Source: Nanobdellota archaeon (lineage in GTDB: Archaea; Nanobdellota; Nanobdellia; Pacearchaeales; GW2011-AR1). From it: 64,000 bases of DNA. The notes beneath the pieces were generated by a model. It worked only from the letters and a program-made list of their open reading frames with translations, searched no databases and was not told where the DNA came from. The position numbers and the translations under genes are program-made. Every line of letters starts with the position of its first letter. Positions within the stretch are counted from its first letter, which is position 1. This document shows positions 1-64,000 of this stretch, in pieces. The stretch covers positions 26,780 through 90,779 of the forward strand of contig JAGVNG010000017.1 of the NCBI GenBank assembly GCA_020053375.1. The letters run 5' to 3'.

Positions 1-1
1 G

Positions 2-1168
2 GCTGATAAGATTACTGGAGTATTTGTTCCGACAATTTTGGTAATGGCTATTCTTACTTTTGCAAATTGGTGGTATTTCTCGCAGGATTTAAGCAGGGCA
101 CTTGGAGTTGGAGTTGCAGTGCTTGTTATTGCTTGTCCCTGCGCCCTTGGACTCGCAACACCTACTGCATTGATGGTTGGAAGTGGAATGGGAGCCAAAA
201 GAGGGATATTAATTAGGAAGGGAGAAGCCATTCAGACAATGAAGGAAGTCAAGACGGTGATATTTGACAAGACGGGAACAATAACAAAAGGAAAACCAGA
301 AGTGAGAGAGATATATTCAAAGGCAAAAGAAAACTATATGATGGAAATTGCTGCAAGCCTGGAAAAATTGAGTGAACATCCTCTTTCAAAGGCTATTGTT
401 AATAAAGCTAACTTGAAGAAATACAAAAAAGTAACTGGATTTAGGGTATTAAGGGGAAGAGGAGTTGAGGGAAAAATTGGCAAGAATGAAGTAATAATTG
501 GAAACACAAATTTAATGAAGGAGAAGAAAATCTCTGTAAAAGAATTTGAGAATAAGATACAGAGCTTTGAGGAGAATGGATACACCACAATAATTGTTTC
601 TGAAAACCATAAGGCTATAGGAATTATGGGAATTGCAGATGCTGTGAAGGAAGATTCCCTAAATGCAATTTTTGAATTGAAGGAATTGGGATTTAGGGTT
701 GTTATGCTTACAGGCGATAATGAAAGGACTGCAAAGGCAATAGCAGAGCAGGTCGGAATAAACGAAGTGATTGCAAATGTGCTTCCGGAAGACAAGGCAA
801 AGAAAGTTGAAGCGCTTCAGCTTGAAGGAATGGTTGCATTTGTGGGGGATGGAATAAATGATGCGCCTGCGTTGAAACAGAGCAATGTCGGAATCGCAAT
901 GGGTTCTGGAAGTGATATAGCCATCGAATCTGGGGATATTGTCCTTGCGAATGGAAGCTTGTCCGGAGTTGTGTCTGCGATAAAATTATCAAAGGCAACA
1001 TTTTCAAAGATAAAACAGAATCTTTTCTGGGCTTTTGCATATAATATTATCGCGATTCCTATCGCGATTGGAGGGCTCCTACATCCAGTCATAGCTGAGA
1101 TTGCGATGGCCCTTTCAAGCATAACTGTTGTGACAAATGCAAATCTGCTGAGAAGAAAGAAGATTTGA
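2..1168 (+). CDS. P-type heavy-metal-translocating ATPase, C-terminal part (5' end lies upstream of window)
   Basis: Reading frame is open from window start; DKTGTIT phosphorylation motif, GDGINDAP hinge motif, C-terminal transmembrane helices. Confidence 0.85.
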   Translation, partial: ADKITGVFVPTILVMAILTFANWWYFSQDLSRALGVGVAVLVIACPCALGLATPTALMVGSGMGAKRGILIRKGEAIQTMKEVKTVIFDKTGTITKGKPEVREIYSKAKENYMMEIAASLEKLSEHPLSKAIVNKANLKKYKKVTGFRVLRGRGVEGKIGKNEVIIGNTNLMKEKKISVKEFENKIQSFEENGYTTIIVSENHKAIGIMGIADAVKEDSLNAIFELKELGFRVVMLTGDNERTAKAIAEQVGINEVIANVLPEDKAKKVEALQLEGMVAFVGDGINDAPALKQSNVGIAMGSGSDIAIESGDIVLANGSLSGVVSAIKLSKATFSKIKQNLFWAFAYNIIAIPIAIGGLLHPVIAEIAMALSSITVVTNANLLRRKKI

Positions 1169-1171
1169 TAT

Positions 1172-1648
1172 TCACTTTATTTTATTTCCTTTCTTGATAT
1201 TTTCAGAACCAATTAACCATTGGTGATTTTCAGGAGCAAATGCCTTCTTAATTTCTTTGGATTTTTCTAAATTAAAAGATGATAATGGTTTAATATGGTC
1301 TATGTGCCAATTTTTAATATCCTTGGGAAATGGTTTTAGGTGATTTATTATAACACCAAAGTCTATTCCATATTTTTTGGATGAAGAAGTTTTTCCATTT
1401 TTTGTATATCGCTTAAATGCTTGATATAAAAGATTTCTCAATCTAATAGCAATTTCAAATTGAGTATCTTTCTCTCTCCTATTTTTATGATAAATTTTAT
1501 ACCAGTTATTTCTTTTTCTTTTGAACTCAGGATTATCTTTTATGAGATAATATCTTTTCAGAGAGTTTATTCTTGCCCCTTTCAGATATTTTTCCCGTTG
1601 CTCTTCTGCAACAATTCTATTACAACTTTTACAGTACCATGAAGTCAT
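1172..1648 (-). CDS. HNH-family endonuclease with N-terminal CxxC zinc finger
   Basis: N-terminal CKSC; C-terminal HIDHIKPL...NHQWL...ENIKKGNK resembles the H-N-H catalytic motif; free-standing 158 aa ORF. Confidence 0.5.
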   Translation of the reverse strand: MTSWYCKSCNRIVAEEQREKYLKGARINSLKRYYLIKDNPEFKRKRNNWYKIYHKNRREKDTQFEIAIRLRNLLYQAFKRYTKNGKTSSSKKYGIDFGVIINHLKPFPKDIKNWHIDHIKPLSSFNLEKSKEIKKAFAPENHQWLIGSENIKKGNKIK

Positions 1649-1821
1649 CGACCTTTCTTTATTTTTACCCCTCTTGCAGGGCTTGTTCGTACATAATTAA
1701 TAACACTAAATTACTTTAATATTTTACTGTTTAGTAGTCAATAAAGTATTTAAACAACTTTTATTTTAGGGTTCTCGGTTATACAATAAATGGTAACTTT
1801 TATAAAGAAGCATACAATAGA

Positions 1822-2271
1822 TTGTATATGAAATGCCCACACTGCAACAGCGAAAAACTAAGAGTTACGGATAAAAGAGCCTCTCCTGAAGGCATAAGGA
1901 GGCGAAGAGAGTGCCTGAAATGCAAAAAAAGGTTCACCACATATGAGAAAATAGAGAGGGAAAATCTTTATGTGGTAAAAAAGGATGGGAGAAGAGAAAA
2001 GTTTGACAGACAAAAGATGTCAAACGGAATTTACAGGGCTTTTGAAAAGCGTCCTGTATCGAAAGAAGACATAGACAAAATGATAAACGAAATTGAGGAG
2101 CAACTGGGAAGAAGAGGGAAGAAAGAAGTGAAGAGTTCTGCTATAGGCGAGCTGATTATGAAAAAGATAAAGAGGCTTGATAATGTTGCTTACATAAGAT
2201 TTGCTTCTGTATACAGGGATTTTCAGGACATAAGTGATTTCAAGAAAGAATTGAAGGAGTTGAAGGAATAG
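1822..2271 (+). CDS. nrdR: NrdR-like transcriptional repressor of ribonucleotide reductase genes
   Basis: N-terminal zinc ribbon CPHCNS...RRRRECLKCKKRFTTYEK followed by ATP-cone-like region; stop is 1 nt before RNR start. Confidence 0.7.
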   Translation: MYMKCPHCNSEKLRVTDKRASPEGIRRRRECLKCKKRFTTYEKIERENLYVVKKDGRREKFDRQKMSNGIYRAFEKRPVSKEDIDKMINEIEEQLGRRGKKEVKSSAIGELIMKKIKRLDNVAYIRFASVYRDFQDISDFKKELKELKE

Positions 2272-2272
2272 G

Positions 2273-5200
2273 ATGGTTAAGGAAAATAGGGAAAATTTCC
2301 CAACTCATTCTCCTATAATCTTAAAAAGTTATGATGCTCGAAGACATATTGCTGTTCAAGAGGCATACTCTTTGTTAAATATCCAACAGGATTCTAATTT
2401 ATCGCCCCAGAAGCTTAAAAACGCTGCTGAGGAAGGCACAATACAAATTTATGAGTTTAATGGAGAACAATACTTTGATAGACTAGACGTAGGAAGAGTT
2501 TACCATCAAACTCCAAAAACAAGCGATGGATTAACCATAGATAGATATTTTTCGAAGCCGGATGAAAATCCCTTCGAAAGTGTTGGAAAATATGAAAAAA
2601 GAAATCTAAAAATTGCAAAAACTGACGGAACAGTGGTCTTTGAGATGAAAGATGCAGAGTTTCCAGAATCCTGGAGAGAGGATTCTTTAAGTATTATAGC
2701 CCAAAAATACTTTTTTAAGCCTGATAAGGCAGAATGGAAGGAAAAATTAAAACAAAGGATAGGTAGGGAGCATGAATTTTCACCTGTTCATTTGATTAAT
2801 CGTGTTACTAATTTTATTGCTGACGCTGGACAGAATCTGGGATATTTTGCAACGGAAGAAGATAAGAGGGCTTTTGCTGATGAGTTAAAATGGCTACAGA
2901 TTAATCAGAGGTTTGCATTTAATTCTCCGGTACAATTTAATGCAGGAATTTTCAATGAATATAAAATTTCAGGGAGCCAATCATTGGGATACTGGAGAAA
3001 TCCTAAAACTGGAGAAGTGCAAAAAAATGAGGCTGGAGAATTTGTAAATCCTCAGTGTCATGCTTGTTTCATTAAGGGTCCAAATGATGATTTGGAAAGT
3101 ATTTTAGAACATGTAAAAGATGAGGGAGCGGTATTTTCATTGGGTTCTGGTATAGGTCAGGAAATAGGAGTTCTAAGGGCAGAGGGAGAACTTCTTTCTG
3201 GCGGAGGGAAGGCATCTGGATCTATGAGCTTTATGAAGGGATATGATTTTTGGGCTGGAGTAATAAAGTCTGGAGGAAAAAGCAGAAGAGCTGCAAGGAT
3301 GACTACTATGAGATATCATCACCCAGATATTATGAAATTTATAAGAAGTAAAGTAAGAGAGGAAAAGAAGGCAAAGGTTTTAGTGGAGAATGGTTATGAA
3401 GGAGGAATGGACGGCGAAGCAATTACTACTGTTGCTTTCCAGAATACAAATATCTCTGTCAGATTGGATGACGACTTCTTTAAAAAATTAAAAGAGGGGG
3501 GAGATGTTGAGCTATTTTATGTTAAATCTGGAAAAGTAGCTGGAAAGGTTTCAGCAGAAAGATTACTCAAAGAATCTGCATTTGGTTCATGGAGAGTTGG
3601 TGATCCCAACATCCAATATGAATCTTCAATTCAGGGGATGCACACTTCTTCAAATTCGGGGAATATCAACTCCAGCAATCCATGCTCAGAATATATGTTT
3701 TTGGATGACACCTCTTGTAATCTATTATCGCATAACCTTGGTAAATATGCTGACGAAAAGGGAAAATTTGATATTGAAGGATTCAGAAAGGGGGTTTATG
3801 TTTCATCAATTGCTTCAGATATTCTTAACGACAGTGCGTCTTATCCAATAAAAAGTATTGCAACAATTAGCCCTGAATTTAGAACAATAGGAGTGGGTTA
3901 TGCAAATCTTGGAGGATTGTTAATGAGAAAAGGAATCGCATATGACTCTGAAAGAGGAAGGGCATTGGCTGCTGCAATTACCTCCTTAATGACTGGAACG
4001 GTTTATGAGGCTTCTGCAGATATGGCTGAAAAATTAGGCACATTTACCCACTTTGAATTTAACAAAAAACCTGCAACTGAGGTTATGAAAAAACATGAAA
4101 AAAACCTTGAAAAAATTCTTTGGCAAGATGTAGACATTCTTGGTTTAAAGGAGGCAGCATATAATTCATGGGAAAAAGTTAATAGAAGAATAAGTGAGGT
4201 TGGAATTAGAAATGCTCAGGCAACTGTATTGGCACCAACAGGAACAATAGCCTATTATATGGGTTGTCAAGATTCTACAGGGGTTGAACCATCACCTTCC
4301 TTAAAGATATTTAAAAATTTAGCTGGAGGTGGTTCAATAGAAGTTGTGAATGAGGAAGTTTCAAATGCTCTTAACAATCTTGGATATTCTGAGCAGCAAA
4401 GAAAAGAAATTATGGAGTTTGTTGATAAAAATGGGGTTGTTGTAGGCGCCCCACAAATGCAATCAAGTCATTATAAAATATTTGATACTGCTTTTGGAAA
4501 TGTCAGAGGGGAAGGGACTATTCCTTTTGAAGGGCATATAAGAATGCTTGGAGCAACGCAACCCTTTATTTCAGGAGCAATTTCAAAAACAAATAATCTT
4601 CCAGAAAGAGCAACTGTCAAAGAAATTTATGATGGTTATATTCTTGGGCATGAATTGGGGCTGAAAGCATTAGCAGTTTTTAGGAATAACAGCAAGATAA
4701 CGAGTGCATTGACTTTTGGAGATAAAAGTTTGGTAAAGCTTAAGAGAGGAGAAAAAGATGATTTGATAACCGAAAGAGGAGCATTTGAAAAAGAAGTTAG
4801 GATAGGAGGTTCTTCTATTCATATGATTGTAAGTGAATATAAGGATGGAAGACCTGGACAAATTGCTTTCTTATCCCATAAATCTGGATCAACTCTTAAA
4901 GCATTATTGGAAACACAAGGGATTTTAGCATCAAAGGCTCTTAAACGAGGTGTTCATTTAAGAGATATAATTGGGGCATGGGAAAGTCAATCTTTTGAAC
5001 CAGGAGGTTTTGTTCAGGGAGATAATTATATAAAAAAGGCTGGCTCACCTTTGGATTATGCTGCAAAAGTATTGAAATTGCATTATCTCGGTGATTTAGA
5101 TGCTGCAGAAAAGAGAGAAGAGGTTAATATAGAAGAATTGCAGGGATTCAAGAATGGAGCGTTTTTACATTATGCAAGAGAAGGAATTGATGATTGGGAT

Positions 5201-5410
5201 GTTGACCATGTATTAAAAGACCCTATCCTTGGAGGTTTTGTGCAAGCAGATGAGAATTTGTTAAAAATACTTAAGAAAAAAAATGGTTCTCAGCAAACCC
5301 ATAATTCAAATGAACCTCCCTGTACCTTATGTGGAAATCTTATGAAGCAAACTCTTCCTGGATGTTTTAAATGTACTGTTTGTGGTGATAAAGTTGGTGG
5401 ATGTGGTTAG
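2273..5410 (+). CDS. Ribonucleotide reductase, probably class II (adenosylcobalamin-dependent), with C-terminal CxxC zinc-ribbon tail
   Basis: 1045 aa; active-site NPCSEYMF...CNLLSHNLG block typical of the RNR large subunit (NPC rather than NLC suggests class II); C-terminal CTLCG...CFKCTVCG. Confidence 0.7.
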   Translation: MVKENRENFPTHSPIILKSYDARRHIAVQEAYSLLNIQQDSNLSPQKLKNAAEEGTIQIYEFNGEQYFDRLDVGRVYHQTPKTSDGLTIDRYFSKPDENPFESVGKYEKRNLKIAKTDGTVVFEMKDAEFPESWREDSLSIIAQKYFFKPDKAEWKEKLKQRIGREHEFSPVHLINRVTNFIADAGQNLGYFATEEDKRAFADELKWLQINQRFAFNSPVQFNAGIFNEYKISGSQSLGYWRNPKTGEVQKNEAGEFVNPQCHACFIKGPNDDLESILEHVKDEGAVFSLGSGIGQEIGVLRAEGELLSGGGKASGSMSFMKGYDFWAGVIKSGGKSRRAARMTTMRYHHPDIMKFIRSKVREEKKAKVLVENGYEGGMDGEAITTVAFQNTNISVRLDDDFFKKLKEGGDVELFYVKSGKVAGKVSAERLLKESAFGSWRVGDPNIQYESSIQGMHTSSNSGNINSSNPCSEYMFLDDTSCNLLSHNLGKYADEKGKFDIEGFRKGVYVSSIASDILNDSASYPIKSIATISPEFRTIGVGYANLGGLLMRKGIAYDSERGRALAAAITSLMTGTVYEASADMAEKLGTFTHFEFNKKPATEVMKKHEKNLEKILWQDVDILGLKEAAYNSWEKVNRRISEVGIRNAQATVLAPTGTIAYYMGCQDSTGVEPSPSLKIFKNLAGGGSIEVVNEEVSNALNNLGYSEQQRKEIMEFVDKNGVVVGAPQMQSSHYKIFDTAFGNVRGEGTIPFEGHIRMLGATQPFISGAISKTNNLPERATVKEIYDGYILGHELGLKALAVFRNNSKITSALTFGDKSLVKLKRGEKDDLITERGAFEKEVRIGGSSIHMIVSEYKDGRPGQIAFLSHKSGSTLKALLETQGILASKALKRGVHLRDIIGAWESQSFEPGGFVQGDNYIKKAGSPLDYAAKVLKLHYLGDLDAAEKREEVNIEELQGFKNGAFLHYAREGIDDWDVDHVLKDPILGGFVQADENLLKILKKKNGSQQTHNSNEPPCTLCGNLMKQTLPGCFKCTVCGDKVGGCG

Positions 5411-5451
5411 CAACACAAATTCTTATAAAATAAGTTTCCTAACATTGTAAA

Positions 5452-5877
5452 ATGCAAGAAATTACTCTGAAAGTAAAGAAAATTCATCCAGATGCGAAGC
5501 TTCCGGTCTATGCACATCTCGGAGAGGATGCGGCGATGGACGTCACATCAATAAGCAGAGAAATAAAGGATAAATATGTTGAATACAGGACAGGATTGTC
5601 CTTGGAAGTTCCAAAAGGACATGTTTGTCTGATATTTCCAAGAAGCAGTATTACAAATAAAGATTTAATGTTGAAAAACTCTGTCGGAGTTCTTGATTCA
5701 GGATATAGAGGAGAGTTAATTTTCAGGTTTCAAAAATTTGGAGAGGAAATTTATGAAGTTGGTGATAGAATAGGACAAATTATGATTCTTCCGTATCCTA
5801 TTGTAAAAGTTGAGGAAGTTTTAGAGCTTGGAGAAAGCAAGAGAGGAGAAGGCGGCTGGGGGCATACAGGAAAGTAA
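5452..5877 (+). CDS. dut: dUTP diphosphatase (dUTPase/dCTP deaminase superfamily)
   Basis: 141 aa; GVLDSGYRGEL and GDRIGQIMILP motifs of the dUTPase family. Confidence 0.65.
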   Translation: MQEITLKVKKIHPDAKLPVYAHLGEDAAMDVTSISREIKDKYVEYRTGLSLEVPKGHVCLIFPRSSITNKDLMLKNSVGVLDSGYRGELIFRFQKFGEEIYEVGDRIGQIMILPYPIVKVEEVLELGESKRGEGGWGHTGK

Positions 5878-5908
5878 CTTTTATAAACAGGCTTAATTCT
5901 AAAATAAA

Positions 5909-6223
5909 ATGGCAGTTACAGAATTAACAAACCGGCAATTTGATGAATTCACTAAAAAGGGAGTTGCAATTGTGGATTTCTTTGCAGATTGGTGCATGCC
6001 CTGCCTCATGATGGCTCCTATAATGGATGATTTGAGCAATAAGTTAGGCAAAAAAATCAAGTTCGGCAAGATAGATGTTGATGAAAACCATATAATCGCC
6101 GAAAAATTCCATGTTCATTCAATACCTAACTTTGTTCTTTTCAAGGACGGAAAGGCTGTTGAGAGGTTTGTAGGCTCGATGCCTGCTGAGGATTTTGAGG
6201 AAAAGTTGAAGAAGTTTATATAA
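5909..6223 (+). CDS. Thioredoxin
   Basis: 104 aa, WCMPC active-site CxxC motif, thioredoxin-fold length and pattern. Confidence 0.8.
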   Translation: MAVTELTNRQFDEFTKKGVAIVDFFADWCMPCLMMAPIMDDLSNKLGKKIKFGKIDVDENHIIAEKFHVHSIPNFVLFKDGKAVERFVGSMPAEDFEEKLKKFI

Positions 6224-6227
6224 AAAG

Positions 6228-6301
6228 TGGCCCCGATGGGATTTGAACCCACGACACCTGGATTAAAAGTCCAGTGCTCTACCAGACTGAGCTACGGAGC
6301 C
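6228..6301 (-). tRNA. tRNA-Lys (anticodon UUU)
   Basis: Reverse complement folds as GGCTCCG acceptor / GCTC D-stem / CTGGA-CTTTTAA-TCCAG anticodon arm (TTT) / GTGGG-TTCAAAT T-arm; CCA not encoded. Confidence 0.8.
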
Positions 6302-6446
6302 GTAATCCAGTATAAGTTTCATCATTTAAAAAAGCTTTTGTAGGACTTTAATTATATAGGGGAATTTCCCAAGAAATCTCTCCGTTTCTTCAAAACCTCT
6401 TCTCAAACCAAAATTTAGAAAGATTTAAAAACCAAATTTTGGTTTC

Positions 6447-6456
6447 TTTTATTATT
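6447..6456 (+). promoter_or_regulatory. TATA-box-like element upstream of rpoH
   Basis: ttttattatt ~30 nt upstream of the first ATG of rpoH. Confidence 0.2.
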
Positions 6457-6485
6457 AACCAGTTATTAAAGTCATTAACAATTGG

Positions 6486-6722
6486 TTGAAAGCTAAACAC
6501 TTTCCTGCCCAAAAAATGCACATACTCCAGCCAAAACATTCTAAGTTAAACGAAAAAGAGACTAAAGAAGTATTACTAAACTTTAACGTTTCCAAGTCAC
6601 AGCTTCCAAAAATATACTCTACAGACCCTGCTCTGTCCGAGGGATGCATTAGTGGAGACATAATAAAAATAGAAAGAAAAGAAGGAGAAAAGACCTATGT
6701 TTACTATAGGGTTGTAATATAA
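6486..6722 (+). CDS. rpoH: DNA-directed RNA polymerase subunit H (Rpo5); probable true start at 6516
   Basis: C-terminal ...SQLPKIYSTDPAL...GDIIKIERK...YYRVV matches the RpoH/RPB5 C-domain; directly upstream of rpoB. Confidence 0.8.
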   Translation: MKAKHFPAQKMHILQPKHSKLNEKETKEVLLNFNVSKSQLPKIYSTDPALSEGCISGDIIKIERKEGEKTYVYYRVVI

Positions 6723-6763
6723 TTAATATGAAAATTTCAAGTTTCCAAGGAAGTAACTAAACA

Positions 6764-9700
6764 ATGGAAAAAGGACACAAGCATCTTGTTATGAAGAAAT
6801 ATCTCGAAGAGCATTCGCTGGTAGAGTCAAATGTCATTTCTTTCAACAATTTTATTGAAACAAGAATGCAGAAAATCGTCGAGGAAATAGCAGAAACCAT
6901 AAACAACGAGGACTTTGAAATCAAGCTCGGAAAAATAACCATAGGAAAGCCAAAAATAACAGAAGCTGACGGAAGCTCTTCTTTGATAACGCCAACCGAA
7001 GCAAGATTGAGGAGCCTTACATATGCCGCTCCTGTTTACCTTGAAATCAGCGTGAAGAAGGATGACCAGGTTGATTCAGAGACAGTTGAAATTGGGAAGA
7101 TTCCTGTTATGGTGAAAAGCAAGATATGCAATACTCACGAGATGTCAAAAGATGAATTGATTAAAAATTACAATGACCCTCTTGACCCGGGCGGATATTT
7201 TATAATAAAAGGAAATGAAAGGGTGATGGTAATGGCAGAGGACCTTGCCGAAAATCAGTCTTTTGTGGAAACGGACTCAAGGGGCAATTTGATTCTCAAA
7301 ATGTTTTCTCTTAAGGGAACATACAGGATTCCCGTTACAATATTTGAGGACAAGGAAGGCTTGTTCAATCTTTCTTTCAGTCGGTTCAAGGACTTGCCAG
7401 TAGTTGTTATACTCAAGGCGCTCGGACTTACAAAAGAATCAGACATTGCAAAATACATAGGAAAGGAAACGGACAGTGTCGTTGTTAACCTTTATGAATT
7501 TGTCAACATAGCTGAGAAGGAAGATGCCATGATTTACATTGCAGAGAAAACAAATCTTCAAGGAACAAAAAAAGAAATTCTTGACCGGGTCAAGCAAAGG
7601 ATTGACTCCTATCTTTTCCCCCATATTGGCCAGAAAAAGGAAGACAGGATGAAAAAAGCAATAACACTCTGCAAATTAATAAAGCAATTTTTGACTGCAA
7701 AGGAAAATCCCCAATTAAGAACAGACAAGGATCATTATGCAAATAAAAGGGTTAGACTATCAGGTGACCTTTTAGCAACTTTGTTTAGGGTTAATCTTGG
7801 AATTCTTATCAGGGATATACAATATTCCCTTCAGAAATCATCAAAGAGAAGGAAATTCTTTTCAATAAAAATAATAGCAAAATCAACCCTATTCTCGCAC
7901 AGGATTGAATCTGCAATAGCGACGGGAAGCTGGACAGGAGAAAGAAGCGGAATAACCCAAAATATGGACAAGACAAATTATCTTGCAATAATTTCCCAGC
8001 TTCAGAGAGTATCAAGCATGCTTCCTAGCGATCAGGAAAACTTCATGGCAAGAACTCTTCACCCAACACATTATGGAAGATTCTGTCCGATAGAGACGCC
8101 TGAAGGAACAGAAATTGGGCTTAGGAAAAATCTTGCAATTCTCAGCCAGGTGTCAACCAGAATAAATCTCGACGAGGAAAAATTCCTGAAAGACATGGAA
8201 TCAATGGGGCTGGACAAGGAAGGAATAGAGGGAAGAGAGGTATTCTTTAACGGAATATTCATGGGAAGCGTAAAAAATCATATTGATTTTGTGAAAAAAA
8301 TGAGGGAAATGCGAAGAGAGGGAAAACTGCCTTATGCATTAAACATAAGGGATGATGAAAACTTTCAAAATGTTCTTGTTTCAACAGAGCCAGGAAGAGT
8401 ATTGAGGCCTGTCATCATAGTTGAAAATGGGATATCCAAGTTAAAAATAGAGCATCTTGTGCAGCTTGAACAGGGAGAGCTTAAGTGGGACAACCTTATT
8501 GAAAAAGGAATAATAGAATACTTGGATGCAGCAGAAGAGGAAAATTGCCTTGTTGCGATGCATGAGGAAGGAATTACTTCTGAGCACACTCATCTTGAGA
8601 TAGATGCAACAGATGTGTTCGGAGTTGTCACAAGCCTTGTTCCATACGGGAATCATGACCAAAGCTCCAGATTGAACAGGGGAAGCAAGACGCAAAAACA
8701 GGCATTAGGATTATATGCTGCAAACTATTTAACAAGACTCGATACAGATGTAAGCATTCTTCAGTATCCGCAGAAGCCGATTGTAAGAAGCTTTGTATAT
8801 GACACTCTTAATATTTATCCGGCAGGACAAAACCTTACCGTCGCGATAATGACGTACGAGGGATACAATATGGAAGATGCTTTGGTATTCAACAAGGGAA
8901 GCCTTGACAGGGGAGTTGGAAGAAGCTTTTACTTCAGGCCTTATTCAGCTGTTGAAATGAATTATGCCGGTGGCTTGAAAGATGAGATTGCAATACCTGA
9001 AAAAGACGCATCTGGATACAAGACAGAAGCAAACTATAGATTCCTTGAGTCAGACGGAATAATTTATCCAGAAGCAGATGTCGGCGAGGGAGAAGTTTTG
9101 ATTGGAAAGATGTCCCCCCCAAAATTCCTCTCAGAGGCAAGGGAAATCTCCATCAGAACAAAGAAAGAGTCAAGCATTGAGATGAGGCAGGAAGAAAAAG
9201 GAACCGTTGACGCTGTTTTCGTGGCAGAGGATTCAGAGGGCAACAAGATAGTTCATGTGAAAACAAGGGACCAAAGAATTCCTGAGATAGGAGACAAATT
9301 TGCAACCTCGCACGGACAGAAGGGGGTAATAGGAGCAATAATTCCGGAGGAAGATGTTCCTTTCACCTCAAGAGGCATAAGACCTGACGTCATGTTCAAT
9401 CCGCACGGACTTCCAAGCAGAATGACTGTTGGATATTTGCTTGAACTTCTCGCAGGAAAAACTGGAGCTGCCAAAGGAGAAATAATGGATGGAACTTCCT
9501 TCTCGGGGGAAAGCAAGAAGGATTTGGAAGCGCAGCTTGCGGAATTAGGATTTAGATCTGATGGAAAAGAAACGATGTATAATGGAGTAAGCGGAAAGAG
9601 AATGGAAGTCAAGATTTTCGTTGGAAACTTATATTACCTAAAATTGAAGTATATGGTAAGCAACAAAATACACGGAAGAGCGGCAGGAAAGATTGCCTTG

Positions 9701-10021
9701 CTTACACGACAGCCTATAGAGGGAAGGTCACGAGGAGGAGCATTGAGGCTTGGAGAAATGGAGCAGCAAGCGCTTGTAGCGCATGGAGCATCTCTTCTTC
9801 TTAAGGAAAGATATGATTCTGACAAAGTAGTGCTTCACATATGCACAAAGTGCGGGACAATTGCAATAGAAGACAACATACGAAACAGGATATCTTGCCC
9901 AATATGCAACAGCGAAGAAGTTGAACCAGTAGAGGTATCATATGCATTCAAGCTTCTGCTTGAGGAATTGCAGGGACTTCATATTCACACATCACTTAAA
10001 TTGAAGAATAAGTACGAATAA
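6764..10021 (+). CDS. rpoB: DNA-directed RNA polymerase subunit B (unsplit B'/B'')
   Basis: 1085 aa with RNAP second-largest-subunit blocks (GDKFATSHGQKGV, C-terminal CxxC...CxxC zinc ribbon). Confidence 0.95.
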   Translation: MEKGHKHLVMKKYLEEHSLVESNVISFNNFIETRMQKIVEEIAETINNEDFEIKLGKITIGKPKITEADGSSSLITPTEARLRSLTYAAPVYLEISVKKDDQVDSETVEIGKIPVMVKSKICNTHEMSKDELIKNYNDPLDPGGYFIIKGNERVMVMAEDLAENQSFVETDSRGNLILKMFSLKGTYRIPVTIFEDKEGLFNLSFSRFKDLPVVVILKALGLTKESDIAKYIGKETDSVVVNLYEFVNIAEKEDAMIYIAEKTNLQGTKKEILDRVKQRIDSYLFPHIGQKKEDRMKKAITLCKLIKQFLTAKENPQLRTDKDHYANKRVRLSGDLLATLFRVNLGILIRDIQYSLQKSSKRRKFFSIKIIAKSTLFSHRIESAIATGSWTGERSGITQNMDKTNYLAIISQLQRVSSMLPSDQENFMARTLHPTHYGRFCPIETPEGTEIGLRKNLAILSQVSTRINLDEEKFLKDMESMGLDKEGIEGREVFFNGIFMGSVKNHIDFVKKMREMRREGKLPYALNIRDDENFQNVLVSTEPGRVLRPVIIVENGISKLKIEHLVQLEQGELKWDNLIEKGIIEYLDAAEEENCLVAMHEEGITSEHTHLEIDATDVFGVVTSLVPYGNHDQSSRLNRGSKTQKQALGLYAANYLTRLDTDVSILQYPQKPIVRSFVYDTLNIYPAGQNLTVAIMTYEGYNMEDALVFNKGSLDRGVGRSFYFRPYSAVEMNYAGGLKDEIAIPEKDASGYKTEANYRFLESDGIIYPEADVGEGEVLIGKMSPPKFLSEAREISIRTKKESSIEMRQEEKGTVDAVFVAEDSEGNKIVHVKTRDQRIPEIGDKFATSHGQKGVIGAIIPEEDVPFTSRGIRPDVMFNPHGLPSRMTVGYLLELLAGKTGAAKGEIMDGTSFSGESKKDLEAQLAELGFRSDGKETMYNGVSGKRMEVKIFVGNLYYLKLKYMVSNKIHGRAAGKIALLTRQPIEGRSRGGALRLGEMEQQALVAHGASLLLKERYDSDKVVLHICTKCGTIAIEDNIRNRISCPICNSEEVEPVEVSYAFKLLLEELQGLHIHTSLKLKNKYE

Positions 10022-10022
10022 G

Positions 10023-10298
10023 ATGACAGAAGCATACCCCATAATCTTGGAAGCTGGAAATGAAAAAACTTATGAAGAGGTAACTGTGTTCCTTAGAGGC
10101 TTAACTGAAAAGTCTAAGCAGATGGATGGAAAAAAATATTACTTTTTAGATGGTTATACAGTACCTCCAATCAGAACAGACAAGGGTAAAAAGACAATAG
10201 AGCTAACTTTAAGTGTTGATTCAGAAATAATAAGTTTAATCAAACATACTTTAAACATAAAAAATAATAGGGATATCACCAATATATTCAAAAGTTAA
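10023..10298 (+). CDS. Hypothetical 91-aa protein encoded between rpoB and rpoA
   Basis: ATG 2 nt after the rpoB stop and 12 nt before the rpoA start; no recognisable motif. Confidence 0.45.
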   Translation: MTEAYPIILEAGNEKTYEEVTVFLRGLTEKSKQMDGKKYYFLDGYTVPPIRTDKGKKTIELTLSVDSEIISLIKHTLNIKNNRDITNIFKS

Positions 10299-10310
10299 AA
10301 AAACAAAAAA

Positions 10311-13300
10311 ATGAGAACAAAACCAATAAGAAAAAAAATAGGAGAAATAGGATTTGCATTGTTCAATCCGGAGCAAATCAAGAGAATTTCGGTAGCTAAG
10401 ATAGTAACTCCTGAGCTTTATGATATAGACGGATATCCTGTAGACGGAGGACTTATGGACTTAAGGCTTGGAGCAATAGACCCTGGAGTAAGATGCAGAA
10501 CATGCGGAGGAAGGCTGAAGGAGTGCCTCGGACATCTTGGAAGCATTGATTTAGCAAGGGCAGTCATGCATATAAAATATATCCCCTTAATGGAGCTTGG
10601 ATTGAGATGCTTCTGCTATGAATGCAAGAAATTATTGGTTGATGACAAAGACCTTTACAAATTGCCTGCAAGCCAGAGAGCAAAGAAAGCAAAGGATGCA
10701 AAGAAATGCCCTCACTGCGGCTCACCGCATGAAAAAATCAAGCTCGACAAGCCAACCAACTTTTACAGAGGAAAGACAAGAATATTCCCAACTGAAATAA
10801 GGGAAATGCTGGCCGCAATATCCGACGAGGAACTGGTGAAAGTAGGAGTCAATCCAAAGACTGCAAGACCAGAATGGGCTGTGCTTACAGTTTTCCTTGT
10901 TCCACCAGTCACAATAAGACCAAGCATCATACTTGAAACAGGAGAGAGAAGCGAGGACGATTTGACGCACAAACTTTCTGATATAATTAGAGCAAACCAA
11001 AGACTATGGGAAAATCTTAACGCAGGTGCTCCTGAAGTTATAATAGAAGACTTGTGGGATCTTCTTCAATTCCACATCACAACATTCTTTGACAACACCG
11101 TTGCAAGAATTCCTCCTGCAAGGCACAGAAGCGGACAGCCTCTGAAAACAATAACGGAGAGAATAAAAGGAAAGGAAGGAAGAATAAGAAAGAATCTTGC
11201 CGGAAAGAGAGTCAATTATTCAGGAAGAACGGTTGTTTCTCCCGACCCATCAATAGACATAAATGAAGTTGGAATACCTTTTGAAATAGCTAGAGTAGTA
11301 ACAGTCGCTGAAACCGTAAATGATCTTAACATAGAACATCTGAAAAAAATTGTTGAAAAAGGCGGAGAGTATCCCGGAGCGAATTATGTAATAAGGCCTG
11401 ATGGAAAAAGAAAAAAGATAACACCTGAGTTGAAAGAAGAGATAATAAATGAGATAGTTCCAGGCTACATAATCGAAAGGCATCTTCAGAACGGCGACAT
11501 TGTCCTGTTCAACAGACATCCAAGCCTTCACAGGGGAAGCCTGATGGCTCATTATGTAAAGGTGCTTCCTGGAAGGACGTTCAGGCTGCATCCTGCCGTT
11601 GCGTTCCCTTATAATGCCGACTTCGATGGAGACGAGATGAATATACACTCTCCACAGACAGAAGAAGCAAAGGCGGAAACAAGAGTTCTTCTTGATGTAA
11701 AGAGAAATCTCATTTCTCCAAAAAACAATACCAATCTTATAGGTTGTGTGACAGACTCCATAACTGGAAATTATCTGCTGGGACTTGGTGAGTTTTCAAA
11801 AGAATATGCAAATCAATTGTTATATAGAACAGGAATAGATTACCAATTTTCAAAAAAGATGGTGCTTGGTACAGAAATATTTTCAAAGATACTTCCAAAG
11901 ATAGACTTTTCAAATGATGTGATAAAGATAAAGGATGGGGAAGTCATAAGGGGAATAATTGACAAGACAACTTTTGGAGTTGAGGATGGGGAACTTGTAA
12001 AAGAAATAGATAGGGTAAAGGGGAGAAATGTGGCATTTGAAAGCATTCAGAAGGCATTTAATCTTGGAAAAAACTTCTTGACTGACAAAGGAATATCTCT
12101 TTCTCTGAATGATTTGGATTTGGAAGACAATATAATAAAGATGGCCGACGAAATAATAGAAAAGGCGGAAAAGAGAACAGTTGAAATAATAGGGGAATAC
12201 AATAAAAGAACTCTTGAAATAATTCCTGGGAAGACATTGGAGCAGTCACGAGAAATAAGAATCCTTAAGGTTCTGAACGAGATAAGAACAAAGATAGGAG
12301 AAATAGTCAAGAAAGAATTTCCAAAGGATAATCCAGTTACACATATGATTAACTCTGGGGGCGGAGGAAACATATTGAACATAACACAAATGGCATGCTG
12401 TGTCGGACAGCAGGACCTTGAGGGAAAGAGAATAGACATTGGATATTCAAACAGGACATTGTCATTTTTCAAAAAAGGAGATTTGTCGCCAAGGTCAAAG
12501 GGATTCATAAGAACTCCTTACATAAGGGGATTGAAGCCTGATGAATTTTTCTTCGGTGCAATGACAGGAAGAGCGACGCTGATGGATACTGCGTTAAGAA
12601 CTCCTAAATCCGGTTATCTTTATAGAAGACTTGCAAATGCATTGCAGGACTTGCGAGTTGAATACGGTGGAACAGTAAGGGACAGCAACAACAACATAAT
12701 CCAGTTCAAGTACGGAGATGACGGAAAGGACGTAATAAAGAAGCATACTGACGGAGACATAGAACCTGGAGAGGCAATAGGGATAGTAACCGCACAATCA
12801 TTCGGAGAACCTTCAACGCAAATGGTATTGAGAACATTCCACTTCGCTGGAGTTACCGAGATGCAGGTTACACAGGGACTTCCAAGGCTTATAGAAATAT
12901 TTGACACAAGAAAGAAGCCAACCTCGCCAAAGATGGAGATATACTTCAAGAAGGAATTCAACAATGAAAAGGATGCAAGGACTTTTGCAGAAAAAATAAA
13001 AGAAGTCAACATAGAAGAAATTGCATCAGAAATAAATCTTAATTTCAGCGACAAGAAAATAGAAATAACTCTTGACAAGGAAGCATTAAGACACACGCAT
13101 ACTTCTGTCAAGAAAGTTGCTGAAAGATTGAACAAAATAGGATTTAAGGTCAAGGAAAAAGAAGATGGAATAACTCTGAATGCAGGAGACATGAACTTCA
13201 AGGAAATCTACAAGCTGAAGGAGAAGCTGAAAAAGACAATGATATCCGGGGTGAAGGATGTCAAACAGGTCATAATAGTAAAGAGAGACGCCAATTTTGT

Positions 13301-13802
13301 CATAATTACCCTTGGTTCAAATCTTGAGAAGATTCTTGAATTCAAAGAGATAAATCCCGAGAAATTAATTTCAAATGACCTTTATGAAATGCAAGAAGTT
13401 TTCGGAATAGAAGCTGCAAGGCAGCTGATAATAAATGAGATATATGAAGTATTGAATACCCAGGGACTTGACATAGACATGAGGCACCTTAAACTAGTTG
13501 CGGATGCCATGACAAACACTGGAGGCGTCAAGGGAGTTACCAGAATGGGAATAATTGCGCAGAAGTCATCCATACTTGCAAGAGCAACATTCGAGACACC
13601 TGTAAAACAGTTTGTGAATGCAACTGTGAAGGGAAGCAGAGATAAATTGACAAGCGTCATAGAAAATATAATTCTTAATCAGCCTGTGCCAATAGGAACT
13701 GGGCTTCCAGGGCTTCTTGTGAAGGTTATAGGTTCTTTGACAAAGGATGAATCGGAGAAAAAGGAAGCCAAGAAGAAGGTAGTAGAAGCTGTGGCGGATT
13801 AA
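10311..13802 (+). CDS. rpoA: DNA-directed RNA polymerase subunit A, A'/A'' fused in one 1163-aa polypeptide
   Basis: Zinc-binding N-terminus, NADFDGDEMN catalytic motif near aa 440, and the A''-type GEPSTQMVLRTFHFAGV block near aa 830, all in one ORF. Confidence 0.9.
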   Translation: MRTKPIRKKIGEIGFALFNPEQIKRISVAKIVTPELYDIDGYPVDGGLMDLRLGAIDPGVRCRTCGGRLKECLGHLGSIDLARAVMHIKYIPLMELGLRCFCYECKKLLVDDKDLYKLPASQRAKKAKDAKKCPHCGSPHEKIKLDKPTNFYRGKTRIFPTEIREMLAAISDEELVKVGVNPKTARPEWAVLTVFLVPPVTIRPSIILETGERSEDDLTHKLSDIIRANQRLWENLNAGAPEVIIEDLWDLLQFHITTFFDNTVARIPPARHRSGQPLKTITERIKGKEGRIRKNLAGKRVNYSGRTVVSPDPSIDINEVGIPFEIARVVTVAETVNDLNIEHLKKIVEKGGEYPGANYVIRPDGKRKKITPELKEEIINEIVPGYIIERHLQNGDIVLFNRHPSLHRGSLMAHYVKVLPGRTFRLHPAVAFPYNADFDGDEMNIHSPQTEEAKAETRVLLDVKRNLISPKNNTNLIGCVTDSITGNYLLGLGEFSKEYANQLLYRTGIDYQFSKKMVLGTEIFSKILPKIDFSNDVIKIKDGEVIRGIIDKTTFGVEDGELVKEIDRVKGRNVAFESIQKAFNLGKNFLTDKGISLSLNDLDLEDNIIKMADEIIEKAEKRTVEIIGEYNKRTLEIIPGKTLEQSREIRILKVLNEIRTKIGEIVKKEFPKDNPVTHMINSGGGGNILNITQMACCVGQQDLEGKRIDIGYSNRTLSFFKKGDLSPRSKGFIRTPYIRGLKPDEFFFGAMTGRATLMDTALRTPKSGYLYRRLANALQDLRVEYGGTVRDSNNNIIQFKYGDDGKDVIKKHTDGDIEPGEAIGIVTAQSFGEPSTQMVLRTFHFAGVTEMQVTQGLPRLIEIFDTRKKPTSPKMEIYFKKEFNNEKDARTFAEKIKEVNIEEIASEINLNFSDKKIEITLDKEALRHTHTSVKKVAERLNKIGFKVKEKEDGITLNAGDMNFKEIYKLKEKLKKTMISGVKDVKQVIIVKRDANFVIITLGSNLEKILEFKEINPEKLISNDLYEMQEVFGIEAARQLIINEIYEVLNTQGLDIDMRHLKLVADAMTNTGGVKGVTRMGIIAQKSSILARATFETPVKQFVNATVKGSRDKLTSVIENIILNQPVPIGTGLPGLLVKVIGSLTKDESEKKEAKKKVVEAVAD

Positions 13803-13933
13803 AGAGAGGAATTGATAATTTAATTAAAAAGAAGTGACGATAAATATAAATAGGAGTATTACTTATGATTATTGTTGGCTTTGGTTGGGTGGCAATCGGT
13901 CACTCACTGAGGAAACCCAACTTCCCAACGCTA

Positions 13934-14671
13934 TTATTTCTTTGAATAAAAATAAATTGATTGAACCTCTTTTTTGTTATTTTGAGTCAAAACCCGATGT
14001 TCTTTTGATAAAATTATCTTCCATCCCGTATCTAAAGTTTCTTTTGCCCATTGTACAGATTTTTGCCCACGATTTGCCTTAACCCAATATGAACAAGTAC
14101 AAATAATTAAATCAGATATTTGAAGCATTTCAGATTGAGACATTTCAATATTTATTATTTTTTCAATTAAATTATTATTTGTAACATATTCTGTTCCTTT
14201 TTCATAAAATGTTTTAAACCAACTAGATACTTCTCCCCAGTTATTCATAGTATCAGAAAAGAGAATTCCAAGTTCTTTCTTATTATTCTGTCTTGAAATA
14301 TCTTCTGTGTTTAAGCAAATTCTTTCAAATAAACATTCATAAGCAAATTGAATTTTATTTCTAATTTTTGGAGAATCATCTTTATCAACTTTGCATATGC
14401 AAATTCTTATTGGTTGGGTTTCAATAAATTTGTAAAAGTCATTTAAGAATTCTTTTCTTTTTTCTATTGAAACATTTGAAAACCATCTTTTTCCCTGCAT
14501 AATCATCTTCATATCAATTTTTCTTGTTGAAGTTTCAAAGTGTTTATTTAATATATTTTTAAATTCTTTAATCATATTTTCATAGTTTCCATCATGAATA
14601 GAATAACTACCAACTACTAAATCTCTTTCTTCTTTTGTTATTCCACTTTCATCAATATACCATAAAATCAT
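13934..14671 (-). CDS. DUF3800-like protein
   Basis: N-terminal MILWYIDESG characteristic of DUF3800 family members; 245 aa; opposite strand inside the otherwise co-directional RNAP/ribosomal cluster. Confidence 0.45.
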   Translation of the reverse strand: MILWYIDESGITKEERDLVVGSYSIHDGNYENMIKEFKNILNKHFETSTRKIDMKMIMQGKRWFSNVSIEKRKEFLNDFYKFIETQPIRICICKVDKDDSPKIRNKIQFAYECLFERICLNTEDISRQNNKKELGILFSDTMNNWGEVSSWFKTFYEKGTEYVTNNNLIEKIINIEMSQSEMLQISDLIICTCSYWVKANRGQKSVQWAKETLDTGWKIILSKEHRVLTQNNKKEVQSIYFYSKK

Positions 14672-14733
14672 AACTAAGTAAAGATGAATTAATATATAAA
14701 TTATTATAATTTACAATAGTTTAAATTAACTAA

Positions 14734-14743
14734 CATTTATAAA
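14734..14743 (+). promoter_or_regulatory. TATA-box-like element upstream of nusA
   Basis: tttataaaat ~33 nt upstream of the ATG. Confidence 0.2.
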
Positions 14744-14775
14744 ATAAATATTCATAGGAATTTTACGGCAATAAC

Positions 14776-15192
14776 ATGACAAGCACAATAAATATGCAGG
14801 ATATTAGATATCTGAACCTGTTTGAAAAAATGACACGTGTTCAGACAAGATACTGCTTCAAATACAACGAGTTTATTATTTTCTGTGTTCCAAAGCATCT
14901 TGTCAGCGCTGCAATCGGCGAGCAGGGGATGAATATCAAAAGAATGAGCGAGATATTGAGAAGAAGAATAAAAGTCATTCCAACCCCAGACGGCGTCGCG
15001 CATCTCAGGCAATTCATAGAGGCAATAATCAGCCCATTAAGATTTAAGGACCTGAGCGTAAATGACAACGAGATAATTCTCACGGCAGGGAGCCAGAGCA
15101 AGGCCGCGTTGATTGGAAGAAACAAGAGAAGGCTTCTTGAAATGCAAAAGATAATGAAGGATTATTTCAACAGAGATTTCAGGATAATTTAA
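14776..15192 (+). CDS. nusA: Archaeal NusA-like transcription termination factor (KH domains)
   Basis: 138 aa with KH-like ...AAIGEQGMNIKRM... motif; conserved position after rpoA. Confidence 0.75.
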   Translation: MTSTINMQDIRYLNLFEKMTRVQTRYCFKYNEFIIFCVPKHLVSAAIGEQGMNIKRMSEILRRRIKVIPTPDGVAHLRQFIEAIISPLRFKDLSVNDNEIILTAGSQSKAALIGRNKRRLLEMQKIMKDYFNRDFRII

Positions 15193-15232
15193 TCACATAT
15201 AATTTTTTATACTCCTTCTAATAATAGTTTTA

Positions 15233-15685
15233 ATGCCCAAAACATTAGACGATTTTTATTTTAACACTTTAAGAAATAAATTTCAAGAAAGAAAAAGAGA
15301 AATATCATCATCTTACAGAAGGAGAAAAAAAGCTGAAACATTAATATGGAACGGTTTTGAAAATGAAACTAATAGACTTTTGGCTGTTTTTCACTCGGCT
15401 TTTCAAGATTTAACAACAAAATTATTTGAAGCTGGTGATGATGTGTATATAGAAAAATTTACAGAAACATATAATCCTAAAACTGGCAAAATAAGTGTAG
15501 ATATAACTAATGTTAGATACAAAGGAAAAATTTATCCGATAAACGGAAATAAATGGGAGGGGTATTGCCCTCATAAATTATTGGAATCGTTTATATTTGA
15601 AAAAGATAAGAGAGTAAGAAAATTCAAAAAGGACTTTTTTGTGGAAACCATTAATGAGCCTAAGAATGAATGTAAACATCTATAA
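15233..15685 (+). CDS. Hypothetical protein between nusA and rps12 (not L30e)
   Basis: 150 aa ORF; no similarity to L30e, which usually occupies this position. Confidence 0.45.
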   Translation: MPKTLDDFYFNTLRNKFQERKREISSSYRRRKKAETLIWNGFENETNRLLAVFHSAFQDLTTKLFEAGDDVYIEKFTETYNPKTGKISVDITNVRYKGKIYPINGNKWEGYCPHKLLESFIFEKDKRVRKFKKDFFVETINEPKNECKHL

Positions 15686-15791
15686 ATTCCCTCTAAAAAC
15701 CTTTATAGACAAAAAATCAGGAAGTATTTTTAGCTATAAATTTCTTACAAGAAACTTTATAAACCGATTTCTCAATTAATAATATTATACG

Positions 15792-16214
15792 ATGGGATTA
15801 CGAAACGCAGCAAAATTGATGAAAGTGAGGAGAAAATTCAGATGGAAAGACAAGAGTTACAAAGTGAAAACTCTCGGACTTTATGCAAAATCAGACCCGC
15901 TTGAGGGAGCAAATCAGGCCAAGGGAATAGTTCTGCAAAAAGTTCAGAAGGAAGCAAGACAGCCAAACTCTGGAATGAGGAAATGCTGCAAGGTTCAGCT
16001 CACAAAAAACGGAAAAACAGTAACTGCATTCATTCCCGGAAATCTTGCGCAGAAATTCATAGATGAGCACGATGAAGTTTTAATAGAGAGAATTGGCGGA
16101 AGACAGGGAAGAATAAAGGGAGACATTCCTGGAATCAGATTCCAAGTTATTCAAGTAAATGACCAGCCCCTAAGAAGATTGTGGAAGGGCTGGATAGAGA
16201 AGGGTAGAAGATGA
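15792..16214 (+). CDS. rps12: 30S ribosomal protein S12 (uS12)
   Basis: [20 protein letters not shown] block diagnostic of uS12. Confidence 0.9.
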
Positions 16215-16277
16215 TAATTGTAAATAATTGTTCCTGCGATGGTCTGACGCAGACACATCGGAAGGGTAGAAGATAAA

Positions 16278-16517
16278 ATGGTCGACACTTTAGATGCTGT
16301 GCTTGATGAAGAAAATGTAGATGTCGCAATCCACTTTAAGACTAAGGACGAAAGATATTCTAAACTGCTGAGTTGGGAGGAGATTGAACCTATTAAGAAA
16401 ATTTATGAGATAGTTGAGGTTGATGACAGCAAAGGGTATAGAATAACTGATTTTTTAACAAAGACGGGAAAAATAACTTACGAGGAAAGATACAGACTAA
16501 ATGGAGAGGCAATATAA
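16278..16517 (+). CDS. Hypothetical 79-aa protein
   Basis: ORF between rps12 and rps7, preceded by a 14-nt copy of the rps12 3' end. Confidence 0.4.
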   Translation: MVDTLDAVLDEENVDVAIHFKTKDERYSKLLSWEEIEPIKKIYEIVEVDDSKGYRITDFLTKTGKITYEERYRLNGEAI

Positions 16518-16878
16518 AATGGAAAAAGATATACCAGAAATTATTATAGAACCAGAAGGTTTGTTAGAGAAAAATTTACATGGCACTTTTGTTTTGATTC
16601 AAGGTCAAGATGAAAAATATCATATCTATATGGGAGTTTTAGGAATAAAACATTCAGATTTATATAAAGACTTTTTACTTGTTACTAATTTACAAAATAA
16701 AATAGAACAGTATAAACCTATTGGTGGGGGATTAATAAATTATTTTACAGAAGAACTTTTCGGAAAAAATGAAATTGAAGTAGAAGGTTTTAGTAGAATG
16801 TATGGTAAATTTAATTCAGAAATTACAAAGAAGTTGTTAGAAAATAAATTTAAAGGATTTAAAGTTGTTATAAGATAA
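16501..16878 (+). CDS. Hypothetical 125-aa protein
   Basis: ORF overlapping the previous one by 17 nt; ends 5 nt before rps7. Confidence 0.45.
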   Translation: MERQYKMEKDIPEIIIEPEGLLEKNLHGTFVLIQGQDEKYHIYMGVLGIKHSDLYKDFLLVTNLQNKIEQYKPIGGGLINYFTEELFGKNEIEVEGFSRMYGKFNSEITKKLLENKFKGFKVVIR

Positions 16879-16883
16879 AGAAA

Positions 16884-17501
16884 ATGACAGACGAAGATAA
16901 AAAACCAATGGAATTCAAGATATTTGACATGTATGATGTAAGCGAGATTAAGATAGAGGACCCTGGACTAAGAGCGGTCATAAACTTACAGCCAAAGCTC
17001 ATTTTAAAAAGCCAGGGAAGAAATGTAGTGAAGCATGGGCAGACAAAAGTCAATATTGTTGAAAGGCTTATGAATAGGCTCGGAGTTGCAGGACACAGGG
17101 GAAAGAAGCATAAGATAATAATGGGAAGAAGCACGGGAAAATATTCAAAAAATATGGGAATAATTCTTGAAGCGCTAAAAATTGTCGAGGAAAAAACAAA
17201 GAAGAATCCAATAGCCGTTCTTGTCAAAGCAATAGAAAATTCAGCCCCAAGGGATGAAATTACTGTTATAGAGTATGGTGGAGCAAGATATCCTCAGGCA
17301 GTTGATGTTTCTCCAATAAGAAGGGTTAATCTTGCGCTAAGAAACCTTGTTCACGGGGCTGGTGATAGAGCATTCGGAAAAAAGAAGACAATTGTTCAGG
17401 GGCTTTCGGAAGAAATAATTCTTGCCTTCGAGGGAAACGGGGAAAGCTTGGCAATAAAGAAGAGAAATGAAGCAGAGAAACAAGCAGACTCAGCACGATA
17501 A
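16884..17501 (+). CDS. rps7: 30S ribosomal protein S7 (uS7)
   Basis: NPIAVLVKAIENSAPRDEITVIEYGGARYPQAVDVSPIRRVNLALRNL matches the uS7 signature region. Confidence 0.9.
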   Translation: MTDEDKKPMEFKIFDMYDVSEIKIEDPGLRAVINLQPKLILKSQGRNVVKHGQTKVNIVERLMNRLGVAGHRGKKHKIIMGRSTGKYSKNMGIILEALKIVEEKTKKNPIAVLVKAIENSAPRDEITVIEYGGARYPQAVDVSPIRRVNLALRNLVHGAGDRAFGKKKTIVQGLSEEIILAFEGNGESLAIKKRNEAEKQADSAR

Positions 17502-17518
17502 TTAAATTAATTTTATAA

Positions 17519-17764
17519 TTAAGAATACTCTTCTATTTCTTTCCTTATATCATTCAATTTTCTTGGATTCAAGCTAATATGGATTTCTCCCGTGCTCATT
17601 TTTGAAATTAAATAGCCTTCTTTAATCAAATTTTTTATCTCTTCTTTAACCTCTTTTAGAAGTTGAGGAGGAAAACTTTTCATAGCATTTCTGATTTCAG
17701 TATGCCTTCCGCCAATATATCTATGCCTGAAAAGTTTCTTTAGAATAGCTTTCCTGATAGACAT
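17519..17764 (-). CDS. Hypothetical small protein, possible winged-helix
   Basis: 81-aa ORF, basic N-terminus. Confidence 0.35.
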   Translation of the reverse strand: MSIRKAILKKLFRHRYIGGRHTEIRNAMKSFPPQLLKEVKEEIKNLIKEGYLISKMSTGEIHISLNPRKLNDIRKEIEEYS

Positions 17765-17878
17765 AGATGCTCATATAATCATAATTTTTTATAACTTGCT
17801 ATCTCAGACTTATTTCACCAAAGGTAATTTAAAATCCAAAATAGTAAAATATTTAAACAGTTAAAAATTATATAATAG

Positions 17879-18223
17879 ATGGAAAAATCATCCTTTACAT
17901 TGGTGTTTGGAGAGTCACCCTTCGTGAAAGTATTGGATTTTTTTCTTACATTTGAAGATTTTGATTACCCACTTTCATTCATAGCTAAGGAAACCGAAAC
18001 AAAATGGGAAACAGTCGGAAAGGTAGTTGAATTGCTCATTAAAAGGGGACTTATAAAAAAAACACGAAAATTGGGAAAGTCCTGGCTTTATGGACTTAAT
18101 AAAGAAAGCATGTTGACAAAATTATTAATAGATATAGACATAAAAGTTTCTGATTTTTACATAAACGAAGAACTTAAAAGACAAAAGATTGGCTTTGTTA
18201 AGCAAGCCAACAACATGCGTTAA
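17879..18223 (+). CDS. Winged-helix DNA-binding protein
   Basis: ...ETKWETVGKVVELLIKRGLIKKTRKLGKSWLYGL... recognition-helix/wing pattern. Confidence 0.45.
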   Translation: MEKSSFTLVFGESPFVKVLDFFLTFEDFDYPLSFIAKETETKWETVGKVVELLIKRGLIKKTRKLGKSWLYGLNKESMLTKLLIDIDIKVSDFYINEELKRQKIGFVKQANNMR

Positions 18224-18234
18224 TTATTTTTGTC

Positions 18235-18462
18235 TTATTTAGAATGATGCACAAATGATTCTTCAGGGATGTCTGGCAAATTCAATAGTTTGGAAATACA
18301 TTCTAAGCTGGTCTTTGATTCACCATGAAGAGCGATTTCATCCACATTCGCCTTATCCTTAGGGATAGCTATTCTATTTGTTTTAACAAAAACTCCGTTA
18401 ATTAAATAATCTACACTTTTTTCACCCATCCCAACTGCATTCTCACCATAATTTTTAAGCAA
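18235..18462 (-). CDS. Small protein with possible AbrB/MazE-type swapped-hairpin motif
   Basis: GVFVKTNRIAIPKDKANVDEIALHGE resembles the AbrB-type ...tIPke...gd.v motif; no adjacent toxin gene. Confidence 0.3.
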   Translation of the reverse strand: MLKNYGENAVGMGEKSVDYLINGVFVKTNRIAIPKDKANVDEIALHGESKTSLECISKLLNLPDIPEESFVHHSK

Positions 18463-18567
18463 ATAATTAGCAACATTAGGTATTATCCCTATAAACTACT
18501 GAAAAAATTCCCCTACCTAAATTTGTTTTTTCCATAACCTACTCTTAATGATACTTTATTTAAGGAT

Positions 18568-18915
18568 TTGTATGATCCAACATTTATCTCTTGTTTATTT
18601 CTGAAAACTCAACCAACAGCTTTAAAAACATTTTTTCTATCGCATTTTATGCGCAACAATAACAAATTTCCAATAAAAACCATGATAGCTGGCTTGGCTT
18701 GTGAAGCAGCTACAATATATTTTGATATTGGGAACAGAGAATGGTTTAAGGCAATTAGGCCAGACATCTGGCTGACTCATCCATTGTATGGATATTTCCT
18801 ATCTTCATTAGGAAGATATGGTGCTGAAAAATTTAATTTGTTAAAGAATAAAAAAGACTTGGTTTCAAGGATTGTTGGAGGAACAGGGATAATCCTTAAG
18901 GAAGGGGGGATATAA
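18568..18915 (+). CDS. Hypothetical protein
   Basis: 115-aa ORF. Confidence 0.35.
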   Translation: MYDPTFISCLFLKTQPTALKTFFLSHFMRNNNKFPIKTMIAGLACEAATIYFDIGNREWFKAIRPDIWLTHPLYGYFLSSLGRYGAEKFNLLKNKKDLVSRIVGGTGIILKEGGI

Positions 18916-18969
18916 TTAAATGCGCTAACTTTAACGCGTTTGACCCAGAAGACATGATAGGGGGAGCAT

Positions 18970-19326
18970 TTGGAATTCTTCTTGAAAATTATCAGGAGCT
19001 TAGGAAAAAATCAGACATTAGTCGATAAAAAGGTTTTTAATGAGAATTGTATTAAACCTTTTATGAAAAGAATATTTAAGAGCAAACTTCTCTCAACATT
19101 TATATTTTCACTTATAGCTTCCGTATTGCTTATAATTCACGGACTTTTTTTTGATTTGGACTTATCCCAAATACAAAGGCTTACAATAGAGGGATTTATA
19201 GTAACTTTTGTCCTAACCTTCACTGCATTAGTCATTTTTGAAAGAATATTTAGCCTTGAAGAACATGAGGAAATAATAAAGATAAAGACAAGATTAGGCA
19301 AATTAGAAGGGAAAAGACACAGGTAA
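18970..19326 (+). CDS. Hypothetical membrane protein
   Basis: Two predicted hydrophobic helices. Confidence 0.4.
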   Translation: MEFFLKIIRSLGKNQTLVDKKVFNENCIKPFMKRIFKSKLLSTFIFSLIASVLLIIHGLFFDLDLSQIQRLTIEGFIVTFVLTFTALVIFERIFSLEEHEEIIKIKTRLGKLEGKRHR

Positions 19327-19459
19327 AACTTTAAAAATAAACTTTTTCTTCATTTATGATGACTGGCTGGAACTAAAGATTCTGCTAAGTCATTTTAATA
19401 AATTAAAATGGCAGACAAAGAAAACAGGAAATTTTCAAGTTTCCAATAAAACACTGAAA

Positions 19460-21646
19460 ATGGAAAAAGAAACACAATTTGACAAGATAAGAAGAATCAG
19501 CGCGGACCAGAAGCATATTCGCAATATTGCAACATCCGCGCACATTCATCACGGAAAAACCGCATTGACAGACAATCTCCTTGCTGCATCAGGACATATG
19601 GCCGCAAAATCTGCAGGAGACTTGGATGCAGGAATGGCAACATGGCAGCACTTGGACGAGCAGGAAAGGCTGATGACAGTTGACGCTGCAAATGTCTCAA
19701 TGGTTCACGATTTCCACGGAAAAGAATATCTGATTAATCTAATTGACACGCCAGGACACGTTGACTTCAGCGGAAATGTAACGAGAGCAATGAGAGCGAT
19801 AGACGGAACAATTGTGCTTGTATGCGCTGTCGAGGGAATAATGCCCCAGACAGAAACAGTGATAAAACAAGCATTGAGGGAAAGAGTCAAGCCTATTTTA
19901 TTCATAAACAAAGTTGACAGATTAATCAAGGAGCTTAAACTCACCCCCGAGAAAATGCAGGAGAGATTTGTAAGGATTTTTGAGGAGTTTAACGAACTTG
20001 TCAGCAAGATTGCAGACGGAGAATTCAAGGAAAAATGGCTTGTGGACATAAACGACGGAAGCGTTGCATTCGGCTCTGCAAGGGAAAACTGGGCATTGTC
20101 TGTTCCTTTTATGAAGAAGAAGGGGATAACTTTCAAGGATATATTCACTCTTTATGAAATGGGAGAAAAAGAAAAAAAAGAATGGTGCTGGAAAAACGCC
20201 CCATTGTATGAAGTTCTTCTTGACATGGCTGTAAAGCATCTTCCAGACCCTCTTGAAGCGCAGAAATACAGAATCCCAAAGATATGGCACGGAGATCATG
20301 ACAGCGAATTCGGAAAAAATCTTAGCAACTGCGATCCAAAGGGAAAAATTGCATTTGTAATCACGAGAATTGTCATTGACCCAAGAAGCGGAAAGGAAAT
20401 TTCTGCAGGAAGATTATTCTCGGGAACATTAAGAGTAGGGCAGGATGTTTATCTAAATCTTGCAAAACAAAAACAGAAAATCCAGCAGCTTTTCATCTAC
20501 AATGGCATAAAGCCAGAACAGGTTGATGAAATCGGGTCGGGCAATGTCCTTGCAATAGCCGGAGTAAATGGAGAAGCAGGAGAAACTGTTACAGCAGAAC
20601 CAGAAACACCCTTCGAGGAATTAAAGCATATATTTGAGCCTGTAATAACAAAAGCAATTGAAGTCAAGAAAATGGCAGACCTTCCAAAACTCATTGAAAT
20701 ACTCAGGAAGGTATCAAAAGAAGACCCTTCGGTTAAGGTAACAATAAATGAAGAAACAGGAGAAAGCCTTATTTCCGGAATGGGAGAACTGCATCTTGAA
20801 ATCATAGAAAACAGAATAGTTACTGAAAAAGGGCTGGAGGTAAAAACTTCTTCTCCAATAGTTGTTTATCGGGAAACAGTTGACAAAGAATCTCCAGAGC
20901 TCGAGGGAAGAAGCCCTAACAAGCACAACAGCTTTTACATGAAGGTGGAGCCTCTTGAAACACCTGTATATGATGCAATAAAAAACGGAGACATCCCAGA
21001 GGGAAGAGTCAAAAAGAAGAACAAAGAATTATTTGACAAATTTTCAGAGTTTGGATGGGATGGAGACACCATCAGAAGCATAAAGGATATCTACAAGGGA
21101 AATATTTTCCTTGACCAGACAAGAGGAGAAGTCAGAATTAATGAAATAATTGAAATGGTAGTGGATGCTTTTGAAATGGTCATAGACGCAGGGCCTTTGG
21201 CAAGAGAGCCATGCACACGAATGAAAGTTTCATTGATGGATACAAGAATTCACGAAGACCCTATTCATCGAGGGCCTGCGCAAGTTTATCCTGCAGTAAG
21301 GGAAGCAATAAAAGAATGCATGAAGAAAGCGGGAGCAGGGCTTTTGGAGCCTATTCAGATTCACATAATAGAAATTCCGGACACATTCCTTGGAACAATA
21401 ACAAAGCTTATAGGGGGCAAGAGGGGACAGATGCTTGAAGTAAAGCAGGAGGACACGGGCGTGGAAGTAAAAGCAAAGCTTCCTGTCGCGGAAATGATTG
21501 GATGGAGCAATGATTTGCGTTCCGCAACAGAAGGAAGAGGAAACTCGTCGCTGTCTGACCAGCTGTTTGAAAAGGTTCCTAAAAACTTGCAGGCAGATAT
21601 CATAAAACAAATAAGACAACGAAAGGGACTTGCAGAGAACCAATAG
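19460..21646 (+). CDS. fusA: Elongation factor 2 (aEF-2)
   Basis: GTPase G1 AHIHHGKTALTD, DTPGHVDF, and diphthamide-region HEDPIHRGPAQVYP; 728 aa. Confidence 0.9.
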   Translation: MEKETQFDKIRRISADQKHIRNIATSAHIHHGKTALTDNLLAASGHMAAKSAGDLDAGMATWQHLDEQERLMTVDAANVSMVHDFHGKEYLINLIDTPGHVDFSGNVTRAMRAIDGTIVLVCAVEGIMPQTETVIKQALRERVKPILFINKVDRLIKELKLTPEKMQERFVRIFEEFNELVSKIADGEFKEKWLVDINDGSVAFGSARENWALSVPFMKKKGITFKDIFTLYEMGEKEKKEWCWKNAPLYEVLLDMAVKHLPDPLEAQKYRIPKIWHGDHDSEFGKNLSNCDPKGKIAFVITRIVIDPRSGKEISAGRLFSGTLRVGQDVYLNLAKQKQKIQQLFIYNGIKPEQVDEIGSGNVLAIAGVNGEAGETVTAEPETPFEELKHIFEPVITKAIEVKKMADLPKLIEILRKVSKEDPSVKVTINEETGESLISGMGELHLEIIENRIVTEKGLEVKTSSPIVVYRETVDKESPELEGRSPNKHNSFYMKVEPLETPVYDAIKNGDIPEGRVKKKNKELFDKFSEFGWDGDTIRSIKDIYKGNIFLDQTRGEVRINEIIEMVVDAFEMVIDAGPLAREPCTRMKVSLMDTRIHEDPIHRGPAQVYPAVREAIKECMKKAGAGLLEPIQIHIIEIPDTFLGTITKLIGGKRGQMLEVKQEDTGVEVKAKLPVAEMIGWSNDLRSATEGRGNSSLSDQLFEKVPKNLQADIIKQIRQRKGLAENQ

Positions 21647-21676
21647 TTTTAAATATTCTTTGGATTTATTTACCAC

Positions 21677-21952
21677 ATGAAAGAAAAAAAATATTTTTTG
21701 GATGTTGTAATCAACAAAGAGAAACTTAGCGATGGAAAGGATGTATTTGTGGTTGTATGTCCAAGTCTTGATGTCGCAAGCCAGGGGATGAATGTTGAAG
21801 AAGCCATGAAAAACATAAGAGAAGCTGTTGAACTTTACCTTGAAGAAATGCCTGAGGCTTATGAAGAACTTGATATTACAAGAAAGGAAATACCCACATT
21901 TTCTTTTATTGAGGTAAAAAAACATGGCAAAGTTGCCAATATTGTCAGGTAG
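21677..21952 (+). CDS. hicB: HicB-like antitoxin
   Basis: VVCPSLDVASQGMNVEEAMKNIREAVELYLEE matches the HicB/UPF0150 core; overlaps hicA by 29 nt. Confidence 0.7.
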   Translation: MKEKKYFLDVVINKEKLSDGKDVFVVVCPSLDVASQGMNVEEAMKNIREAVELYLEEMPEAYEELDITRKEIPTFSFIEVKKHGKVANIVR

Positions 21953-22151
21953 AGACCTTGCAAAGATTCTTTCCCGATTAGATTATGTGCATATCAGAAC
22001 ACATGGAAGTCATATGATTCTTGTTAAACAAACTGAAAAGGGAAAGAAGACAATTCCTGTTCCAAATCATAAAGAACTTGCTAAAGGAACGCTAAAGGCG
22101 ATAATGAACCAAGTGGGTTTAAAATTAGATGATTTATTAAACCTGTTATAA
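21924..22151 (+). CDS. hicA: HicA mRNA-interferase toxin
   Basis: ...SRLDYVHIRTHGSHMILV...IPVPNHKELAKGTLKAIMNQVGL matches the HicA consensus. Confidence 0.8.
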   Translation: MAKLPILSGRDLAKILSRLDYVHIRTHGSHMILVKQTEKGKKTIPVPNHKELAKGTLKAIMNQVGLKLDDLLNLL

Positions 22152-22255
22152 ATGGGATATCTCAGTAAAAAATAGTAAAATGTTAGGAAAAAATTCATTA
22201 TTAAATAAAATTACAACCGCAGATAAAGTTCTTGGGATATTAATTTCAAAAATTC

Positions 22256-22501
22256 TTGTACACTTTAAGCGGAAAAAAAGAGTTTCGAAAAATATTTCCT
22301 GAAGTTTTCTTTGATACTCGTGATTATTTTCCTGTCTCAGAACAAATAGAGTATGCTTTTAATAGCCTAATGTTGGCGGGACAGCTGGAAGAATATGGGC
22401 TAAAGAAGGCTTTTTATTATGTAACTGACGGTGCAGTAAGATATTATAATAGAATATTGCATAGTCAATTAGGGAAAGATTTTGAGAAGCTGTTAAACTA
22501 A
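22256..22501 (+). CDS. Hypothetical protein
   Basis: 81-aa ORF. Confidence 0.35.
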   Translation: MYTLSGKKEFRKIFPEVFFDTRDYFPVSEQIEYAFNSLMLAGQLEEYGLKKAFYYVTDGAVRYYNRILHSQLGKDFEKLLN

Positions 22502-23197
22502 ATCTATTACTTTGATTCTTTCAGAAAATGCCTCTCTTAATATTTCTTGGGTGCTGTTATAATTCACCTGTATTGAAAGCCTGTGATTGTCATAACCGGT
22601 GCTTGGGTGAGCTGTGAATGAGAAATCATCAAGACCTCCCTCATTTTTTCTTTGTCCAGTAAAACTTCTATCAAATAATATTGATTCAAGCTTACCCTCT
22701 CCATTTGGCTTATTAAAACTTCTGTGATTTACGAAAGGATGGACAGTTCCAAATTCTATTCCCATCCCAAGAGAATCAAGAAATTCTTTTCTTGCCTTTG
22801 TTATTCTGTTATCATCAATTATCTCTTTGTCATTTATGCCAAGATATCTTCCTAAAGCCAGTCTTATGTCATTAGAATGTTTTGTTCCAGGAATAAAAAG
22901 TCCGTACACTTTTTGTGTTTTAGCATCTTCAAAATAAACACCTTTAATTACTCTTTCAAGGGGCAATCCTGTTAAATCCGCTTTCTCCTGACATGTGCTC
23001 GTTTTTTCAGAGTGTGTTGCAATATGAAAATGAATTCCTCTCTTAAGAGAAATATCTAAGATATAATCCAGCTCAAAATCCTTTAAAAAATCATTCCTAA
23101 ATTCCTGTTCTCTCCAGTCCTGATAACGATAGTCCGGCTCATCAGGCTCCACACAGCTAACAATTCCCTCGCAGTGTATTAATTTGCCTTTTTGCAT
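22493..23197 (-). CDS. YbaK/ProX-like aminoacyl-tRNA deacylase domain protein (tentative)
   Basis: HSEKTSTCQEKADLTGLPLERVIKGVYFEDAKTQKVYGLFIPGTKHSNDIRLALGRYLG resembles the YbaK editing-domain core. Confidence 0.35.
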   Translation of the reverse strand: MQKGKLIHCEGIVSCVEPDEPDYRYQDWREQEFRNDFLKDFELDYILDISLKRGIHFHIATHSEKTSTCQEKADLTGLPLERVIKGVYFEDAKTQKVYGLFIPGTKHSNDIRLALGRYLGINDKEIIDDNRITKARKEFLDSLGMGIEFGTVHPFVNHRSFNKPNGEGKLESILFDRSFTGQRKNEGGLDDFSFTAHPSTGYDNHRLSIQVNYNSTQEILREAFSERIKVIDLV

Positions 23198-23400
23198 GAG
23201 ATTTTGGAAAAGAAATTGTTTTAAATATGTTTGGATTAATCCCTGCTCGCTGTCGATTAAAATTCTTCAAACTTTTTGTTTTTTGCTACAAAAAGTTTAT
23301 AAACCTATTTTTTTATTAAGTAGTATTAAAATTCACTGCGGAATTTTTACCCTTCTCTTTAAGGGAAAGGTAGTGTAGGAAAACCGCAGGTTTTCAAACA

Positions 23401-24684
23401 ATGGCAAGAGAAAAACCAAATATGAACATCGTGTTCGTCGGGCACGTTGACGCTGGAAAGTCAACCATAATCGGAAGATTGCTTTTCGACACTGGCGCTG
23501 TTTCTGAAATGGAAATGAAGAAGTTGAGAGAGGAAGCGGAAAAGCACGGAAAAGTCGGATTCGAATTTGCATACGTAATGGACAAGATTAAAGAGGAAAG
23601 AGAAAGAGGGGTTACAATTGATCTTTCTTACAGAAAGGTAATGACATCAAAATATCAGGTGACAATAATCGACGCGCCTGGGCACAGAGACTTTGTAAAA
23701 AACATGATAACTGGGGCTTCACAGGCTGATGCAGCCTTTTTGGTTATCGCTGCGCAATCTGGAGTTCAACCACAAACAAAGGAACACCTATGGCTATTAA
23801 GGACAATGGGAGTAAGAAATGTTTGTGTTGCCATCAATAAGATGGACGAAATAAAATACGATGAGGCAAAATTCAACAAAGTTAAAGAAGATGTTTCTAT
23901 TCTTTTGAAAACAGTCGGATTAAAACTTGAGAATATTACATTCATTGCGTGCTCTGGATTAAAGGGAGATAATGTTGCTAAAAAAAGCACAACTATGTCA
24001 TGGTACAAGGGACCAACAATATTGGAGCAGTTTGACTTGTTCCCTCAGCCAGAACTGCCTACAAATCTTCCATTGAGAATGCCTGTGCAAGATGTTTATG
24101 AAATAACCGGTATCGGGACAGTCCCTGTAGGAAAGATTGAGACAGGAACAATGAAGCCCGGACTAAAAATAAAAATACTTCCTGGAAGAACAGGAGACGG
24201 TGTTGATGGTGAAATTAAAACGATAGAAATGCATCATGAAGCGCTTCCCGAGGCAAGGGCAGGAGATAATGTTGGATTGAACATAAGAGGAATTGGAAAG
24301 AAGGACATCGCAAGGGGAGATGTGATTTGCGACGCTGCATTCCCTGTTCCTGTTGTAAAAGAATTTATCGCACAGATAGCTGTAATTGACCACCCTACTG
24401 TTTTGGCCAAGGGATACACCCCCGTATTCCACATTCACACAGCGCAGGTTCCTTGCCAGTTTATTGAATTAATAGAGCAGATAGATTCAAAGACAGGACA
24501 AGTCATAAAGAAAAACCCTGATTTCTTGAGAAACGGGGATGTTGCAAAGGTAAGGATAAAGCCGCAGGGAAATCTCTGCCTTGAAACACAGAAGGACAAC
24601 CCGCATATGTCAGGATTTGCAGTAAGAGATGCAGGACAAACAGTTGCAGCAGGAATCTGCATTGAAATAACACAGAAGAAGTAA
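23401..24684 (+). CDS. tuf: Elongation factor 1-alpha (aEF-1alpha)
   Basis: [32 protein letters not shown] motifs; 427 aa. Confidence 0.95.
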
Positions 24685-24685
24685 G
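24643..24685. repeat. Direct repeat copy 1: last 43 nt of tuf including stop codon
   Basis: Matches 25437..25479 at 42/43 positions. Confidence 0.9.
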
Positions 24686-24689
24686 AAGG

Positions 24690-24696
24690 TTTTTTG
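24690..24696 (+). terminator. Oligo-T tract after tuf (archaeal terminator-like)
   Basis: TTTTTTG 6 nt after the stop codon. Confidence 0.25.
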
Positions 24697-24775
24697 ATTC
24701 TTAGATTTTTGGATATTTTTAATAACTAACTGTAAAAATAGAAAAGCTTAAATATGTGTAAACACATAAATATTT

Positions 24776-25009
24776 ATGGCAAATATAACATTGTCTGTTC
24801 CGGAAGAATTAATGAAAAAAATGAAATTGTTCAGGGAAATAAGATGGAGTGAGGTAGCTAGACGCTCAATAGAGGAAAGAATTGCTGATTTAGAAACCAT
24901 GAACAAAATCGCTTCTAAGAGCAAGTTGACGAAAGAAGATGTTGAAGAGATTGGGAAAAGGATAAAAAGCAGAATGACTAAAACATTCTATGAACACGAT
25001 AGCAATTGA
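24776..25009 (+). CDS. vapB: VapB-like antitoxin (ribbon-helix-helix/CopG-like)
   Basis: 77 aa, MANITLSVPEELMKKMK...WSEVARRSIEERI pattern; overlaps PIN gene by 20 nt. Confidence 0.55.
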   Translation: MANITLSVPEELMKKMKLFREIRWSEVARRSIEERIADLETMNKIASKSKLTKEDVEEIGKRIKSRMTKTFYEHDSN

Positions 25010-25415
25010 TACAAACGTCATAATTTCTGCTCTTCTTAAGGAAGGAATAACAAGAAAGATATTATTAGATTACAAATTCAATTTCATATTCCCTGAATAT
25101 GGTTTAAAAGAAATTTATTTTTATAGAGACTATGTAATAAAGAAATCTGGAATAAAAGATTCTGAATTTGATGTGTTAATGTTAAGATTATTTAAATATG
25201 TAAAATTAGTTCCTCTGCATATTATTAAAAAATTTAGAAAACGTGCAGATGAAATAATGAAAAAAATAGATAAGAAAGATACGGTATTTATTGCAACATC
25301 TCTAGCTTTTAAATGTCCAATTTGGTCTGATGACAGACATTTCAAATTACGAAAAGAAATTAAAGTATATAATACCCAAGAATTCATAAATCTTATGCTC
25401 GATAAGCCAAGATAA
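24990..25415 (+). CDS. vapC: VapC PIN-domain toxin
   Basis: IAIDTNVIISAL (first acidic residue), later FIATSL and WSDDRHF acidic positions of a PIN domain. Confidence 0.75.
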   Translation: MNTIAIDTNVIISALLKEGITRKILLDYKFNFIFPEYGLKEIYFYRDYVIKKSGIKDSEFDVLMLRLFKYVKLVPLHIIKKFRKRADEIMKKIDKKDTVFIATSLAFKCPIWSDDRHFKLRKEIKVYNTQEFINLMLDKPR

Positions 25416-25436
25416 AAATTATTACCATCTATAAAT

Positions 25437-25479
25437 GTTGCAGCAGGAATCTGCATTGAAATAACGCAGAAGAAGTAAG
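25437..25479. repeat. Direct repeat copy 2 of the tuf 3' terminus
   Basis: gttgcagcaggaatctgcattgaaataacGcagaagaagtaag; single A->G difference (24672 vs 25466) is synonymous in the tuf frame. Confidence 0.9.
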
Positions 25480-25505
25480 TGGACCCTTGGTTCTAAAAAA
25501 TTATT

Positions 25506-25916
25506 TTATAATTTAATATTTAAAGATTCGTAAAGAGTTGCCTGTACTTCATCGATAAAAAAATACTCAAAAAAATTATGATTAAATTGATTTTTATAGA
25601 TATGATATAATTCATGCTTTAAAGTTGCCCTATTTCTACCTAAATCATCCAAAATAATTTTATAATGACCATCTGGTAGTTTTGTAGATGACCCTGTTCC
25701 TAAACTTGCTTTGCCAAATCTTGCTGAAATCTTTTTATTATTTAAATTAAGTTTAGAAGATTCTTCTATCAATATATTCTCTAATTGTTTTTCGTCTTTT
25801 ATTTTTTCTGACAAAAGAATAGATGCACCCCCAAGACCTAATCTCAGCAGATAGAAGGTTAATCCTACCCTCCAAATTCCCTTCCAAATTTTCTCAATTA
25901 ATTCTATTTTTGTCAT
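25506..25916 (-). CDS. Hypothetical protein with HExxH motif (possible zincin-like)
   Basis: HELYH motif near C-terminus; N-terminal hydrophobic segment. Confidence 0.35.
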   Translation of the reverse strand: MTKIELIEKIWKGIWRVGLTFYLLRLGLGGASILLSEKIKDEKQLENILIEESSKLNLNNKKISARFGKASLGTGSSTKLPDGHYKIILDDLGRNRATLKHELYHIYKNQFNHNFFEYFFIDEVQATLYESLNIKL

Positions 25917-25943
25917 TTTAAATTAAATGTGAATTTAGTTCTC

Positions 25944-26669
25944 CTATAAAGTAAAGATATGATTTTGAAACCATAAATGTTCTTTTTCTAGGGGTATTAG
26001 TATCTCTTTTGCAATTCCTTTCATTTCCTTTTTTATTAACTCATTTCTTTCATTTTCACTTAAATTTTTCTTTTTAGCAATAGCTTCCAAAGTATCCCCA
26101 TGTGGAACCTCTAATATATACAAGGCATCTCCTTTATTGTAAGAACGAACTGTTTGAATCAGCTTTTTGTAAACTTCCCATTCTTTTATCGCAAATTCAC
26201 CTGGATTAATATTTCTGCCATAACATAATCCACTTCCCAAGAGACTTTTTGCTATTACCACATCTTTATTTCCAAATAATCTTTCTCCCTCTTCTTGTGT
26301 AACAGACTCAAGACCAGAATCAAGATCAAATTCAACATAATTAAACCCACGACTTCTTGGTTCGTGGGATTCATATGGGCTATCAATTCCTGTTACATTT
26401 GCACCCATATAACTCAAAGTTTCTGCAACAATAGGAGCATAACTATCTCCACTTCCACATCCCAAGTCAAGTATCTTTAATCCTTTTATTGAGCCACCAT
26501 ATAAGTGAACTAATCTAACAATTTGATCTAATGGGCGAAAAATACCTGCATTTGGATTAGAATATCCTTTTACTCTCTTCTCACCCTCTTTTATAGCTGA
26601 AGCTATTTTTTCTATTAAACCATTTTCAAAATTTCGTTTTGAATTTTCTCTTAGTTGATTAATATCCAT
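25944..26669 (-). CDS. Class I SAM-dependent methyltransferase
   Basis: ILDLGCGSGDS motif I and a downstream acidic motif II. Confidence 0.7.
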   Translation of the reverse strand: MDINQLRENSKRNFENGLIEKIASAIKEGEKRVKGYSNPNAGIFRPLDQIVRLVHLYGGSIKGLKILDLGCGSGDSYAPIVAETLSYMGANVTGIDSPYESHEPRSRGFNYVEFDLDSGLESVTQEEGERLFGNKDVVIAKSLLGSGLCYGRNINPGEFAIKEWEVYKKLIQTVRSYNKGDALYILEVPHGDTLEAIAKKKNLSENERNELIKKEMKGIAKEILIPLEKEHLWFQNHIFTL

Positions 26670-26845
26670 ATCCTCCCCTATGCTTCCCCTTTTATAAATC
26701 TTACTATCTGTTATATCTTAATAGTGACAACCTTTTGCTAATAACCATAAACACTATCCCAATAATCCTTAAATATCCAAATTTAATGTATATTTTATGC
26801 TTAAACTAGAATGGGGGTATTTCGTAGAATCATTTTATAAATAAA

Positions 26846-27406
26846 ATGCTTAAACGAGGGATGTCAAAGTCAGAAATTGAAAAAGAACTGCAGGGCAAGG
26901 GGGACTTTGTCCAGATTGATCACCTTGGTGTTTTTCTGAAGGAAGACCTTCCTACAGATATAAGGAAGTTTGCCATGGAAAAAATGGCAGGGATTTACGA
27001 GAAAAAGATGATGTTTGGCGAAGCAGCAAAGATTTACAACAATCTTTCCATAATTTCAATACCTTTCAAGGAGAAAATGAAATATCATGTCAAAGAAGCT
27101 GAATTATGCATAAAAGGCGGACTTTTAAGGGAAGCGGATTATGCAACACAAAAAGCAATAAGCCAGGCAAACACATTCGAGAAAAATGACATAATGTTCA
27201 GCATAAAGCAATTTTATAAAAAACAGGCGGAAGTCTTTGAAAAAGAGATTAGAAGAAATAATGCAGCTAGACTATATGAAAAACTTCTTGAGCTTTCCAC
27301 CACAGAAGCTGAAAAAAGAGAAGTTCGGGAAAAACTCATGGGGCTTTATGAGAAGCTTGGGAAATTCAGAGAATATAATGTATTGAAGGGTATGAATGGG
27401 AATTAA
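26846..27406 (+). CDS. Hypothetical helical protein
   Basis: 186-aa ORF, repetitive helical character. Confidence 0.4.
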   Translation: MLKRGMSKSEIEKELQGKGDFVQIDHLGVFLKEDLPTDIRKFAMEKMAGIYEKKMMFGEAAKIYNNLSIISIPFKEKMKYHVKEAELCIKGGLLREADYATQKAISQANTFEKNDIMFSIKQFYKKQAEVFEKEIRRNNAARLYEKLLELSTTEAEKREVREKLMGLYEKLGKFREYNVLKGMNGN

Positions 27407-27469
27407 GATTCAAGAAATATTATAATTGATGATACATTTCTTTAAAAATGGTGATTTGAATTTCTAATT

Positions 27470-27940
27470 ATGAGTAAATTAGTGTATCTTGCTGGACCTA
27501 TAAAAGGTCTTTCTTACGAAGGCTCTGCCAGCTGGAGGGAGTATGCAAAAAGGGAATTGGCAAAGGGGGGGATAGTATGCCTCTCGCCTATGAGAGCAAA
27601 GGAATTCACCAAACTTCATCACGAACTTTCAGAAAAACTTTCAGAAAGCCAACTTCAAATTATCTCTGACAGAGGCATTGCAACCCGTGACAAGTGGGAC
27701 GTAAGCAGATGTGACATTGTATTGTCTAATCTTCTTGGCTCTGAAAAAATCTCTATCGGAACAATGATAGAATATGGATGGGCAAGCGCCTTTGGAAAAC
27801 CAATAGTTACAGTGATTGAAGAGAGAGGCGAGGGGAAAGAAAATATACACGAGCATGCAATATTAAGAGATTTGAGTGGGTATAGAATTAGCACTCTTGA
27901 AAGCGGCCTTGAAATAGTAAGGGCATTGTTTAATTATTAG
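27470..27940 (+). CDS. Nucleoside 2-deoxyribosyltransferase-like protein
   Basis: N-terminal VYLAGPIKG motif typical of the NDT/LOG-like Rossmann family. Confidence 0.45.
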   Translation: MSKLVYLAGPIKGLSYEGSASWREYAKRELAKGGIVCLSPMRAKEFTKLHHELSEKLSESQLQIISDRGIATRDKWDVSRCDIVLSNLLGSEKISIGTMIEYGWASAFGKPIVTVIEERGEGKENIHEHAILRDLSGYRISTLESGLEIVRALFNY

Positions 27941-27985
27941 GATCAAAATTATCCCCCCTTACCCCAAAATTTATTTAGCAATTGA

Positions 27986-28408
27986 TTATTTATATGCAAA
28001 GAATTTTTCAACAGAATTTTTAACCTTATCCCATAATTGAACAACTTCTGGTCTATAATTCTCTAATTTCCATTCTGGTGTCAACTGAAATTCTATCCCC
28101 GTAAATAATGAACTAACATTTTCCACTGTCTTCAATCTAAAAACATTAAGATCAACGGTTTCTTTTGTAATTATTGCTCCTGTTATCTGAATGTCTGTTG
28201 ATTCTCTTTGAAAGATTTGGTTTCCTGCAAAATATCCTATATTTTTGTTTTCCAGAAGACTGTATCTTATATTACCATGTAAATCTTCTGCTATTCTTAA
28301 AAAGAGATGTTCTACGTCACGCAAGAAAATTTTTCTTGGGAAATTTATGTTTGTTTTGTTGATAAGTTCTTCAAGATTTTTGTTTGATTCTTCCAATGTT
28401 TGCTTCAT
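27986..28408 (-). CDS. Hypothetical protein, tandem paralog A
   Basis: 140 aa; C-terminal QLTPEWKLENYRPE...VEKFFAYK parallels the adjacent ORF. Confidence 0.45.
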   Translation of the reverse strand: MKQTLEESNKNLEELINKTNINFPRKIFLRDVEHLFLRIAEDLHGNIRYSLLENKNIGYFAGNQIFQRESTDIQITGAIITKETVDLNVFRLKTVENVSSLFTGIEFQLTPEWKLENYRPEVVQLWDKVKNSVEKFFAYK

Positions 28409-28410
28409 AA

Positions 28411-28812
28411 TTATTCTGTTTTTTCCTTAAAGTAATTTTCAATGGACGAACGAACATCATTCAATAACTGCTTTTCTTCCTGCTCATATTGTTCTGTCCA
28501 TTTAGAGGGAAATTCAAAATTAATTGAGTTTAATCTGCTGAGATTCTTTTCTGAATTTCCAAATTCAAAAGGGAGGGAAACAGACGGCTTTACATTGCTG
28601 ATTATTTCTCCTTTTACAATTGAAGTTCCCTCTTCCTTAACAAATTCTCCGTGACTTGTAGGATGTCTTATAACTATATTCTGTGAAAAATGATAATGAA
28701 TGTTTGTATGCATTTGAATGGCTGTATAATTAATCAAGCTCTTTGCTTCATCCAAAGCTAAATCTCTTGGAAGAGTTATGATTGTTTCCTCAAGAACTTT
28801 CTCGATTGCCAT
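28411..28812 (-). CDS. Hypothetical protein, tandem paralog B
   Basis: 133 aa; C-terminal EFPSKWTEQYEQEE...IENYFKEK parallels the adjacent ORF; 2-nt intergenic gap. Confidence 0.45.
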   Translation of the reverse strand: MAIEKVLEETIITLPRDLALDEAKSLINYTAIQMHTNIHYHFSQNIVIRHPTSHGEFVKEEGTSIVKGEIISNVKPSVSLPFEFGNSEKNLSRLNSINFEFPSKWTEQYEQEEKQLLNDVRSSIENYFKEKTE

Positions 28813-29197
28813 GAGATAACCCTCCGCACTTTTATTTAAAAAGATTTATGTGGTGTTGTATCTTTTATCAAATTTTGCCCGAAAGTCTTAAAAACCGCGC
28901 AAAATTAGGATATTCAGAGAAATATATTGAATTCAGGTTCACATATTATCGTCACATTCATTTTCCCTCAACCGGGACAAGGGCATTTTTCCCAAGCGGG
29001 GCAGGCTGGGACAAGTTATGCTTATTGTGGTTTGGATAGTGTAAATTTGAAAGAAGACTGAATCCCTTGCGGGACAAGGTAAACTTCAGGAATTAGGTAT
29101 ATTTTTCTACAAAGCCCTAAGGCTTTGTTATTCCCCTAGCAGGGATGCGTTCCTTTTACAAGGACGCGAATTAAACAAAAAACAAAAACTAAAGAAA

Positions 29198-30373
29198 ATG
29201 GCAAAAATAAGTCCTGTATCTATCAAGTATATGATACATGCAAACTTCAGTGCAGAAGGGGCACTCGAAAAGCCTGATGTAATCGGAGCTCTATTCGGCC
29301 AGACAGAAGGACTGCTTGGCTCTGAGCTCGAAATGAGGGAATTGCAGAAAGAAGGAAAAATAGGAAGAATAGAGGTGGAATTGCAGAGAAGCGATAGAAA
29401 AACCACCGGAATAATCAAGATTCCCACGGCTCTTGATCAGTCTGAAACCACTTTAATTGCGGCTGCCGTTGAGACCATCGAAAGAATAGGCCCAAGCGAC
29501 GCGCAGATAGAAGTGGAGAGGATTGAGGACGTAAGAGGAAGCAAGAGAGATTACATTATAGAAAGGGCTAAAAAACTGATGGGAGAAATCAAGGGTTCTG
29601 CCGACTCAAGGGAAATTTCAAATCAGATAAAGGATTCTGCAAAGACATCCGATGTCATCGAGTACGGGAATGAAAAACTTCCTGCAGGCGACTTGTCTGG
29701 AAATGAGATAATTGTAGTTGAAGGAAGAGCAGACGTTCTGAATCTTATCAGAAGCGGAGTAAGAAACGTAATAGCAATGAACGGGACAAAGCTTCCTGAA
29801 TCCATTAAGGAATTAAGCAAGGAGAAAGATATAACCTTGTTTGTTGATGGTGACAGGGGCGGAGAACTGATTGTTAGGAACGTTGTTGACAATGCCAGAA
29901 TAAAAGACATTGTGGTTGCTCCTGATGGAAAAGAAGTTGAAGAGCTGACTGGAAAAGAGATATTAATGAATTTGAGGAGAAGGATTCCTGTTGAGGAATT
30001 TTTTTCCAAGAGGAGATATCCCTCCCGGGCTCCTAATTATGGATATGAAAGGCAATCAAGACATGAAGAACCAAAAGAACATATTACTGAAATAAAGAGC
30101 GGTGATGAAGAAAAGCTAAAGAAAATATTCAAGGAAAATGAAGGAAGCGAAAAGACAGTGATACTTGACAAAAATATGAATGAAATAAAAAAGGTATCAA
30201 CAAAGAGCGCTGCTGGCTCATTGAAAAGACTAGACAAAGTTCCTTATGCACTGGCAATTGATGGCACATTGACAAATCATCTTTTGAAGGATGCAGAGGA
30301 AGCAGGATGTCAGATTATAATAGCAAAGAATTTCGCAACAACTGACACCAAGATAAAATTGATTAGTGTGTAA
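29198..30373 (+). CDS. dnaG: Archaeal DnaG primase (TOPRIM)
   Basis: N-terminal ...KYMIHANFSAEGALEKPDVIGALFGQTEGLLG... diagnostic of archaeal DnaG; TOPRIM EGRADVLNL...DGDRGG. Confidence 0.85.
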   Translation: MAKISPVSIKYMIHANFSAEGALEKPDVIGALFGQTEGLLGSELEMRELQKEGKIGRIEVELQRSDRKTTGIIKIPTALDQSETTLIAAAVETIERIGPSDAQIEVERIEDVRGSKRDYIIERAKKLMGEIKGSADSREISNQIKDSAKTSDVIEYGNEKLPAGDLSGNEIIVVEGRADVLNLIRSGVRNVIAMNGTKLPESIKELSKEKDITLFVDGDRGGELIVRNVVDNARIKDIVVAPDGKEVEELTGKEILMNLRRRIPVEEFFSKRRYPSRAPNYGYERQSRHEEPKEHITEIKSGDEEKLKKIFKENEGSEKTVILDKNMNEIKKVSTKSAAGSLKRLDKVPYALAIDGTLTNHLLKDAEEAGCQIIIAKNFATTDTKIKLISV

Positions 30374-30376
30374 TTA

Positions 30377-30952
30377 TTAACTAAAAAATTTGTTTAAGAT
30401 TTCTCTTGTTAAATCCAACGATTCGTCGCAGAAATCTTTAAGATTTCTTGAGGAACTATCTTTAAAGCAAATATTTTTCACGGTTTTTCCTTTTTTCTTT
30501 ACAGAAGAAACCGCTGGAACAAAATCTCCATCTCCAGAAACAACAATGGAGATATCAAAATTATTATCATAGGCATTTTCAACCATATCAACTGCCATAT
30601 GTATATCGTCTTCTTTTATTATATAATAGAATTTGTCTGTTCCAGTTATATTCCTTTTAAGCAATTTACACAAAACAAGATGTAGATTTGGAATTTTCTT
30701 TAGTTTTTCGAAGAATTCCCTTTGACTTCTATATTTTTCCTGATTATGCTCTTTATCAAGCAACGCATTATAATAATAAATATCCACAACTTTATCTTTT
30801 CCAGCTAAAAATTTGGAGAATCTTTCAAAATCAAAATCCTTTAAACTTTTACCCTTACCATATAATTTTCTTAACCCAAAATAAAAATTATTCCCATCTA
30901 TAAAAACAGCAACCCTCTCCATTTTAAAAGTGCTCATCCCTTGCCGAAGCAA
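30377..30952 (-). CDS. NYN-domain (LabA-like) protein
   Basis: VAVFIDGNNFYFG N-terminal motif and downstream acidic residues of the NYN/LabA fold. Confidence 0.65.
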   Translation of the reverse strand: MLRQGMSTFKMERVAVFIDGNNFYFGLRKLYGKGKSLKDFDFERFSKFLAGKDKVVDIYYYNALLDKEHNQEKYRSQREFFEKLKKIPNLHLVLCKLLKRNITGTDKFYYIIKEDDIHMAVDMVENAYDNNFDISIVVSGDGDFVPAVSSVKKKGKTVKNICFKDSSSRNLKDFCDESLDLTREILNKFFS

Positions 30953-31027
30953 GGATGAGCGTATATGCTTATAACATAACCTTGAAGCTTTTAATACTTT
31001 CGGCGATAATCAATATAAATATAAATC

Positions 31028-31492
31028 TTGGATAGTTGGGATCTCAAAATGCTCAATATAAGAAAAACGAATATTAACGATTTTAAACAATTATATAGTT
31101 TGGGATTGAAAACTCCTGAATTAAAAGTTAATAAAAAAGATTCTTTTATGGACAGGGATGATTTTAAATTAAGAATATTGGATAAAAAACATATTTTTCT
31201 GGTTGCTGAAGAAGATAAAAAAATCGCAGGTTTTATATGTGCAAGTGCAAAGGATATTGAAAGGCCATTAAAAAACAAATATGCATGTCTTGTTTACATC
31301 GCTGTTTTGCCAGAATACAGAAAGAGGGGGATAGCAACCAAATTATATAATGAGTGTGTTAAAAAATTAAAGAGAAGAGGCATAACCCATATTTATGCAT
31401 GGGCTGACATGAAAAGCGGAATAATAAATTTTTTGAAGAAGAGGGGATTTGATGAGGGAAAACCATCGGTATGGATGGATAGAAAACTATAA
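31028..31492 (+). CDS. GNAT-family N-acetyltransferase
   Basis: RKRGIATKLYNECVKKLKRRG acetyl-CoA-binding motif A. Confidence 0.7.
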   Translation: MDSWDLKMLNIRKTNINDFKQLYSLGLKTPELKVNKKDSFMDRDDFKLRILDKKHIFLVAEEDKKIAGFICASAKDIERPLKNKYACLVYIAVLPEYRKRGIATKLYNECVKKLKRRGITHIYAWADMKSGIINFLKKRGFDEGKPSVWMDRKL

Positions 31493-31516
31493 ATACTATT
31501 TTATAATCGTGCCAAG

Positions 31517-31924
31517 ATGAGTATTAAATCTCTGGTTGATAAATATTTTGAACAGATTGAAGTTGAGAATGCAGATTATGTTCCTTTTGATGACGCAAAA
31601 AGCGATGCTGCATCTATTCTCTTAAATGTTCCAATCACAATGCTGAAGGAATATCTTCAGTTAAAAAGGCAAAGAAAAAAACTTCCTGAGGGGGCAGAGT
31701 TTTGGAAAGAAACAGGGCTTTGCAGCAGACTAAAAAGCAGCAAGAAACATATTAAGCAATTTCGCTCGGTAAACCATCTTCATGATTCTTTTGAAAAGTT
31801 TCCTGATTTTCTAGATGGACTGACTGGTGAAGTCCAAGGAGACTATCAAGAGTTGGGAAGCAAGGAAAGGATTAGATTAAGCATAACTGAAATTCCAACA
31901 GAGTTTTATAAGATAATGTTATAA
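31517..31924 (+). CDS. Hypothetical protein
   Basis: 135-aa ORF. Confidence 0.4.
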   Translation: MSIKSLVDKYFEQIEVENADYVPFDDAKSDAASILLNVPITMLKEYLQLKRQRKKLPEGAEFWKETGLCSRLKSSKKHIKQFRSVNHLHDSFEKFPDFLDGLTGEVQGDYQELGSKERIRLSITEIPTEFYKIML

Positions 31925-32083
31925 ATTATATATAATATCACCCCTTGTTTTGACAGGCAGTGACTAATTTTAGTACTATCCAATTAGGGGATTCTGTTGT
32001 CACAGTAAAGTTTATAAACGCCTGCATATGGGTATAGTTTGTAGGAACTAAGTTCCTATGCAATTAAATTTTAAAATAAAAAG

Positions 32084-33256
32084 ATGAATACAAAAAAAAT
32101 TTGTGTTTCATTTCTCGCAATAGCAGCCGTTTTGTTCTTAGTTGCTAATGTAAGCGCTGGACAGATAACCACAGATTACACTGTTAAGGTTAATGACCAG
32201 AATGCATACGCTTACACTGTTGGCGTTCTTGAGAATGAAAGAATAACTGTTGAAGTTTCTTTCACTTCTTTGGTTAACGACACAGATGTAACAGTCGAAG
32301 CAACACTTAATGGAAAGAAGGCAAATGTCAATGCCGAAACTTCTGTTTTCGATATAGAAGCAGGAGCTAGATATACAAAGACATTGGTTCTTCAAGTGCC
32401 TGCTGGACTTAAGAACGAAGTTAGCGATGCTCTTCTCCTTGAGATGAAGGTCTCAGGACAAGATCATAGAACAGATCTTCAGGATGCGACTTTGAAGGTT
32501 CAGAGAGAATCTTACAGCGTGCAGATACAATCAGTAACAGCTGGAACAATGAAATCTGGACAAGTAGTCCCAGTTGATGTGGTTATCAAGAATGTTGGTT
32601 ACAACAACTTGGATGACCTATATGTAGTTGTTAGAATACCTACATTGAATCTTGAAAGAACAGCATACTTCGGAGACTTGGTGGCTATTGAAGACAAAGA
32701 CAACAATGACAACACTGACACTGTATCCGGAAGATTATTCCTTGAAATTCCATACAGCGCAAAGGCAGGAGTATATGCACTTGAAGTCGAAGCTTCAAAC
32801 GGCGATACAACTGTAAATGCAGTTAAGCAGGTAACAGTATCAAATGAGTTTTCAGGTGGAAACGTAGTTGTTTCCGGTGACAGCTTATTGATTGTTAACC
32901 CTACAAACGAGGTACTAGTTTACAGATTAGTCCCTGAGACTGCGCCTGAGCTTTCTGTCAGCCTAAGTCAGAGCGTTGTAGCTATACCCGCTGGTTCAAG
33001 CAGAACAGTAGACCTAACGGTAACAAGTTCTGCGGTGGGAACATACAACTACAAGATTAACGTGTTCTCCCTAAGCGGAGACTTGTTATATGTAGTCAAC
33101 ATGACAAAAAATGTTGAGGGTTCTAGCACAACAAGTTCAATAGTTGTCTTGACAGTTATACTGGCAATAATCTTTATTGTATTATTGGTGGTTTTGATTG
33201 TCTTGATGGGAAAGAAACCTGAAAAATCTGAAGAGTTCGGAGAAAGTTACTACTAA
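32084..33256 (+). CDS. Secreted cell-surface protein with C-terminal membrane anchor (S-layer-like)
   Basis: N-terminal signal peptide, Thr/Val-rich beta-type repeats, C-terminal TM helix VLTVILAIIFIVLLVVLIVLMGKK. Confidence 0.55.
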   Translation: MNTKKICVSFLAIAAVLFLVANVSAGQITTDYTVKVNDQNAYAYTVGVLENERITVEVSFTSLVNDTDVTVEATLNGKKANVNAETSVFDIEAGARYTKTLVLQVPAGLKNEVSDALLLEMKVSGQDHRTDLQDATLKVQRESYSVQIQSVTAGTMKSGQVVPVDVVIKNVGYNNLDDLYVVVRIPTLNLERTAYFGDLVAIEDKDNNDNTDTVSGRLFLEIPYSAKAGVYALEVEASNGDTTVNAVKQVTVSNEFSGGNVVVSGDSLLIVNPTNEVLVYRLVPETAPELSVSLSQSVVAIPAGSSRTVDLTVTSSAVGTYNYKINVFSLSGDLLYVVNMTKNVEGSSTTSSIVVLTVILAIIFIVLLVVLIVLMGKKPEKSEEFGESYY

Positions 33257-33257
33257 A

Positions 33258-33277
33258 TTTTCTTTTTTTCTTTTTTT
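33258..33277 (+). terminator. T-rich tract after the surface-protein gene
   Basis: tttctttttttctttttttc immediately after the stop codon. Confidence 0.3.
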
Positions 33278-33319
33278 CATAATTTAGCTTTCTCCTTTTT
33301 TATATTAAATGCGTAAGCA

Positions 33320-33685
33320 ATGAGAAAACAAAACAAAATGGGAAAGACAAAGACAATTAAGAGATTAGTAGATGCATTGGAATTTGACAGAAAAAAGAGA
33401 ACAGAAATAGCAGCAGAGATAGCAGAAGTTTTAAGAAATTCTTTTGAAAGTAAATCATACATAATAGTAGATGGTGAAAAATTTCCCTTCATATACAGAT
33501 CTTTAACTCCAATTTCTGATATTATGACAGAATTACATCTAATTCAAAGCATACATCTTCCAAGAAGCATAGACCCTAAAGAAGAACACTGTTTTGAAAA
33601 TTTCTTTGCTTTTAATCCTCAAGCATCACATTTATATAAATCTTTAAAAGAAGACAATTTCTACGAAAAAAGAAAGAGAAAATGA
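33320..33685 (+). CDS. Hypothetical protein, first of six-ORF compact cluster
   Basis: 121-aa ORF. Confidence 0.4.
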   Translation: MRKQNKMGKTKTIKRLVDALEFDRKKRTEIAAEIAEVLRNSFESKSYIIVDGEKFPFIYRSLTPISDIMTELHLIQSIHLPRSIDPKEEHCFENFFAFNPQASHLYKSLKEDNFYEKRKRK

Positions 33686-33942
33686 CAGACGAAGAAAAAA
33701 CAAAGGAAACAAAAATTAGTTTGGAAAAAATTGCTTATACAGTTATACATCTTGGACTCATAAAAGATATTAGAGATGAAGATATTAATAAAGAAACTGT
33801 AAAATTAGCCAGCATGATAATGAATAGGGATCCTGATTGCCGTATCGCAGAAGAGCACCTCCCAGATTTATGGGTTTTAGAACAATATCAGAGATATTAT
33901 GAAGCAGCTAAGATTGCATTAGCAAAATACCGAGTAAAGTAA
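33682..33942 (+). CDS. Hypothetical protein (cluster ORF 2)
   Basis: ATGA start/stop overlap with previous ORF. Confidence 0.4.
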   Translation: MTDEEKTKETKISLEKIAYTVIHLGLIKDIRDEDINKETVKLASMIMNRDPDCRIAEEHLPDLWVLEQYQRYYEAAKIALAKYRVK

Positions 33943-33951
33943 ATAGACAAA

Positions 33952-34539
33952 ATGACAGAAGAAACAAATTCAGAGTACGAAAAGGCAGAAGCGGAAATTA
34001 GGAGTAAATACCGTAAAAAAGTCTATGGAATTACTAAGAAAGGTCTAATCACAGGATTAGCAGGATTTCTTGTAGGATTATCTTTTTCTGGGAAGGGAGT
34101 CTATACCTTTAGTGAGTCAAGCAACACTCCAATATTTAGAGAATATGGAATCAATCAACAGTCTCTATCATATCTAAGGAATAAGTTGGGGGAATATAAA
34201 ATTGTGGAGTTTCCGGAATATCTCTCTGCAGAAACAAAGAGGAATCTTGCTTCCTTAAGATTTGTAGGTCCCTCTGATTCAATTGATATTTCAAATCTGG
34301 AAAAAGAAATTAAAACTGCGGAAAAAGACAGTACAAGGATAGTTAACACAAAAGAAGGTAAGGATTGCTCAGAAAAATTTGCAGAGGCAAGTGGTTTTTT
34401 TAAATATGGACTTTTTGGGGGAATTGGACTGGCTATAATTTCAATGATTGGAATAAGGGTCTTCTCTTTATTTAACGTCGCAAAAAGAGATAAAGAAATA
34501 GATGCTCTTGCTGAGAAGTATGTTATTAATAAAAAATGA
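33952..34539 (+). CDS. Hypothetical membrane protein (cluster ORF 3)
   Basis: Two hydrophobic segments; 195 aa. Confidence 0.45.
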   Translation: MTEETNSEYEKAEAEIRSKYRKKVYGITKKGLITGLAGFLVGLSFSGKGVYTFSESSNTPIFREYGINQQSLSYLRNKLGEYKIVEFPEYLSAETKRNLASLRFVGPSDSIDISNLEKEIKTAEKDSTRIVNTKEGKDCSEKFAEASGFFKYGLFGGIGLAIISMIGIRVFSLFNVAKRDKEIDALAEKYVINKK

Positions 34540-34880
34540 CAGAAAAAACAAGATTAGAGATTGAGGTAAAAACGTGCGGTCATCTAAAAATTAATGTGAG
34601 AAGAGAAATTGGTCATCCAGCCGTTTACATTAATTTAGGCAAGGATAAGAGAGGGGAAATGGACATTGGAAATGTTTTTTGTATAAAAGAAGAAGAAGCT
34701 ATATGCGAACTCACAAAAAAACCTTGTATGCTCTATCATAAAGACAAGAATCATGTCGCTAGAATAGATTTTACACAGGTTAAGAGATGTCCTGTTTATG
34801 ATTTAATTATTCAAAAATACACTGTAGAAGGAAAGAAAAGACGGAAAAATTTTTATGCTGAAAAGGTGAATAGTTTTTAA
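34536..34880 (+). CDS. Cys-rich hypothetical protein (cluster ORF 4)
   Basis: Several Cys/His residues (CGH...C...C...C); ATGA overlap with ORF 3. Confidence 0.4.
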   Translation: MTEKTRLEIEVKTCGHLKINVRREIGHPAVYINLGKDKRGEMDIGNVFCIKEEEAICELTKKPCMLYHKDKNHVARIDFTQVKRCPVYDLIIQKYTVEGKKRRKNFYAEKVNSF

Positions 34881-34889
34881 TAATATAAA

Positions 34890-35117
34890 ATGACAGAAAA
34901 CCTAGAAGATAAAGAAAAACCCTCTTACAAAATACAATTAGATGATTTAGTAGCCTTTACAGGCATACAAAATTATGGGAATAGGAACGAGAAATATATC
35001 CCTTTAGTAAATTCTAATAAGCATATGTTAAGATTTGCCGGAGTTTTTATTTTTCAGATTGCAATGACTTATATCTCATTTGCATCAGCTAATTATCTGC
35101 ATAACTTAGTGAAATAA
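34890..35117 (+). CDS. Small membrane protein, tandem paralog 1 (cluster ORF 5)
   Basis: KPSYKIQLDD...FQIAMTY...LVK parallels the next ORF. Confidence 0.4.
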   Translation: MTENLEDKEKPSYKIQLDDLVAFTGIQNYGNRNEKYIPLVNSNKHMLRFAGVFIFQIAMTYISFASANYLHNLVK

Positions 35118-35125
35118 TAAATAAA

Positions 35126-35359
35126 ATGTCAGCCGAATTAGAAAAGAAGGTAAAGCCTTCCTATAAATTAGATGTGGAGGATTTTCATCCTTTTCCTTTT
35201 GGGCATCATAATTACTATAAAAGAAATAAAGACTTAAATGTAAAATTTGACGAGTATCAAAAAATTAGAGTGAGAACATTTGGACTTCTTGCCTTTAATA
35301 TTGCAATGTTTTCTGGAATAATTTATCTTGACAGATATCTAAGCGGGTTGTTTAAATGA
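35126..35359 (+). CDS. Small membrane protein, tandem paralog 2 (cluster ORF 6)
   Basis: KPSYKLDVED...FNIAMFS...LFK parallels the previous ORF. Confidence 0.4.
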   Translation: MSAELEKKVKPSYKLDVEDFHPFPFGHHNYYKRNKDLNVKFDEYQKIRVRTFGLLAFNIAMFSGIIYLDRYLSGLFK

Positions 35360-35377
35360 TTATAATCGAAGCCAAGA

Positions 35378-38239
35378 TTATAGTTTCAAGCTAATAATCT
35401 TCGATATGCCATCGTGCATGCTTATACCATAGATATTAGTTGCATTTGATATTATCTCATCATTGTGGCTTATCACGATATACTGTCCTTTCTGCATATA
35501 TTTGCTTAGCAGGTTTGCAAGCCTTTCCGAGTTCCTCTTGTCAAGGGCAGCATCTATTTCATCAAGGATGTAGAAACAATATGGACTAAGTTCCTGTATC
35601 GCGAAAATAAGAGAGATAGCAACTAAAGTCTGCTCTCCTCCCGACAAGGAAGTAACATCAAGATATTTTCCATGTCCTGTCTTTACAAGAATATTAACGC
35701 CTGCCTCAAAAGGCTCCTTTGGATTTTCCAATTCAAGAGATACCTGTCCTTTTGTGCTTACCTGCGAGAAATTCCTCAAGAAAGTTTCGTTAAGAGCGTT
35801 CAGTGTTTTTATGAAGGTCTTCTTTTTTTTAATGTCTATCTCCTGAATTATTTTTAGTATGCTTTCCTTTTCCTTTGCAATTATCTCTGTCTTTTCCCTT
35901 ACTGAATCATATTCCTTTTTTACGGAATCATATACTTCCAATGCACGCATATTAACTGTTCCTATCTGGGATATCATTTCTTCTGTCTTTGAAAGCCTTT
36001 CAACAAGGATTTCTCGGCTTGACTTGATTATTTCAATTCCATCATAAACCAGCATTTCTATGCTGAAGTTCTCGATTCCAGCATCTGCCTTTGCCTTTTC
36101 TATCTTGAAGTTATTCATAGCCTGCTCAATATTCTGAACTACGTTTTGCTTTGAAGAAATTTGAATCTCACTCTCGCGTATTCTTTTGCTGAGTGTGTCC
36201 CTATCTGCAATCAGCTTCTGGAATTTTCTGGTTAATTCTTCTTCCTGCTCTTTCTTCTTCTCAAGTGTCTCCTGTTTGCCCTCAATATCCTCTTTTAATC
36301 CGTAAATTTCGTCGTTCAAATCTTCTTCATCTCTTGCTATCTGCTTCAATGCTATTTTTGCACGTTCAAGCTCTCTCTGCTTGAAAGAGATTTCAGAGCT
36401 TATGTTTTCTTCGCTTCGCATGGAAATTTCCTGGACTTCGACCCTTACAATCTCGTATTTCTGCTCAACATTTGCAGAGTCATCAAAGCTTTTTTCAAGC
36501 CTTTTCCTTATGTCTTCCAATTCTGATATTTCTCCTTTAAGATTGTCCAATTTTTCCTGAATTTTTTTGAGAGCAGTCTTCTTTTCATCCACCCCTGAAA
36601 TTTTTATGACATCACCTTCTCTTTTCGAAACTTCTATGTTCATCTGCTCTATATCTTTTGTCAAAACCTCTCGCCTAGAATATATCTCAGCTAGTTCCTT
36701 GTCAGAATCTGCAATTTCACTTTTCAGTTTTTCAACTCTTGGAAATATCTCCTTGTGTATGTGTTCCATGTGGTCTTTTGTTATTTTATTCTTGCATACT
36801 GGACACACATCCATCTTTGATATTTTCTCCATCAGATTATTAGCTTTTTCTATCTCTTTCTCATTGGAGTATGAAACCTTTTCAAGCTCTATCTCCTTTT
36901 TAGCCAGTTCTCCAAGAAGCTTTTTTTTGTTTACAATTGAAATCCTAAGGTTTTCAAGCTTGCCTCTGTCCGCACCCTTATCAAACAATTCATGATAAGA
37001 AGATTCCATCTGTCTGACTAGCAATGCAGACTCATTTGAGTTTGCCTGGAAGAGATTTTTCTTGTCTTCAATTCTTTCTCTTATTGACTTAAGTTCTGAT
37101 TTTATTGTATAGAATTTTTTCCTTTCTTCCTCCAATTTTTCAAGTTCCTTCTTTTTTAAGACAATGTCCCTCTCTTTTTTTGTCTTTGGAGAAGCGCCTG
37201 CAAGATCTTTTATCGACTGCGCGTTCTCGTCTATTGAATGCTTGAGTTCCTGCTTCTGTTTTATAATGGATGAGATTTTGGACTGAAAGTTCTCAAGCCT
37301 TACTCCCATTCCAGCAAGCTCTGCCCTTATATTCGCGATTTCTTGGTTTAGGCTTTCCTGCTGAATTCCTGTTGTTTTTTGAATAACTGCGTTAATATCT
37401 GCAATTTTTGATTCAAAACTTCTTATAGCTGCTTCCAGTTCCATTATCTCTTTCTTTACCTTGTCTATTTCCTTGTTTCTTCCAGCAATTTCCTCATTTA
37501 TATGTTCCAGTTCCTTTTTTCTTTTTGTCAAATCAAAGTGTATTATGCTTGCCTTAAATTTTTTCACATCCGCCTCAAGCTTCTTGAATCTCAGCGCCTG
37601 CTGTCTTTCCTTTTCAAGATTATTTAAGTAAGATGTTCTCTCTCTAAGGATTGCAAGAACTTCTTTCAGTTTTTCTTCTGTTTTTTCAAGTTCGTGCAAC
37701 GACTTCTCCTTTCTGGACTCGTATACAGATATTCCCGCAACTTCCTCTATTATTTTTCTCCTGTCTTCGTTATGCATTCGCACAAAATTCTGGATTTCTC
37801 CCTGAAGGATTATATTAAATCCATTTGGGTCTATTCCAGCCTGTGCAAGAAGAGACAAAATTTCCTGTCTTGTCTTTACTTCATCATTTAATTTGTATAT
37901 GCTTTGTCCGTTTTTTCTTACTATTCTTTTTACGGACACCTCAGCAGAATCGTAAGGGGTGGAAAAGCCCTTGTCAGAGTTGTCAAAAACAACCTCAACC
38001 ATTGCTTCCTTTGCGGGGGAGGCTTCCTTTGTTCCGAAGAAAATAAGATTGCCAGCCTTTGCTGCCCTCATCGATTTACTGCTTAATCTTCCAAGAACAA
38101 AGCACAGCGCATCAGAGACATTGCTTTTGCCAGAGCCATTTGGACCAACAATAACATTTATTCCTTCCGTAAATGGTATTTCTGTCTTTCTTGGAAAACT
38201 TTTGAAGCCATGCATCACCAGTTTCTTGATATAAACCAT
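35378..38239 (-). CDS. smc: SMC-family ATPase with Rad50-like CPVC zinc hook in place of a hinge domain
   Basis: N-terminal FKSF...VIVGPNGSGKSNVSDALCFVLG, Q-loop ILQGEI, C-terminal LSGGEQTLVAISLIFAIQ...FYILDEIDAALD (all SMC-type); at the midpoint KMDVCPVCKNKITKDH; no Gly-rich hinge; 953 aa. Confidence 0.8.
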   Translation of the reverse strand: MVYIKKLVMHGFKSFPRKTEIPFTEGINVIVGPNGSGKSNVSDALCFVLGRLSSKSMRAAKAGNLIFFGTKEASPAKEAMVEVVFDNSDKGFSTPYDSAEVSVKRIVRKNGQSIYKLNDEVKTRQEILSLLAQAGIDPNGFNIILQGEIQNFVRMHNEDRRKIIEEVAGISVYESRKEKSLHELEKTEEKLKEVLAILRERTSYLNNLEKERQQALRFKKLEADVKKFKASIIHFDLTKRKKELEHINEEIAGRNKEIDKVKKEIMELEAAIRSFESKIADINAVIQKTTGIQQESLNQEIANIRAELAGMGVRLENFQSKISSIIKQKQELKHSIDENAQSIKDLAGASPKTKKERDIVLKKKELEKLEEERKKFYTIKSELKSIRERIEDKKNLFQANSNESALLVRQMESSYHELFDKGADRGKLENLRISIVNKKKLLGELAKKEIELEKVSYSNEKEIEKANNLMEKISKMDVCPVCKNKITKDHMEHIHKEIFPRVEKLKSEIADSDKELAEIYSRREVLTKDIEQMNIEVSKREGDVIKISGVDEKKTALKKIQEKLDNLKGEISELEDIRKRLEKSFDDSANVEQKYEIVRVEVQEISMRSEENISSEISFKQRELERAKIALKQIARDEEDLNDEIYGLKEDIEGKQETLEKKKEQEEELTRKFQKLIADRDTLSKRIRESEIQISSKQNVVQNIEQAMNNFKIEKAKADAGIENFSIEMLVYDGIEIIKSSREILVERLSKTEEMISQIGTVNMRALEVYDSVKKEYDSVREKTEIIAKEKESILKIIQEIDIKKKKTFIKTLNALNETFLRNFSQVSTKGQVSLELENPKEPFEAGVNILVKTGHGKYLDVTSLSGGEQTLVAISLIFAIQELSPYCFYILDEIDAALDKRNSERLANLLSKYMQKGQYIVISHNDEIISNATNIYGISMHDGISKIISLKL

Positions 38240-38303
38240 TACAGGAAAGAATTAAAAGGTATTTTTAAAGAATTCTGTGGCAAATTTTCTTGGTAGATTG
38301 TTT

Positions 38304-38510
38304 TTAATTTATCAGGGAATAAAAATTGCAAAAAAATTCTGAAGGAGAAAGAGAGTATTTAATTTCATCTATGATAGTTTCATCATCCTCATTTTCAATG
38401 TCATTTAGCATATTCTCCAAACTTACTGTGTCCTTTGAAGGAGTATTCAAAATAACATGCCCTATTTCATGTAATAATAGCCTTTTATAAGTGAAATCCC
38501 TATCTGTCAA
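38304..38510 (-). CDS. ImmA/IrrE-like metallopeptidase fragment
   Basis: 68 aa containing LLLHEIGHVIL (HExxH); too short for a full peptidase. Confidence 0.3.
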   Translation of the reverse strand: MTDRDFTYKRLLLHEIGHVILNTPSKDTVSLENMLNDIENEDDETIIDEIKYSLSPSEFFCNFYSLIN

Positions 38511-38597
38511 AATATAAAATTGGTTCTCCGAAGAATAGGTTAATCCTATAAGAAAGGGTTCTGTGAAATCTTCGGTTGATAAAATTGATAAAAAAAT

Positions 38598-38744
38598 TTA
38601 ATATTTCTTCCTTGGTTCTTTATCCCATCTTGCTGATTTACACTTTGGGCAGATTAAAGGTTTTTCCTTGCTAGAACGGGGTTGCCAAATATAACTGCAG
38701 TTATTACACTTATATCCTTTAACTTTAATTTCTACTTCTGGCAT
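38598..38744 (-). CDS. Small zinc-ribbon protein (48 aa, below ORF-track cutoff)
   Basis: Hand translation MPEVEIKVKGYKCNNCSYIWQPRSSKEKPLICPKCKSARWDKEPRKKY: CxxC...CxxC. Confidence 0.3.
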   Translation of the reverse strand: MPEVEIKVKGYKCNNCSYIWQPRSSKEKPLICPKCKSARWDKEPRKKY

Positions 38745-38838
38745 GAAGTTTATAATAGTTCTAACTATTTAAATGTTACTATACAAAGTTATACTTTACA
38801 ATAGAAATGTTTATATAGTAGGTATTACTATATAAAGT

Positions 38839-39735
38839 ATGAATAAACAAAGTAATAAAGGATATAAAAACATAAGTTATCATAAACCAAAAGAATGTCC
38901 TTATTGTAAGAACAAGAACATTGTTAAGTTTGGATATAGATATAATTGCACGAAGAAAAAGCAACGTTGGAAATGTAAAGATTGTTTTAAACTCTGGGTT
39001 ATAGAAGATGGTTTTTGGAAGATGAAAAAGACAAGAGAGTTGATAACTCAATGTTTAAATTTGTATATGAACGGAATGTCTTTAAGGAAAGTTGCAAGGC
39101 ATATCAATCAATTTTCAGAAGTAAAGACGACTTATAGAAGCGTTCATAATTGGTTAATGAAGTATAGTTTTATGCTTAATCCTTTTTCTCAAACAATAGA
39201 TTATGATTTATCAAGAGTTTATCATGTTGATGAGATTTTTGTTAAGTGTAAGGGTGAACAACATTACTTTTGGGATATTATAGACAGAGATACAAGAGTT
39301 TTAGTTGCTAATCACTACTCAACTAAAAGAGATGGCAGGAGTGCAAGAACATTATTCTTGAAAGTCAAAAATCCACCAATGAGATTATTTTCTGATGGCT
39401 TGCAAGGATATAGAAAAGCATTTAGAAAAGTTTGGGGGCAGAAAACAAGAAGGCAGGATAGATTAATCTACACAAGATTAAAGCAAAGCCAAGATAGAAG
39501 AAATAACATAGTTGAAAGAATACAAGGAACAATCAGAGAAAGAGTAAAGGTTATGCGGGGATTTAAGGCAATTTGGAGTGCTAAAGCATTTCTTGAATTG
39601 TTTGCAGTCTATTATAACTTCTTGCGTTATCACGAAGGTATAGATAGCACACCAATAGAAAAAGCAGGAATTAACCTTAATCTCGAAGGCAACCAATGGC
39701 TAAATCTGATTTATAGGAGTAAGGGAATATTTTAA
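38839..39735 (+). mobile_element. IS6-family transposase gene with N-terminal zinc finger (IS ends not resolved)
   Basis: CPYCKN...CTKKKQRWKCKDC zinc finger, DDE-type core, C-terminal RNNIVERIQGTIRERVKVMRGFKAIWSAKAFLELF block characteristic of IS6/IS26-family transposases. Confidence 0.7.
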
Positions 39736-40182
39736 CTAAAATAATGAACCCTTAAAAACCGAATCCAATTTAATCAGAGAATCAAAATCAACTTTAAATA
39801 TAGAGCCCATATTAACATTGAGATTTATAGCAATATTCTTTCTCTCTTTAGATTTTGTAGGACTTTCTATCAATTCAATGCCCTCAGAAGTGCATTTTAT
39901 ATCTTTTCTAATTCCTGAAAGGTCTTTGTAAGAGTAAGTTATCAATCCTTTTTGCTCAAGAAATTCCATAGATTGTTTTACTCTTTCTTTATCAAAATCA
40001 CTAGCCTCAATAATCTTTAGTTGATTGGTCTTTTTTTCTTTGTAAATATATGCTAAGATTTTTATTGAATCTTCTATTATAGCCATATAATTTGATAATG
40101 GGTATTGTTTATAAGTTTTATTAAGATTCTCTTTATTGGTCTTTTCCGAAATATGTTTTAGTTTCAATCTTGTCTGCAACAA
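39736..40182 (-). CDS. Winged-helix protein (probable true start near 40086)
   Basis: ...KTNQLKIIEASDFDKERVKQSMEFLEQKGLITYSYKD... wHTH-like; stop codon abuts the transposase stop. Confidence 0.4.
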   Translation of the reverse strand: MLQTRLKLKHISEKTNKENLNKTYKQYPLSNYMAIIEDSIKILAYIYKEKKTNQLKIIEASDFDKERVKQSMEFLEQKGLITYSYKDLSGIRKDIKCTSEGIELIESPTKSKERKNIAINLNVNMGSIFKVDFDSLIKLDSVFKGSLF

Positions 40183-40789
40183 GCTCTAAACCATATTTAT
40201 CTAAATCATCACAGATGTCTTGAAAGTTTTCTTTAATAAACTTTAACGCCTCTTCAGAATTTATTTCTCCCTTTGGAAATTCTAGATGTTTCATTACTTC
40301 TAGAGCATAATTCTCTATATCTTCATCCTTTAGGTCTTCCCATTCATCTTCTTCTTCATTAATTTCATTTTCGTCAGGTCCGGACTCATAAGAATCTTTT
40401 GCATCTTCAAACCAGTTGGTTTTTATTTCAAAAAAGTGATTAACACCATTTAATGGGCAACTTAATATAAGAAAAGGAATTTCCCCTATATTTTGCTCTA
40501 AAATTCTTTCCGACTTAAAATTTTCTGGCTCAGTAACATCCTCATTTTTTACTTCCAAAGCACATAGATAAAACATTTTTACACCCATCTCTTTTGCTTG
40601 CTCTAAGAAAATTGCTAAATCCTCATCCCACTCTATTGCATTTTCTATATTCAACTTTCTTCTTGCAATATCGTAAAATTCTTCTAACATATCCTGTTCT
40701 TTATTTTTAATCTCAAATAATTTTATGCTATTCAATTTACAAAAATCTATTATCTTCTGTTTAACTGATTTTAAATTTTCATCACTCAT
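40133..40789 (-). CDS. Acidic hypothetical protein
   Basis: 218 aa, Asp/Glu-rich (DENEINEEEDEWEDLKDEDIENY); 8-nt overlap with upstream gene. Confidence 0.45.
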   Translation of the reverse strand: MSDENLKSVKQKIIDFCKLNSIKLFEIKNKEQDMLEEFYDIARRKLNIENAIEWDEDLAIFLEQAKEMGVKMFYLCALEVKNEDVTEPENFKSERILEQNIGEIPFLILSCPLNGVNHFFEIKTNWFEDAKDSYESGPDENEINEEEDEWEDLKDEDIENYALEVMKHLEFPKGEINSEEALKFIKENFQDICDDLDKYGLELVADKIETKTYFGKDQ

Positions 40790-41666
40790 CTTTTTTCTCC
40801 AAATCTTCTTCGTAGAGAGTTATTTCTTGCTTACAATGTGGGCAGTCTGTTTCAATACCTTCCTTTAAGTTATCTTCTTCATCTAATTCTAAGGTAATAA
40901 CTTTGCCACATTCAGGGCATACAAAATCTGTTTCTTCCTCTTCACCTTCTTCTGTTTTGTATTTTTTTAATTTCGGCACCTTACCTTTTACAGAAGAAAC
41001 TTTTTGTTCAATCGTATCATATAAGTCCTTTATGCTTGTATCTTCATTTGCCATATCTTTATCTGGGAGATTATCATCTGCAGTATCAATATTAATCTCC
41101 TTCCAACCAACTCTCTTTTTCTCAATAGTTTCCTTCAAACTTTTTTCCCTTTTTGTTAATTTGCTACTTCCTGTCTTTACTTCAACAAAAATGACTCGGT
41201 CAATTTTATCTTCATGCAAACCTTGAAAAACAATATAATCCACTGGTTGTCCTAAAAAGTGCATATCAGAAGGCTCATAAGGTAACTTTTTTAAGAAAGG
41301 GATAAATCTCTCAATGAATTTTCCGACTAAACTCCTTCTTGAACTAGAAACTGATTTTGACCTTATGATTTTTTCAGAGTCTTTGAATAATCTTTTTAAT
41401 TCTTCTATGTCTGAAATGTATTTAACCTGCCATTCTTTTGCCAATTTTTCTAAATGAGTTTTATTCTCCTCTTTAATCTTTTCTAATAGAGAATTACCTT
41501 TCTCTATTTTTACTTCATAATCCTTCTCAAGATTAGCTATTTTCTTTTCCCATTGAGCATTTAATACAGATTCTCTATCTCCAAATTTCTGTTTTTGTGT
41601 TAAATATCTCCCAATGAAATATCCTATAATCAAGGAAATAATGATAATAATTATCCATTCAATCAT
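40782..41666 (-). CDS. Membrane-anchored coiled-coil protein with PD-(D/E)xK nuclease-like domain and C-terminal zinc ribbon (RmuC-like architecture)
   Basis: N-terminal TM helix IIIIIISLIIGYFIG, long Lys/Glu coiled coil, VDYIVFQG...IDRVIFVEVKTGSSKLTKRE (D...E-V-K core), C-terminal CPECG...CPHCK. Confidence 0.5.
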   Translation of the reverse strand: MIEWIIIIIISLIIGYFIGRYLTQKQKFGDRESVLNAQWEKKIANLEKDYEVKIEKGNSLLEKIKEENKTHLEKLAKEWQVKYISDIEELKRLFKDSEKIIRSKSVSSSRRSLVGKFIERFIPFLKKLPYEPSDMHFLGQPVDYIVFQGLHEDKIDRVIFVEVKTGSSKLTKREKSLKETIEKKRVGWKEINIDTADDNLPDKDMANEDTSIKDLYDTIEQKVSSVKGKVPKLKKYKTEEGEEEETDFVCPECGKVITLELDEEDNLKEGIETDCPHCKQEITLYEEDLEKKDE

Positions 41667-41716
41667 AATTTTAACAAAGAAAGCTGTTATAAAAATTTAT
41701 CTAAAATAATTATTTT

Positions 41717-42016
41717 TCATTCCAAATACTTTTTTCTTGCGATTTTCTTCCTAGTCTTTTTACCCTTCCTTAATTCAGCTTTATCTAACTGAATATATAC
41801 AAAAACAAAAAAGGCTATTCCAATAAAGTAAATAACAAGTGGAATCATAAGTCCTACTTCTTCAGGTGGAAAAAGAAGAAAAGATATAATCAGAGAGGGT
41901 ATTATCCCAAATATGATCCAAATTATACATGACATAATAATAAATTCACTCCAACCCCAAGGATTATCAGAAACATAGCTATTATAATATATTGGATTAG
42001 GGTGATTCCATCCCAT
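41717..42016 (-). CDS. Small membrane protein (2 TM)
   Basis: Two hydrophobic helices, basic C-terminus. Confidence 0.4.
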   Translation of the reverse strand: MGWNHPNPIYYNSYVSDNPWGWSEFIIMSCIIWIIFGIIPSLIISFLLFPPEEVGLMIPLVIYFIGIAFFVFVYIQLDKAELRKGKKTRKKIARKKYLE

Positions 42017-42084
42017 CTTGTTCTAATTAGTTCATTGTTTTTATTTGTTTAGGTCTTTTAGAGAATTAGAAAGTTTTAAATTAA

Positions 42085-42378
42085 TCAACCGATAACTTCA
42101 CAGAACCTAAGAAAGTTATCTTTAAGAGGATTGCCTTCAAGTGAAACAAAATTAATTTTTTTATTTTTTAGGTAAAATTTCTCCTGCTGAGATTTTATTA
42201 TTTCCTCAGCCTGTTCATAGTTTATTACATTGCCAGAAAATTTGGTTGTGATGAAATTTAAAACTAGAGAAGATTCTGCATAGATACATAGAGCTAATAA
42301 TGATTTGAGTACTAATTTTTTGATGTTCTTTCTAACTTTTGTCATATATTTTGTATCAAACCCTCTATATTTAAGCAT
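42085..42378 (-). CDS. Hypothetical small protein with hydrophobic N-terminal segment
   Basis: 97-aa ORF. Confidence 0.35.
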   Translation of the reverse strand: MLKYRGFDTKYMTKVRKNIKKLVLKSLLALCIYAESSLVLNFITTKFSGNVINYEQAEEIIKSQQEKFYLKNKKINFVSLEGNPLKDNFLRFCEVIG

Positions 42379-42408
42379 TTATGAAATAAACATTGATAGA
42401 AGGAGCAT

Positions 42409-43080
42409 TTATGCTATTTTTGCCTGTTCTAACTTTGCGGAGGCATTTTTCCAGGTGGCCCATGTTTTTCTGAACAAGCCTTCATCTTTGTATTTATGGG
42501 CGTGCTTTTCCAGGAATTTAATAGTGTATGGGTCAGAGGCATAACCTGAGCCTATCTCATGTCCGTATTTCTCTTTCAAAAGGGTCATTTCCTTCTCACG
42601 AACATCTTTTGCTATTATTGATGCTGCCGAGACTGCGACATGATTTACGTCTGCCTTGTGCTCGCAAACAACTTCAAGATTTGACAAGTCATTTATTTTT
42701 GTCTGCAGAAAATCCCTCCACTTGTTTATTCCTGTTGACGGGCAATCGAGAACAACTTTTATTCTATCATATCCCTTGTTTATCCTGTTTATTATTTCCG
42801 CGCATGCTATTGCTTCTACTTCATTTAGTTTTGTTCCACTTAAATTATTGCTTTCAATTTCGTCGGGATAAACAATAACAACCTCAAAGTTCTCTGCTTT
42901 CTCTCTTATGACATCAGCCAAAAAAGCTCTTCGTTTTGGAGTAAGCTGTTTGCTGTCTTTAACCCCAATCTTTTTGAATTCTTTTTCCATCTCATCATTA
43001 ATAAGGCATCCCGCAAGAACCATTGGACCAATCACAGGCCCTCTCCCTGCATCATCTATCCCGAGAATTAATTGAGACAT
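42409..43080 (-). CDS. rnhB: Ribonuclease HII
   Basis: LGIDDAGRGPVIGPMVLAG N-terminal motif and length (223 aa). Confidence 0.9.
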   Translation of the reverse strand: MSQLILGIDDAGRGPVIGPMVLAGCLINDEMEKEFKKIGVKDSKQLTPKRRAFLADVIREKAENFEVVIVYPDEIESNNLSGTKLNEVEAIACAEIINRINKGYDRIKVVLDCPSTGINKWRDFLQTKINDLSNLEVVCEHKADVNHVAVSAASIIAKDVREKEMTLLKEKYGHEIGSGYASDPYTIKFLEKHAHKYKDEGLFRKTWATWKNASAKLEQAKIA

Positions 43081-43160
43081 AAGCTAAAGAAAAATTCATT
43101 CATTTTTAAGCATTTCTAACTTCTTGAGAATGGTTTTATATTTATAAAAAAATAGCAATA

Positions 43161-43241
43161 CGCCCAGTGCAGGAATCGAACCTGCGAACCCCGAAGGGTC
43201 AAGGTTAGCAACCTTGTGCAATACCACTTTGCGAACTGGGC
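43161..43241 (-). tRNA. tRNA-Ser (anticodon GCU), class II with long variable arm
   Basis: Reverse complement: GCCCAGT acceptor, CAAGG-TTGCTAA-CCTTG anticodon arm, 14-nt variable arm with CCC/GGG stem, GCAGG-TTCGATT-CCTGC T-arm. Confidence 0.8.
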
Positions 43242-43303
43242 ATATAATGGCCTAAATTTTCTATCATATAAATCTTTATAAATTATTTGATTTAAATATT
43301 AGA

Positions 43304-43612
43304 ATGACCACAGTAGAAGCAAAAGTTGAATTATCTGAAGAACAAAAGCAGGAGAATCTTAAAGTAAGAGATCGTTTTGCTGAATGGAAAAAAGGCACTT
43401 TGACATCAATTCAGCAACATAAAAATCAGATATCAGAGCTTGAAGAAGAAATAAAGGATATGAGGCCTATTCTTAAGGATTGCACAACAAAAGCAGTTTG
43501 CAATTTATGTGATATTTACAGCATGAAATACAATAGTGATGAAATCCATGATGATGGTTTACATCATGTATACAATTGTTTAATATGCGGATCAAGACAA
43601 AGTTATACCTAA
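43304..43612 (+). CDS. Hypothetical Cys-containing protein
   Basis: 102 aa; CNLC...CLICG. Confidence 0.4.
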   Translation: MTTVEAKVELSEEQKQENLKVRDRFAEWKKGTLTSIQQHKNQISELEEEIKDMRPILKDCTTKAVCNLCDIYSMKYNSDEIHDDGLHHVYNCLICGSRQSYT

Positions 43613-43675
43613 TCTTCTTTCTAATATTTTCTTATCCAGAAACCTTTAAAAGCGACTGAACATAAAATTCATTAT

Positions 43676-43750
43676 AGCAGCGTGGAGGAGCCTGGAGTCC
43701 TCACCGGGCCCATAACCCGGGGATCGGTAGTTCAAATCTACCCGCTGCTA
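43676..43750 (+). tRNA. Initiator tRNA-Met (anticodon CAU)
   Basis: AGCAGCG acceptor with A1:U72, anticodon stem with three consecutive G:C pairs (CCGGG-CCCATAA-CCCGG), GGTAG-TTCAAAT-CTACC T-arm: archaeal initiator features. Confidence 0.8.
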
Positions 43751-43841
43751 CTTTTATTTTTGGCTAAAAATCAAACATTTTTTAAATTGCTTCTGACTTA
43801 ATATTACATAAAAAGAGGTTTTGTTAACTGATTAAATTAAA

Positions 43842-45680
43842 ATGGCAGATGAAGATGACGAGGAGAATTTTATTCCCCTGACTAAGGAAAAAAGGGCGAA
43901 TATACTCTATAGCTTCAAGGTCTACCTTGGTTTCCTGAAAAACTATAAGGTTTTGTCTGGAATTATCCTTCTTCTTGTATTCTTTCTAGAGGCTAGGCAT
44001 ATTGCGGAAAGTTATTTATTTAAGGTCTTAGTGGATGACGGGACTTCGTTTGCGGCAGGAACGCTTCTTCGGGATGAATTTTTAAGCATATTGCTGATGT
44101 TGCTTGGTGTTTTCGCAATAATCGTTTTTTCAGGTTTTGTAGGAAGATGGATTGAGCAGCATCTCGTTAATGTTCTTGAATCAAAGCTTATAATTGATTT
44201 GAAGAAGAAATACTTTGACCATCTCATTGAACTGGATTATGGATTCCATGTTACAAACAAAACGGGGAATGTAATCTCAAGGCTGTCCAGAGGAAGCGAT
44301 GCGATGGAAAAAATAACAGATGTCATGACTTATAACATTGCTTCTGTTGTCTTCAGCTTCATTGGGGTTATGGCAAGTCTGATTTACTTTGATCTTACAT
44401 CTGCAATAGTCACTTTAGGCGTAGTTTCAGTGTTCGTTACTTTTAGTTATTATATGCAGAAAATTGCGCAGGAGTCAAATGTGCTTGCAAATGACGCGGA
44501 AGACATTGAAAAAGGAAATATCTCAGATATTTTCACAAACGTGGAATCAGTAAAGTATTATGGGAAGGAAAAAGTCGTCGAGAAGAAATTTGAGAACATT
44601 ATCAATGCAACAAAAGACGCTTTCATGAAAAATTGGGGATATTACAGATGGCTTGATTCAGCAAACAGCATAATTATCGGAATAGGAACATTCCTTCTTT
44701 TATTCTTCCCAATCATGAGGTTCTTGAATGGTGAGCTTGACCTTGGAACAATAGTCTTCATTTATTCAGTCTATGGGTTGCTTGTTGAGCCTTTATATGA
44801 ATTTATCTACGGATTGAGGAGTGTTTATAGTGCAATGGCAGACTTCCAGTCTCTCTTTGAATATGGAAAAATTGAGAAAAAGATTATAGATAAGCCAGGC
44901 GCGCAGAAAATGGTAATAGATGAAGGGGAGGTTGAATTTAAGAATGTATCATTTAATTATGGAAAGAGAAAAATATTTGACAATTTCAATTTGAAAATAC
45001 CAAAGAACAACAAGGTTGCATTGGTTGGACATTCAGGTTCAGGAAAAACAACTTTAGTCAAACTCCTCTACAGATTTTATAATATAAACGCAGGAGAGAT
45101 ACTCATTGATGGAAAAGATATAAGAGATTTCAAACAGGATTCATTGAGAAGCGAGATGTCCATTGTCCCTCAAGAATGCATTTTATTTGATGACACTATC
45201 TACAATAATATCTTGTTCTCAAATCCTTCCGCTTCCAAGGAAGAGGTTATGCGGGCAATAAAATTCGCACAATTGGACAAAGTGATAGACCGATTTGCCA
45301 AGAAGGAATATACAATCGTTGGGGAAAGGGGAATCAAACTATCTGGTGGAGAGAAACAAAGAGTTTCAATTGCTAGAGCAATACTTGCAGACAAGAGGAT
45401 ATTAGTATTGGACGAAGCAACAAGTGCTTTGGACAGCGAGACTGAATTTGAGATACAGAAGGACCTTGCCAAGCTGATGAAGGGAAGAACCTCAATAATT
45501 ATTGCCCATAGATTATCCACAATTATGGAAGCAGATAAGATTATAGTTTTAAAAAACGGAGAGATTGTACAGCAGGGAAAACATTCCCAACTTATAAACC
45601 AACCAGGCGATTACAAGAAATTCTGGAATCTTCAAAAAGGTGGATATTTGAAGAAAAAGACCTTGACTGAAAATATTTAA
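43842..45680 (+). CDS. ABC exporter, fused permease/ATPase (MsbA-like)
   Basis: N-terminal 6-TM region; Walker A GHSGSGKTT, signature LSGGEKQRVSIARA, Walker B ILVLDEATSALD. Confidence 0.85.
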   Translation: MADEDDEENFIPLTKEKRANILYSFKVYLGFLKNYKVLSGIILLLVFFLEARHIAESYLFKVLVDDGTSFAAGTLLRDEFLSILLMLLGVFAIIVFSGFVGRWIEQHLVNVLESKLIIDLKKKYFDHLIELDYGFHVTNKTGNVISRLSRGSDAMEKITDVMTYNIASVVFSFIGVMASLIYFDLTSAIVTLGVVSVFVTFSYYMQKIAQESNVLANDAEDIEKGNISDIFTNVESVKYYGKEKVVEKKFENIINATKDAFMKNWGYYRWLDSANSIIIGIGTFLLLFFPIMRFLNGELDLGTIVFIYSVYGLLVEPLYEFIYGLRSVYSAMADFQSLFEYGKIEKKIIDKPGAQKMVIDEGEVEFKNVSFNYGKRKIFDNFNLKIPKNNKVALVGHSGSGKTTLVKLLYRFYNINAGEILIDGKDIRDFKQDSLRSEMSIVPQECILFDDTIYNNILFSNPSASKEEVMRAIKFAQLDKVIDRFAKKEYTIVGERGIKLSGGEKQRVSIARAILADKRILVLDEATSALDSETEFEIQKDLAKLMKGRTSIIIAHRLSTIMEADKIIVLKNGEIVQQGKHSQLINQPGDYKKFWNLQKGGYLKKKTLTENI

Positions 45681-45721
45681 AAATACATTTTCAATAATAT
45701 ATTAAGTAAAAAAGAGGAAAT

Positions 45722-46879
45722 ATGAAATTTGACTTCATTGTTATAGGCGCTACGGGGATGCAGGGAAGGATAGTAACGCGGGATTTGGTTGAAAATGGAT
45801 ATTCTGTTCTTATGTGCGGACGTGACCAGAGCAGGATAGAGCACTTTTTGAGAAAATATGGAAATAAGGTTGCTTTCGTCTATCTTGACTTAACAAATCA
45901 GAAATCAGCCGAAAAAGTGATAAGAAACTCAGGAGCAAAAGTTGCGGTAAACTGCGCTGAGGGAGACTGGAACTTTGAGGCATTGGAAATGTTCGCGAAT
46001 TGTGGGATTCATTCTATTGATTTAGGTTCTGATATTCCAATACTGAAAAAACAGCTGGCTATGAATCATGAATTAAAGAAAAAGGGACTAATACATATAA
46101 CAGGATGCGGCTCTGTTCCTGGAATTGGGAATGTTATGCTTAATTACGCAGACAAGAGATTTGATACAATTGATACAGTAAAAGTCGGCTTTGCATGGAC
46201 TTCAAATATGCCAAAATTTGTGGTGCCTTTTTCAATGGAAAGCATCCTGGAAGAATTTACAATGAATGCGCCTTATCTGCACCATAGCAAAACAATTAGA
46301 GTAAAGCCAACAGATTCTATAGTGAGAGTTTATCACAAAGGTGTTGGAAGAGAAGACCAATTTAATGTAGGACATCATCCTGAAACATACACATTTTATC
46401 AATTTTGCAAGAAGAAAGGAGTGAAAAATATTGAATTTTATGCGGGCTTCCCTGATCATTCGATGAAATTTATAGAGATGCTTGTTGAACTGGGTTTTGC
46501 AGACAAAAAGCCAGTTTATTTTAAGGGAATGAAAATAGTACCAGATGAATTTCTTACTGAAATGCTGAAAAAGCTGAAATTTCCAAGGGGATATACTGAA
46601 ACAGAGAATCTTTGGATTTACATAGAGGGAAAGCATAAAGGAAAAAAGAAGGAAATAATGATGGAATGCATTGTTCCTCCATTGAAAGGATGGGAAGATG
46701 CTGGCTGCAATATAGACACAGGCATGCCTGCAAGCATAATGGCACAGATGATTTTCAAGGGAATAATCAACAAGCCGGGAAGTTATTCACCAGAGGACAT
46801 TGTTCCTGTTGAGCCGTTTTTCGCAGAATTAAGAAAACGAAATATGCTTGTGTATGAGAATGGGAAGGTTATTAATTAA
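45722..46879 (+). CDS. Saccharopine dehydrogenase-like NAD(P)-binding oxidoreductase
   Basis: N-terminal Rossmann FIVIGATGMQGRIV; ~385 aa typical of the saccharopine/carboxynorspermidine dehydrogenase family. Confidence 0.5.
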   Translation: MKFDFIVIGATGMQGRIVTRDLVENGYSVLMCGRDQSRIEHFLRKYGNKVAFVYLDLTNQKSAEKVIRNSGAKVAVNCAEGDWNFEALEMFANCGIHSIDLGSDIPILKKQLAMNHELKKKGLIHITGCGSVPGIGNVMLNYADKRFDTIDTVKVGFAWTSNMPKFVVPFSMESILEEFTMNAPYLHHSKTIRVKPTDSIVRVYHKGVGREDQFNVGHHPETYTFYQFCKKKGVKNIEFYAGFPDHSMKFIEMLVELGFADKKPVYFKGMKIVPDEFLTEMLKKLKFPRGYTETENLWIYIEGKHKGKKKEIMMECIVPPLKGWEDAGCNIDTGMPASIMAQMIFKGIINKPGSYSPEDIVPVEPFFAELRKRNMLVYENGKVIN

Positions 46880-46987
46880 GAAGAGTGCAGTTTAATGAAT
46901 GACGAATAAGAATTCTAACGTTAGAATTAATTTAGCAGCTGGTTTTATTAGTTAACAATCTTTTAAATATCAATAAACCAAACAGGA

Positions 46988-47818
46988 TTATTTTTTAATA
47001 TCACTCGTCTTCTTTGAGTTAAGATAAAGCTTATCCAAAATTCCCTTTAAAATTTTCCTATGCTCCTCATTTCCCAAGCCCTTCCAGTCAAGAAGAACAA
47101 AATCAATTTCTTCCTCTGTTTTTTGTATTGCTTCCTTGACCATCTCCTCTGTCAGCGGAAAAACATATTGGGATATAACATGAGAGATTGCAATATTTGA
47201 AGATGCCTGAATCTTATTGAAATTGGGGCAGTAATGAGGACCTCCAATCGCTATTACAACTTCATTGTAAGGATTTGGCTTGAACTCTTCTATGGCTTCT
47301 GATATTGCCTTCGCAACCACAAAACCTGCTTTGTTATCCCTCCATTCATTTTCTGTCGAGCCTATTTCTGCAAAAAGGCACGGCTTGTCTATTAAAGGAC
47401 CATGATGAGTTGCTTCCATTGTCAAATCATAATCACGAAGATGATATTTTTCAGCATTCTCAATCAGTTTTTCAAACAATTGCTTCTGAAACATTGCAGA
47501 TGTCCTGCATAACTTGCCTTTTTCTCCGCCAAACCTTGCCTCTCTGAAATTTCCGGGTGCATGGACTGTAAGAGACTTTTCTCCTTTTTCGGACTCGTGC
47601 TTTGAGGCAAAGATTATGAAGTCATATTGATTTATCCGGTCTAAGTCAAGGCTGCGGGTCTGGATTATTTCATCTTCAACCAGATAAAAATCAAATGAAG
47701 GAGTTTTTTTTAATGATGAGAAGAGAGGGTTTTCTCTGAACTGGCTTAACTGGGTGGTTATGTTTATTCCAGCCCTGTCTTTCTTGCTTGCAACTACAAG
47801 ATATTTTTCATATGACAT
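46988..47818 (-). CDS. dtdA: Archaeal-type D-aminoacyl-tRNA deacylase (DtdA)
   Basis: EATHHGP, IGGPHYCP and DWKG blocks match the archaeal DTD family; 276 aa. Confidence 0.8.
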   Translation of the reverse strand: MSYEKYLVVASKKDRAGINITTQLSQFRENPLFSSLKKTPSFDFYLVEDEIIQTRSLDLDRINQYDFIIFASKHESEKGEKSLTVHAPGNFREARFGGEKGKLCRTSAMFQKQLFEKLIENAEKYHLRDYDLTMEATHHGPLIDKPCLFAEIGSTENEWRDNKAGFVVAKAISEAIEEFKPNPYNEVVIAIGGPHYCPNFNKIQASSNIAISHVISQYVFPLTEEMVKEAIQKTEEEIDFVLLDWKGLGNEEHRKILKGILDKLYLNSKKTSDIKK

Positions 47819-47966
47819 GGAGTTAGAAAAATATCTTAGGTTTTAAAGTTTATTGGGATAAGATAGTAATTAAATAAGGATCTTAAAAAATTAGTATGAT
47901 AATCATTTTTACAGACTGTTATATCTCAACATTAAATTATTTAAAGCATTTGTCCCTAAATATAAA

Positions 47967-48209
47967 ATGCAGGAAATGCTAAAAATATTCATTGGAATCG
48001 CAGTTTTGCTTCTTGGCATTCCAATCGGCTCTTATCTTGCCAAAAAGACAAAGGAAGAATTAAAACAGGGAAGAAAGTGGTTCAAGAGAATAGTCGAGGT
48101 AAGCCTGATAGGTTCGGTGATTTCACTGATAATAAAAAACGACTTCTTATTTTTTAGCCTTTTGTTTATTGCCGTTGTTACGAGCAGAAGTCTGAAGCAG
48201 AGAAGATAA
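47967..48209 (+). CDS. Small membrane protein
   Basis: 80 aa, two hydrophobic segments. Confidence 0.35.
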   Translation: MQEMLKIFIGIAVLLLGIPIGSYLAKKTKEELKQGRKWFKRIVEVSLIGSVISLIIKNDFLFFSLLFIAVVTSRSLKQRR

Positions 48210-48527
48210 ATCATAAGGTTTTCTTTCTATTGTGCCTTCAAGGGATTTTACTTGCGGGGGAAGTCTGCTTAGAAGAGTAACGCCCGGTCTTTTTCTTAGA
48301 TAGGTTAGTTCAGTTTTGATAAAATTTTCATCTAGAGAATGCATTTTAGAGCAGCCATTTTTAAGATGCCCCTTATATGCAATGATATAAACAGGCTGGT
48401 TTTTCCTTGAACTTTCCATTGAGTTATCTATTTCTATATATACGAAAGCTTGCATTAGTGATAAAATTTTTATCGGTTTAAAAACCTTGTCATATAAGAA
48501 AGAGTTTTTAAATTTGATTTTCCTGAG

Positions 48528-51350
48528 GTGAAAGAAGTTAAAATGCACGATTTCAAGAAGATTGAAGAAGATATAAGGAAATTTTGGGAGAAGGATAAGA
48601 CATATGAAAAAGTAAAAAAGAAAAATTCCAGGGGAAAAAAATTCTATTTTATGGATGGTCCCCCGTATGCAACAGGACATATTCATATGGGAACAGCATT
48701 AAACAAAGTTCTGAAAGATATTGCAATGCGTTCCCAGAGATTGATGGGCAAGGATGTATTTGATCGGGCAGGGTATGATACCCATGGTTTGCCAATAGAA
48801 AATAAGGTGGAAAAAAAGCTGGACTTCAAGAAAAAGGAAGATATAGAAAAATACGGCGTCAAGAAATTCATAAAAGAATGCAAGAATTTTGCAACGGAAT
48901 TCATAGGCGTAATGAATGATGAATTCAGAAATCTTGGAGTTTGGATGGACTTTGACAATCCATATCTCACTTTGACAAATGATTATGTAGAATCAATATG
49001 GGACACTTTCAAAAAGGCGGATGAGAAGGGGCTTCTATATCTCGGAAAATATCCCGTCCATGCATGCCCGCATTGCGAAACAGCTGTAGCCTATAATGAA
49101 ATAGAATATACAAAGCAGTCAGATGCTGCTGTTTATGTGAAATTCAAAATAAAAAGAGAGAAAAACAAATACCTTATAATCTGGACAACAACTCCATGGA
49201 CCCTGCCAAGCAATGCAGGGGTTATGGTCAATCCAAAGTTTGAATATGCACAAGTGGAAATAAACGGAGAAGAATGGATAATTGCAAGGGAAAGGGTAAA
49301 GAGCTTAATGGAAAAATTAAATGCGAAATACAAAGTAAAAAAGGAATTTAAGGGAAAAGAATTGGAAGGGATAAGATATGAAAATCCTTTGGCTAAGCAC
49401 TTGAAGCTTTCTGAACTGAAGAATGCATATAGGGTGATTATGAATGAGAGATATGTCAATCTAGAAGATGGAACTGGATTGGTTCATACTGCTCCTGGTT
49501 GCGGTAAGGAAGACTTTGATGCCGGACAAAAAGCAGGTTTGCCAATCATAGCCATTGTAAATATTGATGGAACCTTCGCAGAACAGGGAGGAAAATATTA
49601 CGGGAAAAAAGCGAGAATTGTTGATGAAGAAATAATTAATGACTTAAAAAAAGACAACGCCTTTGTTTACAAGGAGAATTATAATCATGATTATCCGATA
49701 TGCTGGAGATGCAAGTCTCCTCTTTTGATGATATCCGTTCCTCAATGGTTCTTCAAGATAAGCGAAATACAAAAAAATATTCTTAAATCAAATGAAGAAG
49801 TCACATGGCTTCCCCCATATATGAAGCTTAGGATGAAAGCGTGGCTTGAGGGAATTTCTGACTGGCCGATATCTAGAAATAGGTATTGGGGAACTCCTCT
49901 TCCAATATGGATGTGCAATAAATGCGATGGAAAAGAAGTGATAGGATCTATAAAAGAACTGGAAAAGAAATCCGAGAAAAAAATATTGGAAGTTCACAAG
50001 CCCGAGATAGATGAAGTAAAAATTAAATGCAAATGCGGAGGAGAAATGAAAAGGGTCTCCGAAGTCCTCGATGTATGGTTTGATTCTGGAGTTTCAAGCT
50101 GGGCTGCATTGGGATATCCAAAAGACGAGAAGCTTTTCAAGAAATTCTGGCCTGCCGATTTGAATATAGAAGGAAAAGATCAGTTCAGAGGCTGGTGGAA
50201 TTCACAATTGATATTATCCGAGATAAGATTTGGAAAAAAACCATTTAATAATATTGTTGTTCATGGAATGGTGCTTGACATAGGAAAAATAAAGATGTCA
50301 AAATCCCTTGGAAATATAATTTCTTCACATGAACTTATAGAAAAGTATGGAAGAGACAGTTTAAGATATTATTTTGCAAAAGTATCCAAGGGAGAAGACT
50401 TTGCATTCAACGAAAAAGATTTTGAAGAAATCCAAAGGATGTTCAGAGTTTTGGTTAACACAGATAATTTTGTCAATCAATTGGAAAAAGGAAAAAATTC
50501 TTTGGCAATAGAAGATAAATGGATAATTTCACGATTTAATTCCTTAATTAGGGAACTTGAAAAAAATTATAATGAGTTCAAATATCCGGAAACTGTCCAA
50601 CAAATTGAGAAATTTTTAATTGAAGACTTGAGCAAGACTTATATCAAAATAATAAGAGACAGGTCTGAAGAAACACATGGTTTGCTGAATGAAATAAGAA
50701 AAAACTTATTGATAATGCTATCTCCTGTAATACCTTATCTGACAGACCATCTTTACAGAAATTTCTCTAAGGAATCAGTGCATCTTTCCTCCTGGCCAAA
50801 ACCAAACACAAAAAAAATAAATAAAAAACTTGAAGAAGAATTTGCAAGTGCATTGTCTCTGATTGAAAAGGGATTGGCTGAAAGAGACAAACTTCAGATT
50901 GGGCTGAAATGGCCTCTTCAATCAATAGACATAACTGCCGGTTTTGATTTGAAAAAAGAATTGTTTGATATGATTAAATCCCAATTAAACGTCAAGGAAG
51001 TTCATTTTAACAAGACCGAAAAATCAGACGCGGTCTCAATTAAATTCAATACCAAAATAACTCCAGAGCTAGAAGCAGAGGGTTATGCAAGAGAGCTGTC
51101 AAGACAGATACAGGCTGAGAGGAAGAAGGCTGGGCTGGTTAAGAGGGAGCAGATTATATTGGAAATAAAATCCGATGATTTGAGACTGCTTGCACATATA
51201 CCAAAAAAATTTGTTGAAGAGAGAGTTAATGCTAAGAGAACTTCTTGGAGTGTAAAAGTGGATATAAATGGAGTAAGAAATTATCAGCATAAGGCGGAAT
51301 TTAAAATTAAAGATAAGAGTTTTCAGGTGTTTTTCAACAAGGCAAAATAA
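48528..51350 (+). CDS. ileS: Isoleucyl-tRNA synthetase (true start possibly Met6 at 48543)
   Basis: HIGH-type PYATGHIHMGTALNK, WTTTPWTLPSNAG (IleRS-specific), KMSKSLGN. Confidence 0.9.
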   Translation: MKEVKMHDFKKIEEDIRKFWEKDKTYEKVKKKNSRGKKFYFMDGPPYATGHIHMGTALNKVLKDIAMRSQRLMGKDVFDRAGYDTHGLPIENKVEKKLDFKKKEDIEKYGVKKFIKECKNFATEFIGVMNDEFRNLGVWMDFDNPYLTLTNDYVESIWDTFKKADEKGLLYLGKYPVHACPHCETAVAYNEIEYTKQSDAAVYVKFKIKREKNKYLIIWTTTPWTLPSNAGVMVNPKFEYAQVEINGEEWIIARERVKSLMEKLNAKYKVKKEFKGKELEGIRYENPLAKHLKLSELKNAYRVIMNERYVNLEDGTGLVHTAPGCGKEDFDAGQKAGLPIIAIVNIDGTFAEQGGKYYGKKARIVDEEIINDLKKDNAFVYKENYNHDYPICWRCKSPLLMISVPQWFFKISEIQKNILKSNEEVTWLPPYMKLRMKAWLEGISDWPISRNRYWGTPLPIWMCNKCDGKEVIGSIKELEKKSEKKILEVHKPEIDEVKIKCKCGGEMKRVSEVLDVWFDSGVSSWAALGYPKDEKLFKKFWPADLNIEGKDQFRGWWNSQLILSEIRFGKKPFNNIVVHGMVLDIGKIKMSKSLGNIISSHELIEKYGRDSLRYYFAKVSKGEDFAFNEKDFEEIQRMFRVLVNTDNFVNQLEKGKNSLAIEDKWIISRFNSLIRELEKNYNEFKYPETVQQIEKFLIEDLSKTYIKIIRDRSEETHGLLNEIRKNLLIMLSPVIPYLTDHLYRNFSKESVHLSSWPKPNTKKINKKLEEEFASALSLIEKGLAERDKLQIGLKWPLQSIDITAGFDLKKELFDMIKSQLNVKEVHFNKTEKSDAVSIKFNTKITPELEAEGYARELSRQIQAERKKAGLVKREQIILEIKSDDLRLLAHIPKKFVEERVNAKRTSWSVKVDINGVRNYQHKAEFKIKDKSFQVFFNKAK

Positions 51351-51609
51351 AAAATCACCGACGACAAATTCAAGAAAATATTGGAAAAACACAGCGATTT
51401 CATAAAGCAAAGGACCAACTCAAAAAACCTCCAGTTTGTCACAACTGGCAAGGAAAGATTTAAAAATATAATTCAATTTGAAATAAGAGATAAAAAGGGT
51501 GACATTGCAGTAGTATACTAGAATAACTACCGCTGAGTAATTCAATAATTTCACTCTTAAAATATAATAATATTTAAAAGGAAGAAAAACACTTTAAAAC
51601 TACTGAAAA

Positions 51610-52416
51610 ATGATAATAAAGGAAGAATTTTTAAGCAGACTAAGGAAAATTTTTGATTTGAATTTATATGAAGTAAAGGTATGGGCAGCGCTTCTTTCAA
51701 GGGGAACTTCAACGGCAGGAGAGTTGAGCAATATATCTGATGTTCCAAGATCCAGAACTTATGATATTCTTGAAAGCCTTGAAAAAAAAGGGTTCATAGT
51801 TATGAAGCTTGGCAAACCTATAAAATTTGTCGCGCTCAAACCTGAGGAAGTTGTTGAAAGAGTAAAAAAGAACCTGATGCAGGATGCCAAGGAAAGAACA
51901 CAAAGATTGGAAAAGTTGAAGGGAGATGAAGTTCTTGAGGAATTAACAGGATTATTCACCAAGGGAATAAAGTTTGTGGAGCCTTCAGACCTTTCAGGAA
52001 GCTTGAGAGGAAGACAGAATCTGTATAATCACTTAGATATGATGATAAGAGATGCTGAGAAGACAATAACTATTGTAACAACATCAGAAGGATTGAGCAG
52101 AAAACTTGAGGTGTTGATGCCAAGCCTTGAGAAGTGCAAAAAAAGAGGAGTAAGAGTGAGAATCGCAGCTCCAGTAGACAATAATAATATTAAGGTGGCA
52201 AGAGAATTTAAGAAAGTAGCGGAAGTAAGAAATCTTGACAAGATGAAGGCAAGGTTTGTAATAATTGACGGCAATCAGATAATGTTCATGCTTCTTGACG
52301 ACGAGAAATTCCATCCCAATTATGACATTGGAGTGTGGATTAACACAGAGTTCTTTGCGCAGGCATTGGAGCAGATGTTTGAACTTGCCTGGAATGACAT
52401 GAAGCAAGTGAAGTAA
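51610..52416 (+). CDS. TrmB-family transcriptional regulator
   Basis: N-terminal LNLYEVKVWAALLSRGTSTAGELSNISDVPRSRTYDILESLEKKGFIV wHTH of TrmB type plus C-terminal domain. Confidence 0.65.
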   Translation: MIIKEEFLSRLRKIFDLNLYEVKVWAALLSRGTSTAGELSNISDVPRSRTYDILESLEKKGFIVMKLGKPIKFVALKPEEVVERVKKNLMQDAKERTQRLEKLKGDEVLEELTGLFTKGIKFVEPSDLSGSLRGRQNLYNHLDMMIRDAEKTITIVTTSEGLSRKLEVLMPSLEKCKKRGVRVRIAAPVDNNNIKVAREFKKVAEVRNLDKMKARFVIIDGNQIMFMLLDDEKFHPNYDIGVWINTEFFAQALEQMFELAWNDMKQVK

Positions 52417-52474
52417 GATATACTTTGTTTCTTGATAATCTTTAAAAGTAGATAGAATATGTTAAGTAAATAAG

Positions 52475-52738
52475 ATGGTAGAAGAAAAAATTGATTTGGT
52501 AAAAATGCTAAATGGGACTACAACTTTGGAAGAGGCATTTAAAGTATTAAGACGAAATAAACTTGGAGTTCGTATTGTTAAAGATGTAAGAAGTGATATT
52601 GGAAGAGAAATTTTATTATCGCAAAAAGATTATGTGGTATTAACAGGGGGTTCTTATCCTGGACAAGATTATATACATTCACATGGGGCAAATATAATGT
52701 ATGTCCCAAAGGTAATGGACAAGAAAGCCCCCAAATAA
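52475..52738 (+). CDS. Hypothetical protein
   Basis: 87-aa ORF. Confidence 0.35.
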   Translation: MVEEKIDLVKMLNGTTTLEEAFKVLRRNKLGVRIVKDVRSDIGREILLSQKDYVVLTGGSYPGQDYIHSHGANIMYVPKVMDKKAPK

Positions 52739-52743
52739 AAATT

Positions 52744-53181
52744 TTATTTCTCTTGTAACCTCTTATTAACAACATTAAGCCAGTTTAGCCAAAGAATAAG
52801 AGATGTTGAAGCCTGCTTGAAACCATCGCTGTTATGAGGGATGTAGCGTATATAATTATTATCCGTCAACAATGCATCATCAAAGTTAGGGTCAATATCA
52901 ATAGCGTGTGCATCTCTCTGAACACCCAGAACTTTTACATGAGTTACAAGGCACTTTGATTTTTCATCTGAGCTTTCGTAAAAAATATAAGGCTGATAAG
53001 AAAGAGGTATATCGTGAAAAGTTTTTTCAGCGAGGCATCTTCCTCCTTCCTGAAGTTCCCTTTGAAGAGAATCAGGCAATTCCTGTGCCAGTGCTTTTTT
53101 AACAAAGCTTCCTTGAAGAAACAATCCATAGGAATATCTTGGGGGCTGAAATCCCTCAATCTTGTAAAGAGAGCCACTCAT
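52744..53181 (-). CDS. Hypothetical protein
   Basis: 145-aa ORF. Confidence 0.4.
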   Translation of the reverse strand: MSGSLYKIEGFQPPRYSYGLFLQGSFVKKALAQELPDSLQRELQEGGRCLAEKTFHDIPLSYQPYIFYESSDEKSKCLVTHVKVLGVQRDAHAIDIDPNFDDALLTDNNYIRYIPHNSDGFKQASTSLILWLNWLNVVNKRLQEK

Positions 53182-53258
53182 GAGTAAAGCCCGACCCTCT
53201 TTCTTTTAAAGATTTGGATAATCAAAGATAATAAAAAATAATAAAAAAATAAGATAAC

Positions 53259-53462
53259 TTATTTCTTGAGCAATACCAATATGACGCTCAGCAATGTTGT
53301 TATGATTACTATCCATCCTGCAATCATTGCAACCACATCGCCGCCCAGCCATGTTGGAAGAGTCAATGTTCCACCGACCATTCCAAAACCTACGGCAAGA
53401 GACACAATAACTCCTGTAAGCCATGCGACAAGATTCAAGACAGATGATGTTTCTTTAGCCAT
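53259..53462 (-). CDS. Small membrane protein
   Basis: 67 aa, two hydrophobic helices. Confidence 0.3.
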   Translation of the reverse strand: MAKETSSVLNLVAWLTGVIVSLAVGFGMVGGTLTLPTWLGGDVVAMIAGWIVIITTLLSVILVLLKK

Positions 53463-53555
53463 TTTGAAACCTCCTTTTTGTTTGATTATATCCTTGAATT
53501 CTCATTTTATTCATCGAACAAACCAAAAACGAAAATAAAAAAATAAAAAATTTAA

Positions 53556-53936
53556 TTATTTTTTCTTATGATGCTTCTTGGATTTCTTCTTTCCTGAACT
53601 GCCGCCGCCAACAATCCCTGAAAGTGTTGCCTTGTAATGCGTAGGTGCCTGAGCCGATACTGTCTTCATTGCCCTATCTGCAGCCTGCCTAGATTTTGAC
53701 ATATTCTCTCTTATCTCGTTGTCAAGTCTATGCAATTCATTATTTGTCTTCTTAACAGAAGATGCCAAAGATCTCTCTGATATTTTTCCAAAGAAAAATC
53801 TTTTGCATTCCTTATCGAATTCATCAAGAAGTCCTTGCTTTTCTTCTTCTCTTGCCCTCAAAAGCTCTCCAGCAACATTAAACTCTTTCAAAGTCTTTGC
53901 GAAGAATTCCTCATTCATCATTTTTACTCTAACCAT
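53556..53936 (-). CDS. Hypothetical coiled-coil protein with poly-Lys/His C-terminal tail
   Basis: 126 aa ending GGGSSGKKKSKKHHKKK. Confidence 0.4.
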   Translation of the reverse strand: MVRVKMMNEEFFAKTLKEFNVAGELLRAREEEKQGLLDEFDKECKRFFFGKISERSLASSVKKTNNELHRLDNEIRENMSKSRQAADRAMKTVSAQAPTHYKATLSGIVGGGSSGKKKSKKHHKKK

Positions 53937-54116
53937 CTTTTTTTAACCTCCTTTTGATTGTTTAACAAACAATATGATATTTAAATAGGTTTTGACTAAG
54001 CAAAACCTGTTGGGATTTTTAGTTTTAATATAATATAATTATTGCAGTAAATTTTTTAATCTTTTTATTAAAGATATTTTTATTGGCAAATATTACAGAT
54101 TGCATATAAATTATTC

Positions 54117-55805
54117 CTACATTTTATCCAAAACATCAATTCCAAGCAGACTCATTGAATTCTTCAGTACCTGCCTGAAAGACTGGACGAGAGCGAGCCT
54201 GAAAGTTTCCTGCTGCGAGCCGAGAACCCTGCATCCATGGTAAAACTCATTGAATGTCTGAGCAAGATGATAAGAATAATTTGCCACCAATGAAGGATTC
54301 AAACTTTGCTGAGCAGCCAGAACCACCTCAGGAAACTGGGAAAGTTTTTTTACAAGCTCAAGCTCCTTGTCCTCCAAATCATAAACCTGAAACTTTTCCT
54401 TCACATCTATCTTTTTTATTATGGAGCTTGCTCTTGCATAGCTGTAAAGTATATAGGGACCTGTGTCTCCTTCGAAAGAAACAAACTTTTTCAAGTCAAA
54501 GACAATATTATTTTGGCGATTATTTTTTAAGTCTCCGTAGAAAATCGCCGCGATTGCTATCTTCAATGCCTTTTCATCAAGCCCTCTCTTTGAGACGCTG
54601 GGCTCTCTCTTTTTTATTTCTTTTTTTGCAAGGCCGAGGGTTTCATCGATAATATCTTTTAAGAAAACCATTTTTCCTTTCCTTGTCGAGAATTTTTTGC
54701 CGTCCTTGTCAAGATAAAGCCCGTGGTCAGCATGGACGCAATCTTTTGACCATTTATAACCAAGAATTTCCAGTGTTTTGAAAAGCTGCCTAAAATAAAG
54801 CTTTTGCTCCTGTCCGACTTCGTAAATCATTCGGTCAAATTTGTATCTCTTGTACCTGTCGATTGCCGCGGACAAATCCCTCGTTGCATAAAGGGTTGTT
54901 CCGTCGCTCTTTTCCACCAGCGCGTTTCCAAGCCCGTATTCCTCAAGATTAATCACATAAGCCCCCTGGCTTTTCTTAACAATCTTTTTTTCCTTTAGCT
55001 CCTCAAGCAATGCTTTTGCCTTTTTGTTATAATTTGATTCTCCTTCATAAGCATCAAATTTTATTTTAAGCAATTTGTACATTTTTTTGAAATCCTCCAT
55101 TGTAAATCCCTTGAATAATTTCCACAACATAAGAGTTTTCTTGTCTTCCTCTTCCATCTTCTTGAACTCTTCCCTCGCAATTTTTTCATATTGCTTCTTA
55201 TTTGTCTTCACATAAATCTTCAGCAGGTAATTAATTGGGTCTTTCAAGAGTTCTTTTTCTCTCCCAAATTTGCGGTAACCAGCAAGAAGCCTTCCGAATT
55301 GCGCTCCCCAATCGCCAAGATAATTTATTCTCACTGTCTTGTATCCTGAAAACTCCAGTATATTTGCAATTGAATTCCCAATGATAGTGGATCTAAGGTG
55401 CCCTATTCCAAAAGGCTTTGCTATATTCGGCGAGGAAAACTCGACTATGGCTTTCTTTTTATTTCCAATAGTTGCTCGTCCATAATTCTTTTTTTGTGTT
55501 ATTATATCCCAGACTGTCTGCCTTGCCAGGCTCTTTCTGTTGACAAAAAAATTCACATATGACCCTTCCACCTGAATATCATAGAATTCTGTTTCTAGAA
55601 AATCCCCTATTTTCTCCCTTACCTGAAGTGCTATTTCATGAGGATTCATCTTTAGCTTTTCCGCAAGAGAAAAACATGGAAAAGCGTAGTCTCCCATTTC
55701 CGGAGAAGGTGGAGATTCAATGGTCTTTTCAATCTGCTCACCTGTCAGAACAATCTTCAAATCCTTTAATGGTTTCTTTAGCAGATTTACAACCTCTTTT
55801 TTCAT
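54117..55805 (-). CDS. argS: Arginyl-tRNA synthetase
   Basis: FSSPNIAKPFGIGHLRSTIIGNS (ArgRS HIGH region) and C-terminal DALK-type anticodon-binding domain; 562 aa. Confidence 0.9.
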   Translation of the reverse strand: MKKEVVNLLKKPLKDLKIVLTGEQIEKTIESPPSPEMGDYAFPCFSLAEKLKMNPHEIALQVREKIGDFLETEFYDIQVEGSYVNFFVNRKSLARQTVWDIITQKKNYGRATIGNKKKAIVEFSSPNIAKPFGIGHLRSTIIGNSIANILEFSGYKTVRINYLGDWGAQFGRLLAGYRKFGREKELLKDPINYLLKIYVKTNKKQYEKIAREEFKKMEEEDKKTLMLWKLFKGFTMEDFKKMYKLLKIKFDAYEGESNYNKKAKALLEELKEKKIVKKSQGAYVINLEEYGLGNALVEKSDGTTLYATRDLSAAIDRYKRYKFDRMIYEVGQEQKLYFRQLFKTLEILGYKWSKDCVHADHGLYLDKDGKKFSTRKGKMVFLKDIIDETLGLAKKEIKKREPSVSKRGLDEKALKIAIAAIFYGDLKNNRQNNIVFDLKKFVSFEGDTGPYILYSYARASSIIKKIDVKEKFQVYDLEDKELELVKKLSQFPEVVLAAQQSLNPSLVANYSYHLAQTFNEFYHGCRVLGSQQETFRLALVQSFRQVLKNSMSLLGIDVLDKM

Positions 55806-55894
55806 AATGGAAAAAAGCTAATAGCGTTAATAAATTTAATGGAAAAGAGGCTTCACTAAAATCTTTAAATATTGATTGTTAAGCTATTATATGT

Positions 55895-55966
55895 GCCTGT
55901 GTAGCTTAATGGTTGAGCAATTGCTTCGTAAGCAATAGGTTGGGGGTTCAATTCCCTCCACAGGCT
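55895..55966 (+). tRNA. tRNA-Thr (anticodon CGU)
   Basis: GCCTGTG/CACAGGC acceptor, ATTGC-TTCGTAA-GCAAT anticodon arm, GGGGG-TTCAATT-CCCTC T-arm. Confidence 0.75.
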
Positions 55967-56170
55967 CTTTAAATTGTTAAAGAGACTTCGCGGAAAATTT
56001 CCTGTTTTCCAGCGGGGCTTTGAACGGAGTGAAAAGCATGTATGACGGAATTTATCGAAGCGAACCTAATGCAATCAGCAATTATTTTAATCGTCCTTCA
56101 ACGATGCGTGCATATCATTTATTCAGTAAGCTTTTTAAGTAGTTTAACTTTGTTTTTTATATCAATATAT

Positions 56171-56271
56171 GCGGGTGTGCCGGAGTGGTCAAACGGACAG
56201 CCCTTAAGAGCTAGAGAGCTAAGTGAGGCTGTGGCTTAGTGCCTGCGAAGGTTCGAACCCTTCCATCCGCA
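56171..56271 (+). tRNA. tRNA-Leu (anticodon UAA) with ~17-nt intron after the anticodon loop
   Basis: GCGGGTG acceptor, 3-bp D-stem CCG/CGG, CAGCC-CTTAAGA then a ~17-nt insert before the matching GGCTG strand, long variable arm, GAAGG-TTCGAAC-CCTTC T-arm, CATCCGC-A 3' end. Confidence 0.6.
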
Positions 56272-56323
56272 TGGTTCGTTAGAGACGTGCGCATATATGC
56301 CGCATGTTTACAAAAAAACAAAA

Positions 56324-56877
56324 ATGATTAAAGCAATGTTTGGGACATTGGAGGAGTTTTAATAGAAAATCCAGACATAGAAGGATTATGGGGAAATAGC
56401 ACGAAGTCCAAAGAGATAAGAGATAAATTTGGGTCAGGGCAATTAAGTGCAAAAAAATTTATTTCTAAGGCATCAAAACTATTAAATAAATCAGAAGAAG
56501 AATTCATCTCTTCTTATAAAAAAATTTATTCTGTTTCTGAAAGGATAGAGAATACAATTGAGATATATAAAAATGTTAAAGTGAAAAATTATATTTTTTC
56601 AGACACAAATCCATTAAGAGAAGATTTGATAAAAGAAAAAACAAAAGATATTTTTGAAATTGCCACAAAAATATTCCTGTCACATCAGATAAAAAGGGGA
56701 AAGAACGATATGCAAACTTATGAGTATATAATAAATGAAATTGGCCTTAAACCAGAAGAAATATTATTCATAGATGACCATGAAAAGAATATCGTTTTGG
56801 CACAGAAAGCGGGCATAAATGGGATATTATATGAAAATTCCAAAAAACTAAGACAGGATTTAGATAGATTATTATAA
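56324..56877 (+). pseudogene. HAD-family hydrolase with apparent frameshift after the first four codons
   Basis: ATG att aaa gca (MIKA) at 56324 is in a different frame from the long ORF encoding VWDIGGVLIE (HAD motif I) through IDD...AGI motifs; first in-frame start of the long ORF is GTG at 56581. Confidence 0.5.
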
Positions 56878-56897
56878 CTTTAATTCTTTTATATTCA

Positions 56898-57614
56898 ATG
56901 AACATAAAGAAGATAGACATCTTGATTCTGGTCTTTCTTGTTCTTGCAGTTCTCTCTTTGAATTATTCTCCTATTGATTCTTTTCTTGAGCAGGCTTTTT
57001 CGTCAAGGCAGGAAGTTCTTGTTGAAAGGGTAATAGATGGAGACACTGTTGAATCAGACATAGGAAACATAAGGCTTTTAGGAATTAACACTCCCGAGAG
57101 AGGAGAAATTTATTATGAGGGGGCAAAGAAGTTTCTTGAATCAAGGATTTTTAATAAAACAGTTGAACTTGAATTCGGAAAAGACAAGCGGGACAAATAT
57201 AACAGAACACTTGCTTATCTTTTTCTTGACGGGAAAAACATAAATATTGAGATAGTGAAAAATGGTTTCGCTAATTATTATTTTTATGGCGGAAGAGACA
57301 AATATTCAAGTGATTTGGAGAATGCATGGACAATTTGCGTTAATAATAAAATAAATCTATGCGAACCTTCAGCAAATCAATGTTCATCCTGCATAATTAT
57401 TAAGGATTCCGGCGCTTTAAAAAATATCTGCGGTTTTTCGTGCAACATAACTGGATGGAAAATAAAAGCAGAAGGGAGAAACAACACGATTTTTCAAAGT
57501 GAAATCCTGAACAGCGGAGAAGAAGTTTTATTTAAGCTTGAGCTGATAGGAACAGGAGACACAATCTTTTTGCGGGACAGGGAGGGAAAACTGGCGCTTT
57601 GGAAGAAATATTGA
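56898..57614 (+). CDS. Thermonuclease (SNase-like) family protein with N-terminal signal/anchor and Cys-rich C-terminal domain
   Basis: VERVIDGDTVESDIGNIRLLGINTPE...KDKRDKYNRTLAYLFLDGKNINIEIVKNGFA matches the staphylococcal-nuclease fold. Confidence 0.7.
   Translation: MNIKKIDILILVFLVLAVLSLNYSPIDSFLEQAFSSRQEVLVERVIDGDTVESDIGNIRLLGINTPERGEIYYEGAKKFLESRIFNKTVELEFGKDKRDKYNRTLAYLFLDGKNINIEIVKNGFANYYFYGGRDKYSSDLENAWTICVNNKINLCEPSANQCSSCIIIKDSGALKNICGFSCNITGWKIKAEGRNNTIFQSEILNSGEEVLFKLELIGTGDTIFLRDREGKLALWKKY
57585..57612. repeat. Direct repeat copy 1: last 28 nt of the thermonuclease gene
   Basis: ggaaaactggcgctttggaagaaatatt; matches 58841..58868 except a synonymous third-position a/g. Confidence 0.85.
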
Positions 57615-57634
57615 GAGCAGAAAATTCAGCAGTT

Positions 57635-58123
57635 TTATTTCAGCATATTCTTTATATGTGAGACAAAAAGGGTAGCATTATGCATTGAATCCTCAGCGGG
57701 ATCCTTATTTGCTTGCGGAAAAGTCTTGTATGTGAATTTCCCCCTTTTTGATTTTTCATCCTTCATTATTTGCAGTAAATCTTCTGCCCTTATTAGCATT
57801 TTTTCATAAGCTTCCAGAATATGCTTGTCTAATTTTCCGCTGCCTACAAATATCCTCTTGAATTCATCATATGCTTTATTATGAATGAATGGAGCAGAGA
57901 TTTTTATTCCTGCGTTCAATAAAGCAGCCCTTGCAGAATAAAAGAGGGAATAATAAGAATGGTTTATGACTGAACTGTAAAATGTTGTTTTTGCGGGAAC
58001 AGCCAGATTATTCTTTAAAACGTCTTCTTCGCTTATTCGTTTTAGGGCCTTGGCTGCAAGAAGTTCATTATCTGCCCTCTCCAATAAAAATTTAACCTCT
58101 GAATCCATGTTTAATTGCCTCAT
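57635..58123 (-). CDS. HEPN-domain protein (toxin component of HEPN/MNT pair)
   Basis: ...NHSYYSLFYSARAALLNAGIKISAPFIHNKAYDEF... resembles the HEPN helical core; overlaps the MNT gene by 32 nt. Confidence 0.5.
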   Translation of the reverse strand: MRQLNMDSEVKFLLERADNELLAAKALKRISEEDVLKNNLAVPAKTTFYSSVINHSYYSLFYSARAALLNAGIKISAPFIHNKAYDEFKRIFVGSGKLDKHILEAYEKMLIRAEDLLQIMKDEKSKRGKFTYKTFPQANKDPAEDSMHNATLFVSHIKNMLK

Positions 58124-58718
58124 TTATTATTGCATAATATTGTGAGCCACCATAGAATATAAGATTATGCCTTACAGATTCCTTACTGTAATTTTCTTCT
58201 TCATCCAAGAGCATATCTAAAAATTGCTTGCTTGTAAAAACATAAGGATGAACTGGGGGGATGCTTGTCTCGCTTTCATGGCTTATTTGGGCATAGATGC
58301 TCTTGGGATTAACTTTATCATCACAAATAACAGCAATATCCAAATCAGATTCTTTATTTTGGGTTTTCTTAGCATAACTTCCTGTAAGCAGGAGAATAAA
58401 AAATTTGGTTGGAATTTTGTTTCTTATATTTTCTATAATCTGCAGGGGAATCTGCTTTTGATTCCAAGAAATATACTCATGCAAAAATCCCATATAGCTT
58501 TGTGCAGAAACTGAAGACAGATTAAGAATGTAAAGAATAGACTTGCCTACTTTTTCGGTAACAATAATCTTTTCTTTTTCCAGCCTTTTCAAGGCGCTAT
58601 AAATATATCCCTTTGAGCGATTTTTAGTTATTTTTTGGATTTCAGAATATGTTAATTTCTTCCAAGGTTCTTTTAAAAAAGCCGAATCAATATGGTATTG
58701 TTCTTTTAGTATTTCCAT
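58092..58718 (-). CDS. Minimal nucleotidyltransferase (MNT) with N-terminal winged helix
   Basis: LLLTGSYAKKTQNKESDLDIAVI = GS...D.D Pol-beta-type NTase motif; N-terminal wHTH. Confidence 0.7.
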   Translation of the reverse strand: MEILKEQYHIDSAFLKEPWKKLTYSEIQKITKNRSKGYIYSALKRLEKEKIIVTEKVGKSILYILNLSSVSAQSYMGFLHEYISWNQKQIPLQIIENIRNKIPTKFFILLLTGSYAKKTQNKESDLDIAVICDDKVNPKSIYAQISHESETSIPPVHPYVFTSKQFLDMLLDEEENYSKESVRHNLIFYGGSQYYAIINEAIKHGFRG

Positions 58719-58840
58719 CTTAAAGTCTATATACTTATAAGTCCTATTTTATAGACTATATAGTCCTATATTATAGACTTTAAATAACTTTCGTTCTTAA
58801 GCTTGCTCAAAAAATCTGATTTTTCATAAGTGGGATATGG

Positions 58841-58868
58841 GGGAAACTGGCGCTTTGGAAGAAATATT
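58841..58868. repeat. Direct repeat copy 2 of the thermonuclease 3' terminus
   Basis: gggaaactggcgctttggaagaaatatt followed by TAG; still reads GKLALWKKY-stop. Confidence 0.85.
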
Positions 58869-58959
58869 AGGTGATTTAGAGGTTGAAGAAAAGAGGTATT
58901 AATCTTTAAGTAGCAACTTTAAATAGATTTATAAACATTAAATTAAATATCAAGTTACA

Positions 58960-60723
58960 ATGAAACATGGCAGGCTGATATTAGGCGTATTTATGTTATT
59001 CTTTTTATTAGCCAGTATAAATGCAGCAGTTGATACAGTTATAATTCAATATAATCACCAAAATTATGATTATGCTGTCATCAATAGAACGTATGATTTG
59101 TTTGTGGGGGGAACTGGTTTGCAGAATATAACTAGTTCTCAATTAACATTAATTAGTAACGATGGGAGCATAGCTCAGTACACGTTTGCTCCGGGAAATG
59201 TTGCCGGAATAAGAACTTTTAATGATGGAATTAATAGTTTTAATGTGAATGTTTTAAGCGAAGCTGATGAACTTGCTGATTCTATTGGAAGCGTTGCTAT
59301 TGAGATTACTGATCATTCTTCATCTGTCAAGATAAATAATTTAAATTTGAGTCACAGAATAATAAGAGTAATAAATCTAAGTAAAATTTCCGAATTAAAA
59401 AGCATCAGCGGCAATTTAGACTTGAGCAATATCCTGAAAGGTTTAGATTTTAATCTGGATTTTACCAATGGCTCAAGGTATCCCGCCTATAATTCACTAT
59501 CCATTGATGGAGGTTCCAGCGCTGGAACAGTGATAAATGCGGTATTAACATTTAATGATATTGACTGCAACGGTTTTATCTGCAATTCCAATGATATAAA
59601 TGCTAATCCTGAAAAATTGAATGAAGTCATAGACAAATATGATGCAAATGCGGAGTATATGGCAAATGCAACCGCGATAAAACAGGGGAATGATTTTTCA
59701 TTCTATACAGATGAAGGCTACTCTGATTTAAATGGAACTAACTTGGAAAATGCGCAGGAGATAATCAATGAGAAAATTAAATTCATTGACCCGGATGAGG
59801 TTATTGACGTCCTGCTTCCAATAAAAGATTTCTCAGAATTTAAGCAATTTGTTGATTTTGACATCAGTGTTGATTTTGACAATTTAACAATGGAAGACGG
59901 CACTTATGCCTTGAAAGTTTTATATGAAGACAAATACGGGAATGAGGGAGAAATGCCATTTACAGTTATACTGGACATTACCAATACAATCTCCTCTGAA
60001 CTGGAAGTTAATGGGACAGTAACATTTGCAAATGTTGTGAGCAGCCAAACAACATTGCAAAGAGTTGAAAATCTGCCTGCAGGCATCGCTCTAACGACCA
60101 CATCATTTGGAAACAGCAAGCCTTCCACTTTCATTAGCATTCCCTCAAATGTCGACGCATTGAATTATATCCAGATAGATTCAAGTAATCCAAGCGCAAC
60201 AAGCAGCGGGGCATTTGATTTATATTTCAAAATATTAAAGACTTCAATTCCTTCAAGCGATAAGAACGATGTCAGGCTGTATGTTCAGGAAGGAAATTCA
60301 TGGACCCAACTTCCAACTACCTTAATCAATGAAACACCAACAGAGTATGAGTATAAAGCAGTAATACCTCATTTCAGCAATTTCTTGATAGGTGTTCTTC
60401 AGCCAAGTAGCGGGGGAGGAGGCGGGAGTTCAAGCACAATTTATGAATTTGGAAAAAATGTTAATAATAATCAAACTAATAATACTGCTTCTAATCCAAT
60501 TAATCTTGGGGGCACTCCTCCAGAAGCAGCACCACCAGGATTTTTTGCAACAATAACAGGAGCAATAATCGGAGCATTGGGAACAGGAGGAACAATATTT
60601 GTGGTTGTATTTATTGTTGGCATTGTTGGGGCAATGATTATTCTTAGGGTTGGAAGAAAAACAAATAAAAAAGGGAAGGACAAAAAATTAAATGATAGGG
60701 GTGATAAAGTTGATGAACTATGA
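58960..60723 (+). CDS. Large secreted protein with C-terminal PGF-containing membrane anchor
   Basis: Signal peptide; C-terminal ...APPGFFATITGAIIGALGTGGTIFVVVFIVGIVGAMIILRVGRKTNKK. Confidence 0.55.
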   Translation: MKHGRLILGVFMLFFLLASINAAVDTVIIQYNHQNYDYAVINRTYDLFVGGTGLQNITSSQLTLISNDGSIAQYTFAPGNVAGIRTFNDGINSFNVNVLSEADELADSIGSVAIEITDHSSSVKINNLNLSHRIIRVINLSKISELKSISGNLDLSNILKGLDFNLDFTNGSRYPAYNSLSIDGGSSAGTVINAVLTFNDIDCNGFICNSNDINANPEKLNEVIDKYDANAEYMANATAIKQGNDFSFYTDEGYSDLNGTNLENAQEIINEKIKFIDPDEVIDVLLPIKDFSEFKQFVDFDISVDFDNLTMEDGTYALKVLYEDKYGNEGEMPFTVILDITNTISSELEVNGTVTFANVVSSQTTLQRVENLPAGIALTTTSFGNSKPSTFISIPSNVDALNYIQIDSSNPSATSSGAFDLYFKILKTSIPSSDKNDVRLYVQEGNSWTQLPTTLINETPTEYEYKAVIPHFSNFLIGVLQPSSGGGGGSSSTIYEFGKNVNNNQTNNTASNPINLGGTPPEAAPPGFFATITGAIIGALGTGGTIFVVVFIVGIVGAMIILRVGRKTNKKGKDKKLNDRGDKVDEL

Positions 60724-61949
60724 AAGCCCTCGTTTATCTTATAATTTTTTTGCTGCTCATTTCTACGGTTAGTTCTAAGCATATCTCTCTTCCATACAAA
60801 CAAACTTTAAACAAAGCAAATTTGCTTGAAACTGCAAATGTTAATTTTGAAATTAAAGATTCTAGTGGAAATCCCTTGAAAAATACTCTTATAATAATTC
60901 AGGGAATTTCAAATACTGATTTCAACCAAAATTTACTAACCGACATTAATGGCAAAACCTCTATTGCCTTAAATAAAAATGAAATTTTTGCATATGCAAT
61001 ATACAAATTAGCCTATGAAGAAAAGACAGGGAATTTCTTCACAAATTCAGACAAAAATATCCAGATAACATTAAACAAAGTTCCAAAAGATAAATGGTAT
61101 TTTTATTACGAGAATAATGGGGAAATTGAGTTAAAATTTAAAAGTCTTGATTCGGATACAAATTATTATTCAGGGGATTCTGTCAATGAGGTGCTTGATA
61201 TAAAGAATGTTGCTGGGAAGAATATAGATTTGGTCAAAGAAAAAACTTCCATTGAAACAGTAGATAGTCTAACATTAAAAAGATTGAGATGGTGGGGAGA
61301 CTTAAGACCACAAAATGTTTTAGTAGATTTAACCTTAAAAAAAGACGGATGGCTGAAAGCAACAATTCAGAATGATGCTCTGGAAGTTTGTGCCGGCAAT
61401 GCAATCGGAACATATAAAGGACAAGCTTTTGATGTTTCTGGCAGCGAATTTATATGCAAGGATGATAAAGGAAGTAACATCATTCCAGATTGGATATTAA
61501 AGAACAATTATAAATTCAAATTAGGAGTTGCATATAAGATAGATGGCAACGAAAAGAATTTGGATTTGTTAACGCAGGACTTCTTTATAGACAATGTAGA
61601 ATGGAAACCTGAAATTAGCTCACATCCAATAAAAAATATATTTGCAGATAAACAATGGCTCTATAATATAACGCCAAAATATCCTAATAATTTTGTATAT
61701 TATAAACTGGAAAAAGCGCCGAATAGAATGAGCATAGATAACAAGGGGGGAACATTAACCTGGAGCCCTGTTAAATTTGGCTACTATGATGTTATTGTAA
61801 GAGCATATTATCCATATTTTGATAATGATGATACTAATATTACTTATACTGACCAAAAATTTACCTTGAGTGTATATAACGAAGAGGGTTGTATGCCAAA
61901 ACCACGGAATAAACCACGGAATAAATATTCAGAGGCAATTTGTTTTTAA
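60720..61949 (+). CDS. Secreted hypothetical protein
   Basis: N-terminal signal peptide; ATGA overlap with previous ORF. Confidence 0.5.
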   Translation: MKALVYLIIFLLLISTVSSKHISLPYKQTLNKANLLETANVNFEIKDSSGNPLKNTLIIIQGISNTDFNQNLLTDINGKTSIALNKNEIFAYAIYKLAYEEKTGNFFTNSDKNIQITLNKVPKDKWYFYYENNGEIELKFKSLDSDTNYYSGDSVNEVLDIKNVAGKNIDLVKEKTSIETVDSLTLKRLRWWGDLRPQNVLVDLTLKKDGWLKATIQNDALEVCAGNAIGTYKGQAFDVSGSEFICKDDKGSNIIPDWILKNNYKFKLGVAYKIDGNEKNLDLLTQDFFIDNVEWKPEISSHPIKNIFADKQWLYNITPKYPNNFVYYKLEKAPNRMSIDNKGGTLTWSPVKFGYYDVIVRAYYPYFDNDDTNITYTDQKFTLSVYNEEGCMPKPRNKPRNKYSEAICF

Positions 61950-61950
61950 A

Positions 61951-63015
61951 ATGAAGCTTAAATATCTATTGCCTTTTTTATTTTTGTTTAATACTCAAGA
62001 TATTCGGGCACAATTTAAAGCGGAATCCAATTTACAAGAACTAGATGTAAAAAGCAAATATGTTGATGTTACAGCAAGAGACACTTTTGGATTAAAAGAT
62101 GGATATAACCTAAAAGGAATAATAAAATTAAAGTATGCTAATAATTCTGTTTACTTAAATAGAAATGGATTACTTAATCATTCTTACGGCATTAATATTG
62201 GTTTAGACCTTGCAGAAGGTTATTATAATAATTCTCAACAAAATATTAAAACTGAAAATTCAAGTTCCCAAGATTCTCAGATAGGACAAATAAATACTAA
62301 AACAACTTTATTGAATGAAAATTATACAAATGATTTTGGGATTAAATTTAATTATAACAATTACTTTGTTAGTTATGAAGATGCAAAGAATAGGAATAAA
62401 GTTGATGGGGAGACATTAGTAGAAATTAATGATGAAAAAGATTTAATAAAATATCAATTTAATTTCAATAATTCAAGCCAAATTTATGGACTTGGTTTTG
62501 AATATGGATTTTTTAAGTTTATACAAAACAGGCAGGATGAAAATAAATTTAATAATTATCTTGCAGGAGTCGGTTATTCCGGCCTGAATGTCTATTACGG
62601 GGAAGAGATCGCCGGATTTTTCAATTTTAATGCATTTGATAAGGTTGATTTTAATTTAACCTATGATAAAAATTTTAAGTTAAATATCTCAACATCTGAT
62701 TATTCCAAATTAGCCCAAAAAGATTTTGAAAGAACATTGGAAAATAAGCTCAGATTAGCCCCGAGATTTTATGACTCTGGTCTGGAAACATCAAGAAGCT
62801 ACTTGGAAGACATGTTTTTCACAGATGATTTTAATTTTTCCATAGATAAGAAAAGCATAACAGCCAATCTCAATTTAGGCTACATTTTATTTCATTACTT
62901 AGAAGATAACAAAAATTTTAGATACAGCAAGAAAATAGGTCTTAAATATAAATTTGCTTTGGTAACATATGATTTTAACCAAAAAGAAGCAAAGTTAGGA
63001 GTATTTTTTAATTAA
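61951..63015 (+). CDS. Secreted Asn/Tyr/Phe-rich protein with beta-barrel-like C-terminus
   Basis: Signal peptide MKLKYLLPFLFLF; alternating hydrophobic pattern and terminal ...LGVFFN; ATG 1 nt after previous stop. Confidence 0.45.
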   Translation: MKLKYLLPFLFLFNTQDIRAQFKAESNLQELDVKSKYVDVTARDTFGLKDGYNLKGIIKLKYANNSVYLNRNGLLNHSYGINIGLDLAEGYYNNSQQNIKTENSSSQDSQIGQINTKTTLLNENYTNDFGIKFNYNNYFVSYEDAKNRNKVDGETLVEINDEKDLIKYQFNFNNSSQIYGLGFEYGFFKFIQNRQDENKFNNYLAGVGYSGLNVYYGEEIAGFFNFNAFDKVDFNLTYDKNFKLNISTSDYSKLAQKDFERTLENKLRLAPRFYDSGLETSRSYLEDMFFTDDFNFSIDKKSITANLNLGYILFHYLEDNKNFRYSKKIGLKYKFALVTYDFNQKEAKLGVFFN

Positions 63016-63057
63016 ACTCCGTATGCAGAAACCCTTAAAAACTCACGTTTTATCCTT

Positions 63058-63324
63058 AATGTCGTAGACTAGGTTGGCAGGTTAGCCCTCTGCCGCTTGC
63101 AAACGGGCTTTATGGCAGACTGCAAGGAGTGGCGTGATTAGCGCGTCGATAAGTCTCTATTCCGACGTTGACGTTTTGTCCGCTTTGATCTTGCATATGC
63201 GAAACGGGTCAGGCCTTGATCGGAGCAGCCCTAAACATTTGCGTGGATGCTTAACGGGTAGCAAAGCCGAGAGAGAACAGAGGAAGCTTCTTCGACAATC
63301 TATGAGCAAAACTCCGAGTCTACA
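63058..63324 (+). ncRNA. Signal recognition particle RNA (7S-like), tentative
   Basis: ~50% GC island in a 33% GC genome; GGGTCAGGCC...GGAGCAGCCCTAAAC resembles the SRP RNA helix-8 motif; 5' GTAGACTAGG can pair with 3' CCGAGTCTAC. Confidence 0.45.
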
Positions 63325-63460
63325 AAGAATGCCGAAGCATCGTCATTCTGGAGGAAATCGCCAAAGCGTTGTCAATTTGGAGCAAAACTCCGAGTCTACA
63401 CTTTAAAATATACTTCTAAACATATCAATATTTATATAATTAAAAATAATTAAAAAATAA

Positions 63461-63811
63461 ATGACAAAGAAAAGGCCATTTGCAGACATGTATAAATTTG
63501 AATCAGAATTCTTAGAAGGAAGAGAGGGTAATAGGGTTAGAATTTATATTAATAATTCCTGGCCCCGAAGCCCTGCTGAATTTTCTGAGGGCGCAAAAAA
63601 ACTTGAAATAAGAGAGGGAAAAGTGTTAGAGGCTCTTGACTGGAAAACTCCAAGTTTTTTTCCAAGATGCGGGGGAGGACCTTCTTTAGTGATGCATGTT
63701 GATAAAAAAGGCTGCGGAAATAGCAGAAACATCCGACTGGAACAAGCTGATTACACAGGAAATTATTTATATTATAAAATAGGGCGCATTGAAATAATTT
63801 CATCCAAGTAA
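63461..63811 (+). CDS. Hypothetical protein
   Basis: 116-aa ORF. Confidence 0.35.
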   Translation: MTKKRPFADMYKFESEFLEGREGNRVRIYINNSWPRSPAEFSEGAKKLEIREGKVLEALDWKTPSFFPRCGGGPSLVMHVDKKGCGNSRNIRLEQADYTGNYLYYKIGRIEIISSK

Positions 63812-63872
63812 ATTTATTCATTAAGTTTTCTTATGTCAAAACTTTAATAAACTATTTTTTCCTCTGGATACC

Positions 63873-64000
63873 ATGATAAAGAGGTTGAATAAGAGAGGAC
63901 AATTTTATCTTATCGCAGCAATAATCATTGCGGCCATATTAATGGGATTCATAACCATGTCAAATTATTCTACGAAGTGGGAATCAATAAGCGTGCAGGA
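63873..64000 (+). CDS. Archaeal type IV pilin-like protein, 5' part (runs off window)
   Basis: MIKRLNKRGQFYLIAAIIIAAILMGF = class III signal peptide (KRGQ followed by a hydrophobic stretch). Confidence 0.45.
   Translation, partial: MIKRLNKRGQFYLIAAIIIAAILMGFITMSNYSTKWESISVQ

Follow-up and report, generated by a model that had tools for sequence, protein, structure and literature searches.

Variable gene content at the junctions of a conserved transcription and translation gene cluster in a DPANN archaeon

In the 64,000-nucleotide stretch of archaeal DNA analyzed here (hereafter the window), a cluster of RNA polymerase, ribosomal protein and elongation factor genes is interrupted by many small open reading frames (ORFs). 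The question was whether these ORFs were inserted into the cluster or belong to it from old, and whether the cluster is an unusual landing site for addiction modules, as a sequence-only reading had proposed. The source organism is a Woesearchaeota/Pacearchaeota-type DPANN archaeon with a small genome. The window was compared with loci of relatives, 80 of which were recovered with S12, all from metagenome assemblies; L081-L085 are Hainich contigs, and L099 and L100 are NCBI and JGI contigs. Three of these loci, L081, L001 and L085, appear to represent one genome (55/55-nt overlap; shared locus-tag prefixes).

We found the order rpoH-rpoB-rpoA-nusA-rps12-rps7-EF2-EF1a, with all core genes assigned by Pfam and located on the + strand (features below lie on this strand unless marked −). 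The rpoH (Rpo5) gene (6486..6722; RNA_pol_Rpb5_C, E 7e-19), which probably starts with the ATG at 6516, was found in 41 relatives. The unsplit rpoB (6764..10021) encodes 1085 aa with Rpb2 domains 1-7, 96% identical to the L081 product. The rpoA gene (10311..13802) is also unsplit, A' and A'' forming a single ORF of 1163 aa with Rpb1 domains 1-5, and in all relatives with the complete gene in the locus the match was 1132-1185 aa long. Then follow an archaeal NusA-like 2xKH protein (14776..15192; 138 aa, weak KH hits), conserved in 63 relatives and 90% identical to that of L081, rps12 (15792..16214; E 1.6e-38), rps7 (16884..17501; E 1e-34), EF-2 (19460..21646; 96% identity to L085) and EF-1alpha (23401..24684). 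Promoter-like sequences precede rps12 (AAACTTTATAAACC at 15752) and EF-1alpha (AAAGTTTATAAACC at 23292), and both upstream regions are conserved in relatives. Beyond EF1a, the next gene conserved in the lineage is o186 (26846..27406), which encodes a helical/TPR-like protein; 18 of 25 relatives have it, 66-1615 nt after EF1a. About 17 extra ORFs, totalling 6.3 kb, occupy the junctions. The recognizable but interrupted order was thus confirmed, and both gene order and inserts are real; however, several identities and positions given earlier were wrong or unsupported, and the arrangement is not unusual for the lineage.

The core order, with rpoA unsplit and without L30e and S10, is conserved among 80+ relatives. 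Searches of the 64-kb window for L30e (Thermococcus query) and S10 (Pyrococcus query), both queries having been validated, gave no match, and the two genes were missing from the cluster throughout the sampled relatives. Their reported absence therefore holds for cluster and window but is not peculiar to this genome. Nor is it an outcome of the insertions, as had been suggested: the rpoA-nusA gap in relatives has a median of 86 bp without L30e, and the gene after EF1a is TPR-like, not S10. Since L30e is a known dispensable archaeal ribosomal protein (bioRxiv 10.1101/2021.01.31.429008), it may have been lost, not relocated. The 150-aa ORF taken for its replacement, o150 (15233..15685), sits between nusA and S12 instead, and the rpoA-nusA slot is filled by another cassette.

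The junctions turned out to be highly variable. In tblastn searches of the 80 relatives, junction ORFs had 0-5 homologs each, compared with 41-80 for the core genes. The 353 junction ORFs fell into 301 BLAST clusters, 266 of which were singletons; 80% of the junction ORFs were on the cluster strand, and occupants of the same slot were unrelated in sequence and length. Gaps ranged from 12 to 5687 nt (S7-EF2), from 42 to 3189 nt (nusA-S12) and up to 5788 nt (EF2-EF1a), and many relatives had gaps of <100 nt with no ORF. Between the window and L081/L001/L085, gene content differed at seven of nine junctions despite 96-97% core amino acid identity; in a relative with RpoB, EF2 and EF1a identical at this level, o150, o125, hicAB, o81 and vapBC are missing and their slots contain other genes. 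Together with the cassette dS and the EF1a repeats described below, these data support the view that the majority of junction ORFs entered the cluster as accessory genes and are not old parts of the operon.

The cassette in the rpoA-nusA (L30e) slot (13803..14757, −) comprises a gene, a 3' element and a promoter region. Its gene (13934..14671, −) is the opposite-strand DUF3800-like gene noted earlier, and encodes a 245-aa protein of an RNase H-like fold family (PF12686, 36.9 bits; cut-off 21) with YIDESG and QISD motifs. The cassette is 96-97% identical in nucleotides to that of L081, whereas the flanks are ~85-88% identical, and the edges are sharp; dS was 0.18 in the cassette and 0.88 and 0.92 in the flanks, a five-fold difference. 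Homologs with 54-87% identity sit in six unrelated contexts. Directly 3' of the stop codon, a conserved structured element (13874..13931, −) is near-invariant in 10 loci and forms two nested helices with compensatory changes; it had no match in an Rfam search, and its covariance model matched only beside DUF3800 genes. From these comparisons, the gene with its RNA element appears to be a recent arrival in the slot. In the nusA-S12 slot, where the window has the AT-rich o150 (GC3 0.20; no match in family searches), L081 carries a 115-aa ORF of unrelated sequence that fits precisely into the interval from the nusA stop to the conserved region upstream of S12. The two ORFs said to separate rps12 and rps7 are both present. 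The small acidic o79 (16278..16517) has a homolog only in L001 (59% aa identity; dN/dS 0.28). The Janus/Ocnus (PHPT1-like) o125 (16519..16878, from its likely ATG, although listed from 16501; PF05005 29.3 bits, cut-off 23; GC3 0.14), which ends 5 nt ahead of rps7, is a precise indel, window positions 16520-16880 being absent from L001.

Two toxin-antitoxin (TA) pairs occur further downstream, as had been proposed. Between EF-2 and EF-1alpha, hicB (21677-21952; HicB_lk 26.1 bits, just below the Pfam cut-off and thus marginal) overlaps hicA (21924-22151; 61.4 bits) by 29 nt, followed by two further ORFs, o81 (22256..22501; TTG start, no match in the family search, absent from L085) and a 234-aa ORF considered below. 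hicAB is absent from L085, L099 and L100. After EF-1alpha, vapBC (24776-25415) consists of a vapB-like ORF (24776-25009), preceded by the palindrome ATGTGTAAACACAT (24754-24767), and a PIN_2 toxin gene (vapC; 24990-25415; 87 bits) overlapping it by 20 nt. This pair is bracketed by a 43-nt direct repeat, the left copy of which (24643..24685) comprises the last 39 nt of EF1a, the stop codon and one further base; the right copy (25437..25479) has one synonymous mismatch and, together with its flank, corresponds in sequence to the functional end of EF1a in L085. There, the same EF1a 3'-end repeats enclose an intact NYN gene, and the window contains the remnant of an NYN gene 5' end (FIDGNNFYL; 25407..25435, −) overlapping the vapC stop. 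The right repeat copy is less decayed in the window than its counterpart in L085. The variable zone continues past 25479, where it was previously thought to end, to 26845, with hydrophobic o136m and o241m (weak methyltransferase hits; together 25506..26669, −) as variable genes ahead of o186.

Insertion scars of this kind also surround HEPN-NTase pairs in two further places, another gene of the window and rpoA of L068, and one occurs at nusA in L014. Duplication of gene 3' ends around TA cassettes is recurrent. No integrase or other recombinase adjoined any scar. Repeats were absent at most junction changes (o150 versus the 115-aa ORF, o125, hicAB, o113/o90), which are therefore silent on mechanism. 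Exact 55-nt repeats with a spacing of 155 nt, seen in L003 and L019, resemble artefacts of assembly.

The observed gene content, turnover, repeats and dS contrast are probably best explained by a fixed backbone with junction slots, in which short accessory cassettes turn over faster than the core diverges. It is unlikely that TA modules specifically favor this essential, highly expressed operon as a landing pad and exploit its indispensability. Two TA pairs do lie within 19 kb, EF2 is immediately followed by a HicB-like gene in four more genomes (L045, L048, L059 and L067), the junctions of relatives hold TA and defence genes (MazE, ParE, Zeta, Fic, NYN, Xre/MbcA, NTase and SIR2), and the repeat-flanked cargoes are all of TA type (PIN, NYN and HEPN-NTase). 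However, recognizable TA pairs make up only 2 of the ~17 window inserts, and most ORFs in the junctions of relatives could not be assigned to a family, the others including wHTH regulators and several housekeeping genes (among them pyruvate kinase, CTP synthase, BacA and PurS). In the other 45 kb of this one window, which stand for the genome outside the cluster in this comparison, small AT-rich ORFs are about as dense, and there are an NYN gene, the HEPN-NTase pair with its scar and an IS transposase; therefore, enrichment in the cluster is not demonstrated. Considering that such ORFs are scattered in much the same way over the remainder of the window, and that 24 relatives have ~1-8 kb of non-core DNA within the cluster (the 6.3 kb of the window ranking fourth), the locus represents a lineage-wide flexible backbone, not a special landing pad.

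A minority of the small ORFs are conserved in related genomes, namely the o81m/o114 pair, the YbaK-like gene and the o91 family; most are not. The 91-aa o91 (10023..10298), a small alpha+beta protein, is indeed wedged between rpoB and rpoA, starting 1 nt past the rpoB stop and ending 12 nt ahead of the rpoA ATG, and the o91 and o90 families recur at this position in relatives. All five ORFs described between rps7 and EF-2 are present. Two encode small DNA-binding-type proteins as a divergent pair (17519..18223): homologs of o114 (17879-18223) match wHTH Pfam families, and o81m (17519-17764, −; dN/dS 0.07) was called wHTH by sequence inspection only. Both occupy the same slot in L001, L042 and L048 (73-91% aa identity), and o81m is better conserved than S7. 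The AbrB-like label is not supported for its candidate, the doubtful o75m (18235..18462, −), which has a TTG start and neither a family match nor a homolog in any relative locus. o115 (from 18568, likely start 18649) and the hydrophobic o118 (18970-19326), probably a membrane protein by hydropathy, together cover 18568..19326 and are common only to L002 (59-66% identity, same slot). The 234-aa ORF ahead of EF-1alpha (22493..23197, −) encodes a YbaK/ProX-like aminoacyl-tRNA editing-domain protein (AF2 pLDDT 92; Foldseek probability 1.0 to 1wdv, ProX and YbaK) with 29 homologs, every one from this lineage. As an invader it was rejected because its slot is kept in four genomes (the window, L085, L099 and L100; 49-62% identity).

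These residents lend something to an improbable reading in which the small ORFs are ancient, fast-evolving cluster components, such as lineage-specific RNA polymerase or translation accessory proteins, whose positional conservation is masked by divergence. In the S12-S7 gaps of 77 relatives, 43 of 44 ORFs of at least 75 aa were also on the + strand, and dN/dS of the shared small ORFs was <0.3. Against it, presence and absence vary between genomes with 96% identical RpoB, and the empty junctions, the unrelated slot occupants, and the scattered contexts and low dS of the DUF3800 cassette all count the same way. An artefactual origin of the inserts, as spurious ORFs in AT-rich spacers that have expanded or as products of chimeric metagenome assembly, is very improbable and already largely refuted: o75m, o81, o115 and o118 do have TTG starts in the mechanically made ORF list and no family, and the exact 55-nt repeats invite suspicion, but the architecture is reproduced in independent assemblies (Hainich L081-L085; NCBI/JGI L099 and L100), shared small ORFs are under purifying selection (dN/dS 0.07-0.30), HicA, PIN_2, DUF3800 and Ocnus exceed Pfam cut-offs, and the EF1a repeat carries a mismatch and has a diverged counterpart in another assembly.

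Under the preferred reading of a fixed backbone with junction slots, the 'str/L30e' cluster of this lineage consists of rpoH, rpoB, unsplit rpoA, nusA, rps12, rps7, EF2, EF1a and the TPR-like gene, and cassettes of mostly one or two small genes are gained, replaced and lost far faster than the core diverges. The YbaK-like protein, the o81m/o114 pair and the o91 family are long-lived residents, probably functional in context; DUF3800 and its RNA element, vapBC, hicAB and the PHPT1-like o125 are recent arrivals. At least part of the traffic probably proceeds by recombination at upstream-gene 3' ends. The arriving DNA would supply a second copy of the final 30-50 nt, stop codon included, which would keep the essential gene whole and leave its displaced end behind as a direct repeat. 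The tightly spaced, same-strand o91, o79, o125 and hicAB may ride on core-gene transcripts, with S12, EF2 and EF1a retaining their own promoters downstream of cassettes. Inserts might persist because deletion risks harm to essential neighbors, and TA pairs also by addiction.

Upstream of the cluster, a tRNA-Lys(UUU) gene (6227..6301, −; ARAGORN, Rfam tRNA 74 bits) lies between thioredoxin and rpoH. In the close relative L081, this tRNA gene lies in the opposite orientation and is interrupted by 43 nt that are probably an intron.

Few gene arrangements of archaea are as conserved as the rpo/str cluster, which serves as an anchor in synteny and phylogenetic studies. In the window, Pfam recovered its canonical str/L30e order on one strand, with rpoH (6486-6722, likely start 6516), rpoB (6764-10021) and rpoA (10311-13802) followed by the gene for a NusA-like 2xKH protein (14776-15192), S12 (15792-16214), S7 (16884-17501), EF2 (19460-21646) and EF1a (23401-24684), all on the plus strand. 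A search with S12 of species-representative genomes yielded 80 loci, all of them from Woesearchaeota, Pacearchaeota or "Nanoarchaeota" MAGs, and the same backbone order was invariant across these relatives. Since every hit came from these groups, a thaumarchaeal origin, which the single-gene rpoA and the low GC had at first brought to mind, was rejected. Core genes were present in 41-80 of the 80, and each small ORF lying among them in the window was found in only 0-5. These additional ORFs (about 17, named here by length in amino acids, with m for the minus strand) account for the 6283 nt of non-core DNA among the window's core genes. The flux of accessory genes inside the conserved backbone is real and well resolved, and it is a variant of known genome-plasticity phenomena. 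Because the anchor genes are fixed, gains, losses and replacements in these reduced genomes become datable against the dS of the flanks.

The backbone itself differs from that of other archaea. The canonical cluster, rpoH-rpoB-rpoA1-rpoA2-L30e-nusA-S12-S7-fusA-EF1a-S10, is also seen with split rpoA, L30e and S10 in the DPANN archaeon AR10 (tabulated in PMC10833476), and the window shares with it the order and orientation of rpoH, rpoB, rpoA, nusA, S12, S7, EF2 and EF1a. Here, in contrast, rpoA is a single gene, the cluster lacks L30e and S10, and a gene for a TPR-like protein comes after EF1a. One ORF of 1163 aa (10311-13802) holds Rpb1 domains 1-5, and rpoA of the relatives was likewise a single gene (match span 1132-1185 aa) wherever a locus covered it entirely; split rpoA has been described for Euryarchaeota, Crenarchaeota and Nanoarchaeum, and the unsplit form only for Thaumarchaeota (PMC4084955). 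The TPR-like gene (o186, 26846-27406) has a homolog after EF1a in 18 of 25 loci. The backbone continues beyond it with a 391-aa ORF (29198-30373), which occupies the position of a Toprim/DnaG-like gene of two relatives (L099 and L100), and a 953-aa SMC-like ORF (35378-38239), again with variable genes in between; both ORFs were identified solely by position and N-terminal sequence. AR10 also has a hypothetical ORF between rpoB and rpoA1, but that is the only one in its whole cluster, whereas nearly every junction here holds variable genes (PMC10833476). A large DPANN lineage thus carries a backbone variant in which order is kept, rpoA is unsplit, L30e and S10 are missing from the cluster, and each junction is a variable slot.

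The absence of L30e and S10, which the sequence-only reading had noticed and taken to imply their relocation, proved correct as an observation: validated L30e and uS10 queries gave no match in the 64-kb window. A link to the insertions did not hold. The relatives' clusters also lack both genes; their rpoA-nusA gap has a median of 86 nt and therefore leaves no room for L30e, and uS10 gave no match in the 80 loci and never follows EF1a. Since the relatives share it, the absence is a lineage trait and not a consequence of local insertions. Two candidates were rejected, namely an S10 gene at the window start (a weak tblastn match, at 130-207, on the strand opposite a P-type ATPase) and an L30e gene in L078, which is L7Ae as judged by a motif in its translation. 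L30e is known as a dispensable archaeal ribosomal protein (bioRxiv 10.1101/2021.01.31.429008). For annotation, the lack of L30e and S10 beside these genes should not be counted as MAG incompleteness in this lineage.

Junctions between the core genes were variable throughout the lineage, with gaps of about 0 to 5.8 kb in the relatives. The total of intra-cluster non-core DNA ranged from about 1 to 8 kb in 24 relatives, and the window ranks fourth. The 353 junction ORFs, the window's included, fell into 301 BLAST clusters, 266 of them singletons, and 80% of the 258 ORFs of at least 75 aa lay on the cluster strand. The majority had no Pfam hit, and PADLOC and NCBIfam scans of the small ORFs without a family gave nothing meaningful. 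Among the remainder we found toxin-antitoxin (TA) or defence domains (MazE, ParE, Zeta, Fic, NYN, Xre/MbcA, NTase, SIR2 and PD-(D/E)XK), wHTH regulators, and housekeeping proteins (pyruvate kinase, CTP synthase, BacA and PurS). The earlier inventory of the window's own inserts was mostly right, its core genes being confirmed by Pfam, but several details had to be corrected. The 150-aa ORF said to replace L30e (o150, 15233-15685) sits one slot further on, between nusA and S12; the usual place of L30e, the rpoA-nusA slot, is filled by a DUF3800 gene (13934-14671, minus strand). No AbrB-like protein was found. As for the two TA modules, HicA (PF07927, 61.4 bits against a cut-off of 27) and the VapC candidate (PF10130 PIN_2, 87 bits) were solid. 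The HicB candidate was borderline (PF15919, 26.1 bits against 27, N-terminal part only), and the vapB-like ORF of 77 aa had no family hit in Pfam or PADLOC, its N-terminus being RHH-like by eye only. As in type II HicAB and VapBC systems, each toxin gene is paired with a small upstream ORF that overlaps it (by 29 nt for hicB/hicA and 20 nt for vapBC), and a palindrome precedes vapB. Unlike typical systems, HicB stays just under its cut-off, vapB lacks a family and the 3' end of vapC is joined to an NYN remnant. Both are predicted TA modules.

The turnover could be followed slot by slot in a close relative. The Hainich groundwater contigs L081-L084 were reached through an o91 homolog, and L085, of the same sample, through a degenerate pattern of the EF1a C-terminus. 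The final 55 nt of L081 are the first 55 nt of L001, and L081, L001 and L085, which appear to belong to one organism, together cover most of its cluster. Its proteins were 94-98% identical to those of the window for RpoB, RpoA, S12, EF2 and EF1a and 86-92% for RpoH, NusA and S7, with core dS of about 0.8-0.95. The slots were far from the same. Between rpoB and rpoA, the window has o91 only, and the relative has three ORFs (an o91 paralog, the o91 ortholog and an unrelated 90-aa ORF). Between nusA and S12, o150 is matched in the relative by an unrelated 115-aa ORF; the two genomes align precisely up to the nusA stop and then again from the conserved region upstream of S12. Between S12 and S7, the window has o79 and o125 (16520-16880), of which o125 is missing from the relative; between EF2 and EF1a, the window has hicAB, o81 and a YbaK-like gene, and the relative lacks hicAB and o81. 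After EF1a, vapBC stands in the window and an NYN gene in the relative. In the window, the S7-EF2 slot combines two modules as a mosaic, one (o81m/o114) common to L001, L042 and L048 and the other (o115/o118) found in L002 only. The S12-S7 insert o125 is a Janus/Ocnus (PHPT1-like) protein (PF05005, 29.3 bits against a cut-off of 23, E 9e-7) without a sequence match in the PDB. Upstream of rpoH, the window has only tRNA-Lys(UUU), uninterrupted at 6227-6301. In the relative (L081), this tRNA gene lies on the opposite strand (4738-4859), split by a 43-nt insert that is probably an intron, and a TA-like pair of 87 and 96 aa (4927-5481) is present as well, the second member resembling a RelE/ParE-type toxin by eye.

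Not all slot residents are invaders; the YbaK-like gene, o81m/o114 and the o91 family are longer-lived. The first, a 234-aa ORF upstream of EF1a, belongs to a lineage-restricted family of 29 members and is found in this slot, likewise on the opposite strand, in L085, L099 and L100. Its sequence profile matched 1wdv weakly (E 0.012). Its AF2 model (pLDDT 92) matched 1wdv, 8huz, 1dbu and 2z0k with Foldseek probability 1.0 and target-normalised TM 0.66-0.75, and on this predicted fold we assign it with high confidence to the YbaK/ProX editing domains. The family alignment has invariant Lys, His and Cys columns, and dN against the L085 allele was 0.41, far above its flanks. For o81m, dN/dS was 0.07; the o114 family comprises about 600 representative clusters, with members that match wHTH Pfam models. 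Nucleotide identity of 78-86% in the o81m/o114 module and 67-76% in S7 is suggestive of recent horizontal transfer, but strong constraint explains it equally well. The o91 family (16 proteins) was found only between rpoB and rpoA wherever context was available; its confident alpha+beta model had no informative structural neighbour. A tentative and rather unlikely reading is that the o91 and o90 families, which recur in that slot, are lineage-specific accessory proteins of RNA polymerase.

The inserts o91, o79, o125 and hicAB lie on the same strand as the core genes and only 1-63 nt from them. Because of this abutment, and because neither S7 nor rpoA has space for its own promoter, these four would sit inside core transcripts. 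S12 and EF1a keep conserved upstream regions with a BRE/TATA-like box common to both. A scan for sigma-70 promoters and terminators was set aside as not applicable to archaea. A near-identical 18-nt motif (AAAWTTTCAAGTTTCCAA) was also seen at 6731-6748 and 19429-19446, about 15-30 nt upstream of the start codons of rpoB and EF2; the similarity extends over about 66 nt and includes the region upstream of rpoB in L081. It occurs only in the window and the close relative, not in more distant relatives, and was rejected as a lineage-wide regulatory element. Inserts probably arrive by recombination that uses the conserved gene ends, for which integrase-type recombination, Campbell-type homologous recombination or another cassette mechanism would be candidates. 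The boundaries of o125, o150, hicAB and o113/o90 were inspected for microhomology and target-site duplications and offered just A-rich or TAAAATG-type junctions, which are non-diagnostic.

Direct traces of insertion, and one of the two features worth pursuing, were the repeats of gene 3' ends around TA cassettes. In the window, vapBC lies between two direct copies of 43 nt (24643-24685 and 25437-25479, with one synonymous mismatch), each made up of the final 39 nt of EF1a followed by its stop codon and a single extra base. The same pair in L085, where it measures 46 nt and has five to six mismatches, surrounds an NYN gene instead. An antisense 29-nt remnant of an NYN 5' end (FIDGNNFYL) is still present in the window, joined to the vapC stop and adjoining the right repeat copy. 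It is the right copy with its flank that matches the functional EF1a end of the relative, and the left, functional copy is the odd one, which suggests that the incoming DNA brought its own EF1a 3' end. The second of the window's two long direct repeats under the criteria used belongs to an ORF at 56898-57614, whose last 29 nt (25 exact, stop included) are duplicated (57584-57612 and 58840-58868) around a HEPN and wHTH-NTase pair (57635-58718). In L068, 43 nt of the rpoA 3' end flank another such pair, and in L014 two copies of 52 nt from the nusA 3' end enclose a 77-nt spacer. All five repeats end at the stop codon of the target gene. At 30377-30972, 5.7 kb downstream of EF1a, the window has an intact NYN gene whose conserved leader contains a hairpin; that of the relative (L085, 4585-5180) directly follows EF1a between the repeats, so its position has changed between the genomes.

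Two known systems resemble this arrangement. Integron cassettes are likewise short, promoter-poor or single-gene units, often of TA type, inserted in one orientation at a fixed site and exchanged between relatives. The cassettes here, however, are scattered over many junctions and form no single array, and we saw no attC-like ends, attI or IntI-like gene; the boundaries had no inverted repeat and no cassette-end sequence in common. The second are integrative elements, which insert at gene 3' ends (classically of tRNA genes) and restore the disrupted end with an element-borne copy, leaving attL/attR direct repeats. In agreement with these, the repeats of 29-52 nt represent the target's final bases up to the stop, the functional copy differs from the displaced one, and one site carries different cargo in the two genomes compared. 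Unlike them, the units here target protein genes (EF1a, rpoA, nusA and one unnamed ORF), measure just 0.6-1.2 kb and carry a TA-type module alone (vapBC, NYN or HEPN-NTase); no integrase family was found among the scanned window proteins, which comprise part of its ORFs. A tentative reading, which we regard as possible though rather unlikely, is that VapBC, NYN and HEPN-NTase travel in these DPANN archaea as integrase-less mini-cassettes that insert within the final 30-50 nt of a host gene, supplying a new end for it. If so, even essential genes (EF1a, rpoA and nusA) could act as attachment sites, and a cassette-exchange system acting in trans would exist, distinct from integrons and from full-size integrative elements. 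The recurrence of the scars suggests a route by which TA modules could enter essential loci without harm.

The other feature worth pursuing is the unit of DUF3800 gene and RNA element. Nucleotide identity to L081 is 96-97% over 13803-14757, with sharp edges, in comparison with about 85-88% for the flanking rpoA and nusA. The gene has a dS of 0.18 against 0.88 and 0.92 in its flanks and a dN/dS of 0.075, and for these reasons we read the cassette as a recently transferred functional gene. The protein (PF12686, 36.9 bits against a cut-off of 21) carries an N-terminal YIDESG and a C-terminal QISD, corresponding to the DE and QxxD motifs described for this domain (PMC7736814). Its homologs (54-87% identity) occur in unrelated neighbourhoods, among them a type I restriction-modification locus. 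Directly 3' of its stop codon we found an almost invariant element of 58 nt (13874-13931, minus strand), also present in L081, L086, L088, L090, L092, L095, L096 and L097. In the most divergent copies, two nested helices are kept by compensatory changes (double changes in 5 of 12 pairs; covariation score 0.31 against 0.10 in shuffles, with only 8 distinct sequences). A covariance model placed the element once beside each DUF3800 gene (10 of 10 loci) and nowhere else in 1.23 Mb; viral contigs contained no exact match. DUF3800 proteins are RNase H-like, occur as a domain in type VII retrons and in one Cas12a2 sub-branch (PMC7736814, PMC10910872), and are linked to many unrelated structured RNAs of unknown role, among them DUF3800-I to -XI (Weinberg et al. 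2017, PMC5737381). The present case agrees with these pairs in its stand-alone protein, both motifs and a tightly linked conserved structured element. It differs in that no Rfam family, DUF3800-I to -XI included, matched (E <=1 over 5800-28000 and E <=10 over 13790-13960), that the element lies on the same strand directly after the stop codon, and that gene and element together act as a mobile cassette in DPANN archaea. The element is probably a further DUF3800-associated RNA motif, and the unit would be an archaeal, mobile addition to the known partnerships of DUF3800 proteins with structured RNAs.

The inserts also recall the islets and "dark matter" of DPANN genomes, which are rich in short genes of this kind and have TA-type domains among housekeeping genes (Makarova, Wolf and Koonin 2019, PMC6393860). 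Common to both are short, lineage-restricted, mostly unannotated proteins among core genes and TA-type domains (MNT-HEPN) in housekeeping neighbourhoods. That study gave genome-wide statistics and conserved families, whereas turnover is followed here slot by slot in one universally conserved cluster, with scars and dS. The sequence-only reading had regarded the operon as an unusual landing pad for addiction modules. Outside the cluster, the window is a mosaic of the same kind, with genes at GC of about 0.36-0.42 among small ORFs at about 0.25-0.32; an NYN gene, a HEPN-NTase pair and an IS240-type transposase lie there as well. Since this mosaic is equal to that of the cluster and DPANN genomes are rich in such genes (PMC6393860), we have no evidence that the cluster draws more inserts than the genome at large; the notable point is that it is not protected from them. 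The transposase gene, of the DDE type, lies at 38839-39735 (PF13610, E 4e-19). Six consecutive plus-strand small ORFs of 75-195 aa without family hits occupy 33320-35359, the last two appearing paralogous by their N-termini. Upstream of the cluster (1822-6223), the window encodes an NrdR-like protein, a class II ribonucleotide reductase, a dUTPase and a thioredoxin; in L081 (1-4696), the reductase is just 22% identical, a dCMP deaminase fusion takes the place of the dUTPase, and the thioredoxin is 90% identical.

Follow-up and report, generated by a model that had tools for sequence, protein, structure and literature searches.

How did a toxin-antitoxin module come to lie directly behind tuf, the EF-1alpha gene, between two copies of that gene's own 3′ end? 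We addressed this question in a 64-kb stretch of DNA (the window) and in relatives with related structures. The source is a small groundwater archaeon.

The tuf tail and the insert behind it

The tuf gene (23401..24684, plus strand) is intact and encodes 427 amino acids with the Pfam domains GTP_EFTU, D2, D3 and GTP-eEF1A_C. Its functional last 13 codons, the TAA stop and one G make up a 43-mer at 24643-24685 (plus strand), GTTGCAGCAGGAATCTGCATTGAAATAACACAGAAGAAGTAAG, which recurs with one mismatch at 25437-25479 on the same strand. This second copy, a displaced and non-functional tuf tail, still encodes the same 13 C-terminal residues followed by the stop codon. The sole mismatch, A at 24672 and G at 25466, gives ACA in one copy and ACG in the other, both Thr codons. 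No further copy of the 43-mer was found elsewhere in the 64 kb. The preliminary description had tied the repeat to an inserted cassette, and this is borne out; no such repeat arose in any of 100 dinucleotide shuffles. It had also argued that a silent difference excludes target duplication; that argument does not hold, since a duplication followed by one substitution would also fit. At its left junction copy 2 is joined as CTATAAAT to GTTGCAG, and at its right junction as GTAAG to TGGACCC. The sequence beyond it, which would be expected directly behind tuf at an empty site, is GAAGAAGTAAGTGGACCCTTGG.

The 751 bases between the copies are composite, consisting of an intact vapB/PIN-vapC module and a 33-nt antisense remnant of an NYN-nuclease gene. 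The left end (24686..24745, plus strand) carries a T-tract (GGTTTTTT) and the vapB upstream region, and is homologous to the vapB upstream region behind tuf in the relative L108. The GGTTTT after the tuf stop, also found in L081 and L084, may serve as the tuf terminator. At 24746..24768 (plus strand) a promoter-like box, TTAAATA, overlaps the palindrome TATGTGT-AA-ACACATA, read from the sequence as the presumed VapB operator; box and palindrome are conserved in L090, L091 and L108. The vapB-like antitoxin gene (24776..25009, plus strand; 77 amino acids) overlaps vapC by 20 nt, as it does in homologues. Homologous 77-aa proteins are annotated as Pfam RHH_12, and the window's own 77-aa ORF gave no Pfam match (hmmscan, E <= 0.01). 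The vapC toxin gene (24990..25415, plus strand; 141 amino acids) matched Pfam PIN_2 with an E value of 1.6e-24, and the acidic residues D7, E41, D97 and D115 were invariant across eight aligned homologues. Its closest homologues (71-77%) are located upstream of dtdA; the window's own dtdA has no vapBC module upstream. We infer an addiction module with toxin-antitoxin activity, made up of a putative PIN RNase and a putative RHH antitoxin.

The NYN remnant (25403..25435, minus strand) retains the codons FIDGNNFYLGL, and read in antisense it provides the final vapC codons together with the stop codon. Of its 33 bases, 30 agree with the window's own NYN gene (30872-30904) and 32 with the NYN gene of the relative L097, where the chance expectation is zero. 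It adjoins copy 2 and had been missed before, so that the vapBC module described between the tails is present without being the clean cassette it was taken for.

Beyond copy 2, two lineage-specific genes (25506..26669, minus strand), one of 136 aa and one methyltransferase-like of 241 aa, fill the rest of a variable gap; no homologues of either were found beside tuf in 80 related loci. The gap ends at a TPR-like gene (26846..27406) that, like dnaG, is syntenic in relatives. The absence of rps10 behind tuf had been pointed out before. In relatives tuf is followed by the TPR-like gene and/or dnaG, and the absence is, to judge from these gene orders, a lineage trait and not a consequence of insertion. 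Retention of copy 2 as a promoter or terminator of its neighbours was considered and rejected, since no signal was convincing and the window's neighbouring gene is convergent. A scan for sigma-70 promoters and terminators was uninformative because the host is an archaeon, and an Rfam scan of the window returned only tRNAs.

Pfam scans of 40 window ORFs found no integrase, as had been stated before, and the only mobility gene was an IS240-family transposase 13 kb away. The genes of the insert are limited to vapB, vapC and the 33-nt NYN remnant; there is no transposase inside it and there are no inverted repeats at its ends. Nor was an integrase or transposase found in the other tail-flanked cassettes described below.

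Tail duplications in relatives and at other genes

The EF-1alpha protein of the window is 97% identical to that of the sister genome L081 and 84% identical to that of the nearest species-level genome. L081 has the same tail repeat with the same left boundary (GTTGCAG) and an intact NYN gene as its cargo, and the order tuf then NYN was present in four independent assemblies. Copy 2 of the window, together with the next three nucleotides (ending TAAGTGG), is identical to the end of L081 tuf. Copy 2 of L081 encodes VAAGLCTEITQKK followed by a stop, which is the C-terminus of real EF-1alpha proteins in relatives; it carries the tuf allele GLCT, not GICI. The suggestion that a second copy can be the real tuf end of another allele is therefore borne out in L081. 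L081 has G in both tail copies at the site equivalent to 24672/25466, so that the A in the functional tuf of the window is most simply read as a later synonymous change. L108, in which vapB stands behind tuf and has a homologous upstream region, likewise has A at this site.

Tail duplication behind tuf was absent from 80 species-level relatives and from relatives at 87-91%; L082-L089 and the 80 species-level loci each have a single tuf tail, with differing genes downstream. When gaps were allowed, the search gave only a weak candidate for a decayed copy in L108 (z 3.5) and a doubtful candidate in L002. The cluster tables (NCBI, JGI) list no strain-level relatives and show the EF-1alpha of the window on a single contig. 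An empty site at strain level was not found either: in no relative does the sequence that follows 25479 lie directly behind tuf, and we thus infer the polarity of the insertion.

At 4-fold sites the window and L081 have diverged by 0.28-0.44. For a pair of tails inherited unchanged from the split of these genomes, the probability of showing no more than one change would be ~0.001. The window's pair is thus young or homogenised.

The window holds a second tail duplication (57584..58868, plus strand). An SNase-like gene (56898..57614) has its last 29 nt repeated at 58840-58868, and the two copies enclose a HEPN gene (57635..58123, minus strand) and a nucleotidyltransferase (MNT) gene (58092..58718, minus strand). 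The two tails have one synonymous difference, and the stop is TGA in one and TAG in the other. The second copy was compared with the C-termini of orthologues: its core 29 nt fit the conserved motif and its left extension does not (FFISGIW against FLRDxxG), this apparent extension being spurious or decayed. The SNase-tail allele comparison does not discriminate between models.

An intact NYN cassette lies behind dnaG in the window (30377..30972, minus strand), with an ORF (30380-30922; Pfam NYN, E 1.5e-26), a promoter region and a leader hairpin (30932-30960) whose conservation extends to four lineages. The NYN cassette enclosed by the tuf tails of L081 shares 85% identity with this one. At other sites the tails that flank the NYN cassette come from whichever gene is local: dnaG in L097 (36 nt) and rpoA' in L100, where the cassette lies within an array of four tail copies that separate three cassettes. 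The left extension of the rpoA' tail (TTTTAG) was tried as an rpoA' allele and is not one. L100 also has a hicBA pair between two tails of a 276-aa gene. This duplication spans at least 130 nt, and the second tail is a mosaic that preserves the ORF and includes the terminator. The ends of the NYN cassette are near-identical at three target genes, a hint of a discrete mobile unit that falls outside the explanation we favour below.

The tails of at least five different genes are duplicated in this lineage, over lengths of 29 to ~270 nt, and all inserts measure 0.6-1.6 kb. Short-range direct repeats outnumber inverted ones by 63 to 4 in the 1.28 Mb counted. Tail duplications with diverged copies were reproduced in independent assemblies of other samples. 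Across six loci, 11 of 18 differences between tail copies were synonymous and seven non-synonymous, against a random expectation of 21% synonymous (P = 3e-4), and every displaced tail retained its in-frame stop. The synonymous bias and the retained stops indicate that the differences arose within functional gene copies. Judged from these sequences, gene-tail duplication around a small selfish cassette looks like a general and poorly understood route of gene insertion.

Explanations for the duplicated tail

Our preferred reading, to which we give a probability of about one half, is insertion with long target duplication, without an integrase and at a hot spot for cassettes, where recombination between the tails would keep the copies alike and let the cargo change. 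It starts from the observed anatomy of the locus, its recurrence in relatives, the absence of an integrase, the selection signature of the tails and the finding that the window's pair is young. A cassette would have inserted into the extreme 3′ end of tuf so that the last 43 bases came to stand on both sides of it, which leaves tuf intact with copy 1 and a non-functional tail, copy 2, downstream. Host recombination and repair would presumably have carried this out, with no integrase or transposase encoded by the element. The stretch from tuf to the next conserved gene would be a hot spot with turnover of cargo, in which an older NYN cassette, intact in L081, was mostly replaced by vapBC, presumably in that order, with 33 nt of NYN left. 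Homologous recombination between the tails, by gene conversion or by a cassette circle popping out and re-entering, would keep the copies near-identical and preserve the boundaries across genomes. Addiction to VapBC would favour retention of the insert. Since both tails are still able to code, tail-to-tail recombination could also remove the insert cleanly.

Some observations are at odds with this reading. Illegitimate events that were random and independent would not be expected to give the window and L081, whose pairs differ in age, the same boundaries; shared ancestry with homogenisation, or a site-defined process, would be needed. Nor does random deletion account for the NYN remnant stopping within 1 nt of copy 2, which would have to be a coincidence.

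A bolder form of this reading, which we hold only tentatively, is an integrase-free, integron-like system of gene capture in Pacearchaeota. The last 30-45 nt of conserved genes, many of them essential, would be reusable sites at which toxin-antitoxin and nuclease cassettes are inserted one after another, passed between related genomes and excised with precision by the homologous recombination of the host. If so, one would expect repeat-cassette arrays, such as the four rpoA' tails of L100, and fossil tails recording older alleles. The tails themselves do not resemble attC sites: there is no consistent hairpin, and four of five tail sequences have no folding advantage over shuffled ones (z -0.74 to +0.93). 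Read as its reverse complement, the tuf tail folds somewhat better than its shuffles (z -2.2, -5 kcal/mol), but it has a length of only 43 nt and no R''/R' cores. The window also lacks an integrase of the IntI kind that would lie, with attI, beside an integron array.

The preliminary description had proposed a Campbell-type single crossover, by which a non-replicating circle, made of the 43-nt tuf tail, vapBC and the NYN remnant, recombined with the resident tail. We consider this rather unlikely as the origin of the locus. Copies 1 and 2 would be hybrids of donor and recipient, and the circle would itself have arisen by tail-to-tail recombination in a structure of this kind that existed before, in this genome or a related one. 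Its junction would run from the NYN remnant through the tail to AAGGTTTT, in letters CCATCTATAAAT, the tail and AAGGTTTTTTGATTC. Such a step accounts for the same boundaries in two genomes whose cargo and ages differ, and for the hybrid copy 2 of L081, with the GLCT allele in its left half and a right half identical to its own tuf. The A shared with L108 at 24672 and the related left ends of the cassettes in the window, L081 and L108 also agree with it. The crossover requires a pre-existing duplicated structure, however, and so leaves unexplained the first insertions (at dnaG, rpoA' and others) and the duplications of 130-270 nt. The window offers a single SNP as marker, which one transition explains equally well, and scans of viral contigs with tail patterns revealed no circle or extrachromosomal copy. 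Campbell integration is plausible as one step, but not as the source of structures behind new genes.

Displacement of the 3′ end by homology-facilitated illegitimate recombination is less likely still. Here tuf-vapBC DNA from a relative would have been anchored inside tuf and its far end joined 43 nt before the end of the resident gene, making copy 1 the donor's and copy 2 the resident's. The tails do look allelic, the EF-1alpha proteins of relatives look mosaic in their C-terminal third, vapB stands behind tuf in L108, and the second hicBA tail of L100 is the ORF-preserving mosaic with terminator noted above. An analogous model has been published for T6SS and Rhs orphan arrays (PMC5361080). 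Yet tuf of the window shows no recombination breakpoint relative to L081, divergence being uniform at 8-13% along the gene, and copy 2 lacks the GGTTTT tract found after the tuf stop elsewhere. Two independent illegitimate joins at exactly the same position of tuf, in the window and in L081, would also be improbable.

The repeat has the size and position of an att site: archaeal integrative elements typically have att sites of 43-45 nt that overlap the 3′ end of a gene. A plasmid or virus with an integrase might thus have integrated at the end of tuf and been whittled down by deletions to vapBC and two att copies; toxin-antitoxin modules would be expected to outlast such decay, and identical boundaries in two genomes would follow. 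We judge this very improbable. No recombinase remains in the insert or among the 40 window ORFs, and the tuf tail, searched with exact and degenerate patterns, had no match in 2.9 million viral contigs; the single metagenome match was chromosomal. Inserts are only 0.6-1.6 kb. Because the same architecture involves the tails of many genes, at least five, with lengths from 29 to ~270 nt and a different local tail around the NYN cassette at each site, the attP/attB-like event raised in the preliminary description is unlikely.

Scarcely credible is an assembly artefact, a chimeric contig joining two strain variants through their shared tuf end: metagenome assemblers can mis-join at repeats, the contig is present in one assembly only, and L094, a contig of the L081 family, ends exactly where copy 2 starts, but the left junction of copy 2 (NYN remnant to GTTGCAG) has no k-mer in common with the sequence upstream of copy 1 and so must be present in reads, one base distinguishes the copies, and analogous diverged duplications are seen in independent assemblies of other samples.

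Comparison with known systems

To our knowledge, DPANN archaea have tiny genomes with few recognisable mobile elements and no genetic system, and little is known of how they gain accessory genes. Tail duplication around 0.6-1.6-kb toxin-antitoxin or nuclease cassettes, sometimes in arrays and with no integrase, offers a repeatable footprint of such gain. Several sites of one NYN cassette, allelic fossil tails and arrays provide natural material for the study of its mechanism. Displaced tails preserve older alleles of essential genes, and metagenome assemblies can break at them.

Archaeal viruses and plasmids that target tRNA genes, and casposons at the 3′ ends of tRNA or EF-2 genes, likewise use att sites at gene 3′ ends. 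They share with our locus a direct repeat of ~40-50 nt at the 3′ end of a conserved gene that is kept intact. Unlike them, the inserts described here are shorter than 2 kb and have no integrase or Cas1 and no terminal inverted repeats, and the target genes are many, with variable duplication lengths.

Sequential C-terminal displacement arrays (Rhs, CDI) were reportedly described by Jackson and colleagues in 2009. In these and in T6SS arrays, as here, modules are added beside a conserved gene and older 3′ pieces are orphaned downstream. What is displaced there is a variable toxin domain together with its immunity gene, and the displacement serves a function, whereas here it is only the last 29-45 nt of a housekeeping gene, and the cargo is unrelated to that gene. 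For the effector-immunity arrays of the Vibrio T6SS, the route proposed needs no integrase and combines a homology anchor with an illegitimate join (Kirchberger et al. 2017, PMC5361080).

Archaeal integron arrays commonly carry small toxin-antitoxin and acetyltransferase cassettes, often promoter-bearing (Ghaly et al. 2022, PMC9668308). Serial cassettes separated by a repeated site are common to both, and the L100 array looks similar. The repeats in our case are tails of the neighbouring gene instead of attC hairpins, differ from locus to locus and are accompanied by no IntI. A ParDE-like pair in Microcystis aeruginosa lies behind an orthocaspase gene between 152-bp direct repeats (PMC7935541) and so resembles our locus, a toxin-antitoxin pair directly behind an unrelated gene between long direct repeats. 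Those repeats begin 14 bp after the stop and contain inverted repeats, however, and are not copies of a coding tail.

Insertion with long target duplication was described for restriction-modification (RM) units (Nobusato et al. 2000, Gene 259:99; Furuta, Abe and Kobayashi 2010, PMC2853133). These units, in bacteria, have no integrase or transposase, and their direct repeats of more than 30 bp are duplications of a single-copy target that often span the stop or start of a gene, as do the 46-bp repeats of Haemophilus influenzae at the 3′ ends of genes; the duplications are long, vary in length and have no established mechanism in the published cases (PMC2853133). Our 43-nt repeat exceeds 30 bp, the tuf tail is single-copy in the 80 species-level loci and L082-L089, and the insert contains no mobile-element gene. 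Both situations thus combine a small selfish unit, long direct repeats at a gene end and no integrase. The cargo here consists of toxin-antitoxin modules and the NYN nuclease instead of RM genes, and the targets include the essential genes tuf, dnaG and rpoA'. The host is a DPANN archaeon, where the RM screen left no archaeal case (PMC2853133). Tail arrays, a signature of coding selection and the same boundaries in two genomes further set the present loci apart. On the reading we prefer, long target duplication would extend from bacterial RM genes to archaeal toxin-antitoxin cassettes.

The tuf-tail repeat and the DNA it encloses

The host is a Pacearchaeota/Woesearchaeota (DPANN) archaeon, with an EF-1alpha identity of 84% to the nearest species-level genome. 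The last 13 codons of its tuf gene (23401..24684; full EF-1alpha domain set), the TAA stop and one further G (copy 1, 24643-24685) recur at 25437-25479 (copy 2) with a single mismatch. This mismatch, A at 24672 and G at 25466, is ACA versus ACG, both Thr; copy 2 thus encodes the unchanged 13 residues and then a stop. The repeat and its one silent difference were confirmed as first described, and no third copy of the 43-mer was found in the window and none in 100 shuffles. GGTTTT follows copy 1 and is missing 3′ of copy 2.

The vapB-vapC pair reported between the copies was also confirmed. The vapB-like gene is a 77-aa ORF (24776..25009) with homologues annotated RHH_12, overlapping by 20 nt the ORF of vapC (24990..25415; 141 aa; PIN_2, E 1.6e-24), in which the PIN-domain catalytic acidic residues are conserved. 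Just 5′ of vapB, a TTAAATA promoter-like box overlaps the palindrome TATGTGT-AA-ACACATA; both are kept in relatives. The preliminary description, which took the insert for a plain vapBC cassette, overlooked an antisense fragment of an NYN-nuclease gene at 25403-25435 (codons FIDGNNFYLGL) that spans the final codons and stop of vapC and ends at most 1 nt from copy 2. It is identical at 30/33 bases to the NYN gene that the window has behind dnaG (30872-30904) and at 32/33 bases to that of lineage L097, where the chance expectation is zero. The insert is thus a composite of vapBC and NYN-derived sequence.

The closest VapC homologues (71-77% identity) are paired with a 77-aa RHH gene directly upstream of dtdA, their module and dtdA having overlapping stop and start codons. 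The window is homologous to these modules from the promoter to about 25395 (alignment A2), and vapBC is absent upstream of its own dtdA (46988..47818). In a 1135-nt contig, L108, vapB is also found behind tuf, so the arrangement is not confined to the present genome. By eye, its EF-1alpha is ~91% and its VapB ~84% identical to those of the window; the sequence upstream of its vapB shows homology to window 24693-24775. The 55 nt 3′ of its tuf stop (L108 870-925), common to L108 and the L097 tuf downstream region, may hold a decayed tuf-tail copy with the same start boundary (z 3.5 vs shuffles).

The tuf region in relatives and in a sister genome

In relatives, the gene order is rpoB, rpoA, S12, S7, EF-2, tuf, and then a TPR-like gene and/or dnaG, both syntenic in the window (26846..27406 and 29198..30373). 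In this lineage tuf is not followed by rps10, and the lack of rps10 pointed out in the preliminary description does not result from the insertion. The proposed comparison of tuf downstream regions gave single tails in the 80 species-level loci (repeat in 0/80, and in none of the 87-91% relatives). The gap 3′ of tuf holds a different set of small genes in each genome.

Several other features were seen in this region. At 21677-22151, between EF-2 and a conserved 234-aa gene, a hicB-like ORF and HicA form another small TA insertion, missing there in the sister genome; a tail duplication was looked for at this site and none was detected. In a 91% relative (L082, 2150-2183), tuf appears to run past the usual stop (AAG AAA GTA ATT... 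vs AAG AAG TAA) into a short C-terminal extension. In L001, a 125-nt GC-rich repeat (9586-9710 and 14787-14911; 97% identical) flanks the tuf-to-dnaG block and may represent a structured or MITE-like element.

The sole metagenome match to the tail pattern was the sister genome L081, from Hainich groundwater (EF-1alpha 97% identical; nucleotide identity 90.6% in tuf and 87% in EF-2). There, an intact minus-strand NYN gene comes after tuf, and beyond it lies the other tuf tail (5210-5254); the left boundary of the repeat, GTTGCAG, is identical to that in the window (alignment A1). The tuf-NYN arrangement was seen in four independent assemblies, with one contig ending exactly at the start of copy 2. 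The two L081 copies differ at five clustered positions; copy 2 encodes VAAGLCTEITQKK and a stop, a C-terminus that actual EF-1alpha proteins of relatives carry (L084, L097, P0191 and others). The suggestion that a second copy may be the 3′ end of an orthologous tuf is thus supported in L081. The window's copy 2 with 3 nt downstream is identical to the L081 tuf end, and the variable base is G in both L081 copies; the A of the window's functional tuf would most simply be a later synonymous change.

Over six loci, codon differences between tail copies were 11 synonymous and 7 non-synonymous (random expectation, 21% synonymous; P = 3e-4), and every displaced tail retained its in-frame stop. The differences therefore arose in functional genes, whether orthologues or the live gene once the tail had been duplicated. 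At 4-fold sites, the window and L081 have diverged by 0.28 (tuf) to 0.44 (EF-2). Were the window's pair as old as their split, finding ≤1 change across 56 neutral positions would carry P ~0.001, so the pair is younger than the split or has been homogenised. Among EF-1alpha proteins of the window's cluster, the two members of each of the pairs P0196/P0199 and P0198/P0200 agree exactly along most of the protein and switch alleles in the C-terminal third, which suggests recombination breakpoints within tuf among related lineages.

Gene-tail duplications at other loci

Duplicated gene tails are a general pattern. In three lineages, the NYN cassette (promoter, conserved leader hairpin and ORF) lies between duplicate tails of a local gene, and its ends are nearly identical at the three target genes. 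The tail is a 45-nt tuf tail in L081; in L097, a 36-nt dnaG tail pair encloses a GNAT gene and NYN. In L100, four rpoA′ tails (4711, 5883, 6586, 8185) divide three cassettes in an array (4711-8446): three small ORFs; NYN; and a 227-aa ORF with an MNT-like gene. The tail alleles pair as 1+2 and 3+4; tails 3 and 4 and the ~230 nt that follow them are duplicates at 98%. The leader hairpin (window 30932-30960; 12-bp stem, GCTCATCCCTTGC CGAA GCAAGGATGAGC) recurs in L081, L097 and L100, where only the loop has changed, and could be a regulatory element or RNase target. Right of the window's NYN cassette, 31009-31044 is possibly a strongly decayed dnaG tail (about 50-58% identity); the NYN/GNAT order behind dnaG is swapped relative to L097.

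Also in L100, hicBA is enclosed by the duplicated last 55 nt and terminator hairpin of a 276-aa gene (9205-9330 and 9974-10090), the second tail being a mosaic copy with reading frame, stop and terminator intact. A further example in the window is an SNase-like gene (56898..57614) whose last 29 nt (57584-57612) are repeated at 58840-58868, enclosing a HEPN gene (57635..58123) and a nucleotidyltransferase gene (58092..58718), both on the minus strand. These copies differ by a single synonymous change and in the stop codon, TGA versus TAG. A census over 1.28 Mb found 63 short-range direct repeats against 4 inverted; about eight of the 63 were clean gene-tail cases, and many were paralogous or tandem repeats of coding sequence. 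Gene-tail duplications were seen again in independent assemblies.

In contrast to the gene-tail cases, tRNA-like segments in L056 (14186-14270 and 18964-19048; 42 + 28 nt, 100% identical), duplicated 4.8 kb apart, represent a classical integrated element. A 101-nt tRNA in the window (56171-56271), called by Rfam and not reported by ARAGORN, probably contains an intron.

Possible origins and known analogues

The boundaries are the same in the window and L081, whereas cargo and age differ, and remnants are shared between the cargoes; for this reason, we propose that recombination between the two tuf tails is ongoing, either as gene conversion or through a cassette circle that pops out and re-enters. 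The Campbell-type integration proposed in the preliminary description fits this tail-to-tail step, but explains neither the first insertions behind new genes nor duplications of 130-270 nt. The other early proposal, an attP/attB-like event of an integrase-borne element, is unlikely in view of the many different target genes, the variable duplication lengths and the different local tail that one NYN cassette bears at each site. As noted from the start, there is no integrase nearby: none was found in the 40 window ORFs scanned, in which an IS240/IS6-family DDE transposase gene (38839..39735) was the only recognisable mobility gene. No consistent hairpin was found in the tails. An assembly artefact is unlikely, with unique junctions, two non-identical copies and analogous structures reproduced elsewhere; the tuf-tail/vapBC structure is real and non-trivial.

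In its anatomy, the structure corresponds to "insertion with long target duplication", described for bacterial restriction-modification units, with an unsolved mechanism; those cases include 46-bp repeats across gene 3′ ends, and 0 archaeal cases passed the screen (PMC2853133). A second analogue of gene-tail structures is provided by orphan arrays, attributed to sequential displacement via homology-facilitated illegitimate recombination (PMC5361080). This kind of insertion is already known; unlike in the restriction-modification insertions, the host here is archaeal, the cargo is TA or nuclease genes and arrays are formed, and these features are new.

What the first reader, a model, noticed from the sequence alone, without database searches (positions are those of the whole stretch)
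33320..35359. Compact cluster of six small, overlapping ORFs sharing an aaaATGACAGA start context, ending in a tandem paralog pair
Six ORFs (75-195 aa) are packed with ATGA or 4-nt overlaps. Four begin aaaATGACAGA (MTE/MTD), and the fifth begins aaaATGTCAGC. The last two are clear paralogs (KPSYK...AFNIAM...LFK). Some have TM segments and one is Cys-rich. The start context of ORF 2 (aaaatgacagacgaagaaaaaac) is almost identical over about 20 nt to that of rps7 (aaaatgacagacgaagataaaaaac). This architecture is typical of small-genome viruses, plasmid modules or archaeal surface-appendage loci. None of the proteins is recognisable.
Basis: seen in the sequence. Interest (0 to 1): 0.5.

Follow-up and report, generated by a model that had tools for sequence, protein, structure and literature searches.

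The report
Small-protein operon beside archaeal surface-protein gene
Six tightly packed small genes in a tiny-celled DPANN (Pacearchaeota-type) archaeon form a real chromosomal operon next to its main surface-protein gene; four of them belong to undescribed, fast-evolving protein families found only in close relatives, and nothing points to a virus or plasmid.

Summary
There are six co-directional ORFs at 33320-35359. Four start AAAATGACAGA. O5 and O6 are paralogs, O3, O5 and O6 have membrane segments, and O4 is Cys-rich.

The host is a Pacearchaeota/Woesearchaeota-type archaeon. The cluster fills the gap between a conserved 390-aa surface (S-layer-like) protein gene and a convergent smc gene.

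O3 (family A, 2-TM hairpin), O4 (family B, all-beta, four conserved Cys plus His, confident AF2 model with no PDB match) and O5/O6 (family C/C', tail-anchored) have homologs only in related DPANN metagenomes. With further unknown families (D, E, F) they recur in varying combinations at the same spot, directly after the surface-protein gene, in at least 7 genomes. A conserved terminator-plus-promoter spacer precedes them. O1 and O2 have no homologs.

There were no hits in Pfam, NCBIfam, PHROGs, PADLOC, IMG/VR, BFVD, phage or plasmid collections.

The start motif has two parts. AAA before ATG is the clade's common context (22% of genes, 86% of cluster genes). ACAGA (Met-Thr-Glu) is specific to these families (11 of 37 cluster genes against 3 of about 1240 others).

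The likeliest reading is a translationally coupled, rapidly evolving envelope-associated membrane module. That function is inferred, not shown. Interest is moderate.

The parts
32084..33256 (+). Context: conserved 390-aa surface (S-layer-like) protein gene. It has an N-terminal signal peptide, Ig-like beta domains, a C-terminal TM anchor and a conserved cytoplasmic tail, GKKPEKSEEFGESYY.
   Evidence: Faint Ig-like Pfam hits. At least 1473 homologs, those with source names from Nanoarchaeota/Pacearchaeota, some carrying PF11614. It lies convergent to smc in 51 of 80 related loci. The signal peptide and anchor are read from the sequence.
33258..33277 (+). T-rich run (TTTTCTTTTTTTCTTTTTTT) just after the surface-protein stop codon; read as an archaeal oligo-T terminator.
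   Evidence: Sequence. The T-run is conserved in all 7 aligned loci. Terminator function is inferred from general knowledge of archaeal oligo-T termination.
33279..33309 (+). Conserved spacer ATAATTTAGCTTTCTCC followed by the TATA-like TTTTTTATATTAAA; read as the cluster's own promoter.
   Evidence: Nearly invariant across the window, L081, L082/L095, L086, L093 and L094, although the flanking proteins are only about 70% identical. Promoter function is inferred. No Rfam family matches here.
33320..33685 (+). O1: 121 aa, basic (pI 9.5), soluble, no homologs. The alternative start at 33338 (115 aa, MGKTKT) fits the TATA spacing better.
   Evidence: Only a self-hit among 1.84 billion representatives. 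Its first ~16 residues and upstream DNA align with the first gene of the closest relative's cluster (L082). There is a weak, non-significant resemblance of residues 11-69 to a winged-helix domain (3cta, E about 1).
33682..33942 (+). O2: 86 aa, acidic (pI 5.7), no hydrophobic segment, no homologs; starts AAAATGACAGACGAAGA, the same 17 nt as rps7.
   Evidence: Weak, non-significant match to the archaeal RelB antitoxin 1wmi_B (E = 0.24).
33952..34539 (+). O3, family A: 195 aa. A basic N-terminal cytoplasmic stretch, TM1 (~31-47), a ~100-aa helical extracytoplasmic domain, TM2 (~150-175) and a basic C-terminal helix.
   Evidence: About 12 family representatives at 22-43% identity. AF2 model pLDDT 82.6, all-helical. 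Hydrophobicity. Topology is inferred from the positive-inside rule.
34536..34880 (+). O4, family B: 114 aa, soluble, all-beta. Conserved C14 (at least 90% of sequences), mostly conserved H16, and invariant C57, C64 and C85-P86. Presumed metal (Zn) site.
34890..35117 (+). O5, family C/C': 75 aa, tail-anchored (hydrophobic segment ~46-67), N-terminus MTENLEDKEKPSYK.
   Evidence: It also matches the C' profile (E = 1e-5). C and C' are related by hhalign (82% probability, E = 1e-5).
35126..35359 (+). O6, family C: 77 aa, tail-anchored, N-terminus MSAELEKKVKPSYK. Its stop codon lies 18 nt from the stop of convergent smc.
   Evidence: Homologs at 45-65% identity.
33679..33689 (+). Start motif AAAATGACAGA, first of four copies. 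The others are at 33949-33959, 34533-34543 and 34887-34897. A fifth copy is at rps7, 16881-16891.
   Evidence: The local repeats around these starts extend to 24-40 nt at 73-92% identity (D1, D2, D4).
35378..38239 (-). Context: smc (953 aa), convergent with the cluster. It was used as the anchor to find related genomes.
   Evidence: Pfam SMC_N, E = 1.6e-57. 80 related loci retrieved.

Best explanation
**Shown**
- The six ORFs are native chromosomal genes of a Pacearchaeota-type DPANN archaeon.
- They form one compact co-directional unit. It begins right after the oligo-T run of the conserved 390-aa surface-protein gene, behind a conserved TATA-like spacer, and ends 18 nt from convergent smc.
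- Consecutive genes are joined by ATGA overlaps or 8-9-nt A/T spacers with no Shine-Dalgarno-like sequence.
- O3, O4 and O5/O6 belong to three undescribed, clade-restricted families:
  - A: a 2-TM hairpin.
  - B: a ~110-aa beta protein with four conserved Cys plus His.
  - C/C': tail-anchored proteins.
- These families recur in varying combinations, together with families D, E and F, at this same position in at least 7 related genomes. They diverge much faster than their neighbours.
- O1 and O2 are specific to this genome.

**Inferred**
- The genes are translated by termination-reinitiation coupling from one mRNA.
- The products assemble into a small envelope-associated membrane complex: the A hairpin exposes a ~100-aa helical domain outside the cell, C/C' are anchored in the membrane with cytoplasmic N-domains, and B is a cytoplasmic metal-binding partner.
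- This complex works with the neighbouring surface protein in anchoring, assembly or cell-cell contact, and evolves under pressure from hosts or viruses.

**The shared AAAATGACAGA has two layers**
- AAA-ATG is the clade's common SD-less initiation context and is nearly universal in these clusters.
- ACA-GAA encodes an inherited Met-Thr-Glu N-terminus of families B and C/C'. In this genome O2 and O3 carry it too.
For: **Host and position**
- smc relatives are all DPANN genomes.
- The surface-gene/smc adjacency is conserved in 51 of 80 loci, with a gap of 37 bp to 4.1 kb between the two genes.

**Families**
- A full HMMER search found about 12 (A), 30 (B) and 7 (C) representatives and only self-hits for O1 and O2.

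**Co-occurrence directly after the surface-protein gene**
- L081: SL-A-C'-D-C.
- L086: SL-2TM-B.
- L093: GNAT-133aa-SL-B-252-259-D-F-E-C-E.
- L094: SL-B-75-D-C-E.
- L098: SL-72-B-C-E.
- L095+L082/L083, the closest relative with SL 90% identical: SL-A'-B-B.
- L002/L096/L097: F-A'-C'-C-E, between smc and the contig end.

**Other evidence**
- The terminator/promoter spacer is conserved.
- Divergence is fast: SL 70-72%, SMC 72-82% and GNAT 66% identical, against A 44%, B 40-54% and C 31-65%.
- Structure and topology.
- Start context: AAA at -3..-1 in 32 of 37 cluster ORFs against about 22% of 1251 genes. The exact motif is in 11 of 37 against 3 of about 1240. MT[ED] is in 12 of 37 against 13 of about 1240.
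- The N-terminus is the best-conserved part of family C.
- Codon usage is like the host's.
Against: - There is no experimental or homology-based functional evidence for any protein. The envelope-complex idea rests on topology prediction and gene neighbourhood alone.
- Family A also occurs alone elsewhere: after CDC48 (L090-L092) and before nusA-rps12-rps7 (L087). It is therefore not strictly tied to the surface-protein gene.
- In 50 more distant relatives the same gap holds toxin-antitoxin pairs, a methyltransferase or unrelated small ORFs. The position is therefore also a general variable hotspot.
- O1 and O2 have no conservation support beyond codon usage.
- Transcription as one mRNA, translational coupling, metal binding by O4 and physical interactions are all untested.
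- The Fisher P-values count homologous genes as independent events and so overstate significance.
Confidence: 0.45

Rival explanations
1. Cargo of a variable defence or toxin-antitoxin island. The surface-gene/smc gap is a hotspot for small accessory modules. This cluster, or at least O1-O2 (a basic plus acidic overlapping pair), would be a membrane-acting abortive-infection or TA-like system and would have nothing to do with the surface protein.
For: - In relatives the same gap carries HicAB-, RelE-, VapBC- and MazF-like pairs and GNATs.
- O1 (pI 9.5) and O2 (pI 5.7) overlap by 4 nt.
- O2 weakly resembles the archaeal RelB 1wmi_B (E = 0.24).
- Rapid turnover of gene content is typical of defence loci.
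Against: - No PADLOC hit at E <= 1, and no Pfam TA family for any ORF.
- The O2 match is not significant.
- A conserved promoter spacer and a conserved B...C...E order across at least 7 genomes fit a vertically inherited operon better than swapped cassettes.
Confidence: 0.15
2. A degenerate or domesticated integrated mobile element (a small archaeal virus or plasmid remnant), which would explain the dense one-directional small ORFs, membrane proteins and a Cys-rich protein.
For:
- An IS240-type transposase lies 600 bp beyond smc.
- All proteins are without known relatives or clade-restricted.
- L093 carries a longer version with 250-270-aa proteins of unknown function.
Against: - No integrase, Rep or capsid-like hit.
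- No relatives in IMG/VR, INPHARED, PLSDB or BFVD.
- No flanking direct repeats.
- GC content, GC3 and codon usage equal the host's.
- The insertion point and upstream spacer are identical in genomes that have diverged to about 70% protein identity. That argues for vertical descent.
Confidence: 0.1
3. No joint function. These are unrelated lineage-specific small genes that happen to sit together. The start motif would simply reflect A-rich codon preference (ACA, GAA) and the usual small residue at position 2 for initiator-Met removal.
For: - AAA-ATG is the commonest context genome-wide.
- ACA and GAA are A-rich codons, which I assume are the preferred ones in this 35% GC genome (GC; codon preference not tabulated).
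- Family A occurs alone elsewhere.
- Other start types such as MAK and MTK are common.
Against: - MT[ED] starts are 12 of 37 in these clusters against about 1% elsewhere, and the exact 11-mer is 11 of 37 against 3 of about 1240.
- B, C/C', D and E recur together in a conserved relative order at one position in at least 7 genomes.
Confidence: 0.15
4. Some or all of the ORFs are spurious, chance open frames in AT-rich DNA.
For: O1 and O2 have no homolog anywhere. Long ORFs arise easily in AT-poor-stop contexts. An antisense ORF at 33277-33492 also scores positive on the crude codon test.
Against: - O3-O6 have homologs with E values from 1e-12 down to 1e-34 and conserved motifs.
- O4 folds with pLDDT 90.
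- The six ORFs tile the gap with no spare space, in one direction, with coupled junctions.
- Frame-specific codon signal is present for all six.
Confidence: 0.03

Closest known systems
S-layer operons with a membrane-anchoring partner (e.g. slaA-slaB of Sulfolobales)
   Same: A major surface-protein gene is followed in the same direction by gene(s) for membrane-inserted, partly coiled or helical proteins that could connect the surface layer to the membrane. This comparison comes from my own knowledge, not from a test.
   Different: - No sequence or profile similarity was found.
- Here the surface protein has its own C-terminal TM anchor.
- The partners are several very small proteins transcribed from a separate promoter.
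- They are restricted to a narrow clade, and family A also occurs away from the surface-protein gene.
Pacearchaeota/Woesearchaeota-specific protein-family modules of unknown function (Module 98 in PMC8204110)
   Same: These are clade-restricted families with no Pfam domain, as that paper reports for 51 families specific to these two lineages.
   Different: I could not check whether A, B or C are among those 51 families. The families found here appear much narrower in distribution: among the 80 smc-anchored loci from GTDB species genomes, only L002, plus a distant A-family hit in L080, carry them.
Type II toxin-antitoxin pairs (RelBE, HicAB, VapBC, MazEF) occupying the same hotspot in relatives
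   Same: Small overlapping gene pairs, one basic and one acidic (O1/O2), at the same chromosomal position.
   Different: No significant match to any TA family. O3-O6 are membrane or Cys-rich proteins unlike TA components.
Small OB-fold nucleic-acid-binding domains, some with Zn inserts (SSB, PriB, RPA, MCM N-terminal domain)
Translationally coupled operons with ATGA or TAA-N-ATG junctions (termination-reinitiation)
   Same: Two ATGA overlaps and three 8-9-nt SD-less spacers in the window. TAA-A-ATG junctions occur in related clusters.
   Different: Coupling itself is ordinary. What is unusual is a shared Met-Thr-Glu start across non-homologous neighbouring genes.

Membership tests
Virus or provirus of archaea/bacteria | Proteins related to known viral protein families, or presence on viral contigs | tested here: not met
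   PHROGs gave only E >= 0.02 (related-cluster proteins). IMG/VR scans with the six ORFs and with A, B, C and F found no relative. INPHARED tblastn of O3 and O4 gave no match. BFVD fold search of O4 gave E > 1.
Virus or provirus of archaea/bacteria | Integration hallmarks: integrase, flanking direct repeats, atypical composition | tested here: not met
   No integrase among the ORFs. No flanking repeat longer than 16 nt. GC 0.33-0.36 as in the surrounding DNA. Codon usage and GC3 as in the host.
Plasmid module | Homologs on plasmid records, or replication/partition genes | tested here: not met
   PLSDB tblastn with O4 gave no match; the other ORFs were not searched there. No Rep or Par domains.
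Archaeal type IV pilus / archaellum (surface-appendage) locus | Pilin-like subunits with an N-terminal class III signal peptide (short charged N-terminus, then a hydrophobic helix at the very start) | tested here: not met
   Read from the sequences. In O3 the first hydrophobic stretch starts at about residue 31, after a 30-residue charged region. O5 and O6 are hydrophobic only at the C-terminus. O1, O2 and O4 have none.
Archaeal type IV pilus / archaellum (surface-appendage) locus | Assembly ATPase (PilB/FlaI), membrane platform (PilC/FlaJ), prepilin peptidase nearby | tested here: not met
   Neighbours within about 6 kb either side are a Toprim-domain primase-like protein, a NYN nuclease, a GNAT, a 135-aa unknown, the surface protein, SMC, an IS transposase and a Holliday-junction-resolvase-like nuclease.
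Known anti-phage defence systems (PADLOC) | Match to a defence-system protein model | tested here: not met
   No hits at E <= 1 for all six ORFs.
Type II toxin-antitoxin pair (O1/O2) | Recognisable toxin and antitoxin domains in an overlapping two-gene unit | tested here: inconclusive
   The architecture fits: 4-nt overlap, pI 9.5 and 5.7. There is no Pfam or NCBIfam hit, and only a non-significant O2 match to aRelB (E = 0.24).
zf-CHCC zinc finger (PF10276) for O4 | Score above Pfam's gathering threshold, covering the metal ligands | tested here: not met
   18.9 bits against a cut-off of 27. The matched residues 24-38 contain none of the conserved Cys. Only 1 of 21 family members hits.
OB-fold proteins for O4 | Five-stranded closed beta-barrel superposing on known OB folds with a significant score | tested here: inconclusive
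Metal-binding (Zn) protein for O4 | Four spatially clustered Cys/His ligands; bound metal | not testable with these tools
   C57, C64 and C85 are invariant, C14 is in at least 90% of sequences and H16 in most.
Single translationally coupled operon | One promoter, no internal terminators, stop/start overlap or proximity, co-transcription | tested here: inconclusive
   There is a conserved TATA-like element upstream of O1. Junctions are -4 to +9 nt. No + strand terminator-like site lies within the cluster. Co-transcription cannot be tested here.

The most novel reading that the evidence does not exclude
Families A, B, C/C' (with D, E, F) make up a previously undescribed, DPANN-specific multi-protein envelope module. 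It is genetically coupled to the main surface-protein gene, includes a new small Cys4-type beta fold (family B), and carries a shared Met-Thr-Glu N-terminal signature that marks its subunits for a common processing or assembly step. The module could mediate surface-layer anchoring or attachment to host cells in these presumed symbionts.
Probability: 0.25. Interest if true: 0.6.

Novelty: categorically new. Interest (0 to 1): 0.4.

Why it matters
- **Biological context.** Pacearchaeota and Woesearchaeota are abundant and, to my knowledge, uncultivated. They have very small genomes and are thought to live attached to other cells, so their envelope is where that lifestyle is decided, and almost nothing is known about it.
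- **A concrete target.** A conserved-position, fast-evolving operon of membrane and metal-binding mini-proteins next to the main surface-protein gene could be studied for envelope organisation or host contact.
- **Structure.** Family B offers a confidently predicted small fold with no solved relative.
- **Caveat on novelty.** The label 'categorically new' means only that no described family or system could be matched. It does not mean that a new mechanism has been demonstrated. Clusters of genes without known relatives are common in DPANN genomes, so the finding is moderately interesting.
- **Start motif.** The shared start is a minor curiosity about how N-termini and SD-less initiation contexts are kept in coupled operons.

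Tried and rejected
- **Concatenated six-ORF query in the word-indexed protein search.** It found nothing, which was a false negative from candidate dilution: the full HMMER search later found the families. The profile search with A2 in the same indexed tool recovered only 5 proteins.
- **Genome-contig scan with the six ORFs.** No relatives. The second scan, with SMC, supplied the synteny set.
- **Fold search.** The AFDB50 library was unavailable.
- **Profile-profile tests.** B against C showed no relation. A against A' was not significant. A common origin of all cluster genes is therefore not supported. O1 and O2 against all cluster-family HMMs gave nothing.
- **PDB sequence searches for A, B, O1, O2 and the 252-, 259- and 270-aa proteins of L093.** Nothing significant. 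A p14/SF3b hit to the C-terminus of family A (E = 0.0025) was treated as compositional (basic helix).
- **Rfam on the region.** Nothing.
- **Sigma-70-type promoter scan.** Not informative for an archaeon.
- **Gene conversion between neighbouring starts.** I considered that the 24-40-nt repeats around the starts reflect recent gene conversion. I could not separate this from AT-rich composition plus shared N-terminal codons.
- **The closest relative's contig (L095).** It ends 50 nt after the surface-protein gene, so conservation of O1 and O2 could not be tested directly. The overlapping contig L082 shows a different first gene there.
Full report
**1. What is in the sequence**

Between 33320 and 35359 the + strand carries six ORFs:
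- O1, 33320-33685, 121 aa
- O2, 33682-33942, 86 aa
- O3, 33952-34539, 195 aa
- O4, 34536-34880, 114 aa
- O5, 34890-35117, 75 aa
- O6, 35126-35359, 77 aa

They tile the interval completely. O1/O2 and O3/O4 overlap by 4 nt (ATGA). The other three junctions are 8-9-nt A/T-rich spacers with no Shine-Dalgarno-like sequence.

AAAATGACAGA occurs five times in the 64-kb window, against 0.18 expected from shuffles. Four occurrences are the starts of O2-O5 and the fifth is rps7. O2 and rps7 share 17 identical bases.

Other properties (unless stated):
- O5 and O6 are paralogs (38% identity, E = 4e-9).
- O3 has two hydrophobic segments; O5 and O6 have one each, at the C-terminus.
- O4 has five Cys.
- O1 is basic (pI 9.5) and O2 acidic (pI 5.7).

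GC content, GC3 and frame-specific codon usage of all six ORFs match the window's other genes. This score does not separate them from antisense ORFs.

**2. Organism and position**

The flanking genes are as follows.
- Upstream: a Toprim-domain primase-like gene, a NYN nuclease, a GNAT, a 135-aa unknown, and a 390-aa protein. The 390-aa protein has a signal peptide, faint Ig-like domain hits, a C-terminal TM anchor and the tail GKKPEKSEEFGESYY.
- Downstream: a convergent smc gene whose stop codon is 18 nt from O6's.

SMC relatives in one-genome-per-species GTDB contigs are all Pacearchaeota, Woesearchaeota or Nanoarchaeota MAGs, apart from one record labelled Bacillota, which I take to be mis-binned. 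The best are 88%, 82% and 76% identical. The 390-aa protein has at least 1473 homologs, and those with a source name are from Nanoarchaeota or Pacearchaeota.

In 51 of 80 smc-anchored loci the surface-protein gene lies convergent to smc. The gap between them ranges from 37 bp to 4.1 kb. In the more distant relatives the gap holds a protein-isoaspartate methyltransferase, HicAB-, RelE-, VapBC- and MazF-like pairs, GNATs, or unrelated small ORFs. The position is therefore a variable hotspot across the wider group.

**3. Are the proteins known?**

No ORF reaches significance in Pfam, NCBIfam, PHROGs or PADLOC. A word-indexed search with the concatenated proteins found nothing. A full HMMER scan of 1.84 billion representatives did find homologs:
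- O3: about 12 (family A, 22-43% identity)
- O4: about 30 (family B)
- O5/O6: about 7 (family C)
- O1 and O2: only themselves

Where a source name is given it is 'hypothetical protein', and the window's own contig is a 94.6-kb record.

Family features:
- **Family A** conserves an N-terminal EYE..AE motif, TPIYxEY..NQNSLSYLR, FPEYLS and ISxLEKAI..A..DSxRI.N.
- **Family B** has invariant C57, C64 and C85-P86, with C14 in at least 90% of sequences and H16 mostly conserved.
- **Family C** is best conserved at its N-terminus, M-[TS]-E-x-L-E-x-K-x-K-P-S-Y-K.

AlphaFold2 with the family alignments gave these models:
- O3: all-helical (pLDDT 82.6, pTM 0.47). This is consistent with a membrane hairpin and a roughly 100-residue helical loop.

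**4. Co-conservation**

Contig look-ups show the same families directly after the surface-protein gene in other genomes.

| Locus | Gene order |
|---|---|
| L081 | SL-A-C'-D-C, then convergent genes and smc |
| L086 | SL-(2-TM protein)-B-... |
| L093 | GNAT-133aa-SL-B-252-259-D-F-E-C-E |
| L094 | SL-B-75-D-C-E |
| L098 | SL-72-B-C-E |
| L095+L082/L083 (closest relative, SL 90% identical) | SL-A'-B-B |
| L002/L096/L097 | F-A'-C'-C-E, beyond smc-PIMT-VapBC |

C' is a divergent branch of C (hhalign 82% probability, E = 1e-5), and O5 matches both profiles. None of the extra families (D, E, F, 252, 259, 75) hits Pfam, PHROGs or the PDB.

The ~60-nt spacer after the surface-protein stop codon is nearly invariant in all these loci, although the flanking proteins are only about 70% identical. 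It consists of an oligo-T run, ATAATTTAGCTTTCTCC and the TATA-like TTTTTTATATTAA. I read it as terminator plus promoter, which is an inference.

The cluster proteins diverge much faster than their neighbours:
- Neighbours: SL 70-72%, SMC 72-82%, GNAT 66% identical.
- Cluster: A 44%, B 40-54%, C 31-65% identical.

Gene content also turns over. Among the 80 smc-anchored loci from GTDB species genomes, only L002, plus a distant family-A hit in L080, carries these families, so the module appears confined to a narrow clade.

Family A also occurs alone: after CDC48, convergent with methionine aminopeptidase (L090-L092), and before nusA-rps12-rps7 (L087).

**5. The start context**

Across 1251 genes called in the window plus 80 loci, AAA is the commonest triplet before ATG (22%). 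MT[ED] starts make up 1.4%. The exact 11-mer occurs 8 times, 5 of them in these clusters.

| Feature | 37 non-redundant cluster ORFs from 8 genomes | Other genes (~1240) | Fisher P |
|---|---|---|---|
| AAA before ATG | 32 | 268 | 3e-16 |
| MT[ED] start | 12 | 13 | 2e-13 |
| Exact AAAATGACAGA | 11 | 3 | 8e-16 |

These tests treat homologous genes as independent, so the P-values are overstated.

The motif is found mainly in families B and C/C' in every genome, so Met-Thr-Glu is an inherited N-terminal feature of those families. In the window it is also carried by O3, whose homologs mostly start differently, and by O2. Other highly expressed genes in the window, such as the large ORFs I take to be RNA polymerase subunits and elongation factors, do not use it.

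Why Thr-Glu is kept is unknown. Possibilities include an unstructured A-rich initiation region for SD-less reinitiation, or a small second residue allowing Met removal and N-acetylation. Both come from general knowledge and neither was tested.

**6. Interpretation**

- **Best reading (confidence about 0.45):** a native, separately promoted, translationally coupled operon. It encodes a small envelope-associated membrane module that is functionally tied to the adjacent surface protein and evolves fast. The parts are the A hairpin with an exposed helical domain, tail-anchored C/C', and the soluble Cys4(+His) protein B. O1 and O2 are strain-specific additions. The genes, families, synteny, conserved spacer and divergence rates are shown. 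Co-transcription, coupling, topology, metal binding, complex formation and any link to the surface layer are inferred.
- **Rivals:**
  - Defence or TA-island cargo (0.15). The hotspot carries TA pairs in relatives and O1/O2 look TA-like, but there is no PADLOC or Pfam support.
  - A domesticated mobile-element remnant (0.10). Every viral and plasmid test was negative, and the junction is the same across diverged genomes.
  - Unrelated neighbours with no joint function (0.15).
  - Spurious ORFs (0.03; excluded for O3-O6).

**7. Comparison with known systems**

No tested membership held: virus, plasmid, pilus/archaellum, PADLOC defence, TA, zf-CHCC or OB fold.
- In function, the nearest analogy is an S-layer gene with membrane-anchor partner genes such as slaA/slaB (my own knowledge), but there is no homology.
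- In kind, it resembles the Pacearchaeota/Woesearchaeota-specific families of unknown function reported in PMC8204110.

I label it 'categorically new' only in the sense that nothing described could be matched. The biological surprise is moderate, because clusters without known relatives are common in DPANN genomes. Interest is 0.4.

Noticed in passing
window 33257-33309; L081 1677-1730; L082 1-55; L086, L093, L094 equivalents: The ~60-nt spacer after the surface-protein gene (oligo-T run, ATAATTTAGCTTTCTCC, TATA-like box) is better conserved at the DNA level than the flanking coding sequences, across genomes about 30% diverged in protein sequence. It may be a strong or regulated promoter, or a protein-binding site.
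   Followed up: partly
window 33215-33256 (C-terminus of the 390-aa protein); same in L081, L086, L093, L094: The short cytoplasmic tail of the surface protein, GKKP(E/R)KSEEFGESYY, is almost invariant among relatives. This suggests it binds a cytoplasmic partner.
   Followed up: no
window 33256-35378 versus 51 related loci (L004-L080): The gap between the surface-protein gene and smc is a hypervariable hotspot (37 bp to 4.1 kb). In most relatives it carries a protein-isoaspartate methyltransferase next to smc, plus HicAB-, RelE-, VapBC- or MazF-like pairs. This window lacks the methyltransferase at this position.
   Followed up: partly
window 33679-33695 and 16881-16897: O2 and rps7 share 17 identical bases at their starts (AAAATGACAGACGAAGA; MTDEE against MTDED). 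The cause could be chance, convergence or capture of a 5' end; this was not resolved. The one other rps7 seen (L087) has its upstream sequence masked by N.
   Followed up: partly
window 33310-33345 versus L082 56-100: O1's upstream DNA and first ~16 codons (MRKQNKMGKTKTIKRL) align with the start of the unrelated first gene (A', MRERRENKKMTKILKK) of the closest relative's cluster. The 5' 'head' of the operon seems to be kept while the gene body behind it has been replaced.
   Followed up: partly
window 38839-39735: A DDE transposase (IS240-type; Pfam E = 3.7e-19) lies immediately upstream of the smc start. It interrupts the smc-RNase HII neighbourhood seen in relatives such as L081.
   Followed up: no
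L090 9001-9600, L091 717-1316, L092 5151-5735: A second subgroup of family A sits alone between CDC48 and a convergent methionine aminopeptidase plus GNAT. This position is conserved in three contigs.
   Followed up: partly
L090 3246-3710: A 154-aa ORF with a reverse-transcriptase (RVT_1) hit lies among small unknown ORFs in a related archaeal contig. It could be part of a retroelement or a diversity-generating element.
   Followed up: no
L054 and the source record of P0014 (HUW43690.1): Records labelled 'Bacillota bacterium' carry archaeal-type smc synteny and a family A protein. The MAG is probably mis-binned or mis-classified.
   Followed up: no
L002 7400-7480: A run of N splits what looks like an extra family-C copy that starts AAAATGACAGAA. 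The strain variants L096 and L097 have only one C copy, so this may be an assembly artefact.
   Followed up: partly
L083 49-577; L089 419-1333: Family B occurs as tandem paralogs (B-B2) in the closest relative. In L089 it is followed by another Cys-rich 127-aa ORF that the B profile does not detect.
   Followed up: partly
window 33277-33492 (- strand): A 71-aa antisense ORF overlaps the promoter spacer and O1. It scores positive on the crude codon test, as antisense frames often do, and is probably spurious.
   Followed up: no
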